Source: Desulfobacterales bacterium (GTDB taxonomy: Bacteria; Desulfobacterota; Desulfobacteria; Desulfobacterales; UBA5616). From it: 64,000 bases of DNA. Of this stretch, positions 1 through 64,000 are shown one piece after another; the first letter of the stretch is position 1; every line of letters starts with the position of its first letter. Both the position numbers and the translations under genes were made by a program. Below the pieces are notes generated by a model. That model saw only the letters and a list, made by a program, of their open reading frames with translations. It had not been told where the DNA came from and made no database searches. Location: assembly GCA_046483495.1 (NCBI GenBank), contig JAWODC010000044.1, forward strand, positions 1 to 64,000, written 5' to 3'.

Positions 1-539
1 TAGCTAATCTCGTCCAGCTTCTGGGCTTCAGGAATAAGGCGCGGGTCAGCAGTATATATACCCTCAACATCAGTATATATCTGGCATACTTCCGCCCCCA
101 GGCTGGCCGCCAGAGCTACTGCGGTAGTATCCGAGCCACCCCGCCCCAGAGTAGTAATATCCATCTCCTCGGTCACGCCCTGAAAGCCCGCCACAATGAC
201 AATATTTCCTTTCTCCAGCTCCGTAACTACCCTTTCAGCTTCAACCTTCAGAATGCGGGCCCGGCTATAGGCGGCGTCAGTGCGTATCCCTGCCTGGGCA
301 CCACTGAGGCTAATTGCCTGATAACCCATACCACGAAGCGTCATCGCCAGCAAGGTGCTGGAAACAATCTCTCCAGTAGAGAGCAGGACATCAAGCTCCC
401 GCCTATCGGGCTGCGGAGAGACCTGATAAGCCAGCTTCACTAGCTCATCGGTGGTATCCCCCATCGCCGAAACGACAACCACCACCTGGTCGCCCTTGTC
501 CCTGGCCTGGGCTATGCGCACGGCTACGTTCTTAATCCT
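1..539 (-). pseudogene. lysC: Aspartate kinase, internal fragment; lacks the N-terminal KxGGSS motif and runs off the window edge
   Basis: Manual minus-strand translation (absent from the ORF track): [33 protein letters not shown]...VIVAGFQG...[40 protein letters not shown]. Similarity stops abruptly upstream of 539. Confidence 0.9.
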
Positions 540-850
540 AACTCTCCTGGAATGGATGCCTCGAACTTGGCAGGCTTTTGAAGAATTAGTTGAGACAGGA
601 CGGTTCAGGCCATATGAAAAGGAACTTATACGGCCCGATGGGAAAAAGTGGTGGGGACTTTTTGCCGGTACACGTCTTGGCAAAAACGAAGCAATGGAAT
701 TCGTGATTGATATTACAGAACGCAAGCAGGCTGAAGAGGCATTGCAAGACAATAAAATTTTGTTAGAAAAAACATTTTACAGTCTGCTCGATTCGCTTTT
801 TATCGTGGATGCAGAAACAACCCGGATTTTAGACTGCAATTCTGCCGCTG
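540..850 (+). pseudogene. PAS/PAC domain fragment of a sensor protein
   Basis: Middle of ORF 451..918 reads [14 protein letters not shown]...[16 protein letters not shown] (PAC motif and linker), then the start of another PAS (SLLDSLFIVD...ILDCNSAA). It has no proper start or end. Confidence 0.7.
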
Positions 851-1161
851 CTGTTTCGGCAGCTTTTTTTATGGCGGCGACATGTTGTTTTTATTGTCGA
901 AAATACCGGTTGCCGTAAGCCCTCGGCTTTTATCTTGCTTTTTGCGCCTTTCCATCTATAATATATTATTGAAAAAATTAATTAGGTTCACCGATTCGAC
1001 CTTCTGCCGTTCATTAAAACAGGTGCTCATCGACCTCGGCACAACCGATTGAATCGATTCAATCACAAGCGGCGAAGGAATCGATGCGATGTAAGCCGTG
1101 AGTATCCGCGGATCAGTAACGATATGCCATAAGGATCCATCGCTGATCCAGAGAGGCCATA

Positions 1162-4131
1162 GTGTATTCACGAATGCTGTACAGCCTGCCGTTTTTTATA
1201 TCTGCCGCATCGATGGTGATCATTGCGCTTTTTATATCCCGCAGCAGGCGCATGCGCGCAACGGGGTATTTGCTTTTCCTGTGCTTGGCGGCTTCTCTCT
1301 GGGCGGCGACCGATGGACTGCTGTTTTTGGGATTCGATCTAAGCACCGACAGGGTCATACTCTACTTCCAGTACATAGGCATCATCAGCATGCCGCCTGC
1401 CGTATTGCTTTTCGTTTTATCCGCTTTCGGACATGAATCCTGGATCACACCTATCAGGCGTCGGCTGCTTATCGGTATCGCGGTTTTCTTTATGCTTCTG
1501 GTCTGGACAAATCCTCTGCATCATCTGCTGTTTGCAAAGATCTATATCGTCGATTCCGGCCCCATTCGAATGCTTGGGTTGAATCGAGGGCCGGTGTGGG
1601 GGGTTTTCATCGGATACCATTATGTGCTGTTGGCCCTGACTTGTGCTTTCCTGCTTGTCGAGATGCTTACGTCACCTTTTATTGAACGCGCTCGAGCCGG
1701 GGTGCTCCTGGCGGCGGTTTTCATCGCTTTTCTGTTCAACGCCGTCTCCGTCTCAGGCAACAGCCCCGTACCCAACGTGGACATCAGTTCCATTGCCTTT
1801 TCTCTCGTAGCGGCAATAATGGCCTGGGGGTTTTACCGCTACAATTTGCTGGACATCATGCCGGTGGCCAAGACGGAAATCTTTCGCAGATTGGAGGATG
1901 CGATCCTCGTACTGGATCATGAGAACCGGTTGGTGGACATGAATCCGGCTGCCGAGTTCCTGTTCGGCATCGGTATCGCCGAAGCACACGGCCGCAAAGC
2001 CCGACTCGTCTTGCGTGACTATCCCCGGCTTTACAAAGCGCATGAGGAAGCGCAATCGATGGATATTGTCATTCCCACGAAGGACGGGGCGCTTACCTTT
2101 GACGGCCGGATTGCGCAGATTACCGGCAAAAGAGGAGAAACGCTGGGTCGGGTAGTGACGCTCCACGACATCACGGACCGCAGCGAGCGGAATGCGGCTC
2201 AGTTTTCCGCCATTCTAAACCAAATGACCGAAGGCCTGGTGATCTTCGATACGAACGGAAACCTGCTCGACATGAATCCGGCGGCGGTCGCTATACACAG
2301 GCTGCAAAAGGCTGCAGATATTCAGATGCAGCCCGAACGCAGCGATCTGTTCGAGCTTTTCGATATGGAGCACCGATCGATTCCGATCACAGACTGGCCC
2401 GTTGCACGGGCATTGCGCGGAGAAAGCTTCGCGAATTTCGAAGTCCGGGTACGGCGTACGGACACGAAAGAGGAGTGGATCGCCACCTACGGAGGCACCC
2501 CTGTGAAGGACGCCCGAGGACGATTGATCTGCTACATCATAACGCTTCGGGACACGACGGAATACCATCGAATGCACGAGGCGTTGAGAGAAAGCGAGTC
2601 ACGCCTGAGAATGATCATGGAAAATTCCAGAGACGGTATTCATGTACTGGACCTGAAGTACGGCAGGTATACCTTCATGAGCCCCTCCGTGGAAAGGCTG
2701 ACCGGATTCACGCCTGAGGAATTAACCGTTTCGCTCGAAGAGACGGCATCCCGCATCCATCCTGAAGATCTCCCGATTATCGAGTCCAGTCTTGCGATGA
2801 TTGCGGAAGGCAAAATACCACAAAAGCCGATCGAATATCGATGGCGGGTCCGGAGCGGCGAATATCGGTGGTTCAGCGACAGCAGGGAGGGCATCCGAAA
2901 CGGCCAGGGAGAGATCGTCTCACTGGTCGGCATTATTCGTGATATTACCGAATCCAAGCAACTGGAGGAAGAGCTGCGCCGATCGCGGGATGAATTGGAG
3001 AAGCGGGTTTCTGAAAGAACGGTTCAATTGAGGAAAAGGGCCGGACAGCTTGCCGAACTCAGTTCAGAATTAACGCTTGCCGAGCAGCGTGAGCGCGATC
3101 GCATAGCGGCGATTCTGCATGATGATCTCCAGCAGTTGATGGCCGGCGCAAAGATCGGTCAGGAAACGCTGATTCCCCATTTGGATAAAAAAACCAAGCC
3201 GATCGCCGAAAGGGTTTTGTCACTTGTGGACCAGTCGATTGCCGCATCGCGCTCATTGGCTGCACAGCTTTCTCCGCCTATTCTGAAGACAGGGAACTTT
3301 TCTGCGTCAATGAAATGGCTGATCGACTGGATGTATGAAAACTACGATCTGAAAGTCGAACTTCGGGTCCAAGATGATGTGGTACTTGATCGAAGAGACC
3401 TGACGGTTCTGCTTTTCCAATCAGCGCGTGAGCTGCTGTTGAACGTTCTAAAGCACGCCGAAGTGAACACCGCCGTCATCATGGTCAAAAAGCGAAAAGA
3501 CGAGATGATCGTTACCGTCGAGGACAGCGGAAAAGGATTCGAACCCGACACTGTTTCGAAAAAAGATACGTTCGACCGGAAGTTCGGGCTGTTCAGCATA
3601 AGGGAACGATTGATGAACCTCGGCGGCCGCCTGGAAATTTCAAGTGCGCCTGCGGAAGGCACCTGCGTATCCATGATTATTCCCTACGATGAGAAGACCG
3701 CTTCGGAAAAGAAAAAACCCGAACCGGTCGGGAAAGCGGATGCGACGTCGTTTCAGGCTTCGAAATACAACGATATCAAACGTGTTTTACTGGTCGATGA
3801 TCATCCTGTGATGCGGGAAGGGCTTTCAAAAATGCTCGATTTCCATTCCGATGTCGAAGTCATCGGCGAGGCGTCCGATGGTGAGGAAGCTGTCCGGCGG
3901 GCGCGCGAGCTTATTCCGGATGTCATCCTGATGGACATCAATATGCCGAAAATGGACGGCATAAAGGCGACACGCATCATTCACTCGGAATTTCCTCACA
4001 TTCGAATTATCGCATTATCGATGTACCAGCACGACGAACATGGCGATGAAATGATACATGCCGGCGCCTCGGATTACCGCTCGAAAAGCGATGGTGTAGA
4101 CAACCTGCTTTCCGCTATTCGCGGCAAATGA
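1162..4131 (+). CDS. Hybrid sensor histidine kinase: HisKA_7TM, multiple PAS, HisKA_3/HATPase, C-terminal receiver
   Basis: Hydrophobic N-terminus with WTNPLHHL; PAS repeats (MNPAA, DIT); H-box ERDRIAAILHDDLQQ; ELLLNVLKHA, DSGKGF, FGLFSIRERL; receiver LLVDDH...ILMDINMP. Confidence 0.92.
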   Translation: MYSRMLYSLPFFISAASMVIIALFISRSRRMRATGYLLFLCLAASLWAATDGLLFLGFDLSTDRVILYFQYIGIISMPPAVLLFVLSAFGHESWITPIRRRLLIGIAVFFMLLVWTNPLHHLLFAKIYIVDSGPIRMLGLNRGPVWGVFIGYHYVLLALTCAFLLVEMLTSPFIERARAGVLLAAVFIAFLFNAVSVSGNSPVPNVDISSIAFSLVAAIMAWGFYRYNLLDIMPVAKTEIFRRLEDAILVLDHENRLVDMNPAAEFLFGIGIAEAHGRKARLVLRDYPRLYKAHEEAQSMDIVIPTKDGALTFDGRIAQITGKRGETLGRVVTLHDITDRSERNAAQFSAILNQMTEGLVIFDTNGNLLDMNPAAVAIHRLQKAADIQMQPERSDLFELFDMEHRSIPITDWPVARALRGESFANFEVRVRRTDTKEEWIATYGGTPVKDARGRLICYIITLRDTTEYHRMHEALRESESRLRMIMENSRDGIHVLDLKYGRYTFMSPSVERLTGFTPEELTVSLEETASRIHPEDLPIIESSLAMIAEGKIPQKPIEYRWRVRSGEYRWFSDSREGIRNGQGEIVSLVGIIRDITESKQLEEELRRSRDELEKRVSERTVQLRKRAGQLAELSSELTLAEQRERDRIAAILHDDLQQLMAGAKIGQETLIPHLDKKTKPIAERVLSLVDQSIAASRSLAAQLSPPILKTGNFSASMKWLIDWMYENYDLKVELRVQDDVVLDRRDLTVLLFQSARELLLNVLKHAEVNTAVIMVKKRKDEMIVTVEDSGKGFEPDTVSKKDTFDRKFGLFSIRERLMNLGGRLEISSAPAEGTCVSMIIPYDEKTASEKKKPEPVGKADATSFQASKYNDIKRVLLVDDHPVMREGLSKMLDFHSDVEVIGEASDGEEAVRRARELIPDVILMDINMPKMDGIKATRIIHSEFPHIRIIALSMYQHDEHGDEMIHAGASDYRSKSDGVDNLLSAIRGK

Positions 4132-4150
4132 GACGGTAACCTTCGAACAG

Positions 4151-4717
4151 TTGGAGCGGGCACGCGAAGCAATGCCGAGGGAGTTCGGTGAGCTTTTCAT
4201 GGAGAAAATAGCCGATCCGTTGTCCGTTACCCGCAAAGGATTATCGGAAGCGGCTGAACCATCCTCCCGGGTTGTTGAAAAAACGTCTGAAAACGACGTT
4301 TTCCGGCTTGTTACCGCGGAAGCCGAAAAAGTGATGAAACTGTTCAAGAAGTTGAGAGATACATCCGCTCATGAAGAATATAAGCGTGTTTCCTTGTTGA
4401 AGGAATCCGAGGACCGTATTCTTTTTTTGAACCGCCGGGAAGAGGAATACCTCTACCCGGTGACCGAAATCATCACCGAGGGGAATGAGCTGCTGTTTCA
4501 ATCCATGCAGGAAAACAAGAGCATTGAAAGCCTCCTGGCCGAATTGGAAAAAGCACCGAAGGACGGCCCCGATTTTGAATACAAAGTGGAAGCGCTGATC
4601 AGCGAGGTGTCCGCGCATGTAGAACGTGAAAAAAAAGAACTGTTTCCAAAGTTAAACGCCGCCATCCCCGAAGCGGAAGCGGCCATGCTGGGAGAACAAT
4701 TTTCCCGCAGACGATAA
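4151..4717 (+). CDS. Hemerythrin-fold (HHE) protein with degenerate metal ligands; start may be the ATG at 4199
   Basis: EEEYLYP and SAHVEREKKELFP motifs with helical spacing typical of HHE proteins. Confidence 0.6.
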   Translation: MERAREAMPREFGELFMEKIADPLSVTRKGLSEAAEPSSRVVEKTSENDVFRLVTAEAEKVMKLFKKLRDTSAHEEYKRVSLLKESEDRILFLNRREEEYLYPVTEIITEGNELLFQSMQENKSIESLLAELEKAPKDGPDFEYKVEALISEVSAHVEREKKELFPKLNAAIPEAEAAMLGEQFSRRR

Positions 4718-4843
4718 TCGTGATGCCACCCGCTGCTTGACAAACGATCGTCTTTGTTATACGAGGCTTGGTATGTTTTTCGGTCTTTAAGGCGGTAATA
4801 CCGAACCGTCGAGCATTGAATCCATCGATTCAAGGAGCCTTGC

Positions 4844-5083
4844 TTGCCTACCGAACACCAAAACCCCGAACCTGCGGTCCAAGCCGACCTGAAAAAACTG
4901 GCTCACGACTTCAATAATCTATTAATGGCATTATCAGGCAATCTTGCATTGGCAAAGGAAATGGTTAACCAGGAAGATCCTGTTTGCCGGTTTTTGGTAG
5001 AGGCGGATAAAGCGGCGTCGAAAACACATGAACTGGTCAATAGGTTGAGTGAACTTTCCAAGCGTCTTCAGCAGCCGGGCTGA
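4844..5083 (+). CDS. Stand-alone HisKA/DHp microprotein
   Basis: LAHDFNNLLMALSGN H-box, AAGGAG RBS at 4832-4837, TTG start, no ATPase domain. Confidence 0.65.
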   Translation: MPTEHQNPEPAVQADLKKLAHDFNNLLMALSGNLALAKEMVNQEDPVCRFLVEADKAASKTHELVNRLSELSKRLQQPG

Positions 5084-5189
5084 AGACGGGCATCAATCTG
5101 TTTTTCAATTCAACATCTCCATTCTACATAACGCAATCTCCCGATCCGAGGGTTGCCATCTCATCGAAACGCAATAGCCATACCTCGCG

Positions 5190-5245
5190 CAAATGCGGCT
5201 AAATATCGTCATTTATTAGAATTAGACGATATTTAGCCGCATTTG
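5190..5245. promoter_or_regulatory. Perfect 21-bp inverted repeat upstream of the sigma54 activator gene
   Basis: CAAATGCGGCTAAATATCGTC (5190-5210), 14-bp AT-rich spacer, GACGATATTTAGCCGCATTTG (5225-5245). Confidence 0.7.
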
Positions 5246-5311
5246 TCTTGACACCATTTTACGTTTAATATAAGCTGTATGCCCATATTGGAAAAAGGAA
5301 TATTTTAGCAC

Positions 5312-8300
5312 ATGGATACATCTCCGATCGAATTTACACCGGGGCAATGGGAATTTATTTCCATTATTAAGGCGTTTGATGAAGCCGTACCCATAAATGT
5401 GCTTGGAGAGCTGGTGCCGCTGCCCCCAGGCGAATTTTTGGATTTGTTGAAAAAAATCGAACGAATCGATTGGTTTCATCGCCTGGACAACGATTGTTTC
5501 GATTTGGATGCCGAACTTCCGAAACGGGTAGCGGAAGAGCTGGACACCATCAACGATTCGGGAAAGATCGAGCACCTGATCCGTCAGATTGATAAAAAAA
5601 AACCGGCCCTGGTGGTATCGCCGAGAGCTTACGTCGGACTTCTTGAAAAAGCCGGAAAAGAAAAGAAGGCGCTGGCTATTCGGATTGACCTGTGCATTAC
5701 GGCACTCAAGCAGGGATCCGTCGAATCTGCAAAACACCACCTTCTTCGTATCGACGATTTGGTGCGTTCCATAGGCAATGCGGTGGTTGACGAAATGTGG
5801 TTTGTACCGAAGACACTGGAACTCTCCAATCTGTGCATTCCCCGCGCCATTGGTTTGACCTTGATTCCGGCCATGCTGGAAAATCTGATTCGAAAAGTCG
5901 AAACCATCGGCGACGAACGCTCATGGGCCGTTGCAAATCTTATGCTCGGCAGGTATTACTGGGCAACCAACCGGATGAAAGACTCGGTCCGCGTTATGGC
6001 CGGAGGGAAAAAAAAGGTGGAAGAGTTGGGCGACTCCGATATGATGACGTATTCCTCCAATTACATCGGGATATACTATTTTATCCGGGGGCTTCAGAAC
6101 AAGGCGATACCCTACCTGGAAAAAGCGGTCGAGTACATGGAAAGAAACGAGGAAGGCGTTTCCTTTTTCGAGGCCCCGATTCTACTGGCCTACTGTGATG
6201 TGGATCGTGGGGAATTTCACCGGGCCATCGGCAAAATCGACTTTTTCAGACATTGTGCGCTGCGCCGGGATGACTATTTTATCGCCTCGCTGTACAGAGC
6301 CGTGCTTGGAATCCTGCTGTGGCTGGTTCGAAAGCGGAAAGAGGCTGTTTATCATCTGGAAGGGAGCCAGACCGATGCGTTGGCATCCCAAAACACGGTG
6401 GCCTACTGGACGAGTCTTTACGGACTGGCCGTGCTCTACCTGATGGATGGTGAAATCGAACAAGGGTTGCTGTTTTTGAACAAAACCATCGAACTTGCGG
6501 ATGATATAGGCATGGGGCACCAGATATTCCATTCCATATTCCTCGAAAGTTATTATCTCGCTGAAAAGTCAGGGGGGAAACTGCCCCGAAATTGGCGCTT
6601 TTCCGAACAGTTTAAAAGAATCATGGAAGAGCCCAATATTCATACCAGAGGTGCGGCTTTACGCATCGACGCTACTCGACGAATGGCCGACGGTTGTTTT
6701 GACGCCGATATTCTGAATGATCTCGAGGTCAGCGAGTCACTATTGACCACATGTAATGATCCGGTTGAATTGGCAAAAACCAAATTGGAAAAAACCCGGT
6801 ATTTCCTGAAACACCGAGATACGGCCACGGCCCGCGAACTGGCCTACGAGGCGTACCAGAAAATGTCGGGGTACAGCGAGATATATTTCCCGGATGATCT
6901 GCGGTTCCTGCTGGGGGACAGCGCTGTAACGGAAGATTTTTCCCGGCAGGATGGGGACGATATCATCGAACCATTCGTTCAAATGATGGAGGAACTGATA
7001 CCCAAACCCCAGGACTTGAGAGAACTCGACATGCTGTTGGCCGCCCTGTCGCGTTTTTTCAGGGCTGAACGCTCCGGGCTTTTTACATTCGCTCAAAAAA
7101 AGAAACACGCCTTTGAATTGCGGGCTGCAAGAAACCTGTCTCAAGCCATTGTGGAGGCTGAAAGTTTCCGCAGAAGTCTGTCTCATATTTTGAAAGCCCA
7201 TCGAACCAAAAAGCCGATTGTGATCCAGTCTCGGCAATCCAATGAAAAAGCCGCTTACAAGTCGGCATTATCCATTCTGATCCTGCCGCTGGTGATTGAA
7301 AATGAGGTCATCGGCATCCTTTATTTCGACAACTCTTACCTGGATAATTGCTTTGATTTTATAAAAACGAAGCGATTGAACAGGCTCGGTCACCACCTGA
7401 CCTCAATTGTCGAAAAATACCTCCGTTTTCCTGCGCCGCAAACGCCGATGGTCGAAATGTCGGCGGCAAAGCCCACACAGGCCGTTTTGCCGGACCGGTC
7501 CGAGTTCATTTCACGCGACCGTAAAATGATTGGATTGCTGAATCAGGCGAAAAAGCAGGCACAGACCGATGCCTCTATATTGATTCTCGGAGAAACCGGT
7601 GTAGGAAAGGACCTGCTCGCTCGATGGATTCATCGGCACAGCCTTCGCAGTCAGAGATCATTTGTCGTGGTCGATTTGACCACCATACCGGAGAATTTAA
7701 TGGAGAGTGAATTATTCGGTCATGAAAAGGGCTCTTTTACCGGTGCGGATCGGCAGAAAATCGGCAGGGTCGAACTGGCCGACAGGGGAACCCTCTTTGT
7801 CGATGAAATCGGGGAAATATCGCGTGATCTTCAGGTAAAACTTTTGCGGCTCTTGCAGGAAAAAAAGTTCCTCCGTATCGGTGGAACCAATACCCTTTTT
7901 TCGGATTTCAGGCTTATCGCCGCATCCAATCGGGATTTGACCGAGGAGATACGTGCCGGGCGGTTCCGTGAAGATCTCTATTACCGGTTGAACGTTCTGG
8001 AACTGACCATTCCCCCGCTGAGAAAACGGAAAGATGATATTCTACCCCTTGCCGAATACTATCTGGCTCACTACAAGAAAAAATACGCCAAAACGTATCT
8101 GGCCTTTACAACGGAACAAAAAGACGCCCTGGTCGGGTATCACTGGCCCGGAAATGTCCGGGAACTGAAAAACCTCATCGAGAGGGCTGTAATCGTAGCG
8201 GATAATCGAAAGCTCGAATTGATTTTTTCATTTCAAAGCGGCGCTGTCGACGAAAATCCGTTTTCAGATTTTCCGACACTGGACCAAATCCAGCGCCGCT

Positions 8301-8452
8301 ATATCCGATTCGTGCTGGAGCACACGAACGGAAGAATCGGGGGTGCCGAAGGAGCTGCAAACATTCTGGGGATGAAGCGCACAAGCGTCAATTCACGCAT
8401 GAAAAAACTAAACGTTCAAAAACCTGGAAAACGCCTTGGTATCGTCAATTAA
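5312..8452 (+). CDS. Large sigma54-dependent transcriptional activator (helical/TPR-like N-terminus, GAF, AAA+, Fis-type HTH)
   Basis: GETGVGKD Walker A, ESELFGHEKGSFTGA, LFVDEIGE, FREDLYYRLNV, WPGNVREL, C-terminal GAANILGMKRTSVNSRMKKL. Confidence 0.95.
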   Translation: MDTSPIEFTPGQWEFISIIKAFDEAVPINVLGELVPLPPGEFLDLLKKIERIDWFHRLDNDCFDLDAELPKRVAEELDTINDSGKIEHLIRQIDKKKPALVVSPRAYVGLLEKAGKEKKALAIRIDLCITALKQGSVESAKHHLLRIDDLVRSIGNAVVDEMWFVPKTLELSNLCIPRAIGLTLIPAMLENLIRKVETIGDERSWAVANLMLGRYYWATNRMKDSVRVMAGGKKKVEELGDSDMMTYSSNYIGIYYFIRGLQNKAIPYLEKAVEYMERNEEGVSFFEAPILLAYCDVDRGEFHRAIGKIDFFRHCALRRDDYFIASLYRAVLGILLWLVRKRKEAVYHLEGSQTDALASQNTVAYWTSLYGLAVLYLMDGEIEQGLLFLNKTIELADDIGMGHQIFHSIFLESYYLAEKSGGKLPRNWRFSEQFKRIMEEPNIHTRGAALRIDATRRMADGCFDADILNDLEVSESLLTTCNDPVELAKTKLEKTRYFLKHRDTATARELAYEAYQKMSGYSEIYFPDDLRFLLGDSAVTEDFSRQDGDDIIEPFVQMMEELIPKPQDLRELDMLLAALSRFFRAERSGLFTFAQKKKHAFELRAARNLSQAIVEAESFRRSLSHILKAHRTKKPIVIQSRQSNEKAAYKSALSILILPLVIENEVIGILYFDNSYLDNCFDFIKTKRLNRLGHHLTSIVEKYLRFPAPQTPMVEMSAAKPTQAVLPDRSEFISRDRKMIGLLNQAKKQAQTDASILILGETGVGKDLLARWIHRHSLRSQRSFVVVDLTTIPENLMESELFGHEKGSFTGADRQKIGRVELADRGTLFVDEIGEISRDLQVKLLRLLQEKKFLRIGGTNTLFSDFRLIAASNRDLTEEIRAGRFREDLYYRLNVLELTIPPLRKRKDDILPLAEYYLAHYKKKYAKTYLAFTTEQKDALVGYHWPGNVRELKNLIERAVIVADNRKLELIFSFQSGAVDENPFSDFPTLDQIQRRYIRFVLEHTNGRIGGAEGAANILGMKRTSVNSRMKKLNVQKPGKRLGIVN

Positions 8453-8453
8453 G

Positions 8454-8469
8454 AGACGAAATATCGTCT
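8454..8469. promoter_or_regulatory. Candidate upstream activating sequence (palindrome)
   Basis: AGACGA-AATA-TCGTCT, about 75-90 bp upstream of the -24 element; shares AAATATCGTC with the 5190-5245 repeat. Confidence 0.6.
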
Positions 8470-8540
8470 TTTTCGATGTTCTTTATTCTGCGTAAAATTT
8501 ATTTTTCATATAATTCATTTACTTATCTGAATATGTAAGA

Positions 8541-8556
8541 TTGGCACAAGGTTTGC
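8541..8556 (+). promoter_or_regulatory. Sigma54 (-24/-12) promoter of the catabolic cluster
   Basis: TTGGCAC-AAGGT-TTGC matches the TGGCAC-N5-TTGC consensus. It directly follows the activator gene and is preceded by an AT-rich, possibly IHF-binding, tract. Confidence 0.9.
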
Positions 8557-8645
8557 GTAATCTTCCATGGGAAAAGCGATAACGCCTATTGGCGGCTTGG
8601 TTAATTTCGATCAAAACATAATCAAAACATACATGGGAGGTCATT

Positions 8646-8873
8646 ATGAAAAAACTGCTGAAGGATATCGACGACTCTAAAAAAGTTTTCAAAGACATGG
8701 GAATGAATAAATGGCGTGAAGTTAATTTGCCGGCATTGAAAAAAGGGGACAGGTTCCGAGTCTACACCAAAGTCGGGCGGCCCTTAGAGTTGGGCGGCGA
8801 AGAAACGCTGGTCGCCCATTCCGATGCATATCAGGTGGACGGTGTCTGGACCATCGAGGTAAAAGCAAGCTGA
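8646..8873 (+). CDS. Small hypothetical protein, first gene after the sigma54 promoter
   Basis: GGGAGG RBS before the ATG, 75 aa, no recognised motif. Confidence 0.75.
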   Translation: MKKLLKDIDDSKKVFKDMGMNKWREVNLPALKKGDRFRVYTKVGRPLELGGEETLVAHSDAYQVDGVWTIEVKAS

Positions 8874-8930
8874 AAACATCATAACTCCGTCATCGGTTGT
8901 CGTTTTTAAATTTTTGAGAAAGGAGTCCAT

Positions 8931-10172
8931 ATGAATCGATCAGACCGTTCAAATGGCGTAAAAATAGGGGGTGAACTTCCACAAGAAGTCACCATGCTGG
9001 AACTTTTGTTAAGAGACGGACTGCAGCATGCTTCAAAGGTCATTGCCACCGAGGGCAAGGTATGGTATGCAGATCAGTTGGTGCGGGCCGGCTATCGCCA
9101 GATCGAAGTCACCAATTTCGGGCATCCGGCTCTGCTGGTTCAATTCAGGGATGCCGAGGAGGTGCTGGAGCGTGTCCATAAACTGAAAATCGTCCAGGAG
9201 GAAAAGCCCCACCTCAAATGCTACGGCATGACGAAAAAAGCGTTTCAGAGGGCCGCCGATATAGCCCAGAAAGGATTTCCTCCATCGAGTGTCGCATTTA
9301 CGATATCCGCAGAAGACCTTCACGGCCGAAGAAATGCAGGAAGGACCCGAAAGGAGTATCTGGCCGAGATACCGGAATTTATCAAGATCGCCGAGGAAAA
9401 CGGCTTCGAAATCGACATGGCCATTGCCTGTACGTATGGTTCGCCCATCGCCGGACCGGTTGCCATCGAAAATACAATGGAATTGATGGATTGGGGATTG
9501 GACCACGGCATTCGCAGCTTTACCCCATGTGATACGACGGGAGAATCGAACCCCCGAAAAAGTTATGAGTATATGGCTGCGCTCGTGGATCGATACGGCA
9601 AGTATGACGATGAAATTAAATTCAGGGTGGCCCATTTTCATGAATGCAGGGGCATGGCCCTGCCCAATACCATGGCCTGCATACTGGCGGGTGCGCGAAT
9701 TATCGAGAGTTCGGTGGGCATGGGCGGTGGACAGCCGGCCTTTTTGGTAGAGGGAATTCCGGGCAAAGGCAGCGGTCCTCTTTATACCAATTCCTGGGAA
9801 GTCGGGAATTGCCCTACGGAAGATGCCCTGGTGATGATCGATGAAATGGGGATTGAAACCGGCATCGATATCGACCAGATGCTGTGTATCGGAAGGGTAT
9901 TTGAATGGACGATGGAGAGAAGCCTGCCGGTGTGGACCACTAAAGCGGGAAGACCCGTCAAATATCCGGTTGAGTGGTGCATTCCTGCCAACAGCCTGGA
10001 GCATATTCCGCCTTACGGTCCTCCGCAGGTATTCTGGGCTTCGCCGGAAAAATATATACCGGCCTCCAAGGAATTCATTGATCGGGAATTTTCGGGCCGC
10101 ACCTTCAAGTGGGGAAAAACAGAAGACAGTGAGGACGAATACACCCGGATCGAAACGTTCGAGGATGAGTAA
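8931..10172 (+). CDS. HMG-CoA lyase-like (DRE-TIM) C-C lyase
   Basis: LRDGLQ, CDTTG, HFHE metal motif, GNCPTED; AAGGAG RBS. Confidence 0.85.
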   Translation: MNRSDRSNGVKIGGELPQEVTMLELLLRDGLQHASKVIATEGKVWYADQLVRAGYRQIEVTNFGHPALLVQFRDAEEVLERVHKLKIVQEEKPHLKCYGMTKKAFQRAADIAQKGFPPSSVAFTISAEDLHGRRNAGRTRKEYLAEIPEFIKIAEENGFEIDMAIACTYGSPIAGPVAIENTMELMDWGLDHGIRSFTPCDTTGESNPRKSYEYMAALVDRYGKYDDEIKFRVAHFHECRGMALPNTMACILAGARIIESSVGMGGGQPAFLVEGIPGKGSGPLYTNSWEVGNCPTEDALVMIDEMGIETGIDIDQMLCIGRVFEWTMERSLPVWTTKAGRPVKYPVEWCIPANSLEHIPPYGPPQVFWASPEKYIPASKEFIDREFSGRTFKWGKTEDSEDEYTRIETFEDE

Positions 10173-10223
10173 ATTCGTCGGTCTTCCCCGGTAAACCCGA
10201 AAACTACTAGAAAAGGAGAGCGA

Positions 10224-12185
10224 ATGAGCGAAAAAGCGAAAAAACGTGAGCAGGAAATTCCCTGGGGGGAATTGGATTTGCATCCGAATGCAAGCACTTA
10301 TCTTGCAGATGTCCTCGTGGAACACGGTGTGGAAATCGCCTTCGGGGTCTCAGGCGGACATATCTGGCAGATTGTCGATGAAATGAGTCTCGCCGGAATC
10401 AAAAATATCATTGTCCGTCACGAACAGACCGGCGGTTATGCCGCCGAAGCCTACTCGAAGGTCACCCGAAAGCCCGGCGTTTGCTTCGGAACCGTGGGGC
10501 CGGGCGTCGGGAATACACTGAGTGCGATTCAGCAGGCCCATGAAAGCAATTCGCCGGTGTTGTTTCTGGGCGGCGGCAACAGCCCCGAGTCGGATTACCT
10601 GCCGGTTATCCAACCCTCCTACGTGCTGGACCTGTTCCGTCATATCACCAAATACTGCCAGCGGTTGGTGGAGCCGTCCATGTTCAAACAGAACATCGCC
10701 AGGGCATTCATGGCCATGCAATCTTACCCAAAGGGCCCGGCGGCGCTCGAGGTTCCGGGTTCGGCCCTGTTCAGGCCGGTTCCCCCGAAAGGTCCCGCAG
10801 GGATGATGGGGGAACACGCGTTGTATCAGCCCAAATGGCTGCACGAAAAAACAGGAGATGCACCGGAACCGGGCGGTGATCCGGAAATGATCGAAAAGGC
10901 GATAAAGATGCTCTGGGAGGCAAACAATCCCCTCATTTTTGCCGGTGACGGCGTGCACTGGTCCGATGCCGCCCAAGAGCTGGTGGCATTTGCAGAACTC
11001 GCTAAAATACCCGTGGTCACCCGAAGGATCGCCCGGGGGAGCATGCCGGAAAATCATCCCCTTTACCTGGATTCCAGAACCGGCCGGGAGGCGATTGCCC
11101 AAAGCGACATACGTCTCAGCCTGGGCATGAAAATCGGGCTGTTCGATGGTTGGGGGAAAGGCTGGGGCCCCACGATCCAGGTAAACGAGGGGTGGGAGCA
11201 CATATGGACGTATGTCGATACACCGGCGGCAATCGTCGGCAGTGTGCGCATCGTTCTCAAGCAGATGATGGACTACATCCGTCAAAACAATTTGAAACCG
11301 CCGGCGGGCCGGGACGCATGGGTGGAAAACTGCCGGAAGGTTCAGATGGGCGGATTGGATGCCCGTCGCGCAAGGGCGGAAAAATACAAGGATCATCATC
11401 CCGTTCATTACGGGTATCTCGCCAAGAAGGCGTGGGATGTCTGTGAAGAGCTTTACGGCGGTATGAACCGGGTGATCATGGACGGATACACCATTTCCGA
11501 TTTTGCACCGGCATTTATCCAGGCGCGATATTCGGGCCAGATTATGGATGCCTCCGAATATGCAGGCGTGGGGCATGGAATGGGGATGGCCATCGGAGCG
11601 GCCTTCGGCGATCCCGAATCCGGAAATCATCCCATTCTCGCCCTCATGGGAGACGCGGGCATGGGAATCGCGGGCATGGATTACGAAACGGCATTGATTC
11701 ACAAGCTGCCGATTGTATACCTTGTTACGGAAAACCGGGGTTGGCTCACCGGTATGAAGCACGCGGTGTACGGCGAACACTGGGAAGCCAAAGGTGAACA
11801 GGACCAAGTCCACGGCGAAGAGGGTGTGGAAAATGCACGTTACGATAAACTATGCGAGATTTTCGGTGGACACGGCGAGCATGTAGCCGGACCCGACGAG
11901 ATTGTGCCGGCCTTGACCCGTGCGTTCAAGGCTGCTGAAAAAGGGGTTCCGGCGATCGTGAACGTTCACATGGATCCAAAGGTCCACAACAGGCAACTCA
12001 TCGCACCGGCGTATGCCGCCAGTTGGGCCCATCTGCCGTGGAACAAGCTTGCGCCGAGGGCAAAAGCGGCACGGAGAGTGTGGTTCGGTGCGGCATATCC
12101 GTTTGAAGATTACGGCATTCCCGCGATGACCCTTCCGGACCCCTGGGAACCCGTAAGGGATGACGAGGATTTTTCCATTGACTAA
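10224..12185 (+). CDS. Thiamine diphosphate enzyme of the 2-hydroxyacyl-CoA lyase / oxalyl-CoA decarboxylase / ALS family
   Basis: FGVSGGHI, VRHEQTGGYAAEAY, TVGPGVGN, TPP-binding GDAGMG...EN. Confidence 0.85.
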   Translation: MSEKAKKREQEIPWGELDLHPNASTYLADVLVEHGVEIAFGVSGGHIWQIVDEMSLAGIKNIIVRHEQTGGYAAEAYSKVTRKPGVCFGTVGPGVGNTLSAIQQAHESNSPVLFLGGGNSPESDYLPVIQPSYVLDLFRHITKYCQRLVEPSMFKQNIARAFMAMQSYPKGPAALEVPGSALFRPVPPKGPAGMMGEHALYQPKWLHEKTGDAPEPGGDPEMIEKAIKMLWEANNPLIFAGDGVHWSDAAQELVAFAELAKIPVVTRRIARGSMPENHPLYLDSRTGREAIAQSDIRLSLGMKIGLFDGWGKGWGPTIQVNEGWEHIWTYVDTPAAIVGSVRIVLKQMMDYIRQNNLKPPAGRDAWVENCRKVQMGGLDARRARAEKYKDHHPVHYGYLAKKAWDVCEELYGGMNRVIMDGYTISDFAPAFIQARYSGQIMDASEYAGVGHGMGMAIGAAFGDPESGNHPILALMGDAGMGIAGMDYETALIHKLPIVYLVTENRGWLTGMKHAVYGEHWEAKGEQDQVHGEEGVENARYDKLCEIFGGHGEHVAGPDEIVPALTRAFKAAEKGVPAIVNVHMDPKVHNRQLIAPAYAASWAHLPWNKLAPRAKAARRVWFGAAYPFEDYGIPAMTLPDPWEPVRDDEDFSID

Positions 12186-12239
12186 GTACACTTTCAACCT
12201 TTCTCGATAAATAAAGCTATTTTGTGCAAACACGCCTTC

Positions 12240-12271
12240 CGGATCCTCCCTCGAGGGGGAGGATCCGTTTT
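12240..12271 (+). terminator. Intra-cluster hairpin / rho-independent terminator
   Basis: CGGATCCTCCC-loop-GGGAGGATCCG (11-bp stem) followed by TTTT. Confidence 0.6.
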
Positions 12272-12298
12272 ATCTGAGAGCGCCAATAAGGAGAAGTC

Positions 12299-13942
12299 GT
12301 GATGATTGAAGATCTTCAATTCAATGTTATGAGAAGGTTCTGTGTCGGGGATATTTTCAGGCGTGTCGCGTTGAACAAACCCAATAAAGAAGCCATCATT
12401 TACAGTTATAAAGGCAGCACCGTCGGTTCTGCAACCTATGGTGAACTGAACCGGCGGGCCAACCGCTTTGCCGATGCCGTGTTAAAAGCCGGCATTCAAA
12501 AAGGAGACCGGGTCGCCATTATTTCCTATAACTGCATTCAATATGTAGTGTACATCATTGCGATGTCGAAGATCGGTGCCTGGATCACTCCGATCAACTA
12601 TGCGCTGAAGGGGCGCGAGATCGAACTGCTGATCAATCACAGCAAACCAAAAATGGTTATCGTAGAAGACGAGCTGATACCGCAGGTCCTTGAACTGCAG
12701 AATGAACTGCCGGATGTCGACCGCTTCGTAATGATCGATTTGAACGGCGAGACCCCGTTGCCGGAGGGATGGCATGATTTTGACGATATGTGTTCGGAGG
12801 CATACTCGGATGCCGAACCATATATGATGATCAACGGTGATGATGTATTGACCCTGATGTACACCAGCGGAACCGAAGCCATGCCCAAGGGTGTGATGAA
12901 CACGCACGCCAATTGGCATGCATCCATCATGAATTCATTCATCGACTTCGGCAGCTTCGTCAGGGAGGATTCCACCGCGTTGGGCGTGGTTCCATTGTTT
13001 CATGTCGCCGGGCATAGCTCACTTTTTGGGAACATGGCTGCGGGAAGCAAAACGATCATGCTGCACCGGCCGGATCCCCCGCTCGTCATGAAAGCGTTCG
13101 AGGAATTTACGATCACGGATGCGAATCTTGCGCCGACGGTGCTTGCCAATCTGCTGCATATGCCGGGCGGAGACAAACTGATTCAACGGCTTTTCGGATC
13201 GCTGAGAATGGTGAACCTTTACGGCAGCCCCACCACGGACGCCCTGATGGAGAAGATCATGCAATTGCTGCCGGACGCATCGTTTCAAAACTATTACGGC
13301 CAGTCCGAAATGACCCCTTTGGGGACCACGCTCAAATCGCCGGACCTCCTCAGAAAAATGAGAGAGTCCGCTGTACGGTTCGACGGCGCAAGCGCCATCG
13401 GCCAGTCTCATGCCATGGTGGAAATGAAAATCGTCGATGAAAATGACCAAGAGCTGCCCCCCGGGGAAATCGGTGAAATGGTGGCCCGGAGCCCTTCGGT
13501 GATGCAGGGATATTATAAAGAAGAACAAAAGACGGCAGAGACGTTTAGAAATGGATGGCACCACACCGGTGATTTGGCCGTCATGGACGAAGAGCGATTT
13601 TTTTATTTTGTCGATCGAAAAAAAGATATGGTGAAGACGGGGGCGGAAAATGTGTCTTCTGTGGAAGTGGAACAATGGATCGCAAGACATCCGAAAGTGG
13701 CGGAAGTCGCAGTAGTAGGAATACCTCACCCGAGATGGATGGAGGCGGTCACGGCATTTGTCGTCCCGGTTCATGGAGAATCCATCTCCGGTGATGAAGT
13801 ACTTTCCTTCTGCAAGGAAGGGTTGGCCGGATATAAAGTGCCTAAAAAGGTCATAACGGTTGCGGAGTTGCCCAAACTGCCGTCGGGCAAGGTGTTAAAA
13901 CGGAATCTGCGCACCGGTTATAACGAAGTATACCAGGAATAA
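12299..13942 (+). CDS. Acyl-CoA synthetase (AMP-forming)
   Basis: YTSGTEAMPKG, YGQSE, HTGDLA, DRKKDMVKTGAENV, PKLPSGK. Confidence 0.93.
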   Translation: MMIEDLQFNVMRRFCVGDIFRRVALNKPNKEAIIYSYKGSTVGSATYGELNRRANRFADAVLKAGIQKGDRVAIISYNCIQYVVYIIAMSKIGAWITPINYALKGREIELLINHSKPKMVIVEDELIPQVLELQNELPDVDRFVMIDLNGETPLPEGWHDFDDMCSEAYSDAEPYMMINGDDVLTLMYTSGTEAMPKGVMNTHANWHASIMNSFIDFGSFVREDSTALGVVPLFHVAGHSSLFGNMAAGSKTIMLHRPDPPLVMKAFEEFTITDANLAPTVLANLLHMPGGDKLIQRLFGSLRMVNLYGSPTTDALMEKIMQLLPDASFQNYYGQSEMTPLGTTLKSPDLLRKMRESAVRFDGASAIGQSHAMVEMKIVDENDQELPPGEIGEMVARSPSVMQGYYKEEQKTAETFRNGWHHTGDLAVMDEERFFYFVDRKKDMVKTGAENVSSVEVEQWIARHPKVAEVAVVGIPHPRWMEAVTAFVVPVHGESISGDEVLSFCKEGLAGYKVPKKVITVAELPKLPSGKVLKRNLRTGYNEVYQE

Positions 13943-14095
13943 CGCCGGTTGGAAGCGTCTTCAATAATAAAGGGGGTACCCTGCGCGCATTCGACCTAAC
14001 TCAGGGGCAATCGGTCGACTGCTGTTTACAGGGGAAGTTTTGAAATTGCTTTTCAAAAGGAGCGTTAGAAACAGCGTTTTACATAGGGAGGACAT

Positions 14096-15667
14096 ATGAA
14101 TTTAGCAGACGGACTCAGGATAAGCTCCTGGAAAAACCCTGATAAAACAGCCGCGGTATTCGAGGACAAACGGGTGACCTACGATGAATTGAACCGCCGG
14201 GCCAATCAACTGGCGCATGCCATGATCCAAAAGGGTTTCAAGCGACAGGACAAAGTGTCCATTATCATGTACAACAATATTGAATTTTTGGAAATCTATC
14301 ATGGGCTTGCCAGGGCCGCCTTGATTTCCGTACCGGTTAATTTCAGGCTGGTGCCCTCAGAAATGGAATACGTAATCAACAACTCGGACAGCACCGCATT
14401 ATTTATCGGAGTCGAATTCCTGGACAGAATCGATCTCGATCACATTCCCCTGTTGAAGCAGGAAAATATCATTGTCATTGGAAACCCGGATGATATTCCG
14501 GAAGGATATACGGAATATGAGGCATTTATCGAAGGGCAGCCGGAATTCGAACCGGATAGCGTCGAACAGCGTGAAGATGATATTTTCTATTTTGGATATA
14601 CCAGCGGGACTACAGGATTTCCCAAAGGCGCCATGAATACGGTTCGGGGAACACTGGATATCATCAAAAACCTTTTTGTCAGAACGTCCGGCAGGAAAGA
14701 CATCGATTTGTCTTCTCGAGTATTCCTGGCCATCATTCCGATCTGCCATTCGAACAGCGTTTGGGCGACACTGATTACATTCTGGGTCGGCGGCACCAAC
14801 GTCGTGTTTCCATCAGGCAAATATGATCCTGAAAAGGTTCTGAAGGTGATCGAAAGAGAAAAGGTGACCACGACGTCCATGGTGCCGACGATGATCACCC
14901 GTATTCTCGAACTCCCGGATGAGATAAAAAACCATTACGACATCCGCTCACTGACCTCACTGGGGTCATCATCCGCGCCGTTGATGACCAAAACAAAGGA
15001 AGATGCCCTGAAATTTTTCAAAAAGGTCCGGTTCAGTGAAGGGTATGGATCAACGGAAACCGGCGCCCTGACGACGCTTCGCTTCAAGGATCAAGAGCGC
15101 AAGGTCCGTAGTATCGGGCAGCCGAATCCCGGCATTGAAATCAAACTTATCGATGAAGATGGAAATGAGGTCACCGAACCGTACAAACCCGGTGTTCTCT
15201 GGGCGAAAACCCGCTCGGCGTTTACCGGATATTACAAAGATCCTAAAAAAACCGCCGAAAGCATCGATGGCGATTGGTCCACGGCCGGAGATGTCGCCTA
15301 TTTTGACGAGGAGGGATACTATTATCTAAGCGATCGAAAACACGACATGATCATATCCGGCGGAGAAAACATCTATCCGGCCGAAATCGAGGAGATCATA
15401 TCCAAGATGCCGGAAGTTTCCGAAGTGGCCGTGATCGGCGTTCCTCACGAAGAATTTGGAGAAGAAGTCAAAGCAATAGTTAAACTTGGTGAAGGCAAAT
15501 CATTAACGGAACAAGAAATATTGGATTATTGCAAGAAGCACCTGGCGGGGTATAAACGACCGAGATCCGTTGATTTCGTGACGGATTTCCCAAGAACTGC
15601 AACGGACAAAATTTTAAAACGAATCCTTCGTGAACCCTACTGGAAGGGTCAGGAGCGAAATATATAA
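14096..15667 (+). CDS. Acyl-CoA synthetase (AMP-forming)
   Basis: YTSGTTGFPKG, YGSTE, DRKHDMIISGGENIYPAEIE. Confidence 0.93.
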   Translation: MNLADGLRISSWKNPDKTAAVFEDKRVTYDELNRRANQLAHAMIQKGFKRQDKVSIIMYNNIEFLEIYHGLARAALISVPVNFRLVPSEMEYVINNSDSTALFIGVEFLDRIDLDHIPLLKQENIIVIGNPDDIPEGYTEYEAFIEGQPEFEPDSVEQREDDIFYFGYTSGTTGFPKGAMNTVRGTLDIIKNLFVRTSGRKDIDLSSRVFLAIIPICHSNSVWATLITFWVGGTNVVFPSGKYDPEKVLKVIEREKVTTTSMVPTMITRILELPDEIKNHYDIRSLTSLGSSSAPLMTKTKEDALKFFKKVRFSEGYGSTETGALTTLRFKDQERKVRSIGQPNPGIEIKLIDEDGNEVTEPYKPGVLWAKTRSAFTGYYKDPKKTAESIDGDWSTAGDVAYFDEEGYYYLSDRKHDMIISGGENIYPAEIEEIISKMPEVSEVAVIGVPHEEFGEEVKAIVKLGEGKSLTEQEILDYCKKHLAGYKRPRSVDFVTDFPRTATDKILKRILREPYWKGQERNI

Positions 15668-15910
15668 CGGCATGTTTACATTTTACTCCGGGCGCGGTGC
15701 GAGTCGACCGGACGGCCCCGGCCCGGGGGCGACATTTGCTGACTACCGTCCTGCCCACATGATTTCTCGTTGATAACTGTTTTTGTATTCTGATCTCGTT
15801 TTCTTTTGCCGCCGAAATCATCCATGAATAGCCGGTGATCAAGACGGGATAATTCCAAAGACTTAGCGAATGATGATTTCACAAACCGGAATTAAAATAA
15901 GGAGTGCATT

Positions 15911-17209
15911 ATGACCCACGAAAAGAAGGTCGAGACCAAAGGATCGAAAAAATCACTTCAAGCGGCTCGAAATACATTTAAGTTTATTGTGGAGGACTAC
16001 CTGGAAGGGCATGCCCATAAGCAGGCCGGCAAACCGGTAGTATGGTCCTGCGCCCTGGCGGAAAAAGAGCTGTTCTACGCCATGGGTCTTCACCCTTTTT
16101 ATCCGGAACAGTATGCCGCGGTCTGCGCGGTCCAGCGAAAAAATAAGGATAAAGACAGCGAAAAGGAGGCGGTCCGCTTCGCTCGGATTGCGGAGCAGGC
16201 CGGGTATTCGTCCGACCTCTGCGGTTACGAACGGGTGGTAACCGGCTATGTGATCAACGGTGATTTGGCCGACGGTCCCATCGGCGGCATGCCGGCTCCC
16301 GATCTGATGGTGACGACTTCCAGTGTATGCGATGTCCGGCTGAAATGGTTCGAAGACATGGCCCAGCGCCTCAATGTCCCACTGTTTACACTTGACCGGC
16401 CCGAACGGGTTTTCGAACCCATTCGACAGCATCCGCTTCCTCATGAAGTCGAATATTACCGATCGATTCTCGATGATTACACAACATTCGTCACCGAAGT
16501 AACCGGGATCAAATACGATGAAGACCGGTTGCGGGAATGCATGGACTGGAGCTACCGCACCAATGAACTCCGTCTGGAAATCCTTGACCTTCGAAAAGCT
16601 GTCCCTTCACCCATGGGCTGCGCCGACGGCTTTGCAACGATGTACCCCGGAATGTACTGTTCGGGAACCGAAAAAGCCTATAACTACTACAAAGATCTCC
16701 GAGACGAGGTCAAAGAAAAGGTCGAGTCGGGAAAGGGATTGGTAGAAAAAGAGAAATTCAGGCTGATGTGGTACGGCATTCCATTATGGTTCAACATGGG
16801 AATTTTTAATTACTTCGACGAAATCGGAGGAGTTTTTGCCTATGAACCCGCCTATAATCCTTCACCCTGGCCCCCCCAGACCTCAGGTGACCCGCTGAAA
16901 GAATTGGCTATCCGTTCCCTATACGGCGGAACATCGTTAAGTTCAATGACAAAAGCGATTCTCGAGCAGTGCCGGGAATATCGAATCAACGGCGCCGTTT
17001 TGGCTTACTTACTGACCTGCCGGCCGGTTTACCTCCCGGCATTGGAAATCAAACGCGTTCTGGAAAAGGAACTCGGCATTCCTTCGGTGATGATCGAATG
17101 CGACCTGGTGGACGAACGCAGCTATTCCGAAGCCCAGGTCAAAACACGTATGGACGCATTCGGAGAACAGATATTATCCAATTTGAACGTGAAGAAGGAG
17201 GTTGCCTGA
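15911..17209 (+). CDS. 2-hydroxyacyl-CoA dehydratase / class I benzoyl-CoA reductase family subunit (HgdA/HadB/BzdO-like)
   Basis: YPEQ, GYSSDLCGY, GGMPAPDL, CDVRLKWF, TCRP, ECDLVDER...QVKTRMDAF. Confidence 0.88.
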   Translation: MTHEKKVETKGSKKSLQAARNTFKFIVEDYLEGHAHKQAGKPVVWSCALAEKELFYAMGLHPFYPEQYAAVCAVQRKNKDKDSEKEAVRFARIAEQAGYSSDLCGYERVVTGYVINGDLADGPIGGMPAPDLMVTTSSVCDVRLKWFEDMAQRLNVPLFTLDRPERVFEPIRQHPLPHEVEYYRSILDDYTTFVTEVTGIKYDEDRLRECMDWSYRTNELRLEILDLRKAVPSPMGCADGFATMYPGMYCSGTEKAYNYYKDLRDEVKEKVESGKGLVEKEKFRLMWYGIPLWFNMGIFNYFDEIGGVFAYEPAYNPSPWPPQTSGDPLKELAIRSLYGGTSLSSMTKAILEQCREYRINGAVLAYLLTCRPVYLPALEIKRVLEKELGIPSVMIECDLVDERSYSEAQVKTRMDAFGEQILSNLNVKKEVA

Positions 17210-18377
17210 TATGAATCCGATTTTTGAACAGCTCTGCGGAAATCGACACGATGTGGTCCGGAAATGGAAAGAGGAAACCGGAAAAAAAGTATATGGATAT
17301 TTCTGCTGTTTATCACCTGAAGAGATTTTGTTCGCCGCCGACATTCTGCCCGTTCGGATCACCGGAACCGGCGAACCGCTTCAACAGGCCGATCTCCACA
17401 TTCCCCCCAATTCCTGCCCGTTTGCCCGGTCGTGTCTGGATGCGGGTATGTTGGGCCATTATGATTACTTAGACGGTGTGGTGGTTCCGAACAGTTGCGA
17501 TGTCATATTTTCCATGGAGTATTTCTGGAAAACGTTTGTAGAACGGCCGCACCCTCCTTCCATGATCGGGGGGATGGACCTCAAACCGTATGTTCATTAC
17601 ATCAATTATCCCGAAAAAATAAACAGCCGTCACGTTCTGCCGTTCTATCTCGAAGTCCTGAACAATTTTAAGCAGGAGCTGGAGCGCGCCAACAATCGTA
17701 AAATTACCGATGAGGATCTTTCCCAAGCTATAACAGCTTACAATAGCAGCAAAGCACAGATGAAGCGCATGTATGACATGCGAAAATCCGATCCGCCGGC
17801 CATATCGGGATATGAAGCGTGGCAGGCGGCGTATGCCGGCATTTTGATGCCGCGCGACCGGCATGCGGCCGTGCTCAAAGAGACGCTGGACGATTTCGAA
17901 AATACCGGTCGTAAGGCGGAAGAGGGGGTAAGAATATACCTTTCCGGTTCGGTCATGGACCGGGTCAATGCCGATATCATCAAAATTATCGAGGACGCCG
18001 GCGGACAGGTGGTGTCCGACGATCTCTGCATCGGCACGCGTTATTTCTGGTATCCCTTGAATCCTGAGCTTCCGCCGATGGAAGCCATCGCGCGAAGAAG
18101 TTTGGGCACGGCATGCCCGAGAAGTACAGTAACCTCGAATATACCCGAAAACCGTTGGGCCCATATACAAAACACCATCAGGGAATTCGATGTGGAGGGG
18201 GCGGTTTTTTATGTGCTGAAGTGCTGCGACGCGCGCTTAGGGGAATATCCCCATTTGAGAGATCGATTAAAATCGGAGGGCATACCGACCCTGTTTCTCG
18301 AGGGGGATTATACGGCGGAGGGCGTCGAACAGATGCGCAGTCGGGTTGAAGCGTTTGTCGAGATGATAGGGGGATAG
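17202..18377 (+). CDS. 2-hydroxyacyl-CoA dehydratase / benzoyl-CoA reductase family subunit (HgdB/HadC/BzdN-like)
   Basis: PEEILFAADILPVRI, CPFARSC, NSCD, VVSDDLCIG, KCCD, RVEAFVEM; overlaps the upstream gene. Confidence 0.88.
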   Translation: MPDMNPIFEQLCGNRHDVVRKWKEETGKKVYGYFCCLSPEEILFAADILPVRITGTGEPLQQADLHIPPNSCPFARSCLDAGMLGHYDYLDGVVVPNSCDVIFSMEYFWKTFVERPHPPSMIGGMDLKPYVHYINYPEKINSRHVLPFYLEVLNNFKQELERANNRKITDEDLSQAITAYNSSKAQMKRMYDMRKSDPPAISGYEAWQAAYAGILMPRDRHAAVLKETLDDFENTGRKAEEGVRIYLSGSVMDRVNADIIKIIEDAGGQVVSDDLCIGTRYFWYPLNPELPPMEAIARRSLGTACPRSTVTSNIPENRWAHIQNTIREFDVEGAVFYVLKCCDARLGEYPHLRDRLKSEGIPTLFLEGDYTAEGVEQMRSRVEAFVEMIGG

Positions 18378-18380
18378 GCC

Positions 18381-19175
18381 ATGCCGTTGTATGCCGGAAT
18401 CGACATCGGCGCTCAGAGCGTCAAGGGTGTTTTGTTTGACGGAGAAAAAATGCTCGAGTCGACGGTTCTTGTCACCGAGACGGAGTCGGACTCGGCGGCC
18501 CGGCAGGTTTTTTCCGAGCTTTTGAATAACCGTAGTCTCGAGCCGTCCGATGTCGAACGCATTTACGCGACGGGATGGGGCGCGGATGAGGTGACATTTG
18601 CCCACGGCAAGAGCAGTGAACAGGTTTGCGCGGCCCGCGGAGCACGATTTCTTTTTCCAGGTGCACGAACCGTTCTGGACATGGGGGCCGAAGGATGCCG
18701 GGCCATGAGACTGTCCGCCGAAGGTATGCTCGAAGAATTTTCAAATAATTCCAAATGCGCCTCCGGAACGGGTTCCTTCATCGAACTGGGCGCCGTCTAC
18801 CTGAAAGTGGGAATCGAAGATATGGGACCGCTCTCTCTGGCGGCTGAAGGCGTCGCCGATGTCAGCAGCACCTGTGCGGTTTTTGCTGAATCCGTTATCA
18901 TATCCCATATTCACAATGGAGAAACGATCGAACGAATTGCCGCCGGTATCCACCAATCCGCGGCAACACGGGTATCCGAGCTTCTCGGCCGCATCGGCAT
19001 TGAAAAGGATGTCGTGTTTGTCGGTGGGCCGGCATTAAATATGGGACTGGTCGGTATGCTCGAGAAAATGAACCGCGTCCCCATGATCATTCCCGAGAAC
19101 CCACGGATCATCGTCGCTTTGGGAGCCGCCCTTCAGGCCTCTTTGAAAAAAAAGGACCGCCGACGGCGAAAGTGA
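18381..19175 (+). CDS. ASKHA-type [4Fe-4S] activase subunit (BzdP-like)
   Basis: GIDIGAQSVK, ATGWG, DMGAEG, KCASGTG, TCAVFAES. Confidence 0.88.
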   Translation: MPLYAGIDIGAQSVKGVLFDGEKMLESTVLVTETESDSAARQVFSELLNNRSLEPSDVERIYATGWGADEVTFAHGKSSEQVCAARGARFLFPGARTVLDMGAEGCRAMRLSAEGMLEEFSNNSKCASGTGSFIELGAVYLKVGIEDMGPLSLAAEGVADVSSTCAVFAESVIISHIHNGETIERIAAGIHQSAATRVSELLGRIGIEKDVVFVGGPALNMGLVGMLEKMNRVPMIIPENPRIIVALGAALQASLKKKDRRRRK

Positions 19176-19281
19176 ATGATGGACGTAAAAATTGTTGGGA
19201 ATACATGGTGCGAACCGGACGCTCATCGGTGCTGCATGCCCAAAACGGCAGTGGATCGATTGCATAAAAAGGAATGAAAAT

Positions 19282-20067
19282 ATGTATGTTGCAGGAATCG
19301 ATATCGGATCAGCCGCTTCTAAATCTGTAATTCTGAATGAAAAAGGCATACTGGCATCCCATGTCATGGAAACCGGACCTCGAAGCAGAGCCACCGCTGA
19401 AGAAGCTCTTCAAGGGGTTTTGAATAAAGGGAATCTTACGCACGCGGATCTGGAATACATCGTGGCCACCGGATACGGACGGATCAACGTCCCCAGTGCG
19501 AACGAAATCATTACGGAAATCGCCTGTCATGCCAAGGGCGTACATGCGGTTTTTCAACATGCTCGAACGATTCTGGACATGGGTGGACAGGACTGCAAGG
19601 CCATTCGCATCGACAAAACGGGTCGGCACGTGGGATTTGCAATGAACGATAAATGCGCAGCCGGAACCGGGCGGTTCCTCGAAATCATGGCACAGATGCT
19701 GAAGGTGCCGTTGGAGGAGATCGGTCCTCTGTCACTCGAAGCGGGGGATGACATTAAAATAAGTAATGTCTGTGTGGTATTTGCCAGGTCCGAAGTCGCC
19801 CGGCATTTGCGCAGGGGAATCAAAAAGGCGGATATTCTCGGAGGACTGCACGCTTCCATCGCCGACCGGGTCTACGGACTGCTAAAGCGGGTCGGAATTG
19901 AATCGGAGTTCGTGATATCGGGGGGAATCGGCAAAAACATCGGTGTCGTCAAGCGTGTCGAGGCAAAGGTCGGCCTATCCGCCCATATTTCATACGATCC
20001 TCAGATCATCGGGGCTCTTGGCGCGGCATGCTTTGCAAAAGAAAGGGGATGCGAACGGGCATCATAA
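19282..20067 (+). CDS. ASKHA-type [4Fe-4S] activase subunit (BzdQ/HgdC-like)
   Basis: Likely start MYVAGIDIGS at 19282; ATGYGR, EIACHAKG, DMGGQDCK, MNDKCAAGTGRF, CVVFA. Confidence 0.9.
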   Translation: MYVAGIDIGSAASKSVILNEKGILASHVMETGPRSRATAEEALQGVLNKGNLTHADLEYIVATGYGRINVPSANEIITEIACHAKGVHAVFQHARTILDMGGQDCKAIRIDKTGRHVGFAMNDKCAAGTGRFLEIMAQMLKVPLEEIGPLSLEAGDDIKISNVCVVFARSEVARHLRRGIKKADILGGLHASIADRVYGLLKRVGIESEFVISGGIGKNIGVVKRVEAKVGLSAHISYDPQIIGALGAACFAKERGCERAS

Positions 20068-20183
20068 CAGACCGTTTTTGTGTTTGTGTTCGACAGACGA
20101 AAACGATATACATAGTGTATGTATTTATCATTTCTTCACCCGGCGGACATGCTTACTGTATGGTCTGCAACAAGGGATTCGCT

Positions 20184-22271
20184 ATGGATTTAAAAGAATA
20201 CTGCCCGGAAAAACTGGCGACCGCTGAAGAAGCGGTATCGCACATTAAACCGGGCAGCCGTGTTTTTATCGGCACCGGGGCCGGAGAACCGTCACATTTG
20301 GTCAAAGCCATGATCAATAATGACAATTTGTACGACATCATGATTTATCAGATGTTGTCATGGACCCTGGCGGACTATATCAACGATGAGAATTTCCTGT
20401 CGCGTTTTTCCTTGAAACTTTTCTTTATAAGCAGCAATATGCGGGATGCGGCCTTTCAAGGGAAGATCGACTACATACCCGCCTATATTTCGAAAATCCC
20501 CACCCTGTTCGCCACCCGTCAAATCGGATTGGATGTGGCACTTGTGCAGGTAAGTCCACCCGATGAATTCGGTTATTGCAGCCTCGGCATATCCGTGGAC
20601 ATCACCCGGGCGGGATTGGAGCACGCCGGAATGGTTATCGCCCAGATAAATCCGAGAATGCCCCGCACTTTCGGTGCAACATACGTTCATGTAGACGAAG
20701 TGGATTACCTGGTGCTGCACGAAGAGCAGCTGGTCGAAACCGTTAGGACCGGACGAAGCCGGGAAAGAGAAGTTACTGAGAGAATCGGGCATTACGTTTC
20801 ACAACTGGTGGATGACGGCGCTACACTCCAGATCGGATTTGGATTTTTACCCCTTTCCATTTTGCGTTACCTGGACGACAAGAAGGATCTGGGTATCCAC
20901 ACCCAGATGATTACGGACTCTTTTCTACCCCTTTTTAAAAAAGGGGTGATCAACAATCGAAAAAAAACCCTGCTCCCCGGCATGGTGGTGGCTTCCCTGT
21001 GCATGGGCACCGAGAAAATATACCAGTATGTCGATCGGAATCCCATGTTTTATTTCCGCTCTTCGGACTTTGTAAACGATCCCATTCAAATTGCCCGAAA
21101 CGACAACATGATTTCCATCAGCTCCGCACTCGAAGTGGACCTGACCGGACAGGTATGTTCGGACTCCATGGGCTCGCTTTTCTACAGCGGGATCGGCGAT
21201 CAGGTGGATTTTTTAAGAGGGTGCTCCATGTCCAAAGGCGGCATCTCCATCATCGCATTGCCCTCAACAGCCAAAAATGGAACGGTTTCCCGGATTGTAC
21301 CGTTTCTCAGCGAAGGGGCCGGCGTTGCCACAACGCGGGGGGATGTCGATTTTGTCGTGACGGAATACGGAATCGCCGCCCTCCAGGGAAAAGGAATTTA
21401 TCAACGCGTCATGGAACTGGCCCAGATCGCTCATCCGGATTTCCGCTCCGAACTTATCGATTTGGCAAAAAAGCGCCGCTATATATTCGCCGACCAGCTG
21501 CCGCCTGCCCAGGAAGATTTGCTGTTCATCGAGAAGTATAAAAGCACCATTACGCTGAAAAACGGCAAATCCATGGAGGTAAGGCCTCTGCTGCCGTCAG
21601 ATGAATTCGCCTTCCGCAACTTTTACTATTCCCTCCAGGAACATACGATTTTTCTTCGGTTCTTCTACGATATGAAATTGTTTTCTCATGAAGTCGTTCA
21701 AATGGAATGGTCCAAGGTCGATTATCGCAAAAATATGTCGCTTATCGGGTTGATCAAGGTGGGTGGACATAAAGAAATCAAGGCAATTGGTTCTTATGCG
21801 GAGGGAGGAAATGACACAGCGGAAATTGCATTCGTCATCAGTGAAGAGTTCCAGGGGCTGGGGATCGCTTCTCAGCTTCTGGACAAACTCGAAAAAATCG
21901 CCCGGGAAAACGGCTATAAGCGTTTTGGTGCCTCCGTTATGAGAGAGAATATGGCTATGCTGCGGGTTTTTCGGAAAAAATACCCCAACGCCGAAATTAC
22001 CCTGAGCGACACGGATGAATACCGCGTTATCATGGAATTCGATGAACCAAAAAAGAAAGCGCGGCGGCTGCTTGCAGAGGAAATGAAAAAAAAGGTAATG
22101 AACGATTTGAAGCACCGGGTTGAAGATGAATTTTCGAAGGTCTTCTGGAATGATTTTAAGCGGGTCGAGGCATTCGATGCACTGGTGGAGGATATGACGC
22201 GAAAGGAGACGAATCCCGATCAGGTAGCAAGGGAATTTGTATCGAAATGGCTGATGGGGAAAAAACCATAA
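20184..22271 (+). CDS. Acetyl-CoA hydrolase/4-hydroxybutyrate CoA-transferase-like domain fused to a GNAT, with a helical C-terminal tail
   Basis: Likely start MDLKEY at 20184; QVSPPDEFGYCSLG, GATLQIG, GIGDQVDF, VVTEYG; GNAT AEIAFVISEEFQGLGIA. Confidence 0.88.
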   Translation: MDLKEYCPEKLATAEEAVSHIKPGSRVFIGTGAGEPSHLVKAMINNDNLYDIMIYQMLSWTLADYINDENFLSRFSLKLFFISSNMRDAAFQGKIDYIPAYISKIPTLFATRQIGLDVALVQVSPPDEFGYCSLGISVDITRAGLEHAGMVIAQINPRMPRTFGATYVHVDEVDYLVLHEEQLVETVRTGRSREREVTERIGHYVSQLVDDGATLQIGFGFLPLSILRYLDDKKDLGIHTQMITDSFLPLFKKGVINNRKKTLLPGMVVASLCMGTEKIYQYVDRNPMFYFRSSDFVNDPIQIARNDNMISISSALEVDLTGQVCSDSMGSLFYSGIGDQVDFLRGCSMSKGGISIIALPSTAKNGTVSRIVPFLSEGAGVATTRGDVDFVVTEYGIAALQGKGIYQRVMELAQIAHPDFRSELIDLAKKRRYIFADQLPPAQEDLLFIEKYKSTITLKNGKSMEVRPLLPSDEFAFRNFYYSLQEHTIFLRFFYDMKLFSHEVVQMEWSKVDYRKNMSLIGLIKVGGHKEIKAIGSYAEGGNDTAEIAFVISEEFQGLGIASQLLDKLEKIARENGYKRFGASVMRENMAMLRVFRKKYPNAEITLSDTDEYRVIMEFDEPKKKARRLLAEEMKKKVMNDLKHRVEDEFSKVFWNDFKRVEAFDALVEDMTRKETNPDQVAREFVSKWLMGKKP

Positions 22272-22424
22272 ATCATTTCAATGTTGCACATTAGGATGAA
22301 TTATACTACGGCTACCCACATCTCCGAAGAGGGTATGCGGGTTTTTAGCCTTTATTCCATTGCGTTAACCGGTAATTGACGTCAACCCCTGTCTATTTTT
22401 ACCAACACATATGAGGAGGATTTT

Positions 22425-23555
22425 ATGAGTCAAAAGGAATGTGCAATTGTGGGATTGGGATATACTCCTCAGGGAAAATGTCCTGATTGGACGGTTAGGG
22501 AGCTTTTCCTTGAAGCCAGTGTCAATGCCATTTCCGATGCGGGAATGAAGCCGCACGACATCGACGGCATTCTCGTTGAACTTTGCTGGACGGATCCCAT
22601 GACGCAGTGCTGGTCCCTTCAGCAGGATTTGGGAATTCCGGAACTGTCCCTGTCGGCCAATTACGATTCAATGGGCGCTTCCGGCGGCTGCAAAATTCAG
22701 TTGGCCCAATGGGCTATTCAAAACGGAATCTGCAAGAACGTACTGATCGCATTCGTCGAAAAATCGGCTACTGCGCCTGCAGTACCTTACAGGAGCAGCC
22801 CCGGCCCGACCATGGCGTACGGTCTGCACGGAGCCATGCACGGAATCGCGATGGCCGCCATGCGGCACAAACTGCTCTATGGGACAAAAAGCGAGCAGCT
22901 CGGGGAAGTGGCGGTGACATTTAGAAAGCATGCCAACCTGAATCCGAATGCCCAGATGTATGGCCGCCCCATGACCCTCGAAGACCACCAGAACTCCAGG
23001 ATGGTGTCGGAACCGCTGCACTTGTATGACTGCTGTCTGGTTTCCGACGGCGGCCGCGCAGCCGTGGTCACTTCGGCGGAGCGCGCAAAAGACTGCCCGC
23101 AATCGCCTGTATATGTTATGGGATATGGTCAAGGCCATGTCAAAATGGATCTGGTGGAACGAAATACACTGGAGGATACCGGTGCCCGGCTGTCCGGTGA
23201 ACACGCATTTAGAACCGCCGGGATTCAGCACAAGGACATCGATGTGCTTGGGCTGTATGACGCCACCTCACACAATATTATCACCCAGCTCGAAGAACTG
23301 GGATTCTGTGAACGGGGGGAAGGCGGCGCTTTTGTCGAAAACGGGCGCTTGGGATTGGATGGTGAATTTCCGACCAACACCTCGGGCGGCATGCTTTCCG
23401 AAGCCTACCTGCAGGGATGGACCGGTATCCCGGAGGTGGTCAGCCAATTGAGGGGCAATAGCGGCGAACGCCAGGTTAAAGATGCTAAAATCGGACTTGT
23501 AACGAATCAGGGCGGGTTTATCGCCTTTCACTCAACACTAATTCTGCGGAGGTGA
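22425..23555 (+). CDS. Thiolase-fold protein, SCP-x/Ltp2-like aldolase
   Basis: HANLNPNA, PLHLYDCCLVSDGG, LYDA, NTSGGMLSEAY; no catalytic Cys at the MGASG position. Confidence 0.85.
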   Translation: MSQKECAIVGLGYTPQGKCPDWTVRELFLEASVNAISDAGMKPHDIDGILVELCWTDPMTQCWSLQQDLGIPELSLSANYDSMGASGGCKIQLAQWAIQNGICKNVLIAFVEKSATAPAVPYRSSPGPTMAYGLHGAMHGIAMAAMRHKLLYGTKSEQLGEVAVTFRKHANLNPNAQMYGRPMTLEDHQNSRMVSEPLHLYDCCLVSDGGRAAVVTSAERAKDCPQSPVYVMGYGQGHVKMDLVERNTLEDTGARLSGEHAFRTAGIQHKDIDVLGLYDATSHNIITQLEELGFCERGEGGAFVENGRLGLDGEFPTNTSGGMLSEAYLQGWTGIPEVVSQLRGNSGERQVKDAKIGLVTNQGGFIAFHSTLILRR

Positions 23556-23561
23556 TCGATC

Positions 23562-23987
23562 ATGACAAATGAATTTCCAAAACCGGAACCTGCCATAACG
23601 CCCGAGACAAAACCTTTCTGGGATGCGGCCAAAAATAAGGATTTTATGCTGGTTAAATGCACGGAATGCGGGACGTTCAGGAACCCGGTTTCCATTACGG
23701 GCAATATATGCCCCGAATGCGGATCCCGAAAACCGGGAGAATGGGTTAAAGCCAGCGGCAAAGGCAAGGTTCATACGTATACCGCGGTTCATCGTACATT
23801 CCACCCGGCATTTGAAAAAGAGCTTCCTTATATTCTGGTAATTGTCGAGCTCGATGAAGGGCCGCGGTATCTCGCCAATATGCGGGAAGCCGAACCGGGG
23901 GATATGAAGCTGGACATGCCGGTGGAGGTCATATTTGAAAAGCTGACCGACGATATTATGCTTCCTCAGTTTCGGCCGGCCAAATAA
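23562..23987 (+). CDS. DUF35 Zn-ribbon/OB-fold protein (partner of the thiolase-fold enzyme)
   Basis: PFWDA, CTEC...CPEC, ASGKGKVHTYT, VELDEGPR. Confidence 0.92.
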   Translation: MTNEFPKPEPAITPETKPFWDAAKNKDFMLVKCTECGTFRNPVSITGNICPECGSRKPGEWVKASGKGKVHTYTAVHRTFHPAFEKELPYILVIVELDEGPRYLANMREAEPGDMKLDMPVEVIFEKLTDDIMLPQFRPAK

Positions 23988-24288
23988 ATTCTCTCGGCAC
24001 ATTACATCACGGGGGCGGCCCGGACTCGCCCCCGCCGGCTGAATGCGTTCGCCGGGCGGTCAACGGTTCCCCCAAGGCGGCGGATGATTGCCGATTCAGC
24101 GTTTTTCGATCCTGCCGGATTGCCGGTTCTTGTCGGAATGAAACTGTCTACCCTTGGGAAAAATACTATCCATCAAATGATGGAAGCGGTTCATTGAGCC
24201 GAAGCGTTCATCACTGAATCGGTTATTCCCGGCCATGAACGTTATTCGGATTCATTTTTGACCTTTTGCTGGACAAAGGAGGCTTCCA

Positions 24289-25077
24289 ATGGAATACAAG
24301 GACATCATCGTCGAACAAAAAGAGCACCTGACAATCGTAACGATTAACCGGCCCAATGTCATGAACGCGATAAACCCAATGACAAGCCTTGAGCTGGAAC
24401 ATGTGTTCGATGCATTCAACGAAGATCCGGAGGCATGGGTGTGCATCATCACCGGTGCCGGAGAGAGGGGCTTTTGCGTGGGGAATGATTTAAAATTTCA
24501 TGCCGAAAATATGGCGAAAATGGCCGAACTCAATGCCAAGCTGAAATGCGGTTTTGGAGGCATAACCGAGCGGTACGACTGCTTCAAGCCGATCATCGCC
24601 GCCGTCAACGGAATGGCATTGGGCGGCGGATTCGAAATCGCCCTATCATGCGACATCATTATCGCTTCTGAAAATGCAGCATTCGGTCTGCCTGAACCCC
24701 GCGTCGGCCTTATGGCACTGGCCGGCGGTGTACACCGCTTGTCCCGGCAAATTCCCTATCATACAGCAATGGGAATGATCCTCGGGGCCAAGCGCATCAC
24801 CCCTCACCAAGCCTTGTCCTACGGTATTGTCAACGAAGTGGTTGCGCCGGAAAAGCTGATGGAAACCGCCGAAAATTGGGCGAATGAAATCATGCTGGGA
24901 GCCCCTCTGTCGCTTCGCGCGTCAAAAGAAGCCGTTATAAAAGGGGCCGACCTGCCGCTGGACAAGGCGGTTGCCGCCTACTTCCCCGGCACGCTTAAAA
25001 TGATGAATTCGGAGGATATGATCGAAGGGCCCACCGCATTCGCTCAGAAACGAAAGCCGAATTGGAAGGGCCGATAA
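24289..25077 (+). CDS. Enoyl-CoA hydratase (crotonase family)
   Basis: INRPNVMNA, FCVGNDLK, KPIIAAVNGMALGGGFE, FGLPEPRVG. Confidence 0.93.
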   Translation: MEYKDIIVEQKEHLTIVTINRPNVMNAINPMTSLELEHVFDAFNEDPEAWVCIITGAGERGFCVGNDLKFHAENMAKMAELNAKLKCGFGGITERYDCFKPIIAAVNGMALGGGFEIALSCDIIIASENAAFGLPEPRVGLMALAGGVHRLSRQIPYHTAMGMILGAKRITPHQALSYGIVNEVVAPEKLMETAENWANEIMLGAPLSLRASKEAVIKGADLPLDKAVAAYFPGTLKMMNSEDMIEGPTAFAQKRKPNWKGR

Positions 25078-25158
25078 AAAATGGCCTTTTGGATCACCAT
25101 TTCGGCCGATGAATAGCATCAACAAACAAACTGTATTTTAATCAAAGGAAGATGACAT

Positions 25159-26346
25159 ATGGATTTTGGATTTACACCTGAACAGGAGGCTTTCCGTGCC
25201 GAGGTTAAGGCGTTTATAGAAAAAGAAGTTCCAAAAAAATGGAAGGATCTTGGATACGGGATATGGGAAGAAGATGATGAATCGTGGGAAATGACCCGGG
25301 ACTGGTTTCGAAAAATGGGCCAAAGAGGGTATCTCTCACTGACGTGGCCCAAGGAATACGGAGGACAGGAACGGTCTCATATTTACCAGCTTATCCTCGA
25401 TGAAGAAATGTCCCGGGCGGGAACCCCCTCGGGGATTGAAACCATGATTACTATTGGATGGGTTTGTCCGACCATCATGGTATTCGGCACCCCCGAACAA
25501 AAGGAAATGATCCTGCCGAAAGCGGCCGGAGGCGAGCTGGTCTTTTGTCTGGGCTACAGCGAGCCGGACGCCGGATCGGACCTTGCCGGCGTTCGGACAA
25601 CAGCCGTCGAAGAGGGCGATGCCTTTATCATCAGCGGCCAAAAAATCTGGACCACTATCGGTCACCGGGCGGATTACTGCTGGTTGGTCGCCAGAACGGA
25701 TCCGGATGCGCCAAAACACAAAGGGTTGAGTATGTTCATCGTGGATATGAAAACACCGGGGATAAAGGTAAATCCATTGATCAATATTCTTGGGTTTCAT
25801 TCCTTTAACGAAGTGTTTTTCGATGACGTCCGGGTTCCGAAAAAAAATCTCGTGGGCCAAAAAAACATGGGCTGGTACCAGCTGGCCATGGCCTTGGATC
25901 ATGAACGTTCAGGAGTGGGAACACCGGCGGCCCTGAAACGTATGATCGATGAACTGGTTCACTACTGCAAAACCACCCGTCGGGAAGGTAAGCTGCTGGC
26001 CGATGATCCCGTCGTCCGGAAAAAATTGGCCCACGTTGCCTTGGAAGCTGAAATCTTGAGAATGATTTGTTTTCGGGTGACTTCGATCCAGGCTAAAGGA
26101 AACGTTCCGAATTATGAAGCCTCCATGGCCAAAGTGATGACAACCGAAATAATGGAACGAACGAGCAATATCGCACTGAGTATACTGGGTCCCTATGGAC
26201 AGCTGGATCGCGGCTCCCGAAGAGCTCCCCTTGGCGGAATGTTTCTCAGACAGTTCCTGCATTCGCCGTCCTCGGTCGGGGGCGGGACGTCTGAAATTCA
26301 GAGAAATATTATTGCCATGAGGGGGTTGGGGCTGCCCAGGCAGTAA
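25159..26346 (+). CDS. Acyl-CoA dehydrogenase, FadE26-like alpha subunit
   Basis: WPKEYGG, LGYSEPDAGSDLA, GQKIWT, FNEVFFD, LDHER, GGTSEIQRNII. Confidence 0.92.
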   Translation: MDFGFTPEQEAFRAEVKAFIEKEVPKKWKDLGYGIWEEDDESWEMTRDWFRKMGQRGYLSLTWPKEYGGQERSHIYQLILDEEMSRAGTPSGIETMITIGWVCPTIMVFGTPEQKEMILPKAAGGELVFCLGYSEPDAGSDLAGVRTTAVEEGDAFIISGQKIWTTIGHRADYCWLVARTDPDAPKHKGLSMFIVDMKTPGIKVNPLINILGFHSFNEVFFDDVRVPKKNLVGQKNMGWYQLAMALDHERSGVGTPAALKRMIDELVHYCKTTRREGKLLADDPVVRKKLAHVALEAEILRMICFRVTSIQAKGNVPNYEASMAKVMTTEIMERTSNIALSILGPYGQLDRGSRRAPLGGMFLRQFLHSPSSVGGGTSEIQRNIIAMRGLGLPRQ

Positions 26347-26427
26347 CAGGCAATAACGATGGGAAGACCATGCGTTTCGGGAAAGTGGTTCTATCATGGT
26401 CAAGCAAAACCCCTGAAAGGAAATGTT

Positions 26428-27630
26428 ATGGAATTTCAATTCAACGAAAAGGAAAACGCTTTCAGGAAGCAAGTGGAGCAATTTCTCCAGGCGGAATTGC
26501 CCCCCGACTGGCCCGGAAAATCTACGCATTGGCCCGGCGGCTACGGTTCCATGGAAATGCGCGATGATCCGGAGCTTGTTGAATCGGCTCGCCGGTTCAG
26601 GAAAAAATTGGCCCAAAAGGGATGGCTGACCATCGCCTGGCCCAAGGAATACGGTGGAAAACAGTATACCTACATGGAGCAGGCCATATACGACGAGCGC
26701 ATCAGTTATTACCGGGCCCCGGGAACGGGCATCGGCGTGGGAATTGCCGGTCCGACCATTCTGCATTTCGGGACCGATCAGAACAAAAAAGAATGGATCC
26801 CCAGAATCGCCGGTGGAGAAATAGAAATGTGGTTGGGGTACAGTGAGCCGGATTCCGGGAGCGATCTGGCCAGTATTCAGACGACGGCCGTCGAAGACGG
26901 GGATCACTACATCGTAAACGGACAGAAGATATGGAGCACGATTGCCCATATTGCGGATTATGCCTGGATGATTGTCAGAACCGATCCGGATGCCCCGAAG
27001 CATAAGGGCATCAGTTTTTTAATCGTCGATAATGCCTCACCCGGCGTCACCATTCGCCCCCTCATCAATATTGTCGGTGTTCACTCGTTCAACGAAGTTT
27101 TTTTTGACAATGTTCGAGTGCCGAAAAAAAATCTGATCGGCGAGAAGAATATGGGGTTCTACTACCTGATGCTGGCCCTGGATTTTGAACGCCTGATGGT
27201 AGGGATCGGCGGTTTCAAAAGGGTTCTGGAAGAATTGACGGCGGTTGTCCATGAGTCCAAAAGAGACAAAAGGCGGTTGGCGGATTACGAGGACGTCAGA
27301 AAAAAGCTCGCCCTTATTTCCACGAAACTGGAGATCGCCTATATGTTTTTTTGGAGAACTGCCGAAAAACTGGACAAGGGGCAGAACACCAGTGTAGAAG
27401 CCTCTGCATTGAAATTGAGCTGCACCGAACTGAGCCGCCAACTGGCCAATGTCGCCATGGAAATCCTTGGGCCTTACAGCCAATTGATGATGTCCTCGAA
27501 GTATGCGCCTTTCAGGGGAATGGCGCCAAGAGGATACCTGGACTGCATATCGGCGACAGTCGGTGCAGGGTCATCGGAAATAATGCGAAATATTATCGCC
27601 GTCAGGGGGCTGGGACTGCCCCGAAAGTGA
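26428..27630 (+). CDS. Acyl-CoA dehydrogenase, FadE26-like alpha subunit
   Basis: Likely start MEFQF at 26428; GYSEPDSGSDLA, FNEVFFD, LDFER, AGSSEIMRNII. Confidence 0.92.
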   Translation: MEFQFNEKENAFRKQVEQFLQAELPPDWPGKSTHWPGGYGSMEMRDDPELVESARRFRKKLAQKGWLTIAWPKEYGGKQYTYMEQAIYDERISYYRAPGTGIGVGIAGPTILHFGTDQNKKEWIPRIAGGEIEMWLGYSEPDSGSDLASIQTTAVEDGDHYIVNGQKIWSTIAHIADYAWMIVRTDPDAPKHKGISFLIVDNASPGVTIRPLINIVGVHSFNEVFFDNVRVPKKNLIGEKNMGFYYLMLALDFERLMVGIGGFKRVLEELTAVVHESKRDKRRLADYEDVRKKLALISTKLEIAYMFFWRTAEKLDKGQNTSVEASALKLSCTELSRQLANVAMEILGPYSQLMMSSKYAPFRGMAPRGYLDCISATVGAGSSEIMRNIIAVRGLGLPRK

Positions 27631-27734
27631 ATCATCGGTCTGGATTAGGGGTGACGCTTTGATTAAACCGCATGAGAAAATGCTTCAAGACACCCTGAAT
27701 TATCCGCGATTTCCAATCGGAAGGAGAATATCAA

Positions 27735-28868
27735 ATGGATCTGGATTTAAATAAAGAACAGAAAATATTGAAAAAATCCGCTCAAGAATTTCTTAAAAAG
27801 GAATGTCCCACATCGCTGTTGAGGGAAATGAAAGACGATGAAAAAGGCTATCCTGAAGCATTGTGGAAAAAGATGGCCGATCTGGGATGGATGGGCGTCA
27901 TGATTCCGGAGGCGTATGACGGAATAGGGGGCGATTTTCTCGACCTTGCCATTTTACTGGAGTCCATGGGTGAAGTGAATTGCCCCGGCCCCTTTTTTTC
28001 AACCGTTGTTTTGGGGGCGACGGCCATAATCGAGGCCGGAAATGAATCGCAGAAGAAGGCTCTTTTACCCGGAATTGCAAATGGCGATCTCATATTAGCA
28101 TATGCTGCAACAGAACCGGAAATGTATTATGACGCCGCTGCCATCACGATGACGGCCAAACCGGCAGGCGAATCCTTCGAGCTTACCGGTACAAAGCTTT
28201 TTGTAGAGAATGCCCATATCGCTGATTACATGATTTGCGCCGCCAGAACATCCGGCCGGGCCGGGGACCGGGGCGGCATTAGCCTTTTTCTCGTAAATGC
28301 GAAAAGGCCGGGCATTTCGGTGCATATGCTCGACACGCTGGCCTTTGATAAGCAATGTGAAGTGGTTTTCGATCAAGTCAAGGTAAACCGGGAGGATGTC
28401 ATCGGCGGTATCGACGGCGCCTGGGAAATAATGGACCGTCTGCAAACCATTGCCATAACCGGAAAATGTGCCGAGATGGTCGGCGGCATACAGACGGCGT
28501 TCGATACAACGGTTGCCTATGCCAAGGAAAGAAAACAGTTCAACAGGCCCATCGGCAGTTTTCAGGCGGTCCAGCACCATTGCTCCAACATGGTGATGGA
28601 CGTGGACAGCGCGAGGTTTATCACCTACAAAGCGGCATGGGAAATCGCAGAAGGTATGGATGCGTCCTTAAGCGCCGCCATGGCCAAGGCATGGACCGGA
28701 ACCGCCGGCCAACGGGTCACCATTCTGGCCCATCAGATCCATGGTGCCATTGCGTTTTGTGAAGAAATGGATCTTCACCTCTACTACCGCCGCGCCAAAG
28801 CGGGAGAGGTGTTTATGGGTGACAGCGATTTTTATCTGGAAAAGATTGCGCACGGTATCGGACTCTGA
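27735..28868 (+). CDS. Acyl-CoA dehydrogenase, FadE27-like beta subunit
   Basis: LWKKMADLGW, PGPFFST, RKQFNRPIGSFQAVQH, QIHGAIAF, LHLYYRRAK; lacks the SEPxxGSD motif. Confidence 0.9.
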   Translation: MDLDLNKEQKILKKSAQEFLKKECPTSLLREMKDDEKGYPEALWKKMADLGWMGVMIPEAYDGIGGDFLDLAILLESMGEVNCPGPFFSTVVLGATAIIEAGNESQKKALLPGIANGDLILAYAATEPEMYYDAAAITMTAKPAGESFELTGTKLFVENAHIADYMICAARTSGRAGDRGGISLFLVNAKRPGISVHMLDTLAFDKQCEVVFDQVKVNREDVIGGIDGAWEIMDRLQTIAITGKCAEMVGGIQTAFDTTVAYAKERKQFNRPIGSFQAVQHHCSNMVMDVDSARFITYKAAWEIAEGMDASLSAAMAKAWTGTAGQRVTILAHQIHGAIAFCEEMDLHLYYRRAKAGEVFMGDSDFYLEKIAHGIGL

Positions 28869-29077
28869 TTTTGATAAGGTTTTGGAATCGCCCTCCGGGT
28901 TTGCCTGTACCAACCCGAACAACATCCTTTAGGCGCACCCGGCCGTCGGCTGTCGGGTGCCGCCGGATAAATCGAAAACGAGTGGAAAATAATTGAGTTT
29001 TTTTTGCAAATACGCTATCAGAAATGCACATCCCGTCATGGACTTACTGTTGATTTCATCGCCGTAGGTAGGTTGAA

Positions 29078-29584
29078 ATGACACAATGCGTATTGTTAAA
29101 CGCCGATTATTCATTTTTAAACCTGGTGGATTGGAAGAGGGCGGTGCGTTTGATTGCAAAGGAAAAGGTTACCATTCTTTCCTATTCTGAAAAAACCATC
29201 AAGTGCGGTCGAGGAACGCCTTTCAAGCTTCCCACGGTGATGAAGCTCGTAAAGCTCGTCAAAATATTGTACAGCGTCAGGATCCCTTTCAACAAGAAAA
29301 ACGTCATCACACGGGACGGGTTCAGATGCGCCTATTGCGGCAGGTTTTCCAAAAATCTTACCATTGACCACGTTATCCCGCGATCCAGAGGAGGATCCAC
29401 ATCGTACGAAAACTGCGTTGCCAGTTGCTTTGCATGCAATGCGAAAAAAAGAAACCTGACCCCGAAAGAAGCCCGAATGACAGTCCGAAACCGATTGTAT
29501 CACCCCACCATCTCGGAATTTCTGCGACAAAAAGCGCTTCAAATGGGCATATTCAAAGAAATTGCCGAATTGGGGCTGTATTGA
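29078..29584 (+). CDS. HNH endonuclease (McrA-like)
   Basis: LLNADY, RDGFRCAYCG, TIDHVIPRSRGG, NCVASCFACN. Confidence 0.92.
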   Translation: MTQCVLLNADYSFLNLVDWKRAVRLIAKEKVTILSYSEKTIKCGRGTPFKLPTVMKLVKLVKILYSVRIPFNKKNVITRDGFRCAYCGRFSKNLTIDHVIPRSRGGSTSYENCVASCFACNAKKRNLTPKEARMTVRNRLYHPTISEFLRQKALQMGIFKEIAELGLY

Positions 29585-29636
29585 CCGGCGACCGAGTTCG
29601 ACAAAAGAACGATGGGATGCCGCCGGCGGGCGAAAA

Positions 29637-30062
29637 TTACGCTCCAAAAGGCACAGGCTTTCCGGTTCTGTAGGCGAGGGCGTTGCATGTCGCCACCAAC
29701 CGGTTTTCGGCATCTACTACGGTGATGCTGTAGCCCGCCGTTTTCCTGGTCTTGTGGACCTCTTTTGCGGTGGCTGTAAGGCGGGTTTCTTCAGACGGCC
29801 CGGCGATATAGGTTACCGACACGTTCAGGGCCACGGCAATGGAACCGTGGGTTTGACAGGCGAGCTGGAAGGCCTCGTCGATCAGCGCGAAAATCGCCCC
29901 GCCGTGTGCGCGTCCATAAATGTTGTTCATCTTCAATGGGGTATATACCATTTCAACTTGGGCGTAACCGCTTTCGAGCGCTTTAAGTTCAATGCCCAGC
30001 AGCGATGCAAAAGGCTCCTGTCGGGAGACTTCGGTCAATCCGATTTTCAGCTCATTGTCCAT
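29637..30062 (-). CDS. PaaI-family hotdog thioesterase
   Basis: EPFASLLGI, NIYGRAHGGAIFALIDEAF; likely start MDNELK at 30062. Confidence 0.88.
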   Translation of the reverse strand: MDNELKIGLTEVSRQEPFASLLGIELKALESGYAQVEMVYTPLKMNNIYGRAHGGAIFALIDEAFQLACQTHGSIAVALNVSVTYIAGPSEETRLTATAKEVHKTRKTAGYSITVVDAENRLVATCNALAYRTGKPVPFGA

Positions 30063-30291
30063 GTCGGTTGTGTCCTGTTTTTGCGTTGTCCGCGTGTTCA
30101 TTGGTTTATTTTGAATACACCGCCCTGATTTTTTCTTCAACGTTTTTCTATACTCCTTATTCATGGCATCGCTTCTAAAATTGAAAAATTTTCGACACTT
30201 GACACCCAGGGTGATTTTTTTTACGATAGATGAACGTGTTTTTTTCTGATCAGTCATTTTTAACCCCCATGGTTTTCAAAGGATACGGCTT

Positions 30292-31311
30292 ATGGCGAGT
30301 GCGGTAGTGATGGCGGGATATCAGAATAAGCGGGAAGTCAAGCGCTATAGCAAAATCGTTGCAGAAAACTATGGAGAGACGTTTATCGAGACGGGATATA
30401 AGCCGTTAAGGGAATTTCGGGTGGAAGACGGCGGCGTTTCGGTCAGCAAGCCGCTGGTGCAATTCACGTTGGAATTGCTGTTGAAGATCGATAATGTCAA
30501 GGACATCATCGTCGTCGGTCACCAGATGCTGCTCGAGCAGCGCCTTGGCGAATTTTTCAAAACATCTGCAAAGCCGATAAAGGTCGTCAATCAAAACCAA
30601 AAATTGGCCGGACAGATTGCCAAACAGTACAACATTGAAAAAAAACATGTGAAATTCAATTCACTGGCGGGAAACATGATTAAAGGATACGCTGAAACCG
30701 ATGCGGCGAAAACATCCGAACATGCACTGTTTGTGGCCTCGGATTCTCCGTTGACGAAAATCGATTTCGTTCGCCGTTTTATCGAACTTTCCAGCGTGTT
30801 TTTGGATGAATATGCTGTTATCGTTCCGGCGGTGCTTATCGGTGACGACAAGATGGGCAGAAAACCGCTGCGCCTTAAAAACGACAGTGGATACCCTGTC
30901 AAACACAGCTATACCGATGCATACGGACGTTACGGTTTCAGGCTTTCTTCCGTCCTATTCGGTAATCCGACACGGTTTGACATCAATACCGTCAATACCG
31001 CATACAACCTGAGAAAATTCTTGAATCCAAAGGTTCAGATTCGATTGTTCAGCATCACGCGAAGTCTTGGATTTGCCAATGTCTATTCGAAGTATTTTTT
31101 AAGAAAGGACCTGAGCATCAGGGACTGTGAACAAATTACATCCCAATTTTTCAGGGGACCGCTCAAACTGATTCCCATGGAAGGAGAAGAATCGACCTAC
31201 GATTATGACGGAACCGATAAAGAGTTTCGCTTCATTAAGCAGATGCTGGCCAAACAGGCTGTTTCCGATCATCCCATATCAGCGAATTCGGAATTGAAGC
31301 GAACCTCCTGA
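30292..31311 (+). CDS. Nucleotidyltransferase-like (GT-A/MobA-like) protein of unknown function
   Basis: AVVMAG start, YKPL, IIVVG, FVASDSPL, late YDYD motif. Confidence 0.55.
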   Translation: MASAVVMAGYQNKREVKRYSKIVAENYGETFIETGYKPLREFRVEDGGVSVSKPLVQFTLELLLKIDNVKDIIVVGHQMLLEQRLGEFFKTSAKPIKVVNQNQKLAGQIAKQYNIEKKHVKFNSLAGNMIKGYAETDAAKTSEHALFVASDSPLTKIDFVRRFIELSSVFLDEYAVIVPAVLIGDDKMGRKPLRLKNDSGYPVKHSYTDAYGRYGFRLSSVLFGNPTRFDINTVNTAYNLRKFLNPKVQIRLFSITRSLGFANVYSKYFLRKDLSIRDCEQITSQFFRGPLKLIPMEGEESTYDYDGTDKEFRFIKQMLAKQAVSDHPISANSELKRTS

Positions 31312-31628
31312 ACCAATTCTTTCTCCTTCAAAACAGATTTGATTTTTTTTCGCAAGTCGGGGTCGGAAATGGGCTGTATTCGGCTGATGAACCGTCCGGA
31401 ATCATGCCGCCTGCTTTTCCATTCCATCACAAATCCGGGGACGATGGCGTATCCGCATCCCCCGGTACCACAGCATGACGTATCGAAGACGGCATGCCCG
31501 ACCATAAACAAAACCTCGCGTCCGTCCACGTGGAGTCTATCCTCCTTTATTATCGAGTATCCCCCGCCGATCGCCCTGACTTCTTCGTTCAGGTCGGGAT
31601 GAATGAAATCGGTTACCCTCTCGTTCAT
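31269..31628 (-). CDS. Hypothetical protein with an SCCGxGGC motif
   Basis: 119-aa ORF with a GGAG RBS upstream on the minus strand; overlaps the 3' end of the convergent gene. Confidence 0.7.
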   Translation of the reverse strand: MNERVTDFIHPDLNEEVRAIGGGYSIIKEDRLHVDGREVLFMVGHAVFDTSCCGTGGCGYAIVPGFVMEWKSRRHDSGRFISRIQPISDPDLRKKIKSVLKEKELVQEVRFNSEFADMG

Positions 31629-31944
31629 GTTTTACGGCTCCATCTTTCGGCAGTGCGGTCGGTCAAAGCCCACTGCTCCCGCATCTGTATTGATGACAAA
31701 AAACTCAGTTTGCACCTGTGCGTACAGTCTGATATGGATCAATATAGAATTGATCGGACCGCAAGTCAAACGTTTAAGCGGCGTTTGGCCTCTTGTGGCT
31801 TAAACCGATCTCTCCCGGCGGTGCCGGTTCTCAAGCCGCCCCGCACTTCGTCATTTCGGTGCCCCGATGAAATCCTTGGTAAAAATCGTTCGACAAATCG
31901 GATGTGCATGAACATCGAAACCAGATAGCTCTACGAATATACGC

Positions 31945-34900
31945 ATGATGAAACCCCTTGAGGTCATGAATACGCCGCTTACCGGCATCCATTTGATAGA
32001 GGCGAGCGCCGGGACCGGCAAAACCTACACCATTGAAGGCCTTTATCTTCGGCTTATACTCGAGCGCGGATTGTCTCCGGAGCAGATTCTCGTGGTTACA
32101 TTCACCCGTGCCGCCACGGACGAATTGAAAAACAGGATACGATCCAAATTGTCGAATATGTCGGAAGCCCTTGAAACGGGAAGCGGAGTGGATGCGTTTA
32201 CGGAAAATATGATGGACCGGATAGACGATTATGCTGCAGCGTGGAAAGATATCAACCGTTCCCTTGTCGATTTCGACAAGGCGGCGGTTTATACGATACA
32301 TGGATTTTGCCGGCGCATTCTTGCCGAAAATGCCTTTGAAACCGGCTGTCCGTTCGATGTAAACGTCATTCCGGAGCAGTCGGAGCTATTGGAAACGATT
32401 GCCGAGGATTTCTGGCGAATCCATTTTTATCAGGCGCCGCCGGAACTCGCGAACTATGCACGGGTCCGTTTGTCCGGACCATCGTTCTTTGCCGACCTTG
32501 CCGAAGGGCTTGGCTTAGAAGATGGGTTTATCATCGGGCAAACACGGGCCTCGAATTTCGATGACCTTCTGAAGAATGTACGATCCGGTTTTCAGCAGCT
32601 CAAGGATGCCTGGCAATCTTTCAGCAGTGACATCATGAACCGCCTTCGAAATCCTTGCCTGAATGCAAACAGGTACGGTGCTCTGAATCCGGAACCCGAC
32701 CACCCACAAAAGAGCAGGCGCGATATCCGTCTTGAGCGGATGGCAAAGGAAATGGACCGGTTTACCCGAATGTCATACCCCGTTCTCCCCCTTTTCGAAA
32801 GGTTCGATAACTTCACCCAACAGAGGATTATTTCATCCACGAAAAAAGACCATGAACCACCGATGCATCCATTTTTCGCTCTTTGCAGTAATTTCGCGCA
32901 AATGTGCCGAAGCCTCGAATCCGAAATGGATCTATGGTTAAAAAACGTGAAGCATGCATTTTTGGTGTACGCTCAAAAAGAACTGGCCCGGCGGAAACAG
33001 CGAAACGGCATCATGCATTATGATGATTTGCTCACACATGTGAGGCATGCGCTGGACACCGAAAACGGCCCGCTGTTGAAAAAGAGAATCAGACAGGCTT
33101 ACCGGGCAGCCCTCGTGGATGAATTTCAGGACACGGACACACTGCAATACCATCTTTTTCTTGACATCTTCGGGCATTCTGAAGGCTTGTTCGTGATGAT
33201 CGGAGATCCGAAGCAGGCGATCTACGATTTTCGGGGCGCCGATATCTTTTCTTACATGGCGGCAGCCCAAAACACACAAAGCACTTACACGCTGCAGCAA
33301 AACTACCGATCCGAATCCTGCTTGATCACAGCAGTGAACACCGTTTTTTCAAACCGATCCAACCCGTTTTTATTCAAGAATATCAATTATGAAACGATTA
33401 CGCCGGGGAATTCGCAAGAATCGAATATATACGGAATTCCTTCGGGACTTGTCATCTGGCATCCGTTCTTCGAAAACGGATCCGAACCCGGAAAAGTCAT
33501 CCCCAAGCAAGTTATCATGCCCCGTGCCGCCGATGCCGTGGCCTTGGAAATCATTCAACTGATGCGCCGATCCGGCAATGCCCTTTTACTCAAGGATATC
33601 GCTGTTCTCGTACGAACGAATCGGCAGGCCCGGTTGATGCAGGATCATCTGACTGCCGCCGGAATTTCTGCCGTACTGTATCAGACAGGAAGCGTTTTCG
33701 AAACCCGTGAGGCGCTCGAAATTCAACGCATACTTCATGCCGTCTCCGAACCCGGCAGCCGAAAACAATTGAAAGCCGCTCTAAGTACGGATATTTTGGG
33801 GGCAACGGCGAATGAACTGTACACCTCTGATTCACCGGTTTTCGAGATGATGCTCTCCCGTTTTAAAACCTATCAAATGCTTTGGAAGAAGCACGGATTT
33901 ATTCGTATGTTCAGGAGATTACTGTCCGAGGCAAAGGCAAAGGAACGGCTGATGAAATATCCGGACGGCGAGAGGAGGTTGACCAATATTATCCATTTAT
34001 CGGAAATACTTCACAAAACGGATCGTGAGAAACAATTCGGCATCAAAGGGGTGATCAAGTGGCTTTACGAAAAAAGGGCATCCGAGGGCTCCGATTTGGA
34101 AGAGCATCTGATTCGACTCGAAAGCGACGCCGATGCCGTTCATATCCTTACCATACATAAGAGTAAAGGGCTTGAATTTCCAATCGTTTTCTGCCCGTTC
34201 CCTTGGGACGGCTCCACTATTCGTGACAACCGAATTCTGTATCATGATCCTGAAAACAACCACCGGCGCGTTATGGACCTGGGTTCGGCCGATTTCGATG
34301 ATCATAAGCGGCATGCCCGGGATGAGCGGCTTGCCGAAAACATTCGGTTGTTGTATGTAGCGCTTACGCGTGCGAAGACGCGGTGCTATATGGTCTGGGG
34401 AAGAATCAAAGGAGCCGATACTGCGGCGGCGGCTTATCTTTTTCATTATACGAAAAGTATTTCGGCCGGTATAACCGAAGCATTGCAGCAGGAAATGACG
34501 GCGGCATCCGATGAGAGGCTGTTCGATGATTTAAACCGACTTGCCGACAAATCGAAGCATGCAATCACTGTGGCGCCGCTTCCGGAAAAGCACAATGACG
34601 ATGTTGCGATGCAAAAAACGCGAAGGGAATGTCCCCTTCAATGCAGGAGGTTTTCGAAAACCATCGGTCGAAGCTTCGGTATCGCAAGCTATTCATCCCT
34701 GATCCATGGGATTGACGCAGAAGGCGAAGAAGCGGAAGGTGACGCCGTTATATCACTCGCGAACGATGGCCGGAATGTCAATACACCTGAAAATGAAAAC
34801 GATCGATCGGATGATTTCGATATTCTGAAATTCCCGGGAGGCATTCGAACCGGCCTTCTTTTCCATGATCTTTTTCAAAACGCTGCATATGAGGAAGCTG

Positions 34901-35568
34901 AAAACGGCGGCAATTTTCGACTGATAGAGGAGAAATTGAACGAATATGGATTCGATATCGCCTGGTGTGCCGCCGTTGAAAAGATGATGCAGCAGGTGCT
35001 TCAGTCGCCGCTGCGATGCGATAAAGAGGGGGATGTCGGAGCACCGGCGTTATCATCGATTCCGAAACCAAACCGTATCCATGAAATGGCCTTTTACTTC
35101 AGGATGAAACAAACTCTTCCGGCCGATATACTTGCGGCTGTGAATGGGACCGGAAGGGGCGGCATATCCCCCGACATCCCGCTTTCAGCCGAAAAGATGA
35201 ATGCTTCCCCGATCGAAGGATTCATGAAGGGATATGTGGACATGGTATTTGTGCATGACAACCGATACTTTATTGTCGATTGGAAATCCAATTACCTCGG
35301 TCCATCCCCGGAGGATTACCGCAGAGAGCTGTTAAAAGGCGTAATGGAAGATCGCCATTACGTGCTGCAGTATCACATTTACACGCTGGCGCTGCATCGC
35401 TATCTCGCATTGCGAATGCCCGGATATCGTTACGTTCGGAATTTCGGAGGCGTATTTTATCTTTTTGTCCGCGGCATGGATGCGAAGAACAGCAGCGGGC
35501 CCGGCATATTTTACGATAAGCCCGATGCATTCCGAATCAGCCTTCTCGAAACGTTGTTAACAACATGA
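31945..35568 (+). CDS. recB: Exodeoxyribonuclease V beta subunit
   Basis: IEASAGTGKTYTI, VDEFQDTD, IGDPKQAIY, TIHKSKGLEF, RLLYVALTRA, nuclease GYVD...DWKSN. Confidence 0.96.
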   Translation: MMKPLEVMNTPLTGIHLIEASAGTGKTYTIEGLYLRLILERGLSPEQILVVTFTRAATDELKNRIRSKLSNMSEALETGSGVDAFTENMMDRIDDYAAAWKDINRSLVDFDKAAVYTIHGFCRRILAENAFETGCPFDVNVIPEQSELLETIAEDFWRIHFYQAPPELANYARVRLSGPSFFADLAEGLGLEDGFIIGQTRASNFDDLLKNVRSGFQQLKDAWQSFSSDIMNRLRNPCLNANRYGALNPEPDHPQKSRRDIRLERMAKEMDRFTRMSYPVLPLFERFDNFTQQRIISSTKKDHEPPMHPFFALCSNFAQMCRSLESEMDLWLKNVKHAFLVYAQKELARRKQRNGIMHYDDLLTHVRHALDTENGPLLKKRIRQAYRAALVDEFQDTDTLQYHLFLDIFGHSEGLFVMIGDPKQAIYDFRGADIFSYMAAAQNTQSTYTLQQNYRSESCLITAVNTVFSNRSNPFLFKNINYETITPGNSQESNIYGIPSGLVIWHPFFENGSEPGKVIPKQVIMPRAADAVALEIIQLMRRSGNALLLKDIAVLVRTNRQARLMQDHLTAAGISAVLYQTGSVFETREALEIQRILHAVSEPGSRKQLKAALSTDILGATANELYTSDSPVFEMMLSRFKTYQMLWKKHGFIRMFRRLLSEAKAKERLMKYPDGERRLTNIIHLSEILHKTDREKQFGIKGVIKWLYEKRASEGSDLEEHLIRLESDADAVHILTIHKSKGLEFPIVFCPFPWDGSTIRDNRILYHDPENNHRRVMDLGSADFDDHKRHARDERLAENIRLLYVALTRAKTRCYMVWGRIKGADTAAAAYLFHYTKSISAGITEALQQEMTAASDERLFDDLNRLADKSKHAITVAPLPEKHNDDVAMQKTRRECPLQCRRFSKTIGRSFGIASYSSLIHGIDAEGEEAEGDAVISLANDGRNVNTPENENDRSDDFDILKFPGGIRTGLLFHDLFQNAAYEEAENGGNFRLIEEKLNEYGFDIAWCAAVEKMMQQVLQSPLRCDKEGDVGAPALSSIPKPNRIHEMAFYFRMKQTLPADILAAVNGTGRGGISPDIPLSAEKMNASPIEGFMKGYVDMVFVHDNRYFIVDWKSNYLGPSPEDYRRELLKGVMEDRHYVLQYHIYTLALHRYLALRMPGYRYVRNFGGVFYLFVRGMDAKNSSGPGIFYDKPDAFRISLLETLLTT

Positions 35569-37421
35569 GCCATATGGATACCTGCCTGATCGATCATCTT
35601 TACCAAAACCGCCGCATCACCTATTTGGACGTTCAGTTTGCCTTGTTTTTGGCGCGCGTTGCGCCCGGAACGGACCCGGACGTCCCTGCTACGGCCGCAC
35701 TGGCCGGCAGTGCCGCAGAAAAAAAGCATGTATGTATACATCTTTCCGAGGCGGCCGAAATTCTGTCAAGCATACACCGAAATGAGCATGAGGACATGCC
35801 GCGCTCTTATGTCCCAATGCTGCGGCAAAAGCTTCTTGCCAGTCCTCTGGTCGGAGAGCCGGGTGACAGGCGGCCACTTATCCTGGATGACAACGACAGA
35901 ATCTATTTGTACCGGTACTGGCGCTGCGAGACGCGTCTGGCCGAGCGTTTATGCGAAAGGTTCGATGCGCCGCTTCTGAACGTGAATACCGCACTTCTTC
36001 ATGAAAGTCTGAACCGATATTTTCCATCGAACACAGGGCCGGAAAATAACCTGTACCAACGGGCCCTGATCACCGCGTGCTTTAAGCCGATATGCATTAT
36101 CACCGGAGGCCCGGGGACCGGAAAAACCACTACGGTAGTCAAGATTCTCCTATCGCTGATGGACCAACGGCCGGATTTCGATCTTCGCATCCTTATGGCC
36201 GCCCCCACCGGAAAATCCGCCGCACGGCTGGGAGAATCCATCCGGAACGCGTTGACTCATGTGGCGGGCCGGCGGACAGGGAAGGCGGCTTTTCCGCGGC
36301 CGCAAACGCTTCACCGGCTGCTGGCCCCTGTGAAGGGGTCTTCGTCCGTATTCACTTATGGGAGCGAACGGCCGCTGTCCGCGGATATCGTAGTCTTGGA
36401 TGAAGCCTCGATGGTGGATCTATCCATGATGTCGAAATTTATGGACGCCGTTCCGAAAAATGCTCGTCTGATTCTGGTAGGCGACCCTTATCAATTGGCA
36501 TCGGTTGAGGCCGGCTCCGCCTTCGGGGACATGTGTACGGCATGCACGGGCCGATACACTTCACAATGGGATGCGCTTGTACAAGCCGTCATTCAAAAAG
36601 ATTTCGAGCCCACCCGTATCCAACGCGTAAAATACGGCAAAAGCGCCGATTCCGTCGTTCGTCTCGACAGCGGGTTCCGCTTTGCGGAAAGTCCGGGGAT
36701 CGACACGCTGAACAGGGCTGTTGTAAGAGGGGATAGTAAAGAAGCGTTTCGCCTTTTTTCCGATTCCGCCTTCCCGGAAATCCGGTTTGAAAATGCCGGC
36801 TCACGGCAAAAATTGAACGAAATTCTTGAAAGAAATGTCATAACAGGATATAGGGATTACCTCACGGAAGAAACGCCTGCCGCCGCTCTGGAAAAACTGA
36901 ATTCCTTTAAAATCTTATGTGCACTCAGAAAAGGTGAATTCGGGGTCGAGCGCATCAATCGATTTGCGGAATGGATATTATCGAAGCACGGTCTGATAAG
37001 ACTCGACGATCCGTGGTATGCGGGGCGGCCGATATTAATCACGAAAAATGATTACCGGCAGGAACTGTTTAACGGCGATTTGGGCATTCTTTGGAATGTC
37101 GACGGAAATATTAACATGGCCTGTTTTCCTTCCGAAGACGGATCGATACGATATATTTCCCCTTATCGACTGCCGAGGCATAAAACCGCATACGCCGTAA
37201 CCGTACACAAAAGCCAGGGTTCTGAATTTTCAAGCGTATTATTGGTGCTGCCAAAAAACGACACCGCGCTTTTGACCCGTGAACTGCTGTACACCGGTAT
37301 GTCCAGGGCCGCCCGCGAATTGACGGTCTGCGGTGTAAAGGCAATATTCAACACGGCCGTATCCCGGGTAATTCACCGAAATTCCGGATTGGCGGATGCC
37401 GTAAGGAAAGGCTCCGGGTAA
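35565..37421 (+). CDS. recD: Exodeoxyribonuclease V alpha subunit
   Basis: GGPGTGKTTT, APTGKSAARL, DEASM, QLASVEAG, TVHKSQGSEF; ATGA overlap with recB. Confidence 0.96.
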   Translation: MSHMDTCLIDHLYQNRRITYLDVQFALFLARVAPGTDPDVPATAALAGSAAEKKHVCIHLSEAAEILSSIHRNEHEDMPRSYVPMLRQKLLASPLVGEPGDRRPLILDDNDRIYLYRYWRCETRLAERLCERFDAPLLNVNTALLHESLNRYFPSNTGPENNLYQRALITACFKPICIITGGPGTGKTTTVVKILLSLMDQRPDFDLRILMAAPTGKSAARLGESIRNALTHVAGRRTGKAAFPRPQTLHRLLAPVKGSSSVFTYGSERPLSADIVVLDEASMVDLSMMSKFMDAVPKNARLILVGDPYQLASVEAGSAFGDMCTACTGRYTSQWDALVQAVIQKDFEPTRIQRVKYGKSADSVVRLDSGFRFAESPGIDTLNRAVVRGDSKEAFRLFSDSAFPEIRFENAGSRQKLNEILERNVITGYRDYLTEETPAAALEKLNSFKILCALRKGEFGVERINRFAEWILSKHGLIRLDDPWYAGRPILITKNDYRQELFNGDLGILWNVDGNINMACFPSEDGSIRYISPYRLPRHKTAYAVTVHKSQGSEFSSVLLVLPKNDTALLTRELLYTGMSRAARELTVCGVKAIFNTAVSRVIHRNSGLADAVRKGSG

Positions 37422-37472
37422 GGGTATTTTACCCGGGAAGGCGTTATTTTCACCCCAGAAGGAGACAGCTTT

Positions 37473-38483
37473 ATGCGCAAAACGATGATCAGATCAACCG
37501 GTAAATACCTACCCCCACGTTTAATCACGAACCACGATCTCACCCGGTGGATGGATACATCCGACGAATGGATTATCCAGCGAACCGGAATTGAGCAGCG
37601 CTACTGGATAGAGCAGGGCAAAGACACGGGAGCATCGGATTTGGGGTATGAGGCTTCTAAAATTGCTCTTGAAAAGGCCGGTTGGTCGGCAAATGATCTG
37701 GACATGATTATTTTCGCCACACTGAGCCCGGATATATTTTTCCCCGGTTCCGGTTGCCTGCTGCAGCACAAACTGGGTCTCGATACCACACCGGCCCTGG
37801 ATATTCGACAACAATGCACCGGATTCCTTTACGGCCTCAGCATTGCCGATGCATATATCCGCAGCGGTATGGCGGAACGGATTCTTTTGGTAGGAGCCGA
37901 AGTTCACAGTACCGGGTTGGACATTTCCACCCGGGGGCGCGATGTCGCCGTTATTTTTGGAGACGGTGCCGGAGCGGTGTGTATCGAAGCCGTCGAAAGC
38001 GACGAACCGATCGGTGTTCTGGCCACGGCGTTGCATGCACAGGGAGAACACTCGGAGGCCCTTTATACCGAAGCACCCGCTTCACGAGCCATTCCCCGAA
38101 TGACCAAAGAAATGATCGACGAAGGCCGCCATTTTCCGATTATGGACGGAAAAACGGTATTCAAGCTGGCCGTCAGAAGGCTTCCGGAAGTTGCTGAAGA
38201 AACGTTGGTGCAAGCCGGTTTGTCAAAAGATGATGTGGACCTGTACATTCCCCATCAGGCCAACCTGAGAATCAATCAGTTTTTTCAAAAGGCCATGGGA
38301 CTTCCGGATGAAAAGGTTTTCAACAATATTCAGCGATACGGCAACACCACAGCCGCGACGATTCCCATCGCCCTGGACGAGGCTCTTGAAATGAACCTTG
38401 TCGGAAAGGGAAGCACCTTGTGTTTTTTAGGTCTTGGAGCGGGGGTAACCTGGGGCAGCATTATTTTCCGGTTCGAATCTTGA
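37473..38483 (+). CDS. fabH: 3-oxoacyl-ACP synthase III
   Basis: DTSDEWI, QQCTGF, FGDGAGA, PHQAN, YGNT. Confidence 0.92.
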   Translation: MRKTMIRSTGKYLPPRLITNHDLTRWMDTSDEWIIQRTGIEQRYWIEQGKDTGASDLGYEASKIALEKAGWSANDLDMIIFATLSPDIFFPGSGCLLQHKLGLDTTPALDIRQQCTGFLYGLSIADAYIRSGMAERILLVGAEVHSTGLDISTRGRDVAVIFGDGAGAVCIEAVESDEPIGVLATALHAQGEHSEALYTEAPASRAIPRMTKEMIDEGRHFPIMDGKTVFKLAVRRLPEVAEETLVQAGLSKDDVDLYIPHQANLRINQFFQKAMGLPDEKVFNNIQRYGNTTAATIPIALDEALEMNLVGKGSTLCFLGLGAGVTWGSIIFRFES

Positions 38484-38505
38484 AGAGACCGGAGGTTTTG
38501 ATGGC

Positions 38506-38988
38506 TTACGGCAGGAGGTAAAACCCCAGTTCTTTATCGAACCGTTGTTTTTCGGCGAATTCAGCGCCGATAAAATGGCCTTTGACGGAGACGACCTTCA
38601 CCCTGCGCTTTAGCTCGGTTTTCTTTTTGTCGTCCAGCCGGAAAGTGACTTCCAAAATATCGCCTCTTCCCAGTTGATGAGGTGTGAGATTGCTGAATCC
38701 CATGCCGCCCATGGAGAGGTCTTCCACCATCAGATCGCCTTTTCTTTGATTTTTTAACAGCACGTATTCACCGGCAAGATTTACTTTTTTCCGGAAATAC
38801 CTTCGAAATTCTATGGCACAGGTGAATATTTTTCCACACCTGCACCGGACCTTGAGGGACTTTCCTGAATTCCGGTACTTTGCCGCCTCGATTTTTTTTG
38901 CGAAATTACAAAACGGGCAGGCGATTACGACGAATCCTTCTTGGTCAGGATAAAAAATGTGCAAGGGTTCGGATAACTTTATTTCCAT
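38506..38988 (-). CDS. Zn-ribbon plus PilZ domain protein
   Basis: CPFC...CRCG, RRYFRK and DLSMGG c-di-GMP motifs; likely start 38988. Confidence 0.85.
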   Translation of the reverse strand: MEIKLSEPLHIFYPDQEGFVVIACPFCNFAKKIEAAKYRNSGKSLKVRCRCGKIFTCAIEFRRYFRKKVNLAGEYVLLKNQRKGDLMVEDLSMGGMGFSNLTPHQLGRGDILEVTFRLDDKKKTELKRRVKVVSVKGHFIGAEFAEKQRFDKELGFYLLP

Positions 38989-39087
38989 CGGCTCACCCCA
39001 TTTTCGACCATTTTTCCGCACATTCCAGCCGCCTGGTGCCGTAATCATGATATGCCATCGGTGTCGGTTCCAGCAAATCCACTAAGG

Positions 39088-39273
39088 TCAACCTCTGGCA
39101 CAGGATATACTTTCAATCAGAATTTCCTGGATTTTTTCGATGATCCGGCATGTGTCGATACATTCCGGAAAGTTGCCCCGATCAGCACAGTGCCGACAGG
39201 GGCTTTCAGCCAAGTATCCGATATCGAAGTCAAATTTATAGTTAAAGTTGCGTTTGTTGTGATAATATTTCAT
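39088..39273 (-). CDS. Small cysteine-rich hypothetical protein
   Basis: SPCRHC...PECIDTC pattern in 61 aa. Confidence 0.55.
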   Translation of the reverse strand: MKYYHNKRNFNYKFDFDIGYLAESPCRHCADRGNFPECIDTCRIIEKIQEILIESISCARG

Positions 39274-39454
39274 TTTAAATCAATGTTCCCGGTTCAAAAA
39301 CGTACGAAGGATATCATATCGACACGGAAATCCCAACCCCTTTGCATCCGACAAAAAAAATGATATTCTTTTTTTTTTTAAACGGAAGATCTTGATACAC
39401 TGTTTTTAGCGTAGATAGCAAGAAGAAAACCCGGCCGAAAAGGAGTTTCATTCG

Positions 39455-40246
39455 ATGAACATCAGTAAGTTGTTTCGACGATCCATGCTGTTGTGGATTA
39501 TCCTGTTTACACTGGTATTGGTTTCACTGTTTACGTTGTCCATCTATTTTGGGTGGTTGTCGCTTACCGTGGATATTTTCGGCCTTTTCGTACCTTTCGG
39601 GGTTACGCTCGAAAACCATGCGGTCCAGGACCATATCCGGCATTTAAGAAACATTTTCCTGTTTTACGGAATTCCCGCCTATGCCGCCGTAACGGCTATA
39701 TGGATCATCGGCCTGTGGCTGGTCCTTGTTCGCAGCACGACACGCCGAATATCCCCGCACTTCCAACAACCGGTAAAGCCGGTAAGGCCCACGGCTAAAC
39801 CGGCTGCCGAAGAGCCGACACGGAAAATCGTTTACAAGACCGATGCATTCAAGGAAAAGCGCTTATACGCCGATCTGCTGTCGAAATTCCAGCGCGAAGG
39901 CCGATTTGTCGATTTTCTCTACGAGGATTTGGCGCTGTATACGGATGATCAAATCGGTGCAGCCGTAAGGAATATCCATGAAAACTGCAAACGGGTTCTG
40001 GAGCGGCACCTGAAATTGGCGCCGATCACCAACATTGAGGAGGGGGAAAAGATCACTCTCAAAAAGGCGTTCGATATGGATGCCTACAGCCTGGTCGGTG
40101 AGGTAAAAGGAGAGCCGCCTTTTGAGGGTATCGTTCGACACAAGGGGTGGCGCATCAACACATGGGCTATGCCGGATTTTTCCACAGGTTCCAATTTCGA
40201 TATCATCCAACCGGCTGAAATAGAACTGGAATGGAAGGAGTTATAA
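39455..40246 (+). CDS. Membrane-anchored DUF2760-like protein
   Basis: N-terminal TM segments; FQREGRFVDFL...DDQIGAAVR.IH...GEPPFEG...HKGW; AAGGAG RBS. Confidence 0.8.
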   Translation: MNISKLFRRSMLLWIILFTLVLVSLFTLSIYFGWLSLTVDIFGLFVPFGVTLENHAVQDHIRHLRNIFLFYGIPAYAAVTAIWIIGLWLVLVRSTTRRISPHFQQPVKPVRPTAKPAAEEPTRKIVYKTDAFKEKRLYADLLSKFQREGRFVDFLYEDLALYTDDQIGAAVRNIHENCKRVLERHLKLAPITNIEEGEKITLKKAFDMDAYSLVGEVKGEPPFEGIVRHKGWRINTWAMPDFSTGSNFDIIQPAEIELEWKEL

Positions 40247-40249
40247 TCA

Positions 40250-43027
40250 TTGGATTTCAATGATAAGCGGTATATTGTCGGCATCGATTTGGGCACTACC
40301 AATTCCGCCGTTTCATTTGTGGATCTCGCCAATGCCGAAGAGGGCCGCGAAAAGGTCGAAATTTTTCATATTCCCCAGTTGACGGGAAAATCCGAAATCG
40401 GCCGACTGAATGTTCTGCCGTCGTTTTACTACATCCCTGGAACGTATGATATAGCTGAAGCCGCCATAAGGTTGCCCTGGCCCACCCGCAGCAATAATTT
40501 CGCCGGCCTTTATGCACGTGAGCAAGGGGCCAATGTGCCGTCACGGCTTGTTTCCTCTGCAAAGAGCTGGCTTTGCCACCGGGGGGTCGACCGAAAGGCC
40601 CGAATCCTGCCATGGGGAGCCGATGACGATGTTAAAAAAGTGTCTCCTGTCGAAGCCGGCGCCGCTTACCTCGAGCATATCCGTAAAGCGTGGAACAGCT
40701 ATCAGGAAGATGAGGACGGATTCCTCGAGAATCAGGAGGTCATCATCACTGTTCCGGCATCGTTTGACGAGGTGGCAAGAGATCTTACCGTTGAAAGTGC
40801 AAAGCTTGCCGGAATTCCGGAGTTTACGCTCCTGGAGGAACCCCTGGCGGCATTTTACAGCTGGCTGATGCAGCACGATGCGGATTGGCAAAACGTTGTG
40901 AAGCCTGACGACCTCATTCTGATTTGCGACGTCGGCGGCGGAACCACGGATTTTACGCTTATCACTTTGAAAGAAGAAGAGGGGGTGAGCGGGTTTGAAA
41001 GAATCGCCGTGGGGGATCATCTGATACTCGGCGGCGACAACATGGATGTCGCTCTTGCCGGACTGCTGGAAAAGAGGCTTTCTTCCACCCTTTCTCCGGA
41101 CCGATGGAAAGCATTGTGCAATCAATCCCGCCAGGCAAAAGAAGATATACTCGAAGGCTGCAGTGATGCCAAACGGATTACACTGGTTGGAAAGGGGCGA
41201 CAGCTGATCGCCGGAACACTGGCGGTCGATCTGCATCGTCAGGATGTGGAACATTGCGTTCTGGAAACATTTTTCCCCTTTGTCCGCGAAGATGATCCGA
41301 TACACGCGACGGATATCGACAAAAAAACAGAAGCGTTCGGCCTTCCATATGAACCAATCCAGGCCGTAACGCGGCATATCTCGTTTTTTTTGCAGCGCCA
41401 CCAGGCCGATATCAGACACGTCCTTAAGAAGGAAAAAAATATACCCGATCTCGTGCTGTTCAACGGCGGTGTTCTAAAACCGGGAATAATACGCGATCGA
41501 ATCATCCATGCCATCAGCCGATGGGACCGTTTGGAAGGCGGTCGAGAACCCCGGGTGATGGAGAATCCGTTTCCGGATCTGGCCGTTGCCATGGGAGCGT
41601 CTTACTACGGTCTGGTAAAGACGGGACGAGGCGTTCGAGTAGGAAGCGGGAGCGCAAGAGGGTATTATATGGGCGTTACCAAATCCGCCGAAGGCCCGGA
41701 TCATCAGCGGCACGCCATTTGCCTGGTCGAAAGAGGGCTGCAGGAGGGCACAAAAGTGACCCTGGAAAACACATATGACGTTTTGGCCAATCAACCGGTG
41801 GAATTCGATATGTACAGCTCGAGTTTCCGGGCCGGCGATGCCGTCGGTGATATCATCCCTGTGGATGATTCGTTGTCCCCTTTACCGTCCATTAAAACCG
41901 TAATCCAATTTGGACAGAAAAGCCGAAAAACGAAAATACCGGTTTTTATCGAAGCCGAATATACCGAAGTGGGAACCTTGTCCCTGTGGTGCCGATCGTT
42001 GGTTAGCCCCCATCGATGGCAACTGCAGTTCGACCTGAGAAATGTGGATCGCACACTGGAGATCAGGGATGAAACCGTATACGAAGAAACCACCGTCAAC
42101 GAGGTCCAGGAAACGGTAAGAGCCGCATTCGCCGCCCGGTCGACTATACATCCGCTCGATTCGTTGATGAAGGACATCGCAGGCATTATCGGACGCAAAA
42201 AGGACGACTGGCCGCTCGGGCTGATTCGAAAAATCGCCGATATATTGGTTGAAAACACGCAATGGCGCAAAGCCGGTCCGGATCATGAACGCCGGTGGTT
42301 GAACCTTGCGGGGTTTTGCCTTAGACCCGGATTTGGTGAAGGATTCGACGATCATCGTATGAAAAAAGTCTGGCGCATCTATGGAAAGGGACCCCTTCGC
42401 GCTAATCAACCCCAGGTTCGAACGGAATGGTGGGTCTTCTGGCGGCGTATTGCCGGTGGACTGAATGCGGGACAGCAGAAACAGATCATGCAGGATGCCG
42501 CTCATTGGGTGATGCCCAAAAAGGGAAAGGTCAAGAAGTTAACGCCACATGAGCGAATCGAGATTTGGATGGCCGCCGCGGCCATGGAACGGACGGTGGT
42601 GGACGAAAAGATCAAATGGGGTCGGTATTTTTTATCGGAGCTGAAACCGGGCAAATACATGATGCAGCAATTATGGTCTCTTTCCCGTCTGGGTGCCAGA
42701 GAGCTTTTATACGGTAGTGCAGACCGGGTCGTGCCGGTAAACGAGATTGGGTTATGGATACGCCGTCTGATGTCCCTGGACTGGAAAAATGATATTCCTG
42801 TGGTGAATGTTGTTGCTCAGATGGCCCGAAAGACAGGAGACCGAACGCGGGATCTGGATGATCGGCAGCGCGATGACATCCTGAATTGGGCGGCCTCGCA
42901 TGGAGCACCCGAATCGGTTCTGAAAATAGTAAAAAAGCCTGTTCCCATTGAAAAAGGCGAGAAAAATGTGTTATTTGGAGATGCTCTGCCTTCGGGGTTG
43001 GTATTGCGTGAAGGCCGGGATTACTGA
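40250..43027 (+). CDS. Atypical large Hsp70-family protein with a C-terminal DUF3731-like domain
   Basis: GIDLGTTNS, TVPASFDE, LLEEP, DVGGGTTD, HLILGGDNMD; C-terminal WLNLAGFCLRPGFG, WRRIAGGL. Confidence 0.88.
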   Translation: MDFNDKRYIVGIDLGTTNSAVSFVDLANAEEGREKVEIFHIPQLTGKSEIGRLNVLPSFYYIPGTYDIAEAAIRLPWPTRSNNFAGLYAREQGANVPSRLVSSAKSWLCHRGVDRKARILPWGADDDVKKVSPVEAGAAYLEHIRKAWNSYQEDEDGFLENQEVIITVPASFDEVARDLTVESAKLAGIPEFTLLEEPLAAFYSWLMQHDADWQNVVKPDDLILICDVGGGTTDFTLITLKEEEGVSGFERIAVGDHLILGGDNMDVALAGLLEKRLSSTLSPDRWKALCNQSRQAKEDILEGCSDAKRITLVGKGRQLIAGTLAVDLHRQDVEHCVLETFFPFVREDDPIHATDIDKKTEAFGLPYEPIQAVTRHISFFLQRHQADIRHVLKKEKNIPDLVLFNGGVLKPGIIRDRIIHAISRWDRLEGGREPRVMENPFPDLAVAMGASYYGLVKTGRGVRVGSGSARGYYMGVTKSAEGPDHQRHAICLVERGLQEGTKVTLENTYDVLANQPVEFDMYSSSFRAGDAVGDIIPVDDSLSPLPSIKTVIQFGQKSRKTKIPVFIEAEYTEVGTLSLWCRSLVSPHRWQLQFDLRNVDRTLEIRDETVYEETTVNEVQETVRAAFAARSTIHPLDSLMKDIAGIIGRKKDDWPLGLIRKIADILVENTQWRKAGPDHERRWLNLAGFCLRPGFGEGFDDHRMKKVWRIYGKGPLRANQPQVRTEWWVFWRRIAGGLNAGQQKQIMQDAAHWVMPKKGKVKKLTPHERIEIWMAAAAMERTVVDEKIKWGRYFLSELKPGKYMMQQLWSLSRLGARELLYGSADRVVPVNEIGLWIRRLMSLDWKNDIPVVNVVAQMARKTGDRTRDLDDRQRDDILNWAASHGAPESVLKIVKKPVPIEKGEKNVLFGDALPSGLVLREGRDY

Positions 43028-43052
43028 AGGTGGCTTCTTTTAGGAGAAAATA

Positions 43053-43568
43053 ATGCGCATCGGTATCGGGCATGATATTCACAAACTCGTGCCAAATCGA
43101 AAATTGATTCTCGGCGGCGTCGATATACCGTTTGTAAAAGGCCTGACGGGGCACTCGGACGCCGACGTACTGGTGCATGCGGTCTGTGATGCCCTGTTGG
43201 GAGCGGCTTCTTTGGGAGATATCGGAATGCATTTTCCGGACACGGACGACCGTTTTTTGAACATCGACAGCATCGAACTGCTGGGCCGAACGGGCCGCCT
43301 CCTGGAAAAACACGGATTTGCCGTAATCAACCTGGATGCCACCGTTTTTGCCGAATTCCCCAAACTGGGGGGCTATCGAAGCAGAATGGTGAAAAATATC
43401 GCTGAGGCCCTTCACATTCGAAAGGACCGGGTCAACGTGAAATTCACCACCACGGAAGGCTTGGGATTCGTTGGAAACGGATCCGGCATGATGGCGCATT
43501 GCATCGCCCTGATCACATCACGTTCAAACGACCGGACGTCATTTAAAGACCCGGCCCCGGGCATATGA
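43053..43568 (+). CDS. ispF: 2-C-methyl-D-erythritol 2,4-cyclodiphosphate synthase
   Basis: MRIGIGHDIH, GHSDADV, GDIGMHFP, TTTEGLG. Confidence 0.96.
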   Translation: MRIGIGHDIHKLVPNRKLILGGVDIPFVKGLTGHSDADVLVHAVCDALLGAASLGDIGMHFPDTDDRFLNIDSIELLGRTGRLLEKHGFAVINLDATVFAEFPKLGGYRSRMVKNIAEALHIRKDRVNVKFTTTEGLGFVGNGSGMMAHCIALITSRSNDRTSFKDPAPGI

Positions 43569-43674
43569 TGCGCCGAAAACATGCACTCCCAGGGCGAGGC
43601 GACAACCGGTAAGGGCAATTCGAAGTCAGCGGCAAAAACCAGGCCACTCAGCGTGTTAAAAGGATTTATGAAAA

Positions 43675-45120
43675 ATGTCTATACGGGTTTACAATACGAT
43701 GTCAGGCAAAAAGGAAACGTTTGAGCCGATGGAGCCCGGCAAAGTGAAGATGTACGTGTGTGGTCCTACGGTATACGATGCCTGTCATATCGGGCATGCA
43801 CGATCCGTTGTCGTATTCGATGTGATCACCCGGTATCTCAGGGCCGTCGGTTACGAGGTCCTCTACGTCCGGAACTTTACGGATATCGACGACAAAATCA
43901 TCAACAGGGCCCAACACTTAAACATTTCCACCGAGGTGCTGGCAAAACGGTACATCGAAGAATTTTACTCGGATATGGATGCGCTGAATGCCGCCCGGCC
44001 CACACGGGAGCCGAAAGCCACCGACCATATCGATGACATTATCACCGTGATCGAAAGGCTGATGGATAAGGGGCTGGCCTATACAAGCGGCCGGGACGTC
44101 TATTTCGCAGTGGATCGCTTCAATGATTATGGAAAGCTGTCCGGCAGGAAACCGGAGGATATGATCGCCGGCGCCAGGGTCGAGGTCGATCCGGGGAAGC
44201 GAAACCCTCTGGATTTTGTCTTATGGAAAAGTGCAAAACCCGGAGAACCAAAATGGGAAAGTCCATGGGGGGAGGGGCGCCCCGGGTGGCATATTGAATG
44301 CTCGGCCATGAGCAGCGCATTTTTGGGAGAAACATTCGATATACACGGCGGCGGCAAGGATTTGATTTTTCCGCATCATGAAAATGAAATCGCCCAATCG
44401 GAGGGGGCGTTCGGCAAACCCTTTGCCCGGTATTGGATACACAACGGCTTCGTCAATATCGACAAAGAAAAGATGTCGAAATCCTTAAATAATTTTTTAA
44501 TGATCAAAGATGCGATCAAATCGTATCATCCGGAGGCCGTGCGCTTGTTTTTGCTTTCGAACCATTACCGAAGCCCCATTGACTATTCGCAGGCTGCGAT
44601 GGAGGATGCAGGCGCCGGATTGGACAGGCTTTATACGCTGATCGGACGATTGGACGAGGCCTTATCCGGCATGCCTCGAGACGGAGGAGAACCTGACGAT
44701 GGCGATACGTGGAAACGATTCCGATCGGCCATGGATGATGATTTCAATACGGCACAGGGCATCGGCATTCTGTTCGATGCAGCCCGGACTGCAAACCGCA
44801 TATTGGACGAGGCCGCCGGAAATCCGTCGGAGAAAAACATCCGGCTGTTGCAGGCAATTCGAAACGATATCGAGCGCATCGGATCGGTTTTGGGAATCCT
44901 GTCCCATTCGCCGGACGTTTATTTCGATCAGAAAAAAAACCTGGTCCTGGAGAAAGAAGCCCTGGACCCGGCGGAAATTGAACGACTCATCAGTGAAAGA
45001 AACACGGCACGAAAACAGAAAGAATGGGCCAAAGCCGACGGCATTCGGCAAACCCTTGCCGAAAAAAACATTATTCTGGAAGACCGGCCCGACGGGACCA
45101 TTTGGAAAGTAAAAGATTAA
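43675..45120 (+). CDS. cysS: Cysteine--tRNA ligase
   Basis: [30 protein letters not shown]. Confidence 0.97.
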
Positions 45121-47114
45121 TGACCGATTTTACACTTGTATCGAACTTCAATCCCACAGGGGACCAACCCGGCGCCATTGAAACGTTGAGCCGCAATGTA
45201 CGTGAAAATAAAAAACATCAGGTGCTTCTCGGTGTTACAGGATCGGGAAAAACGTTTACCATGGCACATGTCATCGCTAATATCGGAAAACCTGTTCTGG
45301 TGATCGCGCCGAATAAGACACTGGCTGCTCAGCTTTACAACGAATTCAAATCCTTTTTCCCCGAGAATGCCGTTGAATATTTTGTCAGCTACTATGATTA
45401 CTATCAGCCCGAAGCGTATATCCCGGCAAGCGACACCTATATCCAGAAGGACTCCTCCATCAACGAAATGATCGACAAGCTGCGCCATTCCGCCACCCGC
45501 TCCGTTCTCTCGAGACGGGATGTCATCGTCGTCGCCAGTGTATCCTGCATTTTCGGGCTCGGCGCTCCGGAAGATTACCTGAATATGCGGGTCGTGGTGA
45601 AAAAGGATATGGCCAAAAACCGGGATGCACTGCTGGCGGATCTGATTGCGATACATTATGAGCGAAACGACATCGATTTTTATCGCGGCGTGTTCAGGGT
45701 AAGGGGAGACCGGGTGGAAATTTTTCCCGCCTATGAAGAAAATCTGGCCATCCGAATCGATTTTTTTGGTGATGATATCGATCAAATCGCCGAAATAGAT
45801 CCCCTGAGAGGAACCGTGAGGCGCTTGCTGCAATCGGCAACCATTTATCCCGCCAGCCACTTCGTCACAGGACGGAAGACGCTTGAACGGGCGCGGGAAA
45901 CGATCTTGTCCGAACTCAAGGATCGAATCGCCTATTTCAGAAATGAAAGCCTGCTCATCGAAGCCCAGCGAATCGAGGAACGTACACATTTCGATCTTGA
46001 AATGATGATGGAGCTCGGGTATTGCAACGGCATCGAAAACTATTCACGGCACCTCACCCGAAGAAGACCCGGTGAACCCCCGCCGACGCTGCTGGACTAT
46101 TTTCCGGATGATTTTATCACGATAATCGATGAAAGCCATATCGCCGTCCCACAGATTCGGGGCATGTACAACGGCGACCGTGCCCGAAAAGAAACGCTGG
46201 TCCGATATGGTTTTCGGTTGCCCTCCGCCCTGGACAACCGCCCCCTTCGGTTCGATGAATTTAAATCCAAGGTCAATCAGGTCATCCATGTCTCGGCGAC
46301 TCCGGCCGAATACGAGTTGGAAAACGCCGGAAACGATGTCGTGGAACAGATTGTCAGGCCGACCGGTCTCATCGACCCGGAAATTATCGTGAAGAAAGCC
46401 ACCCATCAGGTGGATGACCTCTACGAGGAAATTCTACGCCGAAAAAACAACGGGGATCGTGTCCTGGTCACCACACTGACAAAGCGAATGGCTGAGGATC
46501 TGACGGAGTATTACGCCGATTTGGGTGTTCGGGTCCGGTATCTGCATTCCGACATCAGCACCTTGGAGCGGATGGATATCATCCGTGAATTGCGGATGGG
46601 GGCTTTCGATGTGCTGGTCGGCATCAATCTCTTGAGAGAGGGACTGGACATACCGGAAGTGTCGTTGGTCGCCATCCTGGATGCCGATAAGGAAGGCTTT
46701 CTCAGGTCGGAACGGTCTCTGATTCAAACCTGCGGTCGGGCTGCCCGGAATGTTTCAGGGCAAATCATCATGTATGCCGATACCATAACCCGTTCCATGC
46801 AGCACGCAATCGATGAAACCGATCGGCGGCGAAAAATTCAAAAGGCGTATAACCGTTTGCATAATATAACTCCCGCCTCCATACAAAAGGATATATCCTC
46901 CATTTTTGAAAGGGTGTTCGAAGAAGACTACGTGACCGTACCCAAAGTAGAAGAGCCGACCGCCCCGTTCGAATCGATCGAGAATGTCGACCTTATGATA
47001 CGAAACCTCGAAAAGGAGATGAAAAAAGCCGCCAGAAAACTTGAATTCGAGAAAGCAGCCGAACTCCGGGACCGAATAAAATCACTGAAGCAGCGGCTGG
47101 TGTTTGACCTATGA
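45120..47114 (+). CDS. uvrB: Excinuclease ABC subunit B
   Basis: Start ATG overlaps the cysS stop; [35 protein letters not shown]. Confidence 0.97.
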
Positions 47115-48940
47115 ACGATTTTGTGATGGAAAAAGCCGCCCACACGCCTTCCGATTCCGGCGTCTACCTCATGAAAGATGCCGACGGCCGCGTTATCTAC
47201 GTGGGTAAGGCCCTGAATTTGAAAAAAAGGCTGGCCTCCTATTTTATTCGCAACGGACGTAAAGATGCAAAGACCTCCGTCTTGTTGAAGCATGTCGTTG
47301 ACTTAGAGACCATCATCACAGGCACCGAAAAAGAGGCTCTGATTCTCGAATCCAATCTCATTAAGAAATACAGGCCCCGCTACAATGTCGTCCTGAAGGA
47401 TGACAAGCGATATCCCTCCCTCATGATCGATTACAGGGAGGATTTTCCGAATATACGTGTCGTCCGAAAAGTTAAAAATGACGGCTGCATTTATTTCGGA
47501 CCGTTTTCTTCCGCACAGGCGGTAAGGGACACCCTGAAATTCATTCACAAGACGTTTAAGATCCGCAAGTGCAAATCCGAGCTGATTGAGCATCGCGACC
47601 GTCCGTGTCTCAATTATCAAATGAACACATGTCTTGCACCGTGCTGCATGAAGGTTTCCAAAGACGTGTACCGACAGATGATCGATGATGTTGTGCTGTT
47701 TCTCAGAGGGAAAGCACCCGACCTCATTCGAAAAATAAAATCAGAAATGACGAGCGCCGCTGAAAACAACAATTTTGAAAAAGCAGCTGAACTTCGTGAC
47801 AGAATGTTCGCCCTGGAAAAAACGCTCGAAAAGCAAGTTGCGGCGACTTCCGATTTTAAAGACCGCGACGTGATCGGGCTGGCATCGGACGGCCTTCTTT
47901 CGACGATTACCCTGTTGACGGTTCGAAACGGTTTTCTGAAAGGCGCCGGAAACTTTCATTTTAACGAAAGCGCGGAAACGCCGGCCGAACGGGTTGCCTC
48001 TTTTATTAAACAATACTACGAAAAATTCCATTTTTCACCGGAGGAAATTTTGCTGTCGATACCTCTGCCGTCGTCCGGTATTCTCGAAGACGTTTTGGCC
48101 GCCATTCTTCATAAAAAAATACGAATTAGACACCCATATCGCGGTGAAAAAAAGCGTTTGGTGGAAATGGCGGTTCAAAATGCCCAAACCGCGCTTCGGG
48201 ATGCCAAATCCTCGGGTGCGGCAGCGGAGGAGATTTTGAAAAGGCTGCAGTGGCGCCTTGACTTGCAGCGGCTACCGAACCGCATCGAATGCATCGACAA
48301 TTCCAATATTTCGGGCGATAGTGCCGCGGCGGCGATGGTTGTCTTTGAAAAGGGTATTCCCAAAAAATCCGATTATCGGAAATATCACATTAAAACGGTT
48401 CAAAAGCCGGATGACTATGCCACCATGTGGGAAATTCTGCACCGTCGATTCGTTAAGCACGGCTGGAAAACATCCGAAGATCCTTTGCCGGATCTGCTGA
48501 TCGTCGACGGCGGCAAAGGCCAGTTGAATATCGCCGTCGATGTGGTGACCGCACTGGGCCTTTACAACCGCTTCGATATTATTTCAATTGCCAAAAAAGA
48601 TGAAACGAAAGGGGAGGGCGAAGATAAGGTTTACAAGCCGAAGCGCGCCAATGCGGTTGCATTCGGAAAAGAGCACGATCTGCTCCTTTTCATTCAGCGG
48701 ATCAGGGACGAGTCACACCGGTTTGCCATCACGTTTCACCGTCGAAAAAGCAGAAACCGAGTCCTGCAATCCGAATTGGACGGCATTCCGGGGGTCGGCA
48801 TGAAAAGAAAAAAAAACCTACTCAGGCATTTCAAAGGCATTCGGCGGATCGGGGCGGCTTCGATCGATGAATTGTGCCGGGTCCCCGGGATGAACCGCAA
48901 GGCCGCTGAATCAGTGTATTCTGCATTCCACAAAGGGTAA
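47111..48940 (+). CDS. uvrC: Excinuclease ABC subunit C
   Basis: GVY...[25 protein letters not shown], HhH. Confidence 0.97.
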
Positions 48941-48963
48941 AACCGGACATCGGCTCGGCTCCG

Positions 48964-48994
48964 CCATTCCGCCCTCGAAAGAGGGCGGGAGTGG
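48964..48994. terminator. Hairpin between convergent uvrC and mdh
   Basis: TCCGCCCTC-GAAA-GAGGGCGGGA stem with a GNRA tetraloop. Confidence 0.55.
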
Positions 48995-49097
48995 AGGAAA
49001 CCTTGCCTTAACCTGAAACGAATTTTCTCATTTCCGGATGGGTATTTTCCAAGCCGACAACGCCATGGCAGGCAACGCTTGAACAGTGCTGAAAAGG

Positions 49098-50033
49098 TTA
49101 AACACCGAGTTCTGCCAACTTATCTTTTAATTCCTGCACGGCATCAGCCGATTTTTTAAGTGCGGCTTTTTCATCTTCCGTCAGATTGATCTCGATAATT
49201 TTTTCAACACCATTCGCACCCAGTTTTACCGGAACGCCGATAAACAGGTCCTTAAATCCGTATTCACCCTCGAGATACACGGCACACGGCAGAATTTTCT
49301 TCTTGTCCTTCAAAATCGCTTCAGCCATTTCAACCGCGGCGGAGGATGGGGCATAATACGCGCTGCCGGTTTTGAGGAGTTTGACGATTTCAGCCCCGCC
49401 GTTGGCCGTTCGCTCTACAAGCGCATCGATGCGTTCTTTCGATATAAATTCGGTGATGGGAACACCTGCAACGGTTGAATACCTCGGCAGCGGCACCATG
49501 GTGTCACCATGGCCGCCCAGTACGAAGGCATGCGTATTTTCAACAGACACATCGAGTTCCATGGAAATAAAGGCCCTGAAGCGTGCCGAATCCAGTACAC
49601 CCGCCATTCCGACGACCTTGTTTTTCTTGAAGCCGCTGACTTCGTAGGCGACATGGCACATGGCATCGAGAGGATTGCTTACGATGATGAGAACTGCGTC
49701 CGGGGATTGCTTTGCCACTTCAGCGGTAACGCTTTTCATAATACCGGCGTTTGTGCTGATCAGATCGTCCCGGCTCATGCCCGGTTTCCTTGGTATTCCG
49801 GCCGTGATGATAACGATATCCGATCCCTCGGATTCATCATAAGAATTGGTGCCGATTATGGTTGCGTCATGCTTCTCCACCGGGGCCGCTTCCGCCAGAT
49901 CCAGCCCCTTGCCTTGTGGCACACCCTCGATGATATCGACAAGAACGACGTCGGCCAGTTCTTTCTCAGCAATCCTTTGGGCCGCCGTAGCCCCGACATT
50001 TCCCGCTCCTACTACCGTCACTTTTTTATCCAT
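49098..50033 (-). CDS. mdh: Malate dehydrogenase (LDH-like)
   Basis: [35 protein letters not shown]. Confidence 0.97.
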
Positions 50034-50358
50034 ACGTTGATTCTCCTTACCCGAATATATAAATATACAGTAATGTTGATAATGTTCGGACCTGATGTGC
50101 TGTTTCTGTCAAAAACTTTGGATAACCAGTGTACTTGCGATTGTCAACAGAATAATTTCATGATAGATGTCAAAAAATTTAATAGTTCCTGTCATGATTC
50201 AACCGGACCGACAGGTATGCTGTTCGACCTGACAGCACTTTCATTTGTTGACAAAGATATGGTTTTCACGTTAAGTTCCTTCGAAAAAAAAAGATCTAAC
50301 TTACTGATAAATGGTGTAAACCATATATCCGGAGGTGATTTTTCTCGAGGGCTGTCCC

Positions 50359-51138
50359 ATGAATTTTAAAGCAAAAATCAAATCCTTGATCAAGGAAGCG
50401 GAGTTTTATCGCGCACAGGGCCTGCTGAAAGAAGCGAAAGTATCCTATGAAAAGATAATTGAATTGGTGAACCGCAACCTGGCGCCTTCCGCCGGGAAGA
50501 AACTCATCGACCATATATCGTCTAAAATCAAGGAATTGGAAAAGGAGCGCCGCAGGGTCGAAAAAAAAGTGCTTTCACCGCAGATGACAAGAGAATCACA
50601 AGACCTGATTACACAAATGTTCCAGGCCGCAGATGGTGACGACGAGAGCGCAGCGGCACTCGAAGGCGCAAAGGCATTGTTGAAGTTCGGACAATTCGAC
50701 CGTGCCAAAGAGGAGTTGACAAAGCTTCTGGCATTTGAATCCAGGCGGTTGGAAGCGGCAAGGCATATCATTCACTGCCTTTTCCTCGAATCCAGATATG
50801 ACGATGCCGTAATGCAATACCGCGATTGGCTGAACAGTAATCTTTTTACTTCCCACCAGCTCGACGTGCTGAAAAATTTTATGGAAAAAACATTCAAATA
50901 CAAAGGAATGCAAAAAAGGCTCCCCGAGATGACGGCGGATCAAGACAACATCATCGAACTAAACCTGAAGAAGCTGCAAAAACAAAACTCGCCATTGGAA
51001 GAAGAAGCCGATCAACCGAAAAGGACCGAAGCGGGCGGCAAGTCGGACGGGACAACCGAAAAGGACAACGAAGATTTCGAAGAGTTCGATATTCTGGCAT
51101 CCATCAAAAAATCCGGCAAATCGGAGAATAAGAATTGA
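50359..51138 (+). CDS. Hypothetical TPR-like protein
   Basis: EAEFYRAQGLLKEA and ALLKFGQFDRA helical repeats, acidic tail. Confidence 0.65.
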   Translation: MNFKAKIKSLIKEAEFYRAQGLLKEAKVSYEKIIELVNRNLAPSAGKKLIDHISSKIKELEKERRRVEKKVLSPQMTRESQDLITQMFQAADGDDESAAALEGAKALLKFGQFDRAKEELTKLLAFESRRLEAARHIIHCLFLESRYDDAVMQYRDWLNSNLFTSHQLDVLKNFMEKTFKYKGMQKRLPEMTADQDNIIELNLKKLQKQNSPLEEEADQPKRTEAGGKSDGTTEKDNEDFEEFDILASIKKSGKSENKN

Positions 51139-51251
51139 AAAACCGGCAAGCGTCTGCTTTCATCGATACGAAACTTGAAAATCCATGTTTTGACTGCAAA
51201 CGAAGAAGGCCCTTTTCATTTCACATGTAAATTTCGGGCGTGGAGCTATCT

Positions 51252-51866
51252 ATGGCAGTTTTGAACCTGAAGAACCGCGAAATCGAATGCAAAATTGTTT
51301 ATTACGGGCCTGGAAGGTGCGGCAAAACAACGAATTTGGAATACACCTACAAAACATTTAAAAAGCAGATCGCCGGTGATATGGTAAGCATCAATACGGA
51401 AGGAGACCGTACACTGTTTTTTGATTTTCTGCCTATAGGACTCGGCAAAATAAAAGGGTGTGATGTGCGCGTTCAGTTGTATACGGTTCCGGGGCAAGTC
51501 AAGTATTCATCCACCCGGAAGCTGGTGCTGAAAGGTGTTGACGGCGTGGTTTTCGTGGCCGACTCGCTTAAAGTCCGGCGGGAAAAGAATATGCTTTCGT
51601 TGAAAGATCTTCAGTCGAACCTTAAGGAATACGGCATCAGCATCTTTAGAATCCCTCTTGTACTGCAATATAACAAGCGTGATCTGGCAGATGAAGGACT
51701 TCCGATTATGGCTGTCGATCAGATGGAAAGGGATTTGAACCGGCAGTTGAACATTCCCTCTTTTCCGGCAAGCGCGATAACCGGAGAGGGCGTTGGAAAG
51801 ACGTTAACGGAATGCTTGAAACTGACACTGGTATCACTCCAGAAGCAATTTAAGTGGGCCCAATGA
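51252..51866 (+). CDS. mglA: MglA-family small GTPase
   Basis: KIVYYGPGRCGKTTNL, RTLFFDFLP, LYTVPGQ, QYNKRD. Confidence 0.9.
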   Translation: MAVLNLKNREIECKIVYYGPGRCGKTTNLEYTYKTFKKQIAGDMVSINTEGDRTLFFDFLPIGLGKIKGCDVRVQLYTVPGQVKYSSTRKLVLKGVDGVVFVADSLKVRREKNMLSLKDLQSNLKEYGISIFRIPLVLQYNKRDLADEGLPIMAVDQMERDLNRQLNIPSFPASAITGEGVGKTLTECLKLTLVSLQKQFKWAQ

Positions 51867-53071
51867 AAACGATACCTGCAAACACCGTTTTTTCAGGAGA
51901 TCTGAACTTTTTTGGATTAGGCGACCTTCTGCAGCTGATCGGTTCCAATAATGCTACCGGTTTGTTGAATATAAACAATCCCTATGATGAAAATACGGGC
52001 GTAATCTTCTTTGTCGACGGCAATCCGATCGATGCCCGGTACGGATCATTAAACGGGCTCGATGCCGTATATGCACTGTTCGGGTGGACCCGGGGGCATT
52101 TTGAATTCGTGTTGAGCCCGGTTAAGAACGCTAAAACAATTCATGACAGCCGTATGCAGATCATTTTAACCGGTTTAAAGATGCTCGACGAAGGAAAAAT
52201 CAAGAGGCTCGGCCCGATTTCGTATGATGCGGACCCGGAAAATGATAAGTTTCCGGGAGTGTCTCAGCCGGTCATCAGGGGCCCCCTTATCGATTATCTG
52301 TACGTCGTGGATGAAGAGACATTCACAGAAGGACAAGATATCGTGTTGGAGGGAAAACACGGCAATTGGCTTTGGGTCATCCTGGATGGCACTGTTCAGA
52401 TCCTAAGGGAAACCGAGAACGGCCCCGTCAAGATCGTTCGTTTAGGTTCCGGATCTTTTGTCGGCAGTATCGCCTCCTTTTTGCTGGGTGACTACACCCG
52501 CAGTGCGACCGTTATCGCGGAAACCCGCGTAATGCTCGGTGTTCTGGACAGCCAGCGTTTGTTGAACGAATTCGCCCTGCTGACTCCGGTGCTGAAAAGC
52601 ATTTTTTTGAGCCTGGATAAGCGGCTGAAACAGGTGACGGAAAGTGCGGTCGCCCATTTTTTCAACACCGCACCGCCGGTTCGATTGAACAAAATGGAGC
52701 TTTATCTGCCTCAGGAAGACCACCCCCAAAAGCCGGTTCTTATCAGAGAAGGGCGGGCAAGCGTGATCCGATCCACCCCTTATGGGGATGTGCTGCTGGC
52801 GAATTTGTATCCGGACGACTTTATCGGCAAGATACCGTTTATCGATATGGATCATGAACACCTGTCCGCGAGTGTCTATGTTTCCAAAAACCTCAAGGTC
52901 AGCGAAATCGATATGAGTTCCTGGATGGCCGAATATAACCGCCTTTCCACGACGTTCAAAAACATCATCAATAATGTCGCCGCCTGCATGTCGGCCACCT
53001 CGATGATGACCTGTGAATTCAAAAAAAAACATGCAGAGGACGAATCCGGTGCCGATGCTCGTAAAACGTGA
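51863..53071 (+). CDS. DUF4388 (PatA_N) plus cyclic-nucleotide-binding domain protein
   Basis: FSGDL...LGDLLQLI...G.IFFVDG...WTRGHFEF, then cNMP-type folds (GSFVG...RSATV); ATGA overlap with mglA. Confidence 0.8.
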   Translation: MKTIPANTVFSGDLNFFGLGDLLQLIGSNNATGLLNINNPYDENTGVIFFVDGNPIDARYGSLNGLDAVYALFGWTRGHFEFVLSPVKNAKTIHDSRMQIILTGLKMLDEGKIKRLGPISYDADPENDKFPGVSQPVIRGPLIDYLYVVDEETFTEGQDIVLEGKHGNWLWVILDGTVQILRETENGPVKIVRLGSGSFVGSIASFLLGDYTRSATVIAETRVMLGVLDSQRLLNEFALLTPVLKSIFLSLDKRLKQVTESAVAHFFNTAPPVRLNKMELYLPQEDHPQKPVLIREGRASVIRSTPYGDVLLANLYPDDFIGKIPFIDMDHEHLSASVYVSKNLKVSEIDMSSWMAEYNRLSTTFKNIINNVAACMSATSMMTCEFKKKHAEDESGADARKT

Positions 53072-53205
53072 ACGATTAGACAGAATAAATTAGTCGGCAT
53101 CATTATCTTGTACAGTATAAATGACAGATGCACATGGTGCTGCGTTCCGGCTGATGAAGACGTGAATCAGCCATATCCGGATGGGCGCCGGGGAAAAGCC
53201 GATAC

Positions 53206-53541
53206 ATGGAAGATCGCAGGAAACACGAGAGGATAGATTCAGCGCACTTGTTGTACCTTTGCCTGAAGGATGATAATGATACGGTGATCCGGCAGGGGAT
53301 GGGAAAAATATTGAATTTGTCGGAAGCCGGTGTCCGGCTGCAAACCCATTTTCCCATCGAGGGCGAAGATCCTGTTTGGCTGTCCATCGGCATCGAAGAG
53401 GACGTCGTGGATGTAAAGGGCATGGTGATATACCGCCTATCTCAAGATGGGCGCCATGAATTCGGAATTCGATTCATAGAACCCGACGCGTCGGCGAGGG
53501 AGATCTTGATGCGGTATATATCGAAAAAACAGAAAAAATAA
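53206..53541 (+). CDS. PilZ domain protein
   Basis: DRRKHER and NLSEAG motifs. Confidence 0.85.
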
Positions 53542-53567
53542 TTGACTCGAAAAGGAATCTGCATAAC

Positions 53568-54464
53568 ATGGACCGACCGGTTTACGAAACCGATTTTCCG
53601 AAATTGGCACTGGTAAAAAGGGGGAAGGTAAGAGACCTCTATGAGGTCGACGGCAACCTGCTGCTGGTGGCGACGGACAGGATATCCGCATATGACGTTG
53701 TCATGACCGATCCCATACCCGGAAAAGGTAAGATATTGACCCAAATATCTCTTTTCTGGTTTGAACAAACGGTACCGATCGTAAAGAATCATATCATTTC
53801 GGCCGATGTTGGCGAGTTCCCGGAGGTTTGCCGGCCCTATGCGGATACCCTGAGAGGCAGAAGTATGCTGGTCAGAAAGACGCGGCCGCTTACCATCGAA
53901 TGCGTTGTCCGGGGATATATTTCAGGATCGGCATGGGCGTCATACAAAGAAACCGGCAGCGTCTGCGGCATTCCGCTGCCGCCGGGATTGACGGAATCGC
54001 AGAAACTCCCTGAACCGATATTCACGCCAAGTACAAAAGCTGAGCTTGGCGAACATGACGAAAATATCGATTTTGAAACCGCTGCAGCGCATGTCGGCAA
54101 AGATATCGCGGAACGCGTGAAAAAATTCAGCCTGCAACTTTATGAAGAGGGCTGCCGGATTGCTGAAGAAAAAGGAATCATCATCGCGGACACCAAATTT
54201 GAATTCGGTCTGGATGACGGGGAATTAATTCTCATCGATGAGGTGCTGACCCCGGATTCCTCCCGGTTCTGGCCTAAAGCGGATTATGCCCCCGGAAAAT
54301 CACAGAAAAGCTTCGACAAACAATATCTTCGGGATTACCTGATGTCCATAGAATGGCCAAAAACGCCGCCGGCGCCTGAACTGCCGGACGAGGTGATTCG
54401 CAACACCCGTCAGAAATACCTGGAGGCCCTGCACAGGCTGACCGGCACCGTCCATGACATTTAG
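53568..54464 (+). CDS. purC: SAICAR synthase
   Basis: [41 protein letters not shown]. Confidence 0.97.
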
Positions 54465-55404
54465 ACAAGCGCATATGCCTGCGGCATCCATCGATGACGC
54501 AGATGACTTTTTTCGCATTACGACGCGTACAGACACCTCGGATCTTGTGCAGTCCATCCAATCCGTCAAGGGCGTGATCAACCCCCCGCTGCTTCGAAGT
54601 TCCGCATCGGGGCATCACGTGGTTTTTGGATTTCGGCGCATTGCGGCCTGCCGGGTTCTCGGATATCGAACCATTTCCTGCCGGATTACCGACCAGCCTT
54701 TTTTAGACTGTGCGAAACTGGCCGTTGTGGACAATATGTCCCAGCGGGATTTAAACACCGTTGAACTTTCCAATGCAATCGGGCTGCTTGCCCGCTGCTC
54801 GAGCGGCACGGCCCAATTGCAAAATGCCCTCCTGGATCTTGGACTGCCGGCGAAATCCTCGTTTATTGCAAAGATGATGCAGATCCAAGAAATGCCGGCC
54901 TCTCTCAAATCCGGAATCGCGAATAACAGCATCGCTTTGCCCGTTGCACGGAAATTGACGGAGTTGCCGGTTGACGATGCGCTGGTTTTGGCCGACCTGT
55001 TCCGTAACCTGACCGTAAGTCTCAATAAACAATTGGAAATAACGGCATTGACCGATGAGATCGCTCACCGAGAGGACATTTCCATTTCCGATTTGTTTAA
55101 CGAACCCGAATTATCCCAAATCCTTGAAAACGAAAACGCGGAAAAATCCCGTGCTGCAGGACGGCTGCGGACCTATTTGAAAAAACGGCGGTTTCCGAAA
55201 CTTGTTGGAGTGGAACAGAATTTTGAAAACATCAAGAAATCATTAAAGCTTCCCCCAAACGTCCAATTTCAGGCGCCACCGTATTTCGAGGGCGATACCT
55301 ACACCATTGCCATAAAATTTTCCAGCATGGAAGAGTTGGAACAGTGCCGGAAGATCTTCGATCGACTGATTTCTCATCCGGAACTGAAAACGTCATTGGA
55401 TTAG
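54454..55404 (+). CDS. ParB/Srx N-terminal domain protein
   Basis: [18 protein letters not shown] arginine patch, DNMSQRDLN; overlaps the purC end. Confidence 0.75.
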
Positions 55405-55427
55405 AGACGTGAAACCGGAGGATCGGA

Positions 55428-56528
55428 TTGACGATTAAGAACGTATTTATCGACAGAAATATCGCCCATAACGAAGAAACCGAGGCCGTCACATCCAGAA
55501 TCGACGTTCCTGTTGAAATGGCCTGCATCGAAGATGTCTACACTTACATCCGATCAGCCGACGATCCCATTCTAAGAGGCAAGGAAGTGCTGTATATCAG
55601 CGAGAACAGGGGGCGATTTTTAAGACCCTGTCCGGGAACCCGCAATTATAACTGCTGTGGTTATTGGATTCTTCATATCGGCACCTACTGCCTTATGGAT
55701 TGTGCGTACTGCATTCTTCAATCCTACTTTCATCCGCCGGTGCTGCAATATTTTATCAATCACGACAAAATGACGGCCGAGTTGGACGAGATGTTCACCC
55801 GTAACCGCATCCATCGAATCGGGACGGGCGAATTTACCGACAGCCTGATTTGGGAGCATTGGACGAATCTGTCTTCCGTCCTTGTTCCGGTCTTTGCACG
55901 ACACGACAATGCAATCTTGGAATTAAAGACAAAGACAACCGAAATCAATCGCTTGAAACCCCTTCATCACAACCGCAAAACCATAATGGCGTGGTCCCTG
56001 AATTCCGAAGCGGTAATCCAAAACGAGGAAAACGCCACCGCCTGTTTGACGGACAGGCTGGAGGCGGCAAAATTATGTGAATCATGGGGCTATCCGCTGG
56101 CATTCCATTTCGATCCAATCATTATTTACGAAAACTGTGAACAGGATTACTATGACGTTATCGAGCGGCTGTTTTCCTGCATATCTCCGGAGAACATCGT
56201 ATGGATCAGCCTGGGGACCTTTCGCTTCATGGCGGACCTTAAATCCATCATTCGGAAGCGATTTCCGAATTCCAAAATCACCTGCGGCGAATTTATCCCG
56301 GGGCTGGACCAGAAGATGCGGTATTTTAAGCCGATCAGGATATCACTGTACCGTAAAATCATCACCTGGATCAGGCAGGCGGCGCCCGATGTCCTGGTAT
56401 ATTTCTGCATGGAGGATGATGAGGTGTGGCGAAAAACTCTTGGATTTACACCGGGGGAAAAAGGGGGGCTGGCACGCATGCTCGATGAATCCGCCGCCGC
56501 CCATTGTGAACTGTCCATCCAAACATGA
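55428..56528 (+). CDS. Spore photoproduct lyase-like radical SAM protein
   Basis: CPGT...CCGY, CLMDCAYC (CxxxCxxC), GTGEFTDSL, ELKTK, AFHFDP, YFCME; GGAGG RBS with TTG start. Confidence 0.85.
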   Translation: MTIKNVFIDRNIAHNEETEAVTSRIDVPVEMACIEDVYTYIRSADDPILRGKEVLYISENRGRFLRPCPGTRNYNCCGYWILHIGTYCLMDCAYCILQSYFHPPVLQYFINHDKMTAELDEMFTRNRIHRIGTGEFTDSLIWEHWTNLSSVLVPVFARHDNAILELKTKTTEINRLKPLHHNRKTIMAWSLNSEAVIQNEENATACLTDRLEAAKLCESWGYPLAFHFDPIIIYENCEQDYYDVIERLFSCISPENIVWISLGTFRFMADLKSIIRKRFPNSKITCGEFIPGLDQKMRYFKPIRISLYRKIITWIRQAAPDVLVYFCMEDDEVWRKTLGFTPGEKGGLARMLDESAAAHCELSIQT

Positions 56529-56610
56529 TATCATGCGATTCAGTTCAGTCTACCGCCGTTGCAGGCCACAAGATGCCTGCAACGATCAGCTGTTTGTAAA
56601 AGGACAGAAA

Positions 56611-56640
56611 CCAAGGGCGGGGGATTGACACCGCCCTTGG
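56611..56640. terminator. Hairpin between convergent radical SAM and EF-G genes
   Basis: CCAAGGGCGG...CCGCCCTTGG 10-bp perfect stem. Confidence 0.55.
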
Positions 56641-56674
56641 AGTAATTCGTGCTGTTCGAAGGTAAAGAGGTCGA

Positions 56675-58744
56675 TTATTCCTTGCTCTTATTTGTTTCTT
56701 CCACGATTTTCTCGGCGGTCTGCGCCGGCACTTCGTCATAGTGGGAAAATTCCATCGTATACACGCCTCTACCGCCGGTAATTGAATTGAGGTCCGGCGC
56801 ATAGGTCAGAAATTCGGCCATTGGAACATGGGCGTGAATCTCCTGGTTCTTTCCAGCGGTGTCCATTCCCAGAACCCGTCCCCGCCGGCTGTTCAAATCT
56901 CCCATAATGTCTCCCATGAATTCGTCCGGGGCCGTTACGCTGACCTTCATGATGGGTTCGAGCAGCACGGGTTTTGCCTCTTCCGCCGCTTTTTTAAAGG
57001 CCAGCGATCCGGCGATTTTAAAAGCCATTTCAGATGAATCCACGGAGTGATACGACCCGTCGACGAGCGTCACTTTGAAATCGATGCAGGGAAAACCGGC
57101 CAGTACTCCCTTTTGAGCGGCTTCGGCAATTCCCTTCTCGACAGCCGGAATGTAGGTTTTCGGGATGGCGCCCCCGACGATCGCATCCACGAACTCGAAT
57201 CCCGCCCCGCGCTCCAGCGGCTCCATTTGGATCCAGCAGTCGCCGAACTGGCCGTGGCCGCCGGACTGCTTCTTATGCCTGCCCTGAACCCTGACCTTCT
57301 TCTTAATCGTTTCGCGATAAGGAACTTTGGGCGGAGACAGCAGAACCTCGACATTGAATTTTCGTTTCAGCTTTTCAACCGTTGTTTCAATGTGAACCTG
57401 GCCCATACCGGATAAGAGGGTCTGCTTTGTTTCAGCATTTCGTTCGAGCTGCAATGCGGGATCTTCTTCAAGTATTTTGGCCAATGAAGATACGATCTTA
57501 TCTTCATCACCCTGGGATTTGGGTTCAACGGCAAAAGAAATCAACGGCAGCAGGGGATCAGCGGTTTTGAAGATCACCTTATCGGATTCCGAACACAGGG
57601 TGTCTCCCGTCGTCGTTTCCTTTAATTTTGCCACAGCAACGATTGAACCCGGTCCGGCTTCATTGATCGGCTTTTGCTCTTTTCCCGTTATGGTCAGCAA
57701 CTGGTTATAGCGTTCACGGGTTTGTTTCGCAGAATTGTAAAATCCGCCATCCGCCCCCAGCTTTCCCGATACGATCCTGAATATGGAAAGACGGCCGGCA
57801 AATGGATCCGCAATGGTTTTAAATACAAATGCAGCAAATGGAGCATCGGGGTCCGGAGTACATTCCTTTTCGGAATTATCCGGGGCCAGTCCTTTTTTAG
57901 GCGGGCTGTCCACAGGGGAGGGCATCACCGCGGCAACGGCATCGAGCAGCAGGTCTACACCGATATCCTTGGCAACCGAACCGCATAAGACCGGAACAAT
58001 GGATCTGTCCATCACCCCTTTTTTAAGCGCGGCATTCAGCTCCTCATCCGAGAGGGATTCCCCTTCGAGGTATCTTTCCGTGAGTTCATCATCCGCTTCT
58101 ACGATATTTTCGACCAAAGCCTCGCGTTCCGCTTCGACATCCGGCCGGATGTCATCCGGAATATCCACCGGTTTGGCTTTTCCGTCGGCCTCGTAAATAT
58201 AGGCTTTCATTGCGATCAGATCCACCACACCTTTAAAATCCGCCTCGGCCCCGATCGGCACCTGGATGATAACCGGCTTGGGATCGAAACTGGCGGTGAC
58301 ATCTTGAACGGTTCTCGAGAAATCCGCCCTTTCCCGATCCATTTTATTGATGAATATCATGCACGGCATGGTAAACTGTGCGGCAAAATCCCAAGCCTGT
58401 TCCGTCTGTACTTTAACGCCGTCAATGGCATCGATAACAAGTAAGGCGCCGTCCGCCGCTTCCATGCAAAGCTTTGTATCCGTGAAAAAATTCTGGTCGC
58501 CCGGCGTGTCGATAATGCTTACGGTGTGGTTTTTCCATTGGAAATGGTTGAAACTGCTGCTGATGCTCGATTGGCGTTTCAGCTCTTCCGGCTCGAAATC
58601 CATGACGGTGTTTCCTTCTTCCACACGTCCCAATCGCTTGGTGACACCCGTCTTGAACAGCATGAGCTCAGCCAGGGACGTTTTGCCTGATCCGCCATGC
58701 CCGATAATGGCGATGTTTCTAAGCTTGTTTAAAGTCTCAGTCAT
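56675..58744 (-). CDS. fusA: Elongation factor G paralogue (EF-G2 type)
   Basis: GHGGSGKT, DTPGD, NKMD, KKQSGGHGQF, DGSYHSVDSSEMAF; not in an rpsL-rpsG operon. Confidence 0.92.
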   Translation of the reverse strand: MTETLNKLRNIAIIGHGGSGKTSLAELMLFKTGVTKRLGRVEEGNTVMDFEPEELKRQSSISSSFNHFQWKNHTVSIIDTPGDQNFFTDTKLCMEAADGALLVIDAIDGVKVQTEQAWDFAAQFTMPCMIFINKMDRERADFSRTVQDVTASFDPKPVIIQVPIGAEADFKGVVDLIAMKAYIYEADGKAKPVDIPDDIRPDVEAEREALVENIVEADDELTERYLEGESLSDEELNAALKKGVMDRSIVPVLCGSVAKDIGVDLLLDAVAAVMPSPVDSPPKKGLAPDNSEKECTPDPDAPFAAFVFKTIADPFAGRLSIFRIVSGKLGADGGFYNSAKQTRERYNQLLTITGKEQKPINEAGPGSIVAVAKLKETTTGDTLCSESDKVIFKTADPLLPLISFAVEPKSQGDEDKIVSSLAKILEEDPALQLERNAETKQTLLSGMGQVHIETTVEKLKRKFNVEVLLSPPKVPYRETIKKKVRVQGRHKKQSGGHGQFGDCWIQMEPLERGAGFEFVDAIVGGAIPKTYIPAVEKGIAEAAQKGVLAGFPCIDFKVTLVDGSYHSVDSSEMAFKIAGSLAFKKAAEEAKPVLLEPIMKVSVTAPDEFMGDIMGDLNSRRGRVLGMDTAGKNQEIHAHVPMAEFLTYAPDLNSITGGRGVYTMEFSHYDEVPAQTAEKIVEETNKSKE

Positions 58745-59012
58745 TTATGCTCCTCTCTGGTATCGGTATATTTGCCGGCAGGGGTTTTCCCGCCCAGGAA
58801 ATGCGGCAAGCCGTCGAAGTTGATGAATGGCGGCAGCATGAAAGCCATTCCCGTCCCGCTATCTGCAATCATTTCCTAAATCTCATTTTTTAATATAATG
58901 CAATGGAAAAAATCAACCCTATAATCCCGAATTGTCAGCCATAAACATGGAAAGGGATCGGGCGTAAACCAGACAAAACCGGATGTGAAAGCGTATCCAT
59001 CGGTCGGGTATT

Positions 59013-59768
59013 TCAAGAGACGCCGATGTCGATCATGAATTCCCTGTTTCCCTTGGAACCGACAATCGGCGAAGGAATAACGGCCCCGCATACCAGGCCG
59101 TTTTTCGAGAAAAAGGCAACCAGTTCCCGGATAACCTCTTCGTGCTGCGTTGTATCCCTTACGATGCCTCCCTTGCCGACCTTTCCTTTACCGACTTCAA
59201 ATTGGGGTTTGATCAGAGCAAGCATTCGTGAAGAGGGCTTCATAAACTTCAGAACGGCCGGTACCACGATCTTCAGGCTGATGAAAGACACATCGATAAC
59301 GGCCAGGTCCACCGGGACCGGCAGAGCTTCGGCAGAAAGATACCGTATATTCGTCCGTTCGATAACGGTAACGCGGGGATCGTTTCTGAGTTTCCAGGCC
59401 AACTGGCCGTATCCCACATCCACTGCATAGACGTGACCCGCCCCAAACTGAAGAAGGCAATCGGTGAATCCGCCTGTGGATGCACCTACGTCCAGGCAGT
59501 TCTTGTTGGAAACCGTCAATCCGAGCTGTTTTACGGCATGTTCGAGCTTCAGACCGCCGCGGCTGACAAATGCGATGTCATTACCCTTTATGTCGATCCG
59601 GGCGTCCTCCGCAATCATTGTACCGGGTTTGTCTACCCGGCGGGAGTCGACGTATACGCTTCCCGACAGGATCAGAGACCGGCTTTTTTCCCGGCTTGCC
59701 GCCATTTTTTTTTCCACCAGCAGCTGATCGATCCTTTTCTTTTCTATTTTAGCGGGCAAGGGCATCAT
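59013..59768 (-). CDS. tlyA: TlyA family rRNA methyltransferase
   Basis: S4 domain, VSRGGLKL, DVGASTGGFTD, DVSFISL, KPQFE. Confidence 0.95.
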   Translation of the reverse strand: MMPLPAKIEKKRIDQLLVEKKMAASREKSRSLILSGSVYVDSRRVDKPGTMIAEDARIDIKGNDIAFVSRGGLKLEHAVKQLGLTVSNKNCLDVGASTGGFTDCLLQFGAGHVYAVDVGYGQLAWKLRNDPRVTVIERTNIRYLSAEALPVPVDLAVIDVSFISLKIVVPAVLKFMKPSSRMLALIKPQFEVGKGKVGKGGIVRDTTQHEEVIRELVAFFSKNGLVCGAVIPSPIVGSKGNREFMIDIGVS

Positions 59769-61666
59769 ACGGCTCGCTGTGAAGCTTTCATTTCGATCAG
59801 TTCCATGGCAGCCGCCGTTACCGCCCGGGCATCCAGGCCGTATTTCGCCAGCAGCAAACGTTGACTGCCGTGCTCGACGAAAACATCGGCGATTCCCAGA
59901 CGCTTTATACGAAAACCGGTAATGCCGTTGTCATTCAACACCTCCAGCACCGCGGTTCCAAAGCCGCCTTGAAGAACATGCTCCTCTAACGTGATCACCC
60001 GGGGAACAGTGCTGACGAGGGAACATATCAGTTCATGATCCAGGGGTTTGATAAAACGGCAATTAACGACGGCGGCACGGATCCCCAGTTCATTTAAATC
60101 GTTACATGCGTTCAGCGCTTCAGACACCAACCGCCCGACGGCAAGAATCAGGACATCTTTTCCTTCCCTCAACATCTCGGCCTTACCGATGGTCAGCGGG
60201 GCAGGGGAGGGGGTTATCGTTACCCCTGTTCCAATGCCTCTGGGGTATCGGAATGCAATGGGGCCGTCCTGATAATCCATCGCCGTTACCATCATTTGAC
60301 ACAGTTCATCTTCATCCTTGGGCGCCATCACCACCATATTGGGAAGACTTCTCAAGTACGAAAAGTCGAACAGCCCGTGGTGCGTAGGTCCGTCTTCACC
60401 GACGATTCCGCCTCGGTCGATTGCGAACTTGACCGGGAGAGACTCGATGCAGACATCGTGAAGGATCTGATCATATGCACGCTGCAAAAACGTGGAGTAA
60501 ACGGCCACAACAGGCTTGATCCCTTCGGCGGCCATTCCCGCCGCAAATGTTACGCCGTGCTGCTCTGCGATTCCCACATCGAAAAACCGGTCCGGAAACC
60601 GTTCGGCGAATCGGGCCAGTCCGGTTCCTTCCGGCATGGCTGCGGTAACCGCGACGATTGCATCGTCTTTTTCGGCCAGTTCGATCATCTTTTCTCCGAA
60701 CACCCGGGTATAGGACGGCGCCTTGACATCATGTGCGGTACAGTTGCCGGTTTCGATTTCAAAACAGCCGACCCCGTGAAAGTAGACCGGATTCTTTTCG
60801 GCCGGTGCGTACCCCTTTCCCTTCACGGTTCTGACGTGCAGAAGCACCGGCTCTTCGAGCTCCTTGACATTTTCCAGAATGTCGATCAGGTGATGAAGCT
60901 TGTGGCCGTCAATGGGGCCGAAATATTCAAATCCGAATGCCTCGAACAGCATTCCGGGTGTAATGAACGTTTTGAACGATTCTTCCGAACGTTTGGCCAG
61001 CTGATAGATATCATTTCCGATACCCGGAACGGATTTCAGAAATTCTCCCAGTGACTTTCTCAGATCCTGAAGGTACTTGGCGGAAAGGGTCCGGCTCAGA
61101 AAGGACGATAGGGCGCCGACATTGGGAGATATGGACAAATCGTTGTCATTCAGGATCACAATGATATTTTTGTGGATGTGGCCCGCCTGATTCAGCCCTT
61201 CATAGGCCAGGCCGGCGGTCATAGACCCGTCCCCGATCACCGCGACGATCTTGCTGTCCGACCCCGTCATCCGCTTTGCACAGGCCATCCCCACGCCCGC
61301 GGAAATCGACGTGCTGCTGTGGCCCGTAGTAAACGCGTCATAGGGGCTTTCACTGCGTTTGGTAAATCCGGAAATGCCGCCGAGTTGCCGCAATGTTGAA
61401 AATCGTTCGTTTCTGCCTGTGAGAATTTTATGGGCATATGCTTGATGTCCGACATCCCATATGATTTTGTCGTTCGGCAGGTCGAAAACGTAGTGAAGGG
61501 CAATGGCCAGTTCAACGGCCCCCAAACTCGGAGCCAGATGGCCTCCGGTTTTTGAAACAACCGATACAATGAGATTTCGAATCTCCTGGGCGAGCGTCTT
61601 CAGATCGGATATCGGCAGCTTTTTTAAATCCGCCGGACTGTTGATGTGATTCAGAAGATGGTCCAC
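59765..61666 (-). CDS. dxs: 1-deoxy-D-xylulose-5-phosphate synthase
   Basis: WDVGHQAYAHK, GHSSTS, GDGSMT, DVGIAEQH, DGPTH. Confidence 0.97.
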   Translation of the reverse strand: MDHLLNHINSPADLKKLPISDLKTLAQEIRNLIVSVVSKTGGHLAPSLGAVELAIALHYVFDLPNDKIIWDVGHQAYAHKILTGRNERFSTLRQLGGISGFTKRSESPYDAFTTGHSSTSISAGVGMACAKRMTGSDSKIVAVIGDGSMTAGLAYEGLNQAGHIHKNIIVILNDNDLSISPNVGALSSFLSRTLSAKYLQDLRKSLGEFLKSVPGIGNDIYQLAKRSEESFKTFITPGMLFEAFGFEYFGPIDGHKLHHLIDILENVKELEEPVLLHVRTVKGKGYAPAEKNPVYFHGVGCFEIETGNCTAHDVKAPSYTRVFGEKMIELAEKDDAIVAVTAAMPEGTGLARFAERFPDRFFDVGIAEQHGVTFAAGMAAEGIKPVVAVYSTFLQRAYDQILHDVCIESLPVKFAIDRGGIVGEDGPTHHGLFDFSYLRSLPNMVVMAPKDEDELCQMMVTAMDYQDGPIAFRYPRGIGTGVTITPSPAPLTIGKAEMLREGKDVLILAVGRLVSEALNACNDLNELGIRAAVVNCRFIKPLDHELICSLVSTVPRVITLEEHVLQGGFGTAVLEVLNDNGITGFRIKRLGIADVFVEHGSQRLLLAKYGLDARAVTAAAMELIEMKASQRAV

Positions 61667-61679
61667 GTAAGCATACTCC

Positions 61680-62579
61680 CTATCTGTCTCTGTTGATAAT
61701 GTAAGTTGCGATTTCCCTCAGGGGAAGGGCACGTGTACCAAAATCATCAATCGTATTCAAGGCATTGTCGATTAAATCGCGTGCAAACCGCCGGGCGGCA
61801 TCCACACCGCCCAGAATCACGGGATAGGTGCATTTTTCGACGGCGGCATCCGTCCCGACCGATTTCCCCATCCGGTTGGGGTCGCCTTCGATATTCAGAA
61901 TGTCGTCTGTCACCTGGAACGCCAGTCCGATCTGTCTGCCGTAGGCTTTCAAGGCGGAAATCCGGTCTTCATCGCCGCCGGCAAGGATGGCTCCCGCCGC
62001 AACGGAAGCCTCGATCAGCGCCCCGGTTTTCAAGCGGTGCATATGTTCCAGCTCGGACCGGCAAAGCCGCTTTCCTTCATTGCCGATATCCAGCATTTGG
62101 CCCTGAACCATGCCGCCGGCACCCGCAGCCGATGCAATTAAACGGATCAATTGAACCTGCCGTCCCGGCGTTACGACACCACTTAGACCGGGATCCGACA
62201 AGACCTCAAAGGCGAGGGTTAACAGGGCATCTCCCGCCAGAATAGCGGTGGCGTCATCGAATTTTACGTGACAGGTGGGTTTTCCCCTTCGCAAGTCGTC
62301 ATTGTCCATGGCCGGAAGATCGTCATGAATCAGGGAATAGGTGTGAATCAATTCCAGGCTGCAGGCGGGATTGAGAAGGTCTTCAAACCGGCGGTCCTTC
62401 TCTAAAGCATCCGCTGCGGCAAGGCAGAGGATCGGCCGTATTCGTTTTCCGCCCGCGGTCAGTGAATAGTGCATGGCATCGCCCAATCGGCCGGAAGGAA
62501 CGAATGCCGCAATGATATGATGCAGCGCCCGGTCGATCCGGTTTTTGCGGTTCGCCAGGTAGTTTTTTAAATCGAACAT
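61680..62579 (-). CDS. ispA: Polyprenyl (farnesyl) diphosphate synthase
   Basis: GGKRIRP, SLIHDDLPAMDNDDLRRG, FQVTDD; likely start MFDLK at 62579. Confidence 0.95.
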   Translation of the reverse strand: MFDLKNYLANRKNRIDRALHHIIAAFVPSGRLGDAMHYSLTAGGKRIRPILCLAAADALEKDRRFEDLLNPACSLELIHTYSLIHDDLPAMDNDDLRRGKPTCHVKFDDATAILAGDALLTLAFEVLSDPGLSGVVTPGRQVQLIRLIASAAGAGGMVQGQMLDIGNEGKRLCRSELEHMHRLKTGALIEASVAAGAILAGGDEDRISALKAYGRQIGLAFQVTDDILNIEGDPNRMGKSVGTDAAVEKCTYPVILGGVDAARRFARDLIDNALNTIDDFGTRALPLREIATYIINRDR

Positions 62580-62661
62580 ATAGGACCCGGAATTTTCGTT
62601 TATTTTGCCGGGGATAAGCCGGCGGTAATCATCACCCAACGCGCTGTAAGGCAAACACCGC

Positions 62662-62901
62662 TCATTCGACTTCTCCAATTTCGTCCGAAAAGGGTTTTTC
62701 CGTAATGCATCCTTTCGCATCCTTCAGCAGCAGATTGATCTTTTTTTCCGTCTCATCCAGGAGGCCGGAACAGAATTTGGACAGCGCCATGCCTTCTTCA
62801 AATTTTTGAATGGCCTTTTCGAGGGGCAGGTCACTGGACTCCAGCTCATGTATAATCTGTTCCAGTTCTTTCATACTTTCTTCAAACGTTTTCTTTGCCA
62901 T
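62662..62901 (-). CDS. xseB: Exodeoxyribonuclease VII small subunit
   Basis: TFEESMKELEQII...LPLEKAIQKFEEG; position between xseA and ispA. Confidence 0.95.
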   Translation of the reverse strand: MAKKTFEESMKELEQIIHELESSDLPLEKAIQKFEEGMALSKFCSGLLDETEKKINLLLKDAKGCITEKPFSDEIGEVE

Positions 62902-64000
62902 CGGCCGACTTCCTTTCGACACGGCATGTCAACATGCCTTTTGCCAGTACGATTTCAAGTTGCTGATCAACCGCCACCTCATTTTCATCACGAACCACCC
63001 GGGCATCCGGAATGGTTCGCGTAATGCTGTATCCGCGCTGCAGGATCGACTTGGGGTCGAGGGATTTGAGCCGGGTGTCGCATTCACGAATTTCCCGCCA
63101 TTTTGATTGGTATATATTTGCCATTTGTTTCAATAACTGATGTTCTAATTGATGACGTTCATCCTTGGCCTTTGCAACCCGCAGCAGCGGGGTCTTCGAC
63201 ATCAGCGAATCGTGGCGCCAGCGGCATCTTTCCCGGCGTTGCCGCATGTCCCTGATCATGATGTGCACCAGACGAATCGTCAGATCATCGAGCCTCAACC
63301 GGTTGTCATCCACTCTTTTTTTGGGATCCGCAATGCGCTTTGCAAGCTCTTTCACGATCTGACGTTTCTTCTCGATATACCTGTACATACCACGATTTAT
63401 GACCAATGTCAGATCTGAAATGCGATCGGCCAGACGCACTTTTTCAGGAACCGCGAGCTCCGCGGCGGCGGACGGCGTGGGGGCTCTCAGGTCCGCGACA
63501 AAGTCCGAGATGGTCACATCCACCTCATGGCCGACCGCCGATATAACGGGTATGGCAGACGCAAATACGGCCCTGGCGACGGCCTCGGAATTGAACGCCT
63601 GTAAATCTTCGAGCGATCCGCCGCCTCGGGCCAGAATGATGACATCCGACAAGCAGCGCCGATTCAGGCTTTCGAGTGCATCGACGATCTGAAACGCCGC
63701 CTCGTCTCCCTGCACCTTTACCGGGAATATATCCAGTTGAACGTTTGGAAACCGGCGGAACAAAATATGAATCACATCATGCACAACCGCCCCGGTAGGC
63801 GAGGTAATCAGTCCGATGCGGCGCGGCAGAAACGGGATGGGCTTTTTGAAGCGGGCGTCGAACAGTCCTTCATCCGACAACCGTCTTTTCAGCTGTTCGA
63901 AGGCGACCTGCAGCGCTCCGATGCCTTTGGGTTCGATATATTCGAAAATGATCTGGTAGGTGCCCCGGGGTTCATATGCGCTGATTCTGCCGAGGCCGAC
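62882..64000 (-). CDS. xseA: Exodeoxyribonuclease VII large subunit, 5' end outside the window
   Basis: ITSPTGA, ARGGGSLEDL, SAVGHE, RAPTPSAAAE, LQRGYS; the frame stays open to the window edge. Confidence 0.95.
   Translation of the reverse strand, partial: VGLGRISAYEPRGTYQIIFEYIEPKGIGALQVAFEQLKRRLSDEGLFDARFKKPIPFLPRRIGLITSPTGAVVHDVIHILFRRFPNVQLDIFPVKVQGDEAAFQIVDALESLNRRCLSDVIILARGGGSLEDLQAFNSEAVARAVFASAIPVISAVGHEVDVTISDFVADLRAPTPSAAAELAVPEKVRLADRISDLTLVINRGMYRYIEKKRQIVKELAKRIADPKKRVDDNRLRLDDLTIRLVHIMIRDMRQRRERCRWRHDSLMSKTPLLRVAKAKDERHQLEHQLLKQMANIYQSKWREIRECDTRLKSLDPKSILQRGYSITRTIPDARVVRDENEVAVDQQLEIVLAKGMLTCRVERKSADGKENV

Follow-up and report, generated by a model that had tools for sequence, protein, structure and literature searches.

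The window, a 64-kb stretch of the 4.19-Mb host genome (G000), contains 16 genes on the + strand, a 75-aa ORF (8646-8873) and 15 large ORFs (8931-28868), behind a sigma54 -24/-12 promoter element (TGGCAC-N5-TTGC; 8542-8556, + strand). This layout, proposed in a preliminary description of the DNA, was borne out by the ORFs, Pfam and the promoter match. Pfam families comprised an HMG-CoA-lyase-like (HMGL-like) protein, a TPP enzyme, two AMP-forming ligases, two HGD-D subunits, two BcrAD/BadFG activases, a thiolase-like protein with a DUF35 protein, a crotonase and three acyl-CoA dehydrogenases (ACADs), in agreement with the earlier inventory, which had however omitted a CoA-transferase-like/GNAT fusion (20184-22271). 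As described earlier, neither a Cys-type thiolase nor a 3-hydroxyacyl-CoA dehydrogenase family gene was found in the cluster by Pfam scan. However, in genomes G001 and G002 the ligase 2 gene and the HGD-D pair are separated by an SDR, and the missing dehydrogenase is therefore an unconserved trait.

The strict promoter motif occurred once in the window and 32 times in the genome, and shuffling of the 193-bp spacer yielded a sigma54 site in 0.02% of cases (frequency 0.0002). A relaxed form (TGGC-N7-TTGC) was present at the equivalent position in G001 and G003, and no counterpart was detected in the scanned stretches of G002 and G004. Directly upstream of the cluster lies a sigma54-dependent activator with a TPR-GAF-AAA+-HTH architecture (5312-8452, +; PF00158, E 1e-63), whose orthologs also precede the cluster in G001 (77%), G002 (66%) and G003 (59%). 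This activator is likely the regulator of the cluster. The 75-aa protein belongs to no known family, having no Pfam match and only Atlas matches below 0.9, and is conserved elsewhere (85% identity in G001, 75% in G003 and 61-63% in L087 and L202). Behind the small, HMGL-like and TPP genes, a 12-bp GC-rich hairpin followed by GTTTT (12240-12267, +; -25.2 kcal/mol in a 45-nt window) is a possible terminator or processing signal; the cluster may therefore comprise more than one transcript. Gaps of 113-301 bp are present between cluster genes.

The long ThDP-dependent enzyme (10224-12185, +) was homologous to ketone-induced TDP enzymes of sulfate reducers, with 41-44.5% identity over about 667 aa (full length) to P0215, P0271 and P0272, whose hosts are Desulfosarcina cetonica, Desulfotruncus arcticus and Desulfoscipio geothermicus. 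P0271 and P0272 shared 88.9% identity here, which ties them to the published acetone-induced pair, for which 88.76% was reported (PMC8084838). In a quick tree, the window clade was sister to the ketone-induced TDP clade (support 99). The best 14 PDB profile matches were HACL, HACS or OXC without exception; single-sequence matches to HACL-type structures were distant (E 1e-38 to 1e-43), and the protein fell under all NCBIfam cut-offs. It carries the ThDP motif, E67, Q130 (equivalent to AcHACL Q128), an AcHACL-type GGH loop and a C-terminal extension of about 60 aa common to acetone-type enzymes. By our reading of the alignment, AcHACL E493 and R417 were unconserved. The profile matches and the tree agree in supporting its earlier assignment as HACL-like, a predicted CoA-thioester lyase and not an acetolactate synthase.

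The HMGL-like DRE-TIM enzyme (8931-10172, +; PF00682) retained R28-D29 and H235-x-H237 and was orthologous to the D. cetonica protein P0413/WP_054693842.1 (81% identity), which shares one contig with P0215. AMP-forming acyl-CoA ligase 1 (12299-13942, +; PF00501) was found in the clusters of G001 and G002 and was absent from that of G003. AMP-forming acyl-CoA ligase 2 (14096-15667, +) was co-conserved with the HMGL-like gene, its orthologs (75-76%) adjoining the HMGL ortholog in five genomes (G046, G142, G157, G320 and G382). In other genomes, HMGL and ligase 2 stand alongside a Cys thiolase, a carboxyltransferase and a Na+-pump beta subunit.

The catalytic-type HGD-D alpha subunit (15911-17209, +) contains C104, C140, C370 and E66, with Arg143 at the position of BzdO His131, where MbdO likewise lacks His. 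Its scores were 168 against a cut-off of 750 for HadB, 98 against 449 for BzdO and 106 against 487 for BcrB. By alignment to 8S02_B, six cysteines of the beta subunit (17202-18377, +; 35, 72, 99, 276, 305 and 342) match the BzdN [8Fe-9S] ligands, a double cubane that HAD lacks (PMC11971306). The six-cysteine set was present in 19/29 beta subunits examined and therefore does not mark ring reduction. The nearest relatives were HadB for alpha and BzdN for beta, with both subunits under every family cut-off; by sequence, the radical enzyme belongs to neither HAD nor BCR. The subunits are followed by two ATP-dependent activase subunits, at 18381-19175 (+; PF01869, TIGR00241 over cut-off) and 19282-20067 (+; Pfam/TIGR family match; start picked by ribosome-binding site, the longest ORF beginning at 19192).

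The CoA-transferase-like fusion (20184-22271, +) joins a family I domain to GNAT and has HTQM instead of HTEM, the Gln being present in 10/10 rows of at least 66% identity (the window and one repeat row counted). The HTEM Glu is catalytic in CoA-transferases, and the fusion is likely a CoA-sensing acetyltransferase and not a transferase. The Ltp2-like retro-aldolase (22425-23555, +; 6OK1, E 2e-62) has Y278 and Y328 at the positions of the TcLtp2 retro-aldolase residues Y294 and Y344 (PMC12329534), with Ala replacing His296; these tyrosines uphold the Ltp2/DUF35 lyase proposed earlier. Its DUF35 (ChsH2 C-terminal) partner (23562-23987, +; PF01796, PF12172) precedes an enoyl-CoA hydratase (crotonase; 24289-25077, +; PF00378). 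The three ACADs had been counted correctly, but they consist of a PimC/ChsE4-like large subunit (25159-26346, +; TIGR03204 best though under cut-off, top PDB match 4X28_A), a second PimC-like large subunit (26428-27630, +; start by ribosome-binding site; 49% identical to the first and absent from the G003 cluster) and a PimD-like small subunit (27735-28868, +; TIGR03203 best though under cut-off), and probably form one or two heteromeric enzymes.

The TPP family (E<=1e-200) was found in 12 of 401 genomes of the order, and the identical 12 hold an HMGL ortholog (at least 75%), an overlap that spans six families at a threshold chosen after the data were seen. An HgdA match (E<=1e-85) was found in eight genomes, all among these 12. 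HGD-D genes were present at 8/24 metagenome TPP loci (dereplicated, at least 10 kb) versus 3.7% of random host-genome windows. By these counts, the TPP, HMGL and HGD-D genes are co-conserved, in support of the earlier interpretation. The HGD-D genes near the metagenome loci were only 29-35% identical to those of the window and are therefore not orthologs of its pair; mutases near 6/24 loci indicate that HGD-D and mutase are not alternatives everywhere. Next to the HgdAB ortholog of G142 and G320 stand another HGD set, a thiolase and a hydratase/dehydrogenase, the make-up of cluster B of Desulfococcus biacutus. The Ltp2/ACAD module was linked to TPP genes in one family (f1) only, and was near 1/24 metagenome loci. 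An HgdA ortholog was not seen in G004 (84% complete). MasD was present in 5/5 genomes with an Ltp2 ortholog and in 0/6 others tested (one family, non-independent).

The host genome carries dsrA and alkylsuccinate synthase (MasD match, 1261 bits). A search of it for an acetone-type B12 mutase gave no match (best 35%), and no match was found to the radical-SAM activase, 126-aa protein or formyltransferase that flank acetone-type TDP genes. Given these results and a fusion devoid of the HTEM Glu, a formyl-CoA source was not found in this genome. The best score of its sole hydantoinase-B-type pair was to caprolactamase, under cut-off. A separate biotin-dependent Liu-type cluster already handles isovaleryl-CoA.

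We tentatively favor, with a little less than even confidence, a route in which a ketone released by retro-aldol cleavage would receive a formyl unit from the TPP enzyme, and the resulting 2-hydroxyl would be removed by the radical enzyme. From gene content, homologies, motifs and co-occurrence, we infer these reactions, their direction and their substrates. A ligase, a dehydrogenase and the crotonase would form a tertiary 3-hydroxyacyl-CoA, which the Ltp2/DUF35 and HMGL-like lyases would cleave to a ketone and propionyl- or acetyl-CoA. After thiamine-dependent formylation, the ATP-driven iron-sulfur enzyme, in the slot held by the B12 mutase of acetone degraders, would strip the new 2-hydroxyl to give a 2-alkyl-2-enoyl-CoA by dehydration or, by reductive dehydroxylation, a 2-alkylacyl-CoA; this second reaction would fit the double-cubane, two-activase build. 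The 2-alkyl product could enter ordinary beta-oxidation. With acetyl release, the carbon balance would be -2 and +1, the skeleton change of alpha-oxidation without O2. The O2-free one-carbon shortening proposed earlier would be kept as the net outcome, but with both key steps run the opposite way. Likely feeds are acyl-CoAs with methyl branches or rings, supplied by fumarate-addition alkane degradation; 3-methylpentanoyl-CoA, for instance, would give butanone and then tiglyl-CoA, and 2-cyclopentylpropionyl-CoA would give cyclopentanone. If true, this would be an O2-free passage around branches that block normal fat breakdown, in a sulfate reducer with alkane-degradation genes.

The ketone route is favored because of the TPP and HMGL homology, the D. 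arcticum gene set, the co-occurrence and the Ltp2 tyrosines, as well as the host MasD, the lack of an acetone-type mutase and the separate isovaleryl-CoA cluster. The resemblance to D. biacutus cluster B also counts for it. Against it counts that TDP formylation was never demonstrated in vitro, even for D. cetonica or D. biacutus; the donors tried included formyl-CoA (PMC7888143). The failure to find a formyl-CoA source in the host also weighs against it, as do the non-orthologous HGD-D genes and the mutases near metagenome TPP loci, the restriction of the TPP-linked Ltp2/ACAD module to f1 and the G004 assembly without an HgdA ortholog. The 81% match of HMGL to the protein of an acetone degrader argues for a small shared substrate and against varied branched chains.

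The preliminary description had inferred the reverse direction, with HGD-D hydrating a 2-enoyl-CoA at C2 and the TPP enzyme splitting the resulting 2-hydroxyacyl-CoA into formyl-CoA and an aldehyde or ketone; an AFOR encoded elsewhere would then oxidize the aldehyde. We consider this unlikely, since the nearest studied TPP relatives are ketone-induced, the operon has no aldehyde-oxidizing gene (AFOR was near 1/24 metagenome loci) and its own crotonase would vie for the enoyl-CoA. C2 hydration of a beta-substituted enoyl-CoA is uphill, and the route would require two consecutive uphill steps on such substrates. It would also leave the aldolase-made ketone without a sink, and the six-cysteine set of the beta subunit is reductase-like, unlike the HAD cluster set. 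In its favor, HACL-type chemistry is reversible (PMC8760513), no formyl donor would be needed, the TPP family is enriched in HGD-D neighbors, and the host has 10 AFOR-family matches and FTHFS. It is rather unlikely that the operon is a mosaic, in which HMGL-like and ligase 2 would turn over a small molecule of central metabolism (HMG-CoA/acetoacetate or 3-hydroxyisovaleryl-CoA), and the Ltp2/ACAD, TPP and radical enzymes would belong to separate branches under one regulator. The hairpin and intergenic gaps, the rearranged or unlinked modules outside f1, and the leucine/Atu-like set in which HMGL and ligase 2 sit elsewhere are consistent with such a mosaic. Nevertheless, HMGL and the TPP family co-occur 12/12, the TPP and Ltp2 genes of G004 are directly adjacent, an HMG-CoA lyase cluster with acetoacetate-CoA ligase stands elsewhere in the host genome, and no further sigma54 site was found in the 12 cluster spacers scanned.

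Window-clade TPP paralogs adjoin ADP-/AMP-forming and PaaK-like ligases, mandelate-racemase-family genes and AFOR, neighbors that suit 2-hydroxy acid cleavage and argue against formylation. The cluster could then serve imported 2-hydroxy acids, activated by the ligases and cleaved by the TPP enzyme to a carbonyl and formyl-CoA, as an actinobacterial lyase operates (PMC7176365), with HGD-D dehydration as an alternative entry to beta-oxidation. This would leave Ltp2/DUF35, the heteromeric ACADs and the tight HMGL link unexplained, AcHACL E493 and R417 are not kept, and we regard it as quite unlikely. It is very improbable that the cluster degrades an aromatic acid with the radical enzyme as a true class I aryl-CoA reductase, despite the alpha-beta-activase-activase order, the six BzdN-type cysteines, the two activases and the report of an ATP-dependent type I enzyme in naphthalene-degrading sulfate reducers (PMC13365417). 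The radical enzyme scores far under the BzdN, BzdO, BcrB and BcrC cut-offs, Arg replaces His131 (although MbdO also lacks this His), the six cysteines are widespread, and Oah was not found in the host genome (best 118 bits versus a cut-off of 464). The earlier view that it is not a canonical aryl-CoA reductase therefore holds.

On sequence grounds, the cluster is likely a relative of the acetone-induced cluster and a bypass for beta-branched acyl-CoAs. The acetone/butanone-induced cluster is known from D. biacutus, D. cetonica, Desulfotomaculum (Desulfotruncus) arcticum and D. (Desulfoscipio) geothermicum (PMC4103992, PMC7888143, PMC8084838), and its TDP enzymes, the nearest studied relatives of the TPP enzyme described here, have been proposed to formylate ketones (PMC7888143, PMC8084838). 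This closest precedent was absent from the preliminary description. Shared with it are the long TDP enzyme (41-44.5%), the HMGL-like protein (81% to D. cetonica), an AMP ligase and a BCR/HGD pair, the last likened by gene family; the D. arcticum cluster also has DUF35, thiolase-annotated and crotonase genes. Unlike it, the window cluster lacks the B12 mutase, MeaB, SDR, radical-SAM activase, 126-aa protein, carboxyltransferase and Na+ pump, and adds heteromeric ACADs, two activases and the CoA-transferase-like/GNAT fusion; its TPP enzyme falls in the sister clade and its host has MasD. The top PDB profile matches of that enzyme were HACL, HACS and OXC (RuHACL 6XN8, AcHACL 7PT1 and Apb/Dhc/Tb HACS). 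With the BCR I/HAD family (BzdNOPQ 8S02, MbdONPQ 9G87, HadBC 3O3M, DCCP 6ENO) the radical enzyme shares a heterodimer with ASKHA activases, a three-Cys catalytic cluster and a conserved Glu, but not His131 or a score above any family cut-off. The steroid side-chain systems (ChsE/ChsH/Ltp2-DUF35, Sal-Shy) likewise have heteromeric ACADs, DUF35 and both Ltp2 tyrosines, whereas the window cluster has a crotonase for the MaoC hydratase and YDAT for YDHF/YDCY. Compared with aerobic alpha-oxidation (phytanoyl-CoA hydroxylase and HACL1), the window cluster has no O2-dependent hydroxylase and its TPP step would add C1 in the favored ketone route, yet the net result would be the same, a one-carbon shortening of beta-blocked acids.

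The cluster at 8541..28868 comprised 16 open reading frames (ORFs) on the + strand, 15 large ones at 8931-28868 and a 75-aa ORF at 8646-8873 for which an Atlas search returned no match of at least 0.9. Pfam analysis bore out the gene inventory of the preliminary description and additionally identified a CoA-transferase-like/GNAT fusion. The sigma54 promoter proposed there corresponded to a strict site at 8542, preceded by a sigma54 activator gene; the frequency of such a site in shuffled sequence was 0.0002. A relaxed form of the site was also present in two other genomes (G001 and G003), and none was detected in the scanned stretches of a further two (G002 and G004). A scan of genome contigs returned four loci only. 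Gene order was common to G001, G002 and G003 apart from gene gains and losses, including an extra SDR gene in G001 and G002 and the loss of ligase 1 and one acyl-CoA dehydrogenase (ACAD) in G003; in G004, the aldolase gene adjoined the TPP enzyme gene directly. Because a strong hairpin lies 3' of the TPP gene (10224..12185), a single transcript for the cluster is only putative. Contigs from four metatranscriptome runs (three studies; 12 runs listed) contained short pieces from across the cluster, mostly at identities of at least 99%, a coverage that is neither proof of transcription nor a basis for ranking the cluster genes.

Several features flanked the cluster. An HNH protein was encoded directly 3' of it (29078-29584) and was kept in G001 (76%) and G002 (69%). 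Two ORFs of 339 and 144 aa (30292-31928), neither with a Pfam or NCBIfam match, immediately preceded recB-recD, a position at which one might look for recC. Genes upstream of the sigma54 activator, at 1162-4717, encoded a 7TM hybrid histidine kinase and a protein with a hemerythrin domain.

Among the 26 PDB profile hits of the TPP enzyme, the top 14 were HACL, HACS or OXC, and acetolactate synthase (AHAS) was 26th; the nearest relatives with a solved structure are thus CoA-thioester lyases. No NCBIfam cut-off was reached by the enzyme, which scored 179 against a cut-off of 600 for NF058623, 173 against 739 for TIGR03254 and 173 against 538 for the acetolactate synthase model TIGR00118. Residues E67 (the activating Glu) and Q130 and the ThDP motif G476-D477...N504 were invariant in alignment A1. 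In our reading of the profile alignment, an Arg lies near AcHACL R273, R417 aligns with Pro and E493 with Gly, so that the latter two appear not to be conserved; in AcHACL, these are described as the CoA-binding arginines and the acid/base Glu (PMC8760513, PMC11271303). Named relatives were reached via a search from a TPP relative in a mutase-bearing locus. Including the C-terminal extension, the enzyme aligned over its full length with proteins of D. cetonica (P0215), D. geothermicus and D. arcticus at 41.0, 44.5 and 43.3% identity, respectively; true orthologs of P0215 had 54-87% identity. The pair from D. arcticus and D. geothermicus (P0271 and P0272) was 88.9% identical in our computation. 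Since the TDP enzymes of D. arcticum and of D. geothermicum have a stated identity of 88.76% (PMC8084838), and the published length of 685 aa (PMC7176365) fits, the named proteins were taken as the published acetone-induced enzymes, an assignment made by identity and length and not by locus tag.

A quick tree built from 54 proteins, without bootstrap, joined the TPP clade of the window to the acetone-type clade with a support of 99, apart from OXC and presumed AHAS. A grouping with acetolactate synthases, which the preliminary description had named as counterevidence, was thus not observed, the enzyme being placed apart from the presumed AHAS on contig C69 of the host genome (G000). The tree was anchored by OXC and presumed AHAS, with no verified HACL, because the proteins of L214, L245 and L246, at first labeled HACL-like or lyase, fell below the NF058623 cut-off. 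Fusions of a TPP enzyme with DUF362, of ~1,090 aa, were found in P0106, P0107, P0110, P0113, P0114, P0117 and P0118 and in loci L087 and L166; four paralogs of the window clade (P0103, P0104, P0111 and P0112) came from records named Bacillota; and tandem pairs were present in L065, L067, L078 and L085. Two further paralogs were found in the host genome (G000:C18:54348-56528 and C82:19756-21702; 66% and 51%), one of them flanked by an ADP-forming ligase and an SDR, with a thiolase-like/DUF35 pair near.

The radical enzyme consists of an HGD-D alpha/beta pair (15911..18377) and two activases. The alpha subunit was closest to HadB and the beta subunit to BzdN, both far under all cut-offs (214 of 454 for BzdN and 98 of 449 for BzdO). 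The alpha subunit kept the C104/C140/C370 catalytic cluster and E66. The three-Cys cluster and conserved Glu of the Had/Hgd/Lcd/Fld dehydratases are shared by the window enzyme, which differs from them in the double-cubane cysteines of its beta subunit and in its two activase genes; 2-hydroxyacyl-CoA dehydratases have a single activator gene, whose product is a homodimer. The beta subunit contained the full set of six cysteines by which BzdN holds its [8Fe-9S] cluster, which HADs are described as having lost (PMC11971306). Because the same six were found in 19 of the 29 beta subunits aligned and at 0 of 6 positions in L212, a Fusobacterium locus treated as an Hgd, they point to a wide Desulfobacterales group and not to ring reduction. 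The two-activase build may suit delivery of more than one electron, and both a dehydratase and a reductive dehydroxylase are possible. Orthologs of 72% in genomes G142 and G320 had a further HGD set next to them, together with genes for a thiolase and a hydratase/dehydrogenase. The host genome contained 17 HGD-D matches, which made up eight heterodimer pairs plus one DCCP that passed its cut-off (contigs C7, C29, C34, C56, C67, C84 and C91); none of those scored reached a BCR or HAD cut-off.

The ACADs comprised two PimC-like subunits and one PimD-like subunit, the first closest to 4X28 and 6WY8, which we take to be steroid side-chain ChsE enzymes. In the thiolase-like protein, whose gene adjoins a DUF35 gene, Y278 and Y328 correspond to TcLtp2 Tyr294 and Tyr344. 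It has YDAT in place of YDHF, with Ala at the position of His296, the loss of which is described as lowering TcLtp2 efficiency 14-fold (PMC12329534). The CoA-transferase-like fusion (20184-22271) has HTQM in place of the HTEM of the solved transferases 3EH7 and 9VAG, and orthologs keep the Gln. In family I CoA-transferases, the Glu of the HTEM motif is catalytic. The protein was considered as a formyl-CoA source and dropped on this E-to-Q change; the conserved substitution suggests that it is likely regulatory. Such Gln-for-Glu fusions recurred beside TPP-family genes (window, G000:C73:18850-20781, L087 and L166), in two loci flanked by the TPP gene on one side and a B12 mutase on the other, and may possibly be acyl-CoA-sensing protein acetyltransferases.

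Of 401 genomes from the order, 17 had a match to the TPP profile at E<=1e-120, and 12 had one at E<=1e-200. An ortholog of the HMGL-like protein (8931..10172) of at least 75% identity (next, at most 37%) was found in exactly those 12 genomes, from six families, and was absent from the five weaker ones, although the E<=1e-200 line was chosen after the data were seen and related genomes do not count as independent. Eight genomes, all within the 12, had an HgdA match at E<=1e-85; the co-occurrence of TPP and HGD-D genes anticipated by the preliminary description therefore held, all eight carrying the TPP family at E<=1e-200. The Ltp2 ortholog was restricted to 5 of 401 genomes, all of family f1, and a MasD-like gene was present in 5/5 of these compared with 0/6 other genomes tested (G320 and G382 left out).

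Metagenome searches gave 68 loci, 67 with a TPP ORF, of which 50 remained after dereplication at 90% and 24 were of at least 10 kb. Near these 24 TPP loci were HGD-D (8), family III CoA-transferase (8), AMP ligase (7) and mutase genes (6), as well as HMGL (5), formyltransferase (2), AFOR (1) and Ltp2-like (1) genes; random windows of the host genome contained HGD-D in 3.7%, mutase in 3.3% and family III CoA-transferase in 12%. After dereplication at 70%, HGD-D was near 4 of 12 TPP loci, and the HGD-D neighbors were only 29-35% identical to that of the window. A mutual exclusion of HGD-D and mutase near TPP genes was rejected, as L042, L046, L089, L105 and L114 carry both. Fmt-like formyltransferase genes adjoined TPP-family genes in L064, L067, L069 and L070 and in L155, L157 and L159, one lineage with a family III CoA-transferase and HGD-D set and another with a radical-SAM activase and a 126-aa protein. 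The Fmt-like protein is a candidate link between formyl-THF and formyl-CoA.

The host genome was 96.7% complete, and its closest named records were Desulfobacteraceae MAGs. It carried dsrA, FTHFS, 10 AFOR-family matches and seven B12 mutases, and a glycyl radical enzyme whose match to MasD reached 1261 bits, with mutase genes next in line (alkylsuccinate synthase locus, G000:C56:1338-8605). No match to the Oah ring hydrolase above cut-off was found in it. From this gene content, the host is inferred to be a sulfate reducer in which alkanes are activated through fumarate addition, without the benzoyl-CoA ring-opening step. Another glycyl radical enzyme, similar in size to the MasD-like one, adjoined an IS1634 transposase (C25:3622-6114), and HMG-CoA-synthase-like proteins of ~490 aa adjoined thiolase-like genes on C17 (L227:8071-10749) and C63 (L232:7277-9955). 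A separate biotin-dependent cluster contained an acetoacetate-CoA ligase and another HMGL-like gene. Acetone carboxylase was rejected, the sole hydantoinase-B match scoring best with caprolactamase models, below cut-off.

Our leading reading, which we hold tentatively, is that a ketone is released by retro-aldol cleavage, formylated by the TPP enzyme and freed of its 2-OH by the radical enzyme. Desaturation and hydration of a beta-branched acyl-CoA would lead to a tertiary alcohol, which could not be oxidized, fitting a cluster without dehydrogenase and thiolase. Retro-aldol cleavage would yield a ketone, which the TPP enzyme would formylate, as proposed for acetone, and removal of the 2-OH by the radical enzyme would give a substrate for beta-oxidation. 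The dehydratase would run downhill in this direction, on qualitative thermodynamic grounds. The dehydratase mechanism is described in PMC8473912. The weak point is that no formyl donor was found, the HMGL-like protein and ligase 2 (14096..15667) being the first candidates. The scheme uses every catalytic gene and gives the ketone a sink; that the operon is instead a mosaic appears unlikely, and 2-hydroxy-acid catabolism slightly more so. The preliminary description had proposed an oxygen-independent alpha-oxidation in which the dehydratase runs in reverse and the TPP enzyme then cleaves. This route needs no formyl donor, but it would include two uphill steps by qualitative thermodynamics, has no nearby gene for aldehyde oxidation and leaves the released ketone unused; we consider it improbable. 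Very improbable is an aryl-CoA reductase, raised in the same description as a counterpossibility: ATP-dependent type I reductases are described in sulfate reducers (PMC13365417), and the window enzyme shares the [8Fe-9S] ligands and two activases of the class I benzoyl-CoA reductase (Bzd), yet has Arg143 in place of BzdO His131, is below the family cut-offs and has no downstream Oah in its genome.

More broadly, there is the possibility, about which we are doubtful, that alkane-degrading sulfate-reducing bacteria (SRB) use a "minus C2, plus C1" shunt to make beta-blocked acyl-CoAs one carbon shorter in the absence of oxygen: a ketone would be released by retro-aldol cleavage and formylated by the thiamine enzyme, and its tertiary 2-OH would be taken off by an ATP-driven, double-cubane enzyme belonging to neither HAD nor BCR. 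The shunt, if true, would represent an anaerobic equivalent of alpha-oxidation and serve as a lower pathway in the degradation of iso- and cycloalkanes, explaining how branched and cyclic alkanes pass a beta-branch without oxygen. It would also add a C1-ketone carboligase clade that is new and provide a first function for the many double-cubane HGD-D pairs in Desulfobacterales that have none assigned, the host genome alone having 17 matches. Iso- and cycloalkane intermediates as substrates are a guess from MasD and from the slow degradation described for branched and cyclic alkanes without oxygen (PMC8400375). Open-access literature searches found no publication on this gene arrangement, nothing on the lineage name, nothing under most terms on oxygen-independent alpha-oxidation by HAD and HACL, nothing useful on anaerobic phytol retro-aldol cleavage and, among the papers listed, none that later proved the TDP reaction of SRB.

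Acetone is described as an inducer, in D. cetonica, D. biacutus and two Desulfotomaculum strains, of a TDP enzyme, a B12 mutase and a dehydrogenase, and along with these of an HMGL-like protein, a ligase and a pair of BCR/HGD subunits; the TDP step has eluded demonstration in vitro, and no roles are assigned to the HMGL-like and BCR/HGD proteins (PMC7888143, PMC8084838). The D. arcticum cluster additionally encodes a crotonase, a DUF35 protein and proteins annotated as thiolases (PMC8084838). The HMGL-like protein, adjoining the TPP gene in the window, was 81% identical to P0413, encoded on the same D. cetonica contig as P0215. By this gene list and identity, most of the preliminary inventory belongs to an already described cluster type. 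The HMGL-like protein and ligase 2 were the parts most alike, and the TDP enzyme, with full-length homology of 41-44.5%, belonged to a sister clade of the acetone-induced enzyme. In contrast to acetone-type clusters, the window cluster had no acetone-type mutase, SDR, radical-SAM activase, 126-aa protein or formyltransferase, and it gained heteromeric ACADs; in the whole host genome, the best matches to the mutase copies of L117 were 35% and 30%. Judged by its genes, the cluster would work like an SRB ketone cluster, yet is without the mutase that marks membership. It does without the mutase and the accessory genes, retains TDP, HMGL, ligase and HGD, and brings in a ketone-forming aldolase module, and thus offers a compact set for testing the roles of the TDP, HMGL-like and BCR/HGD proteins.
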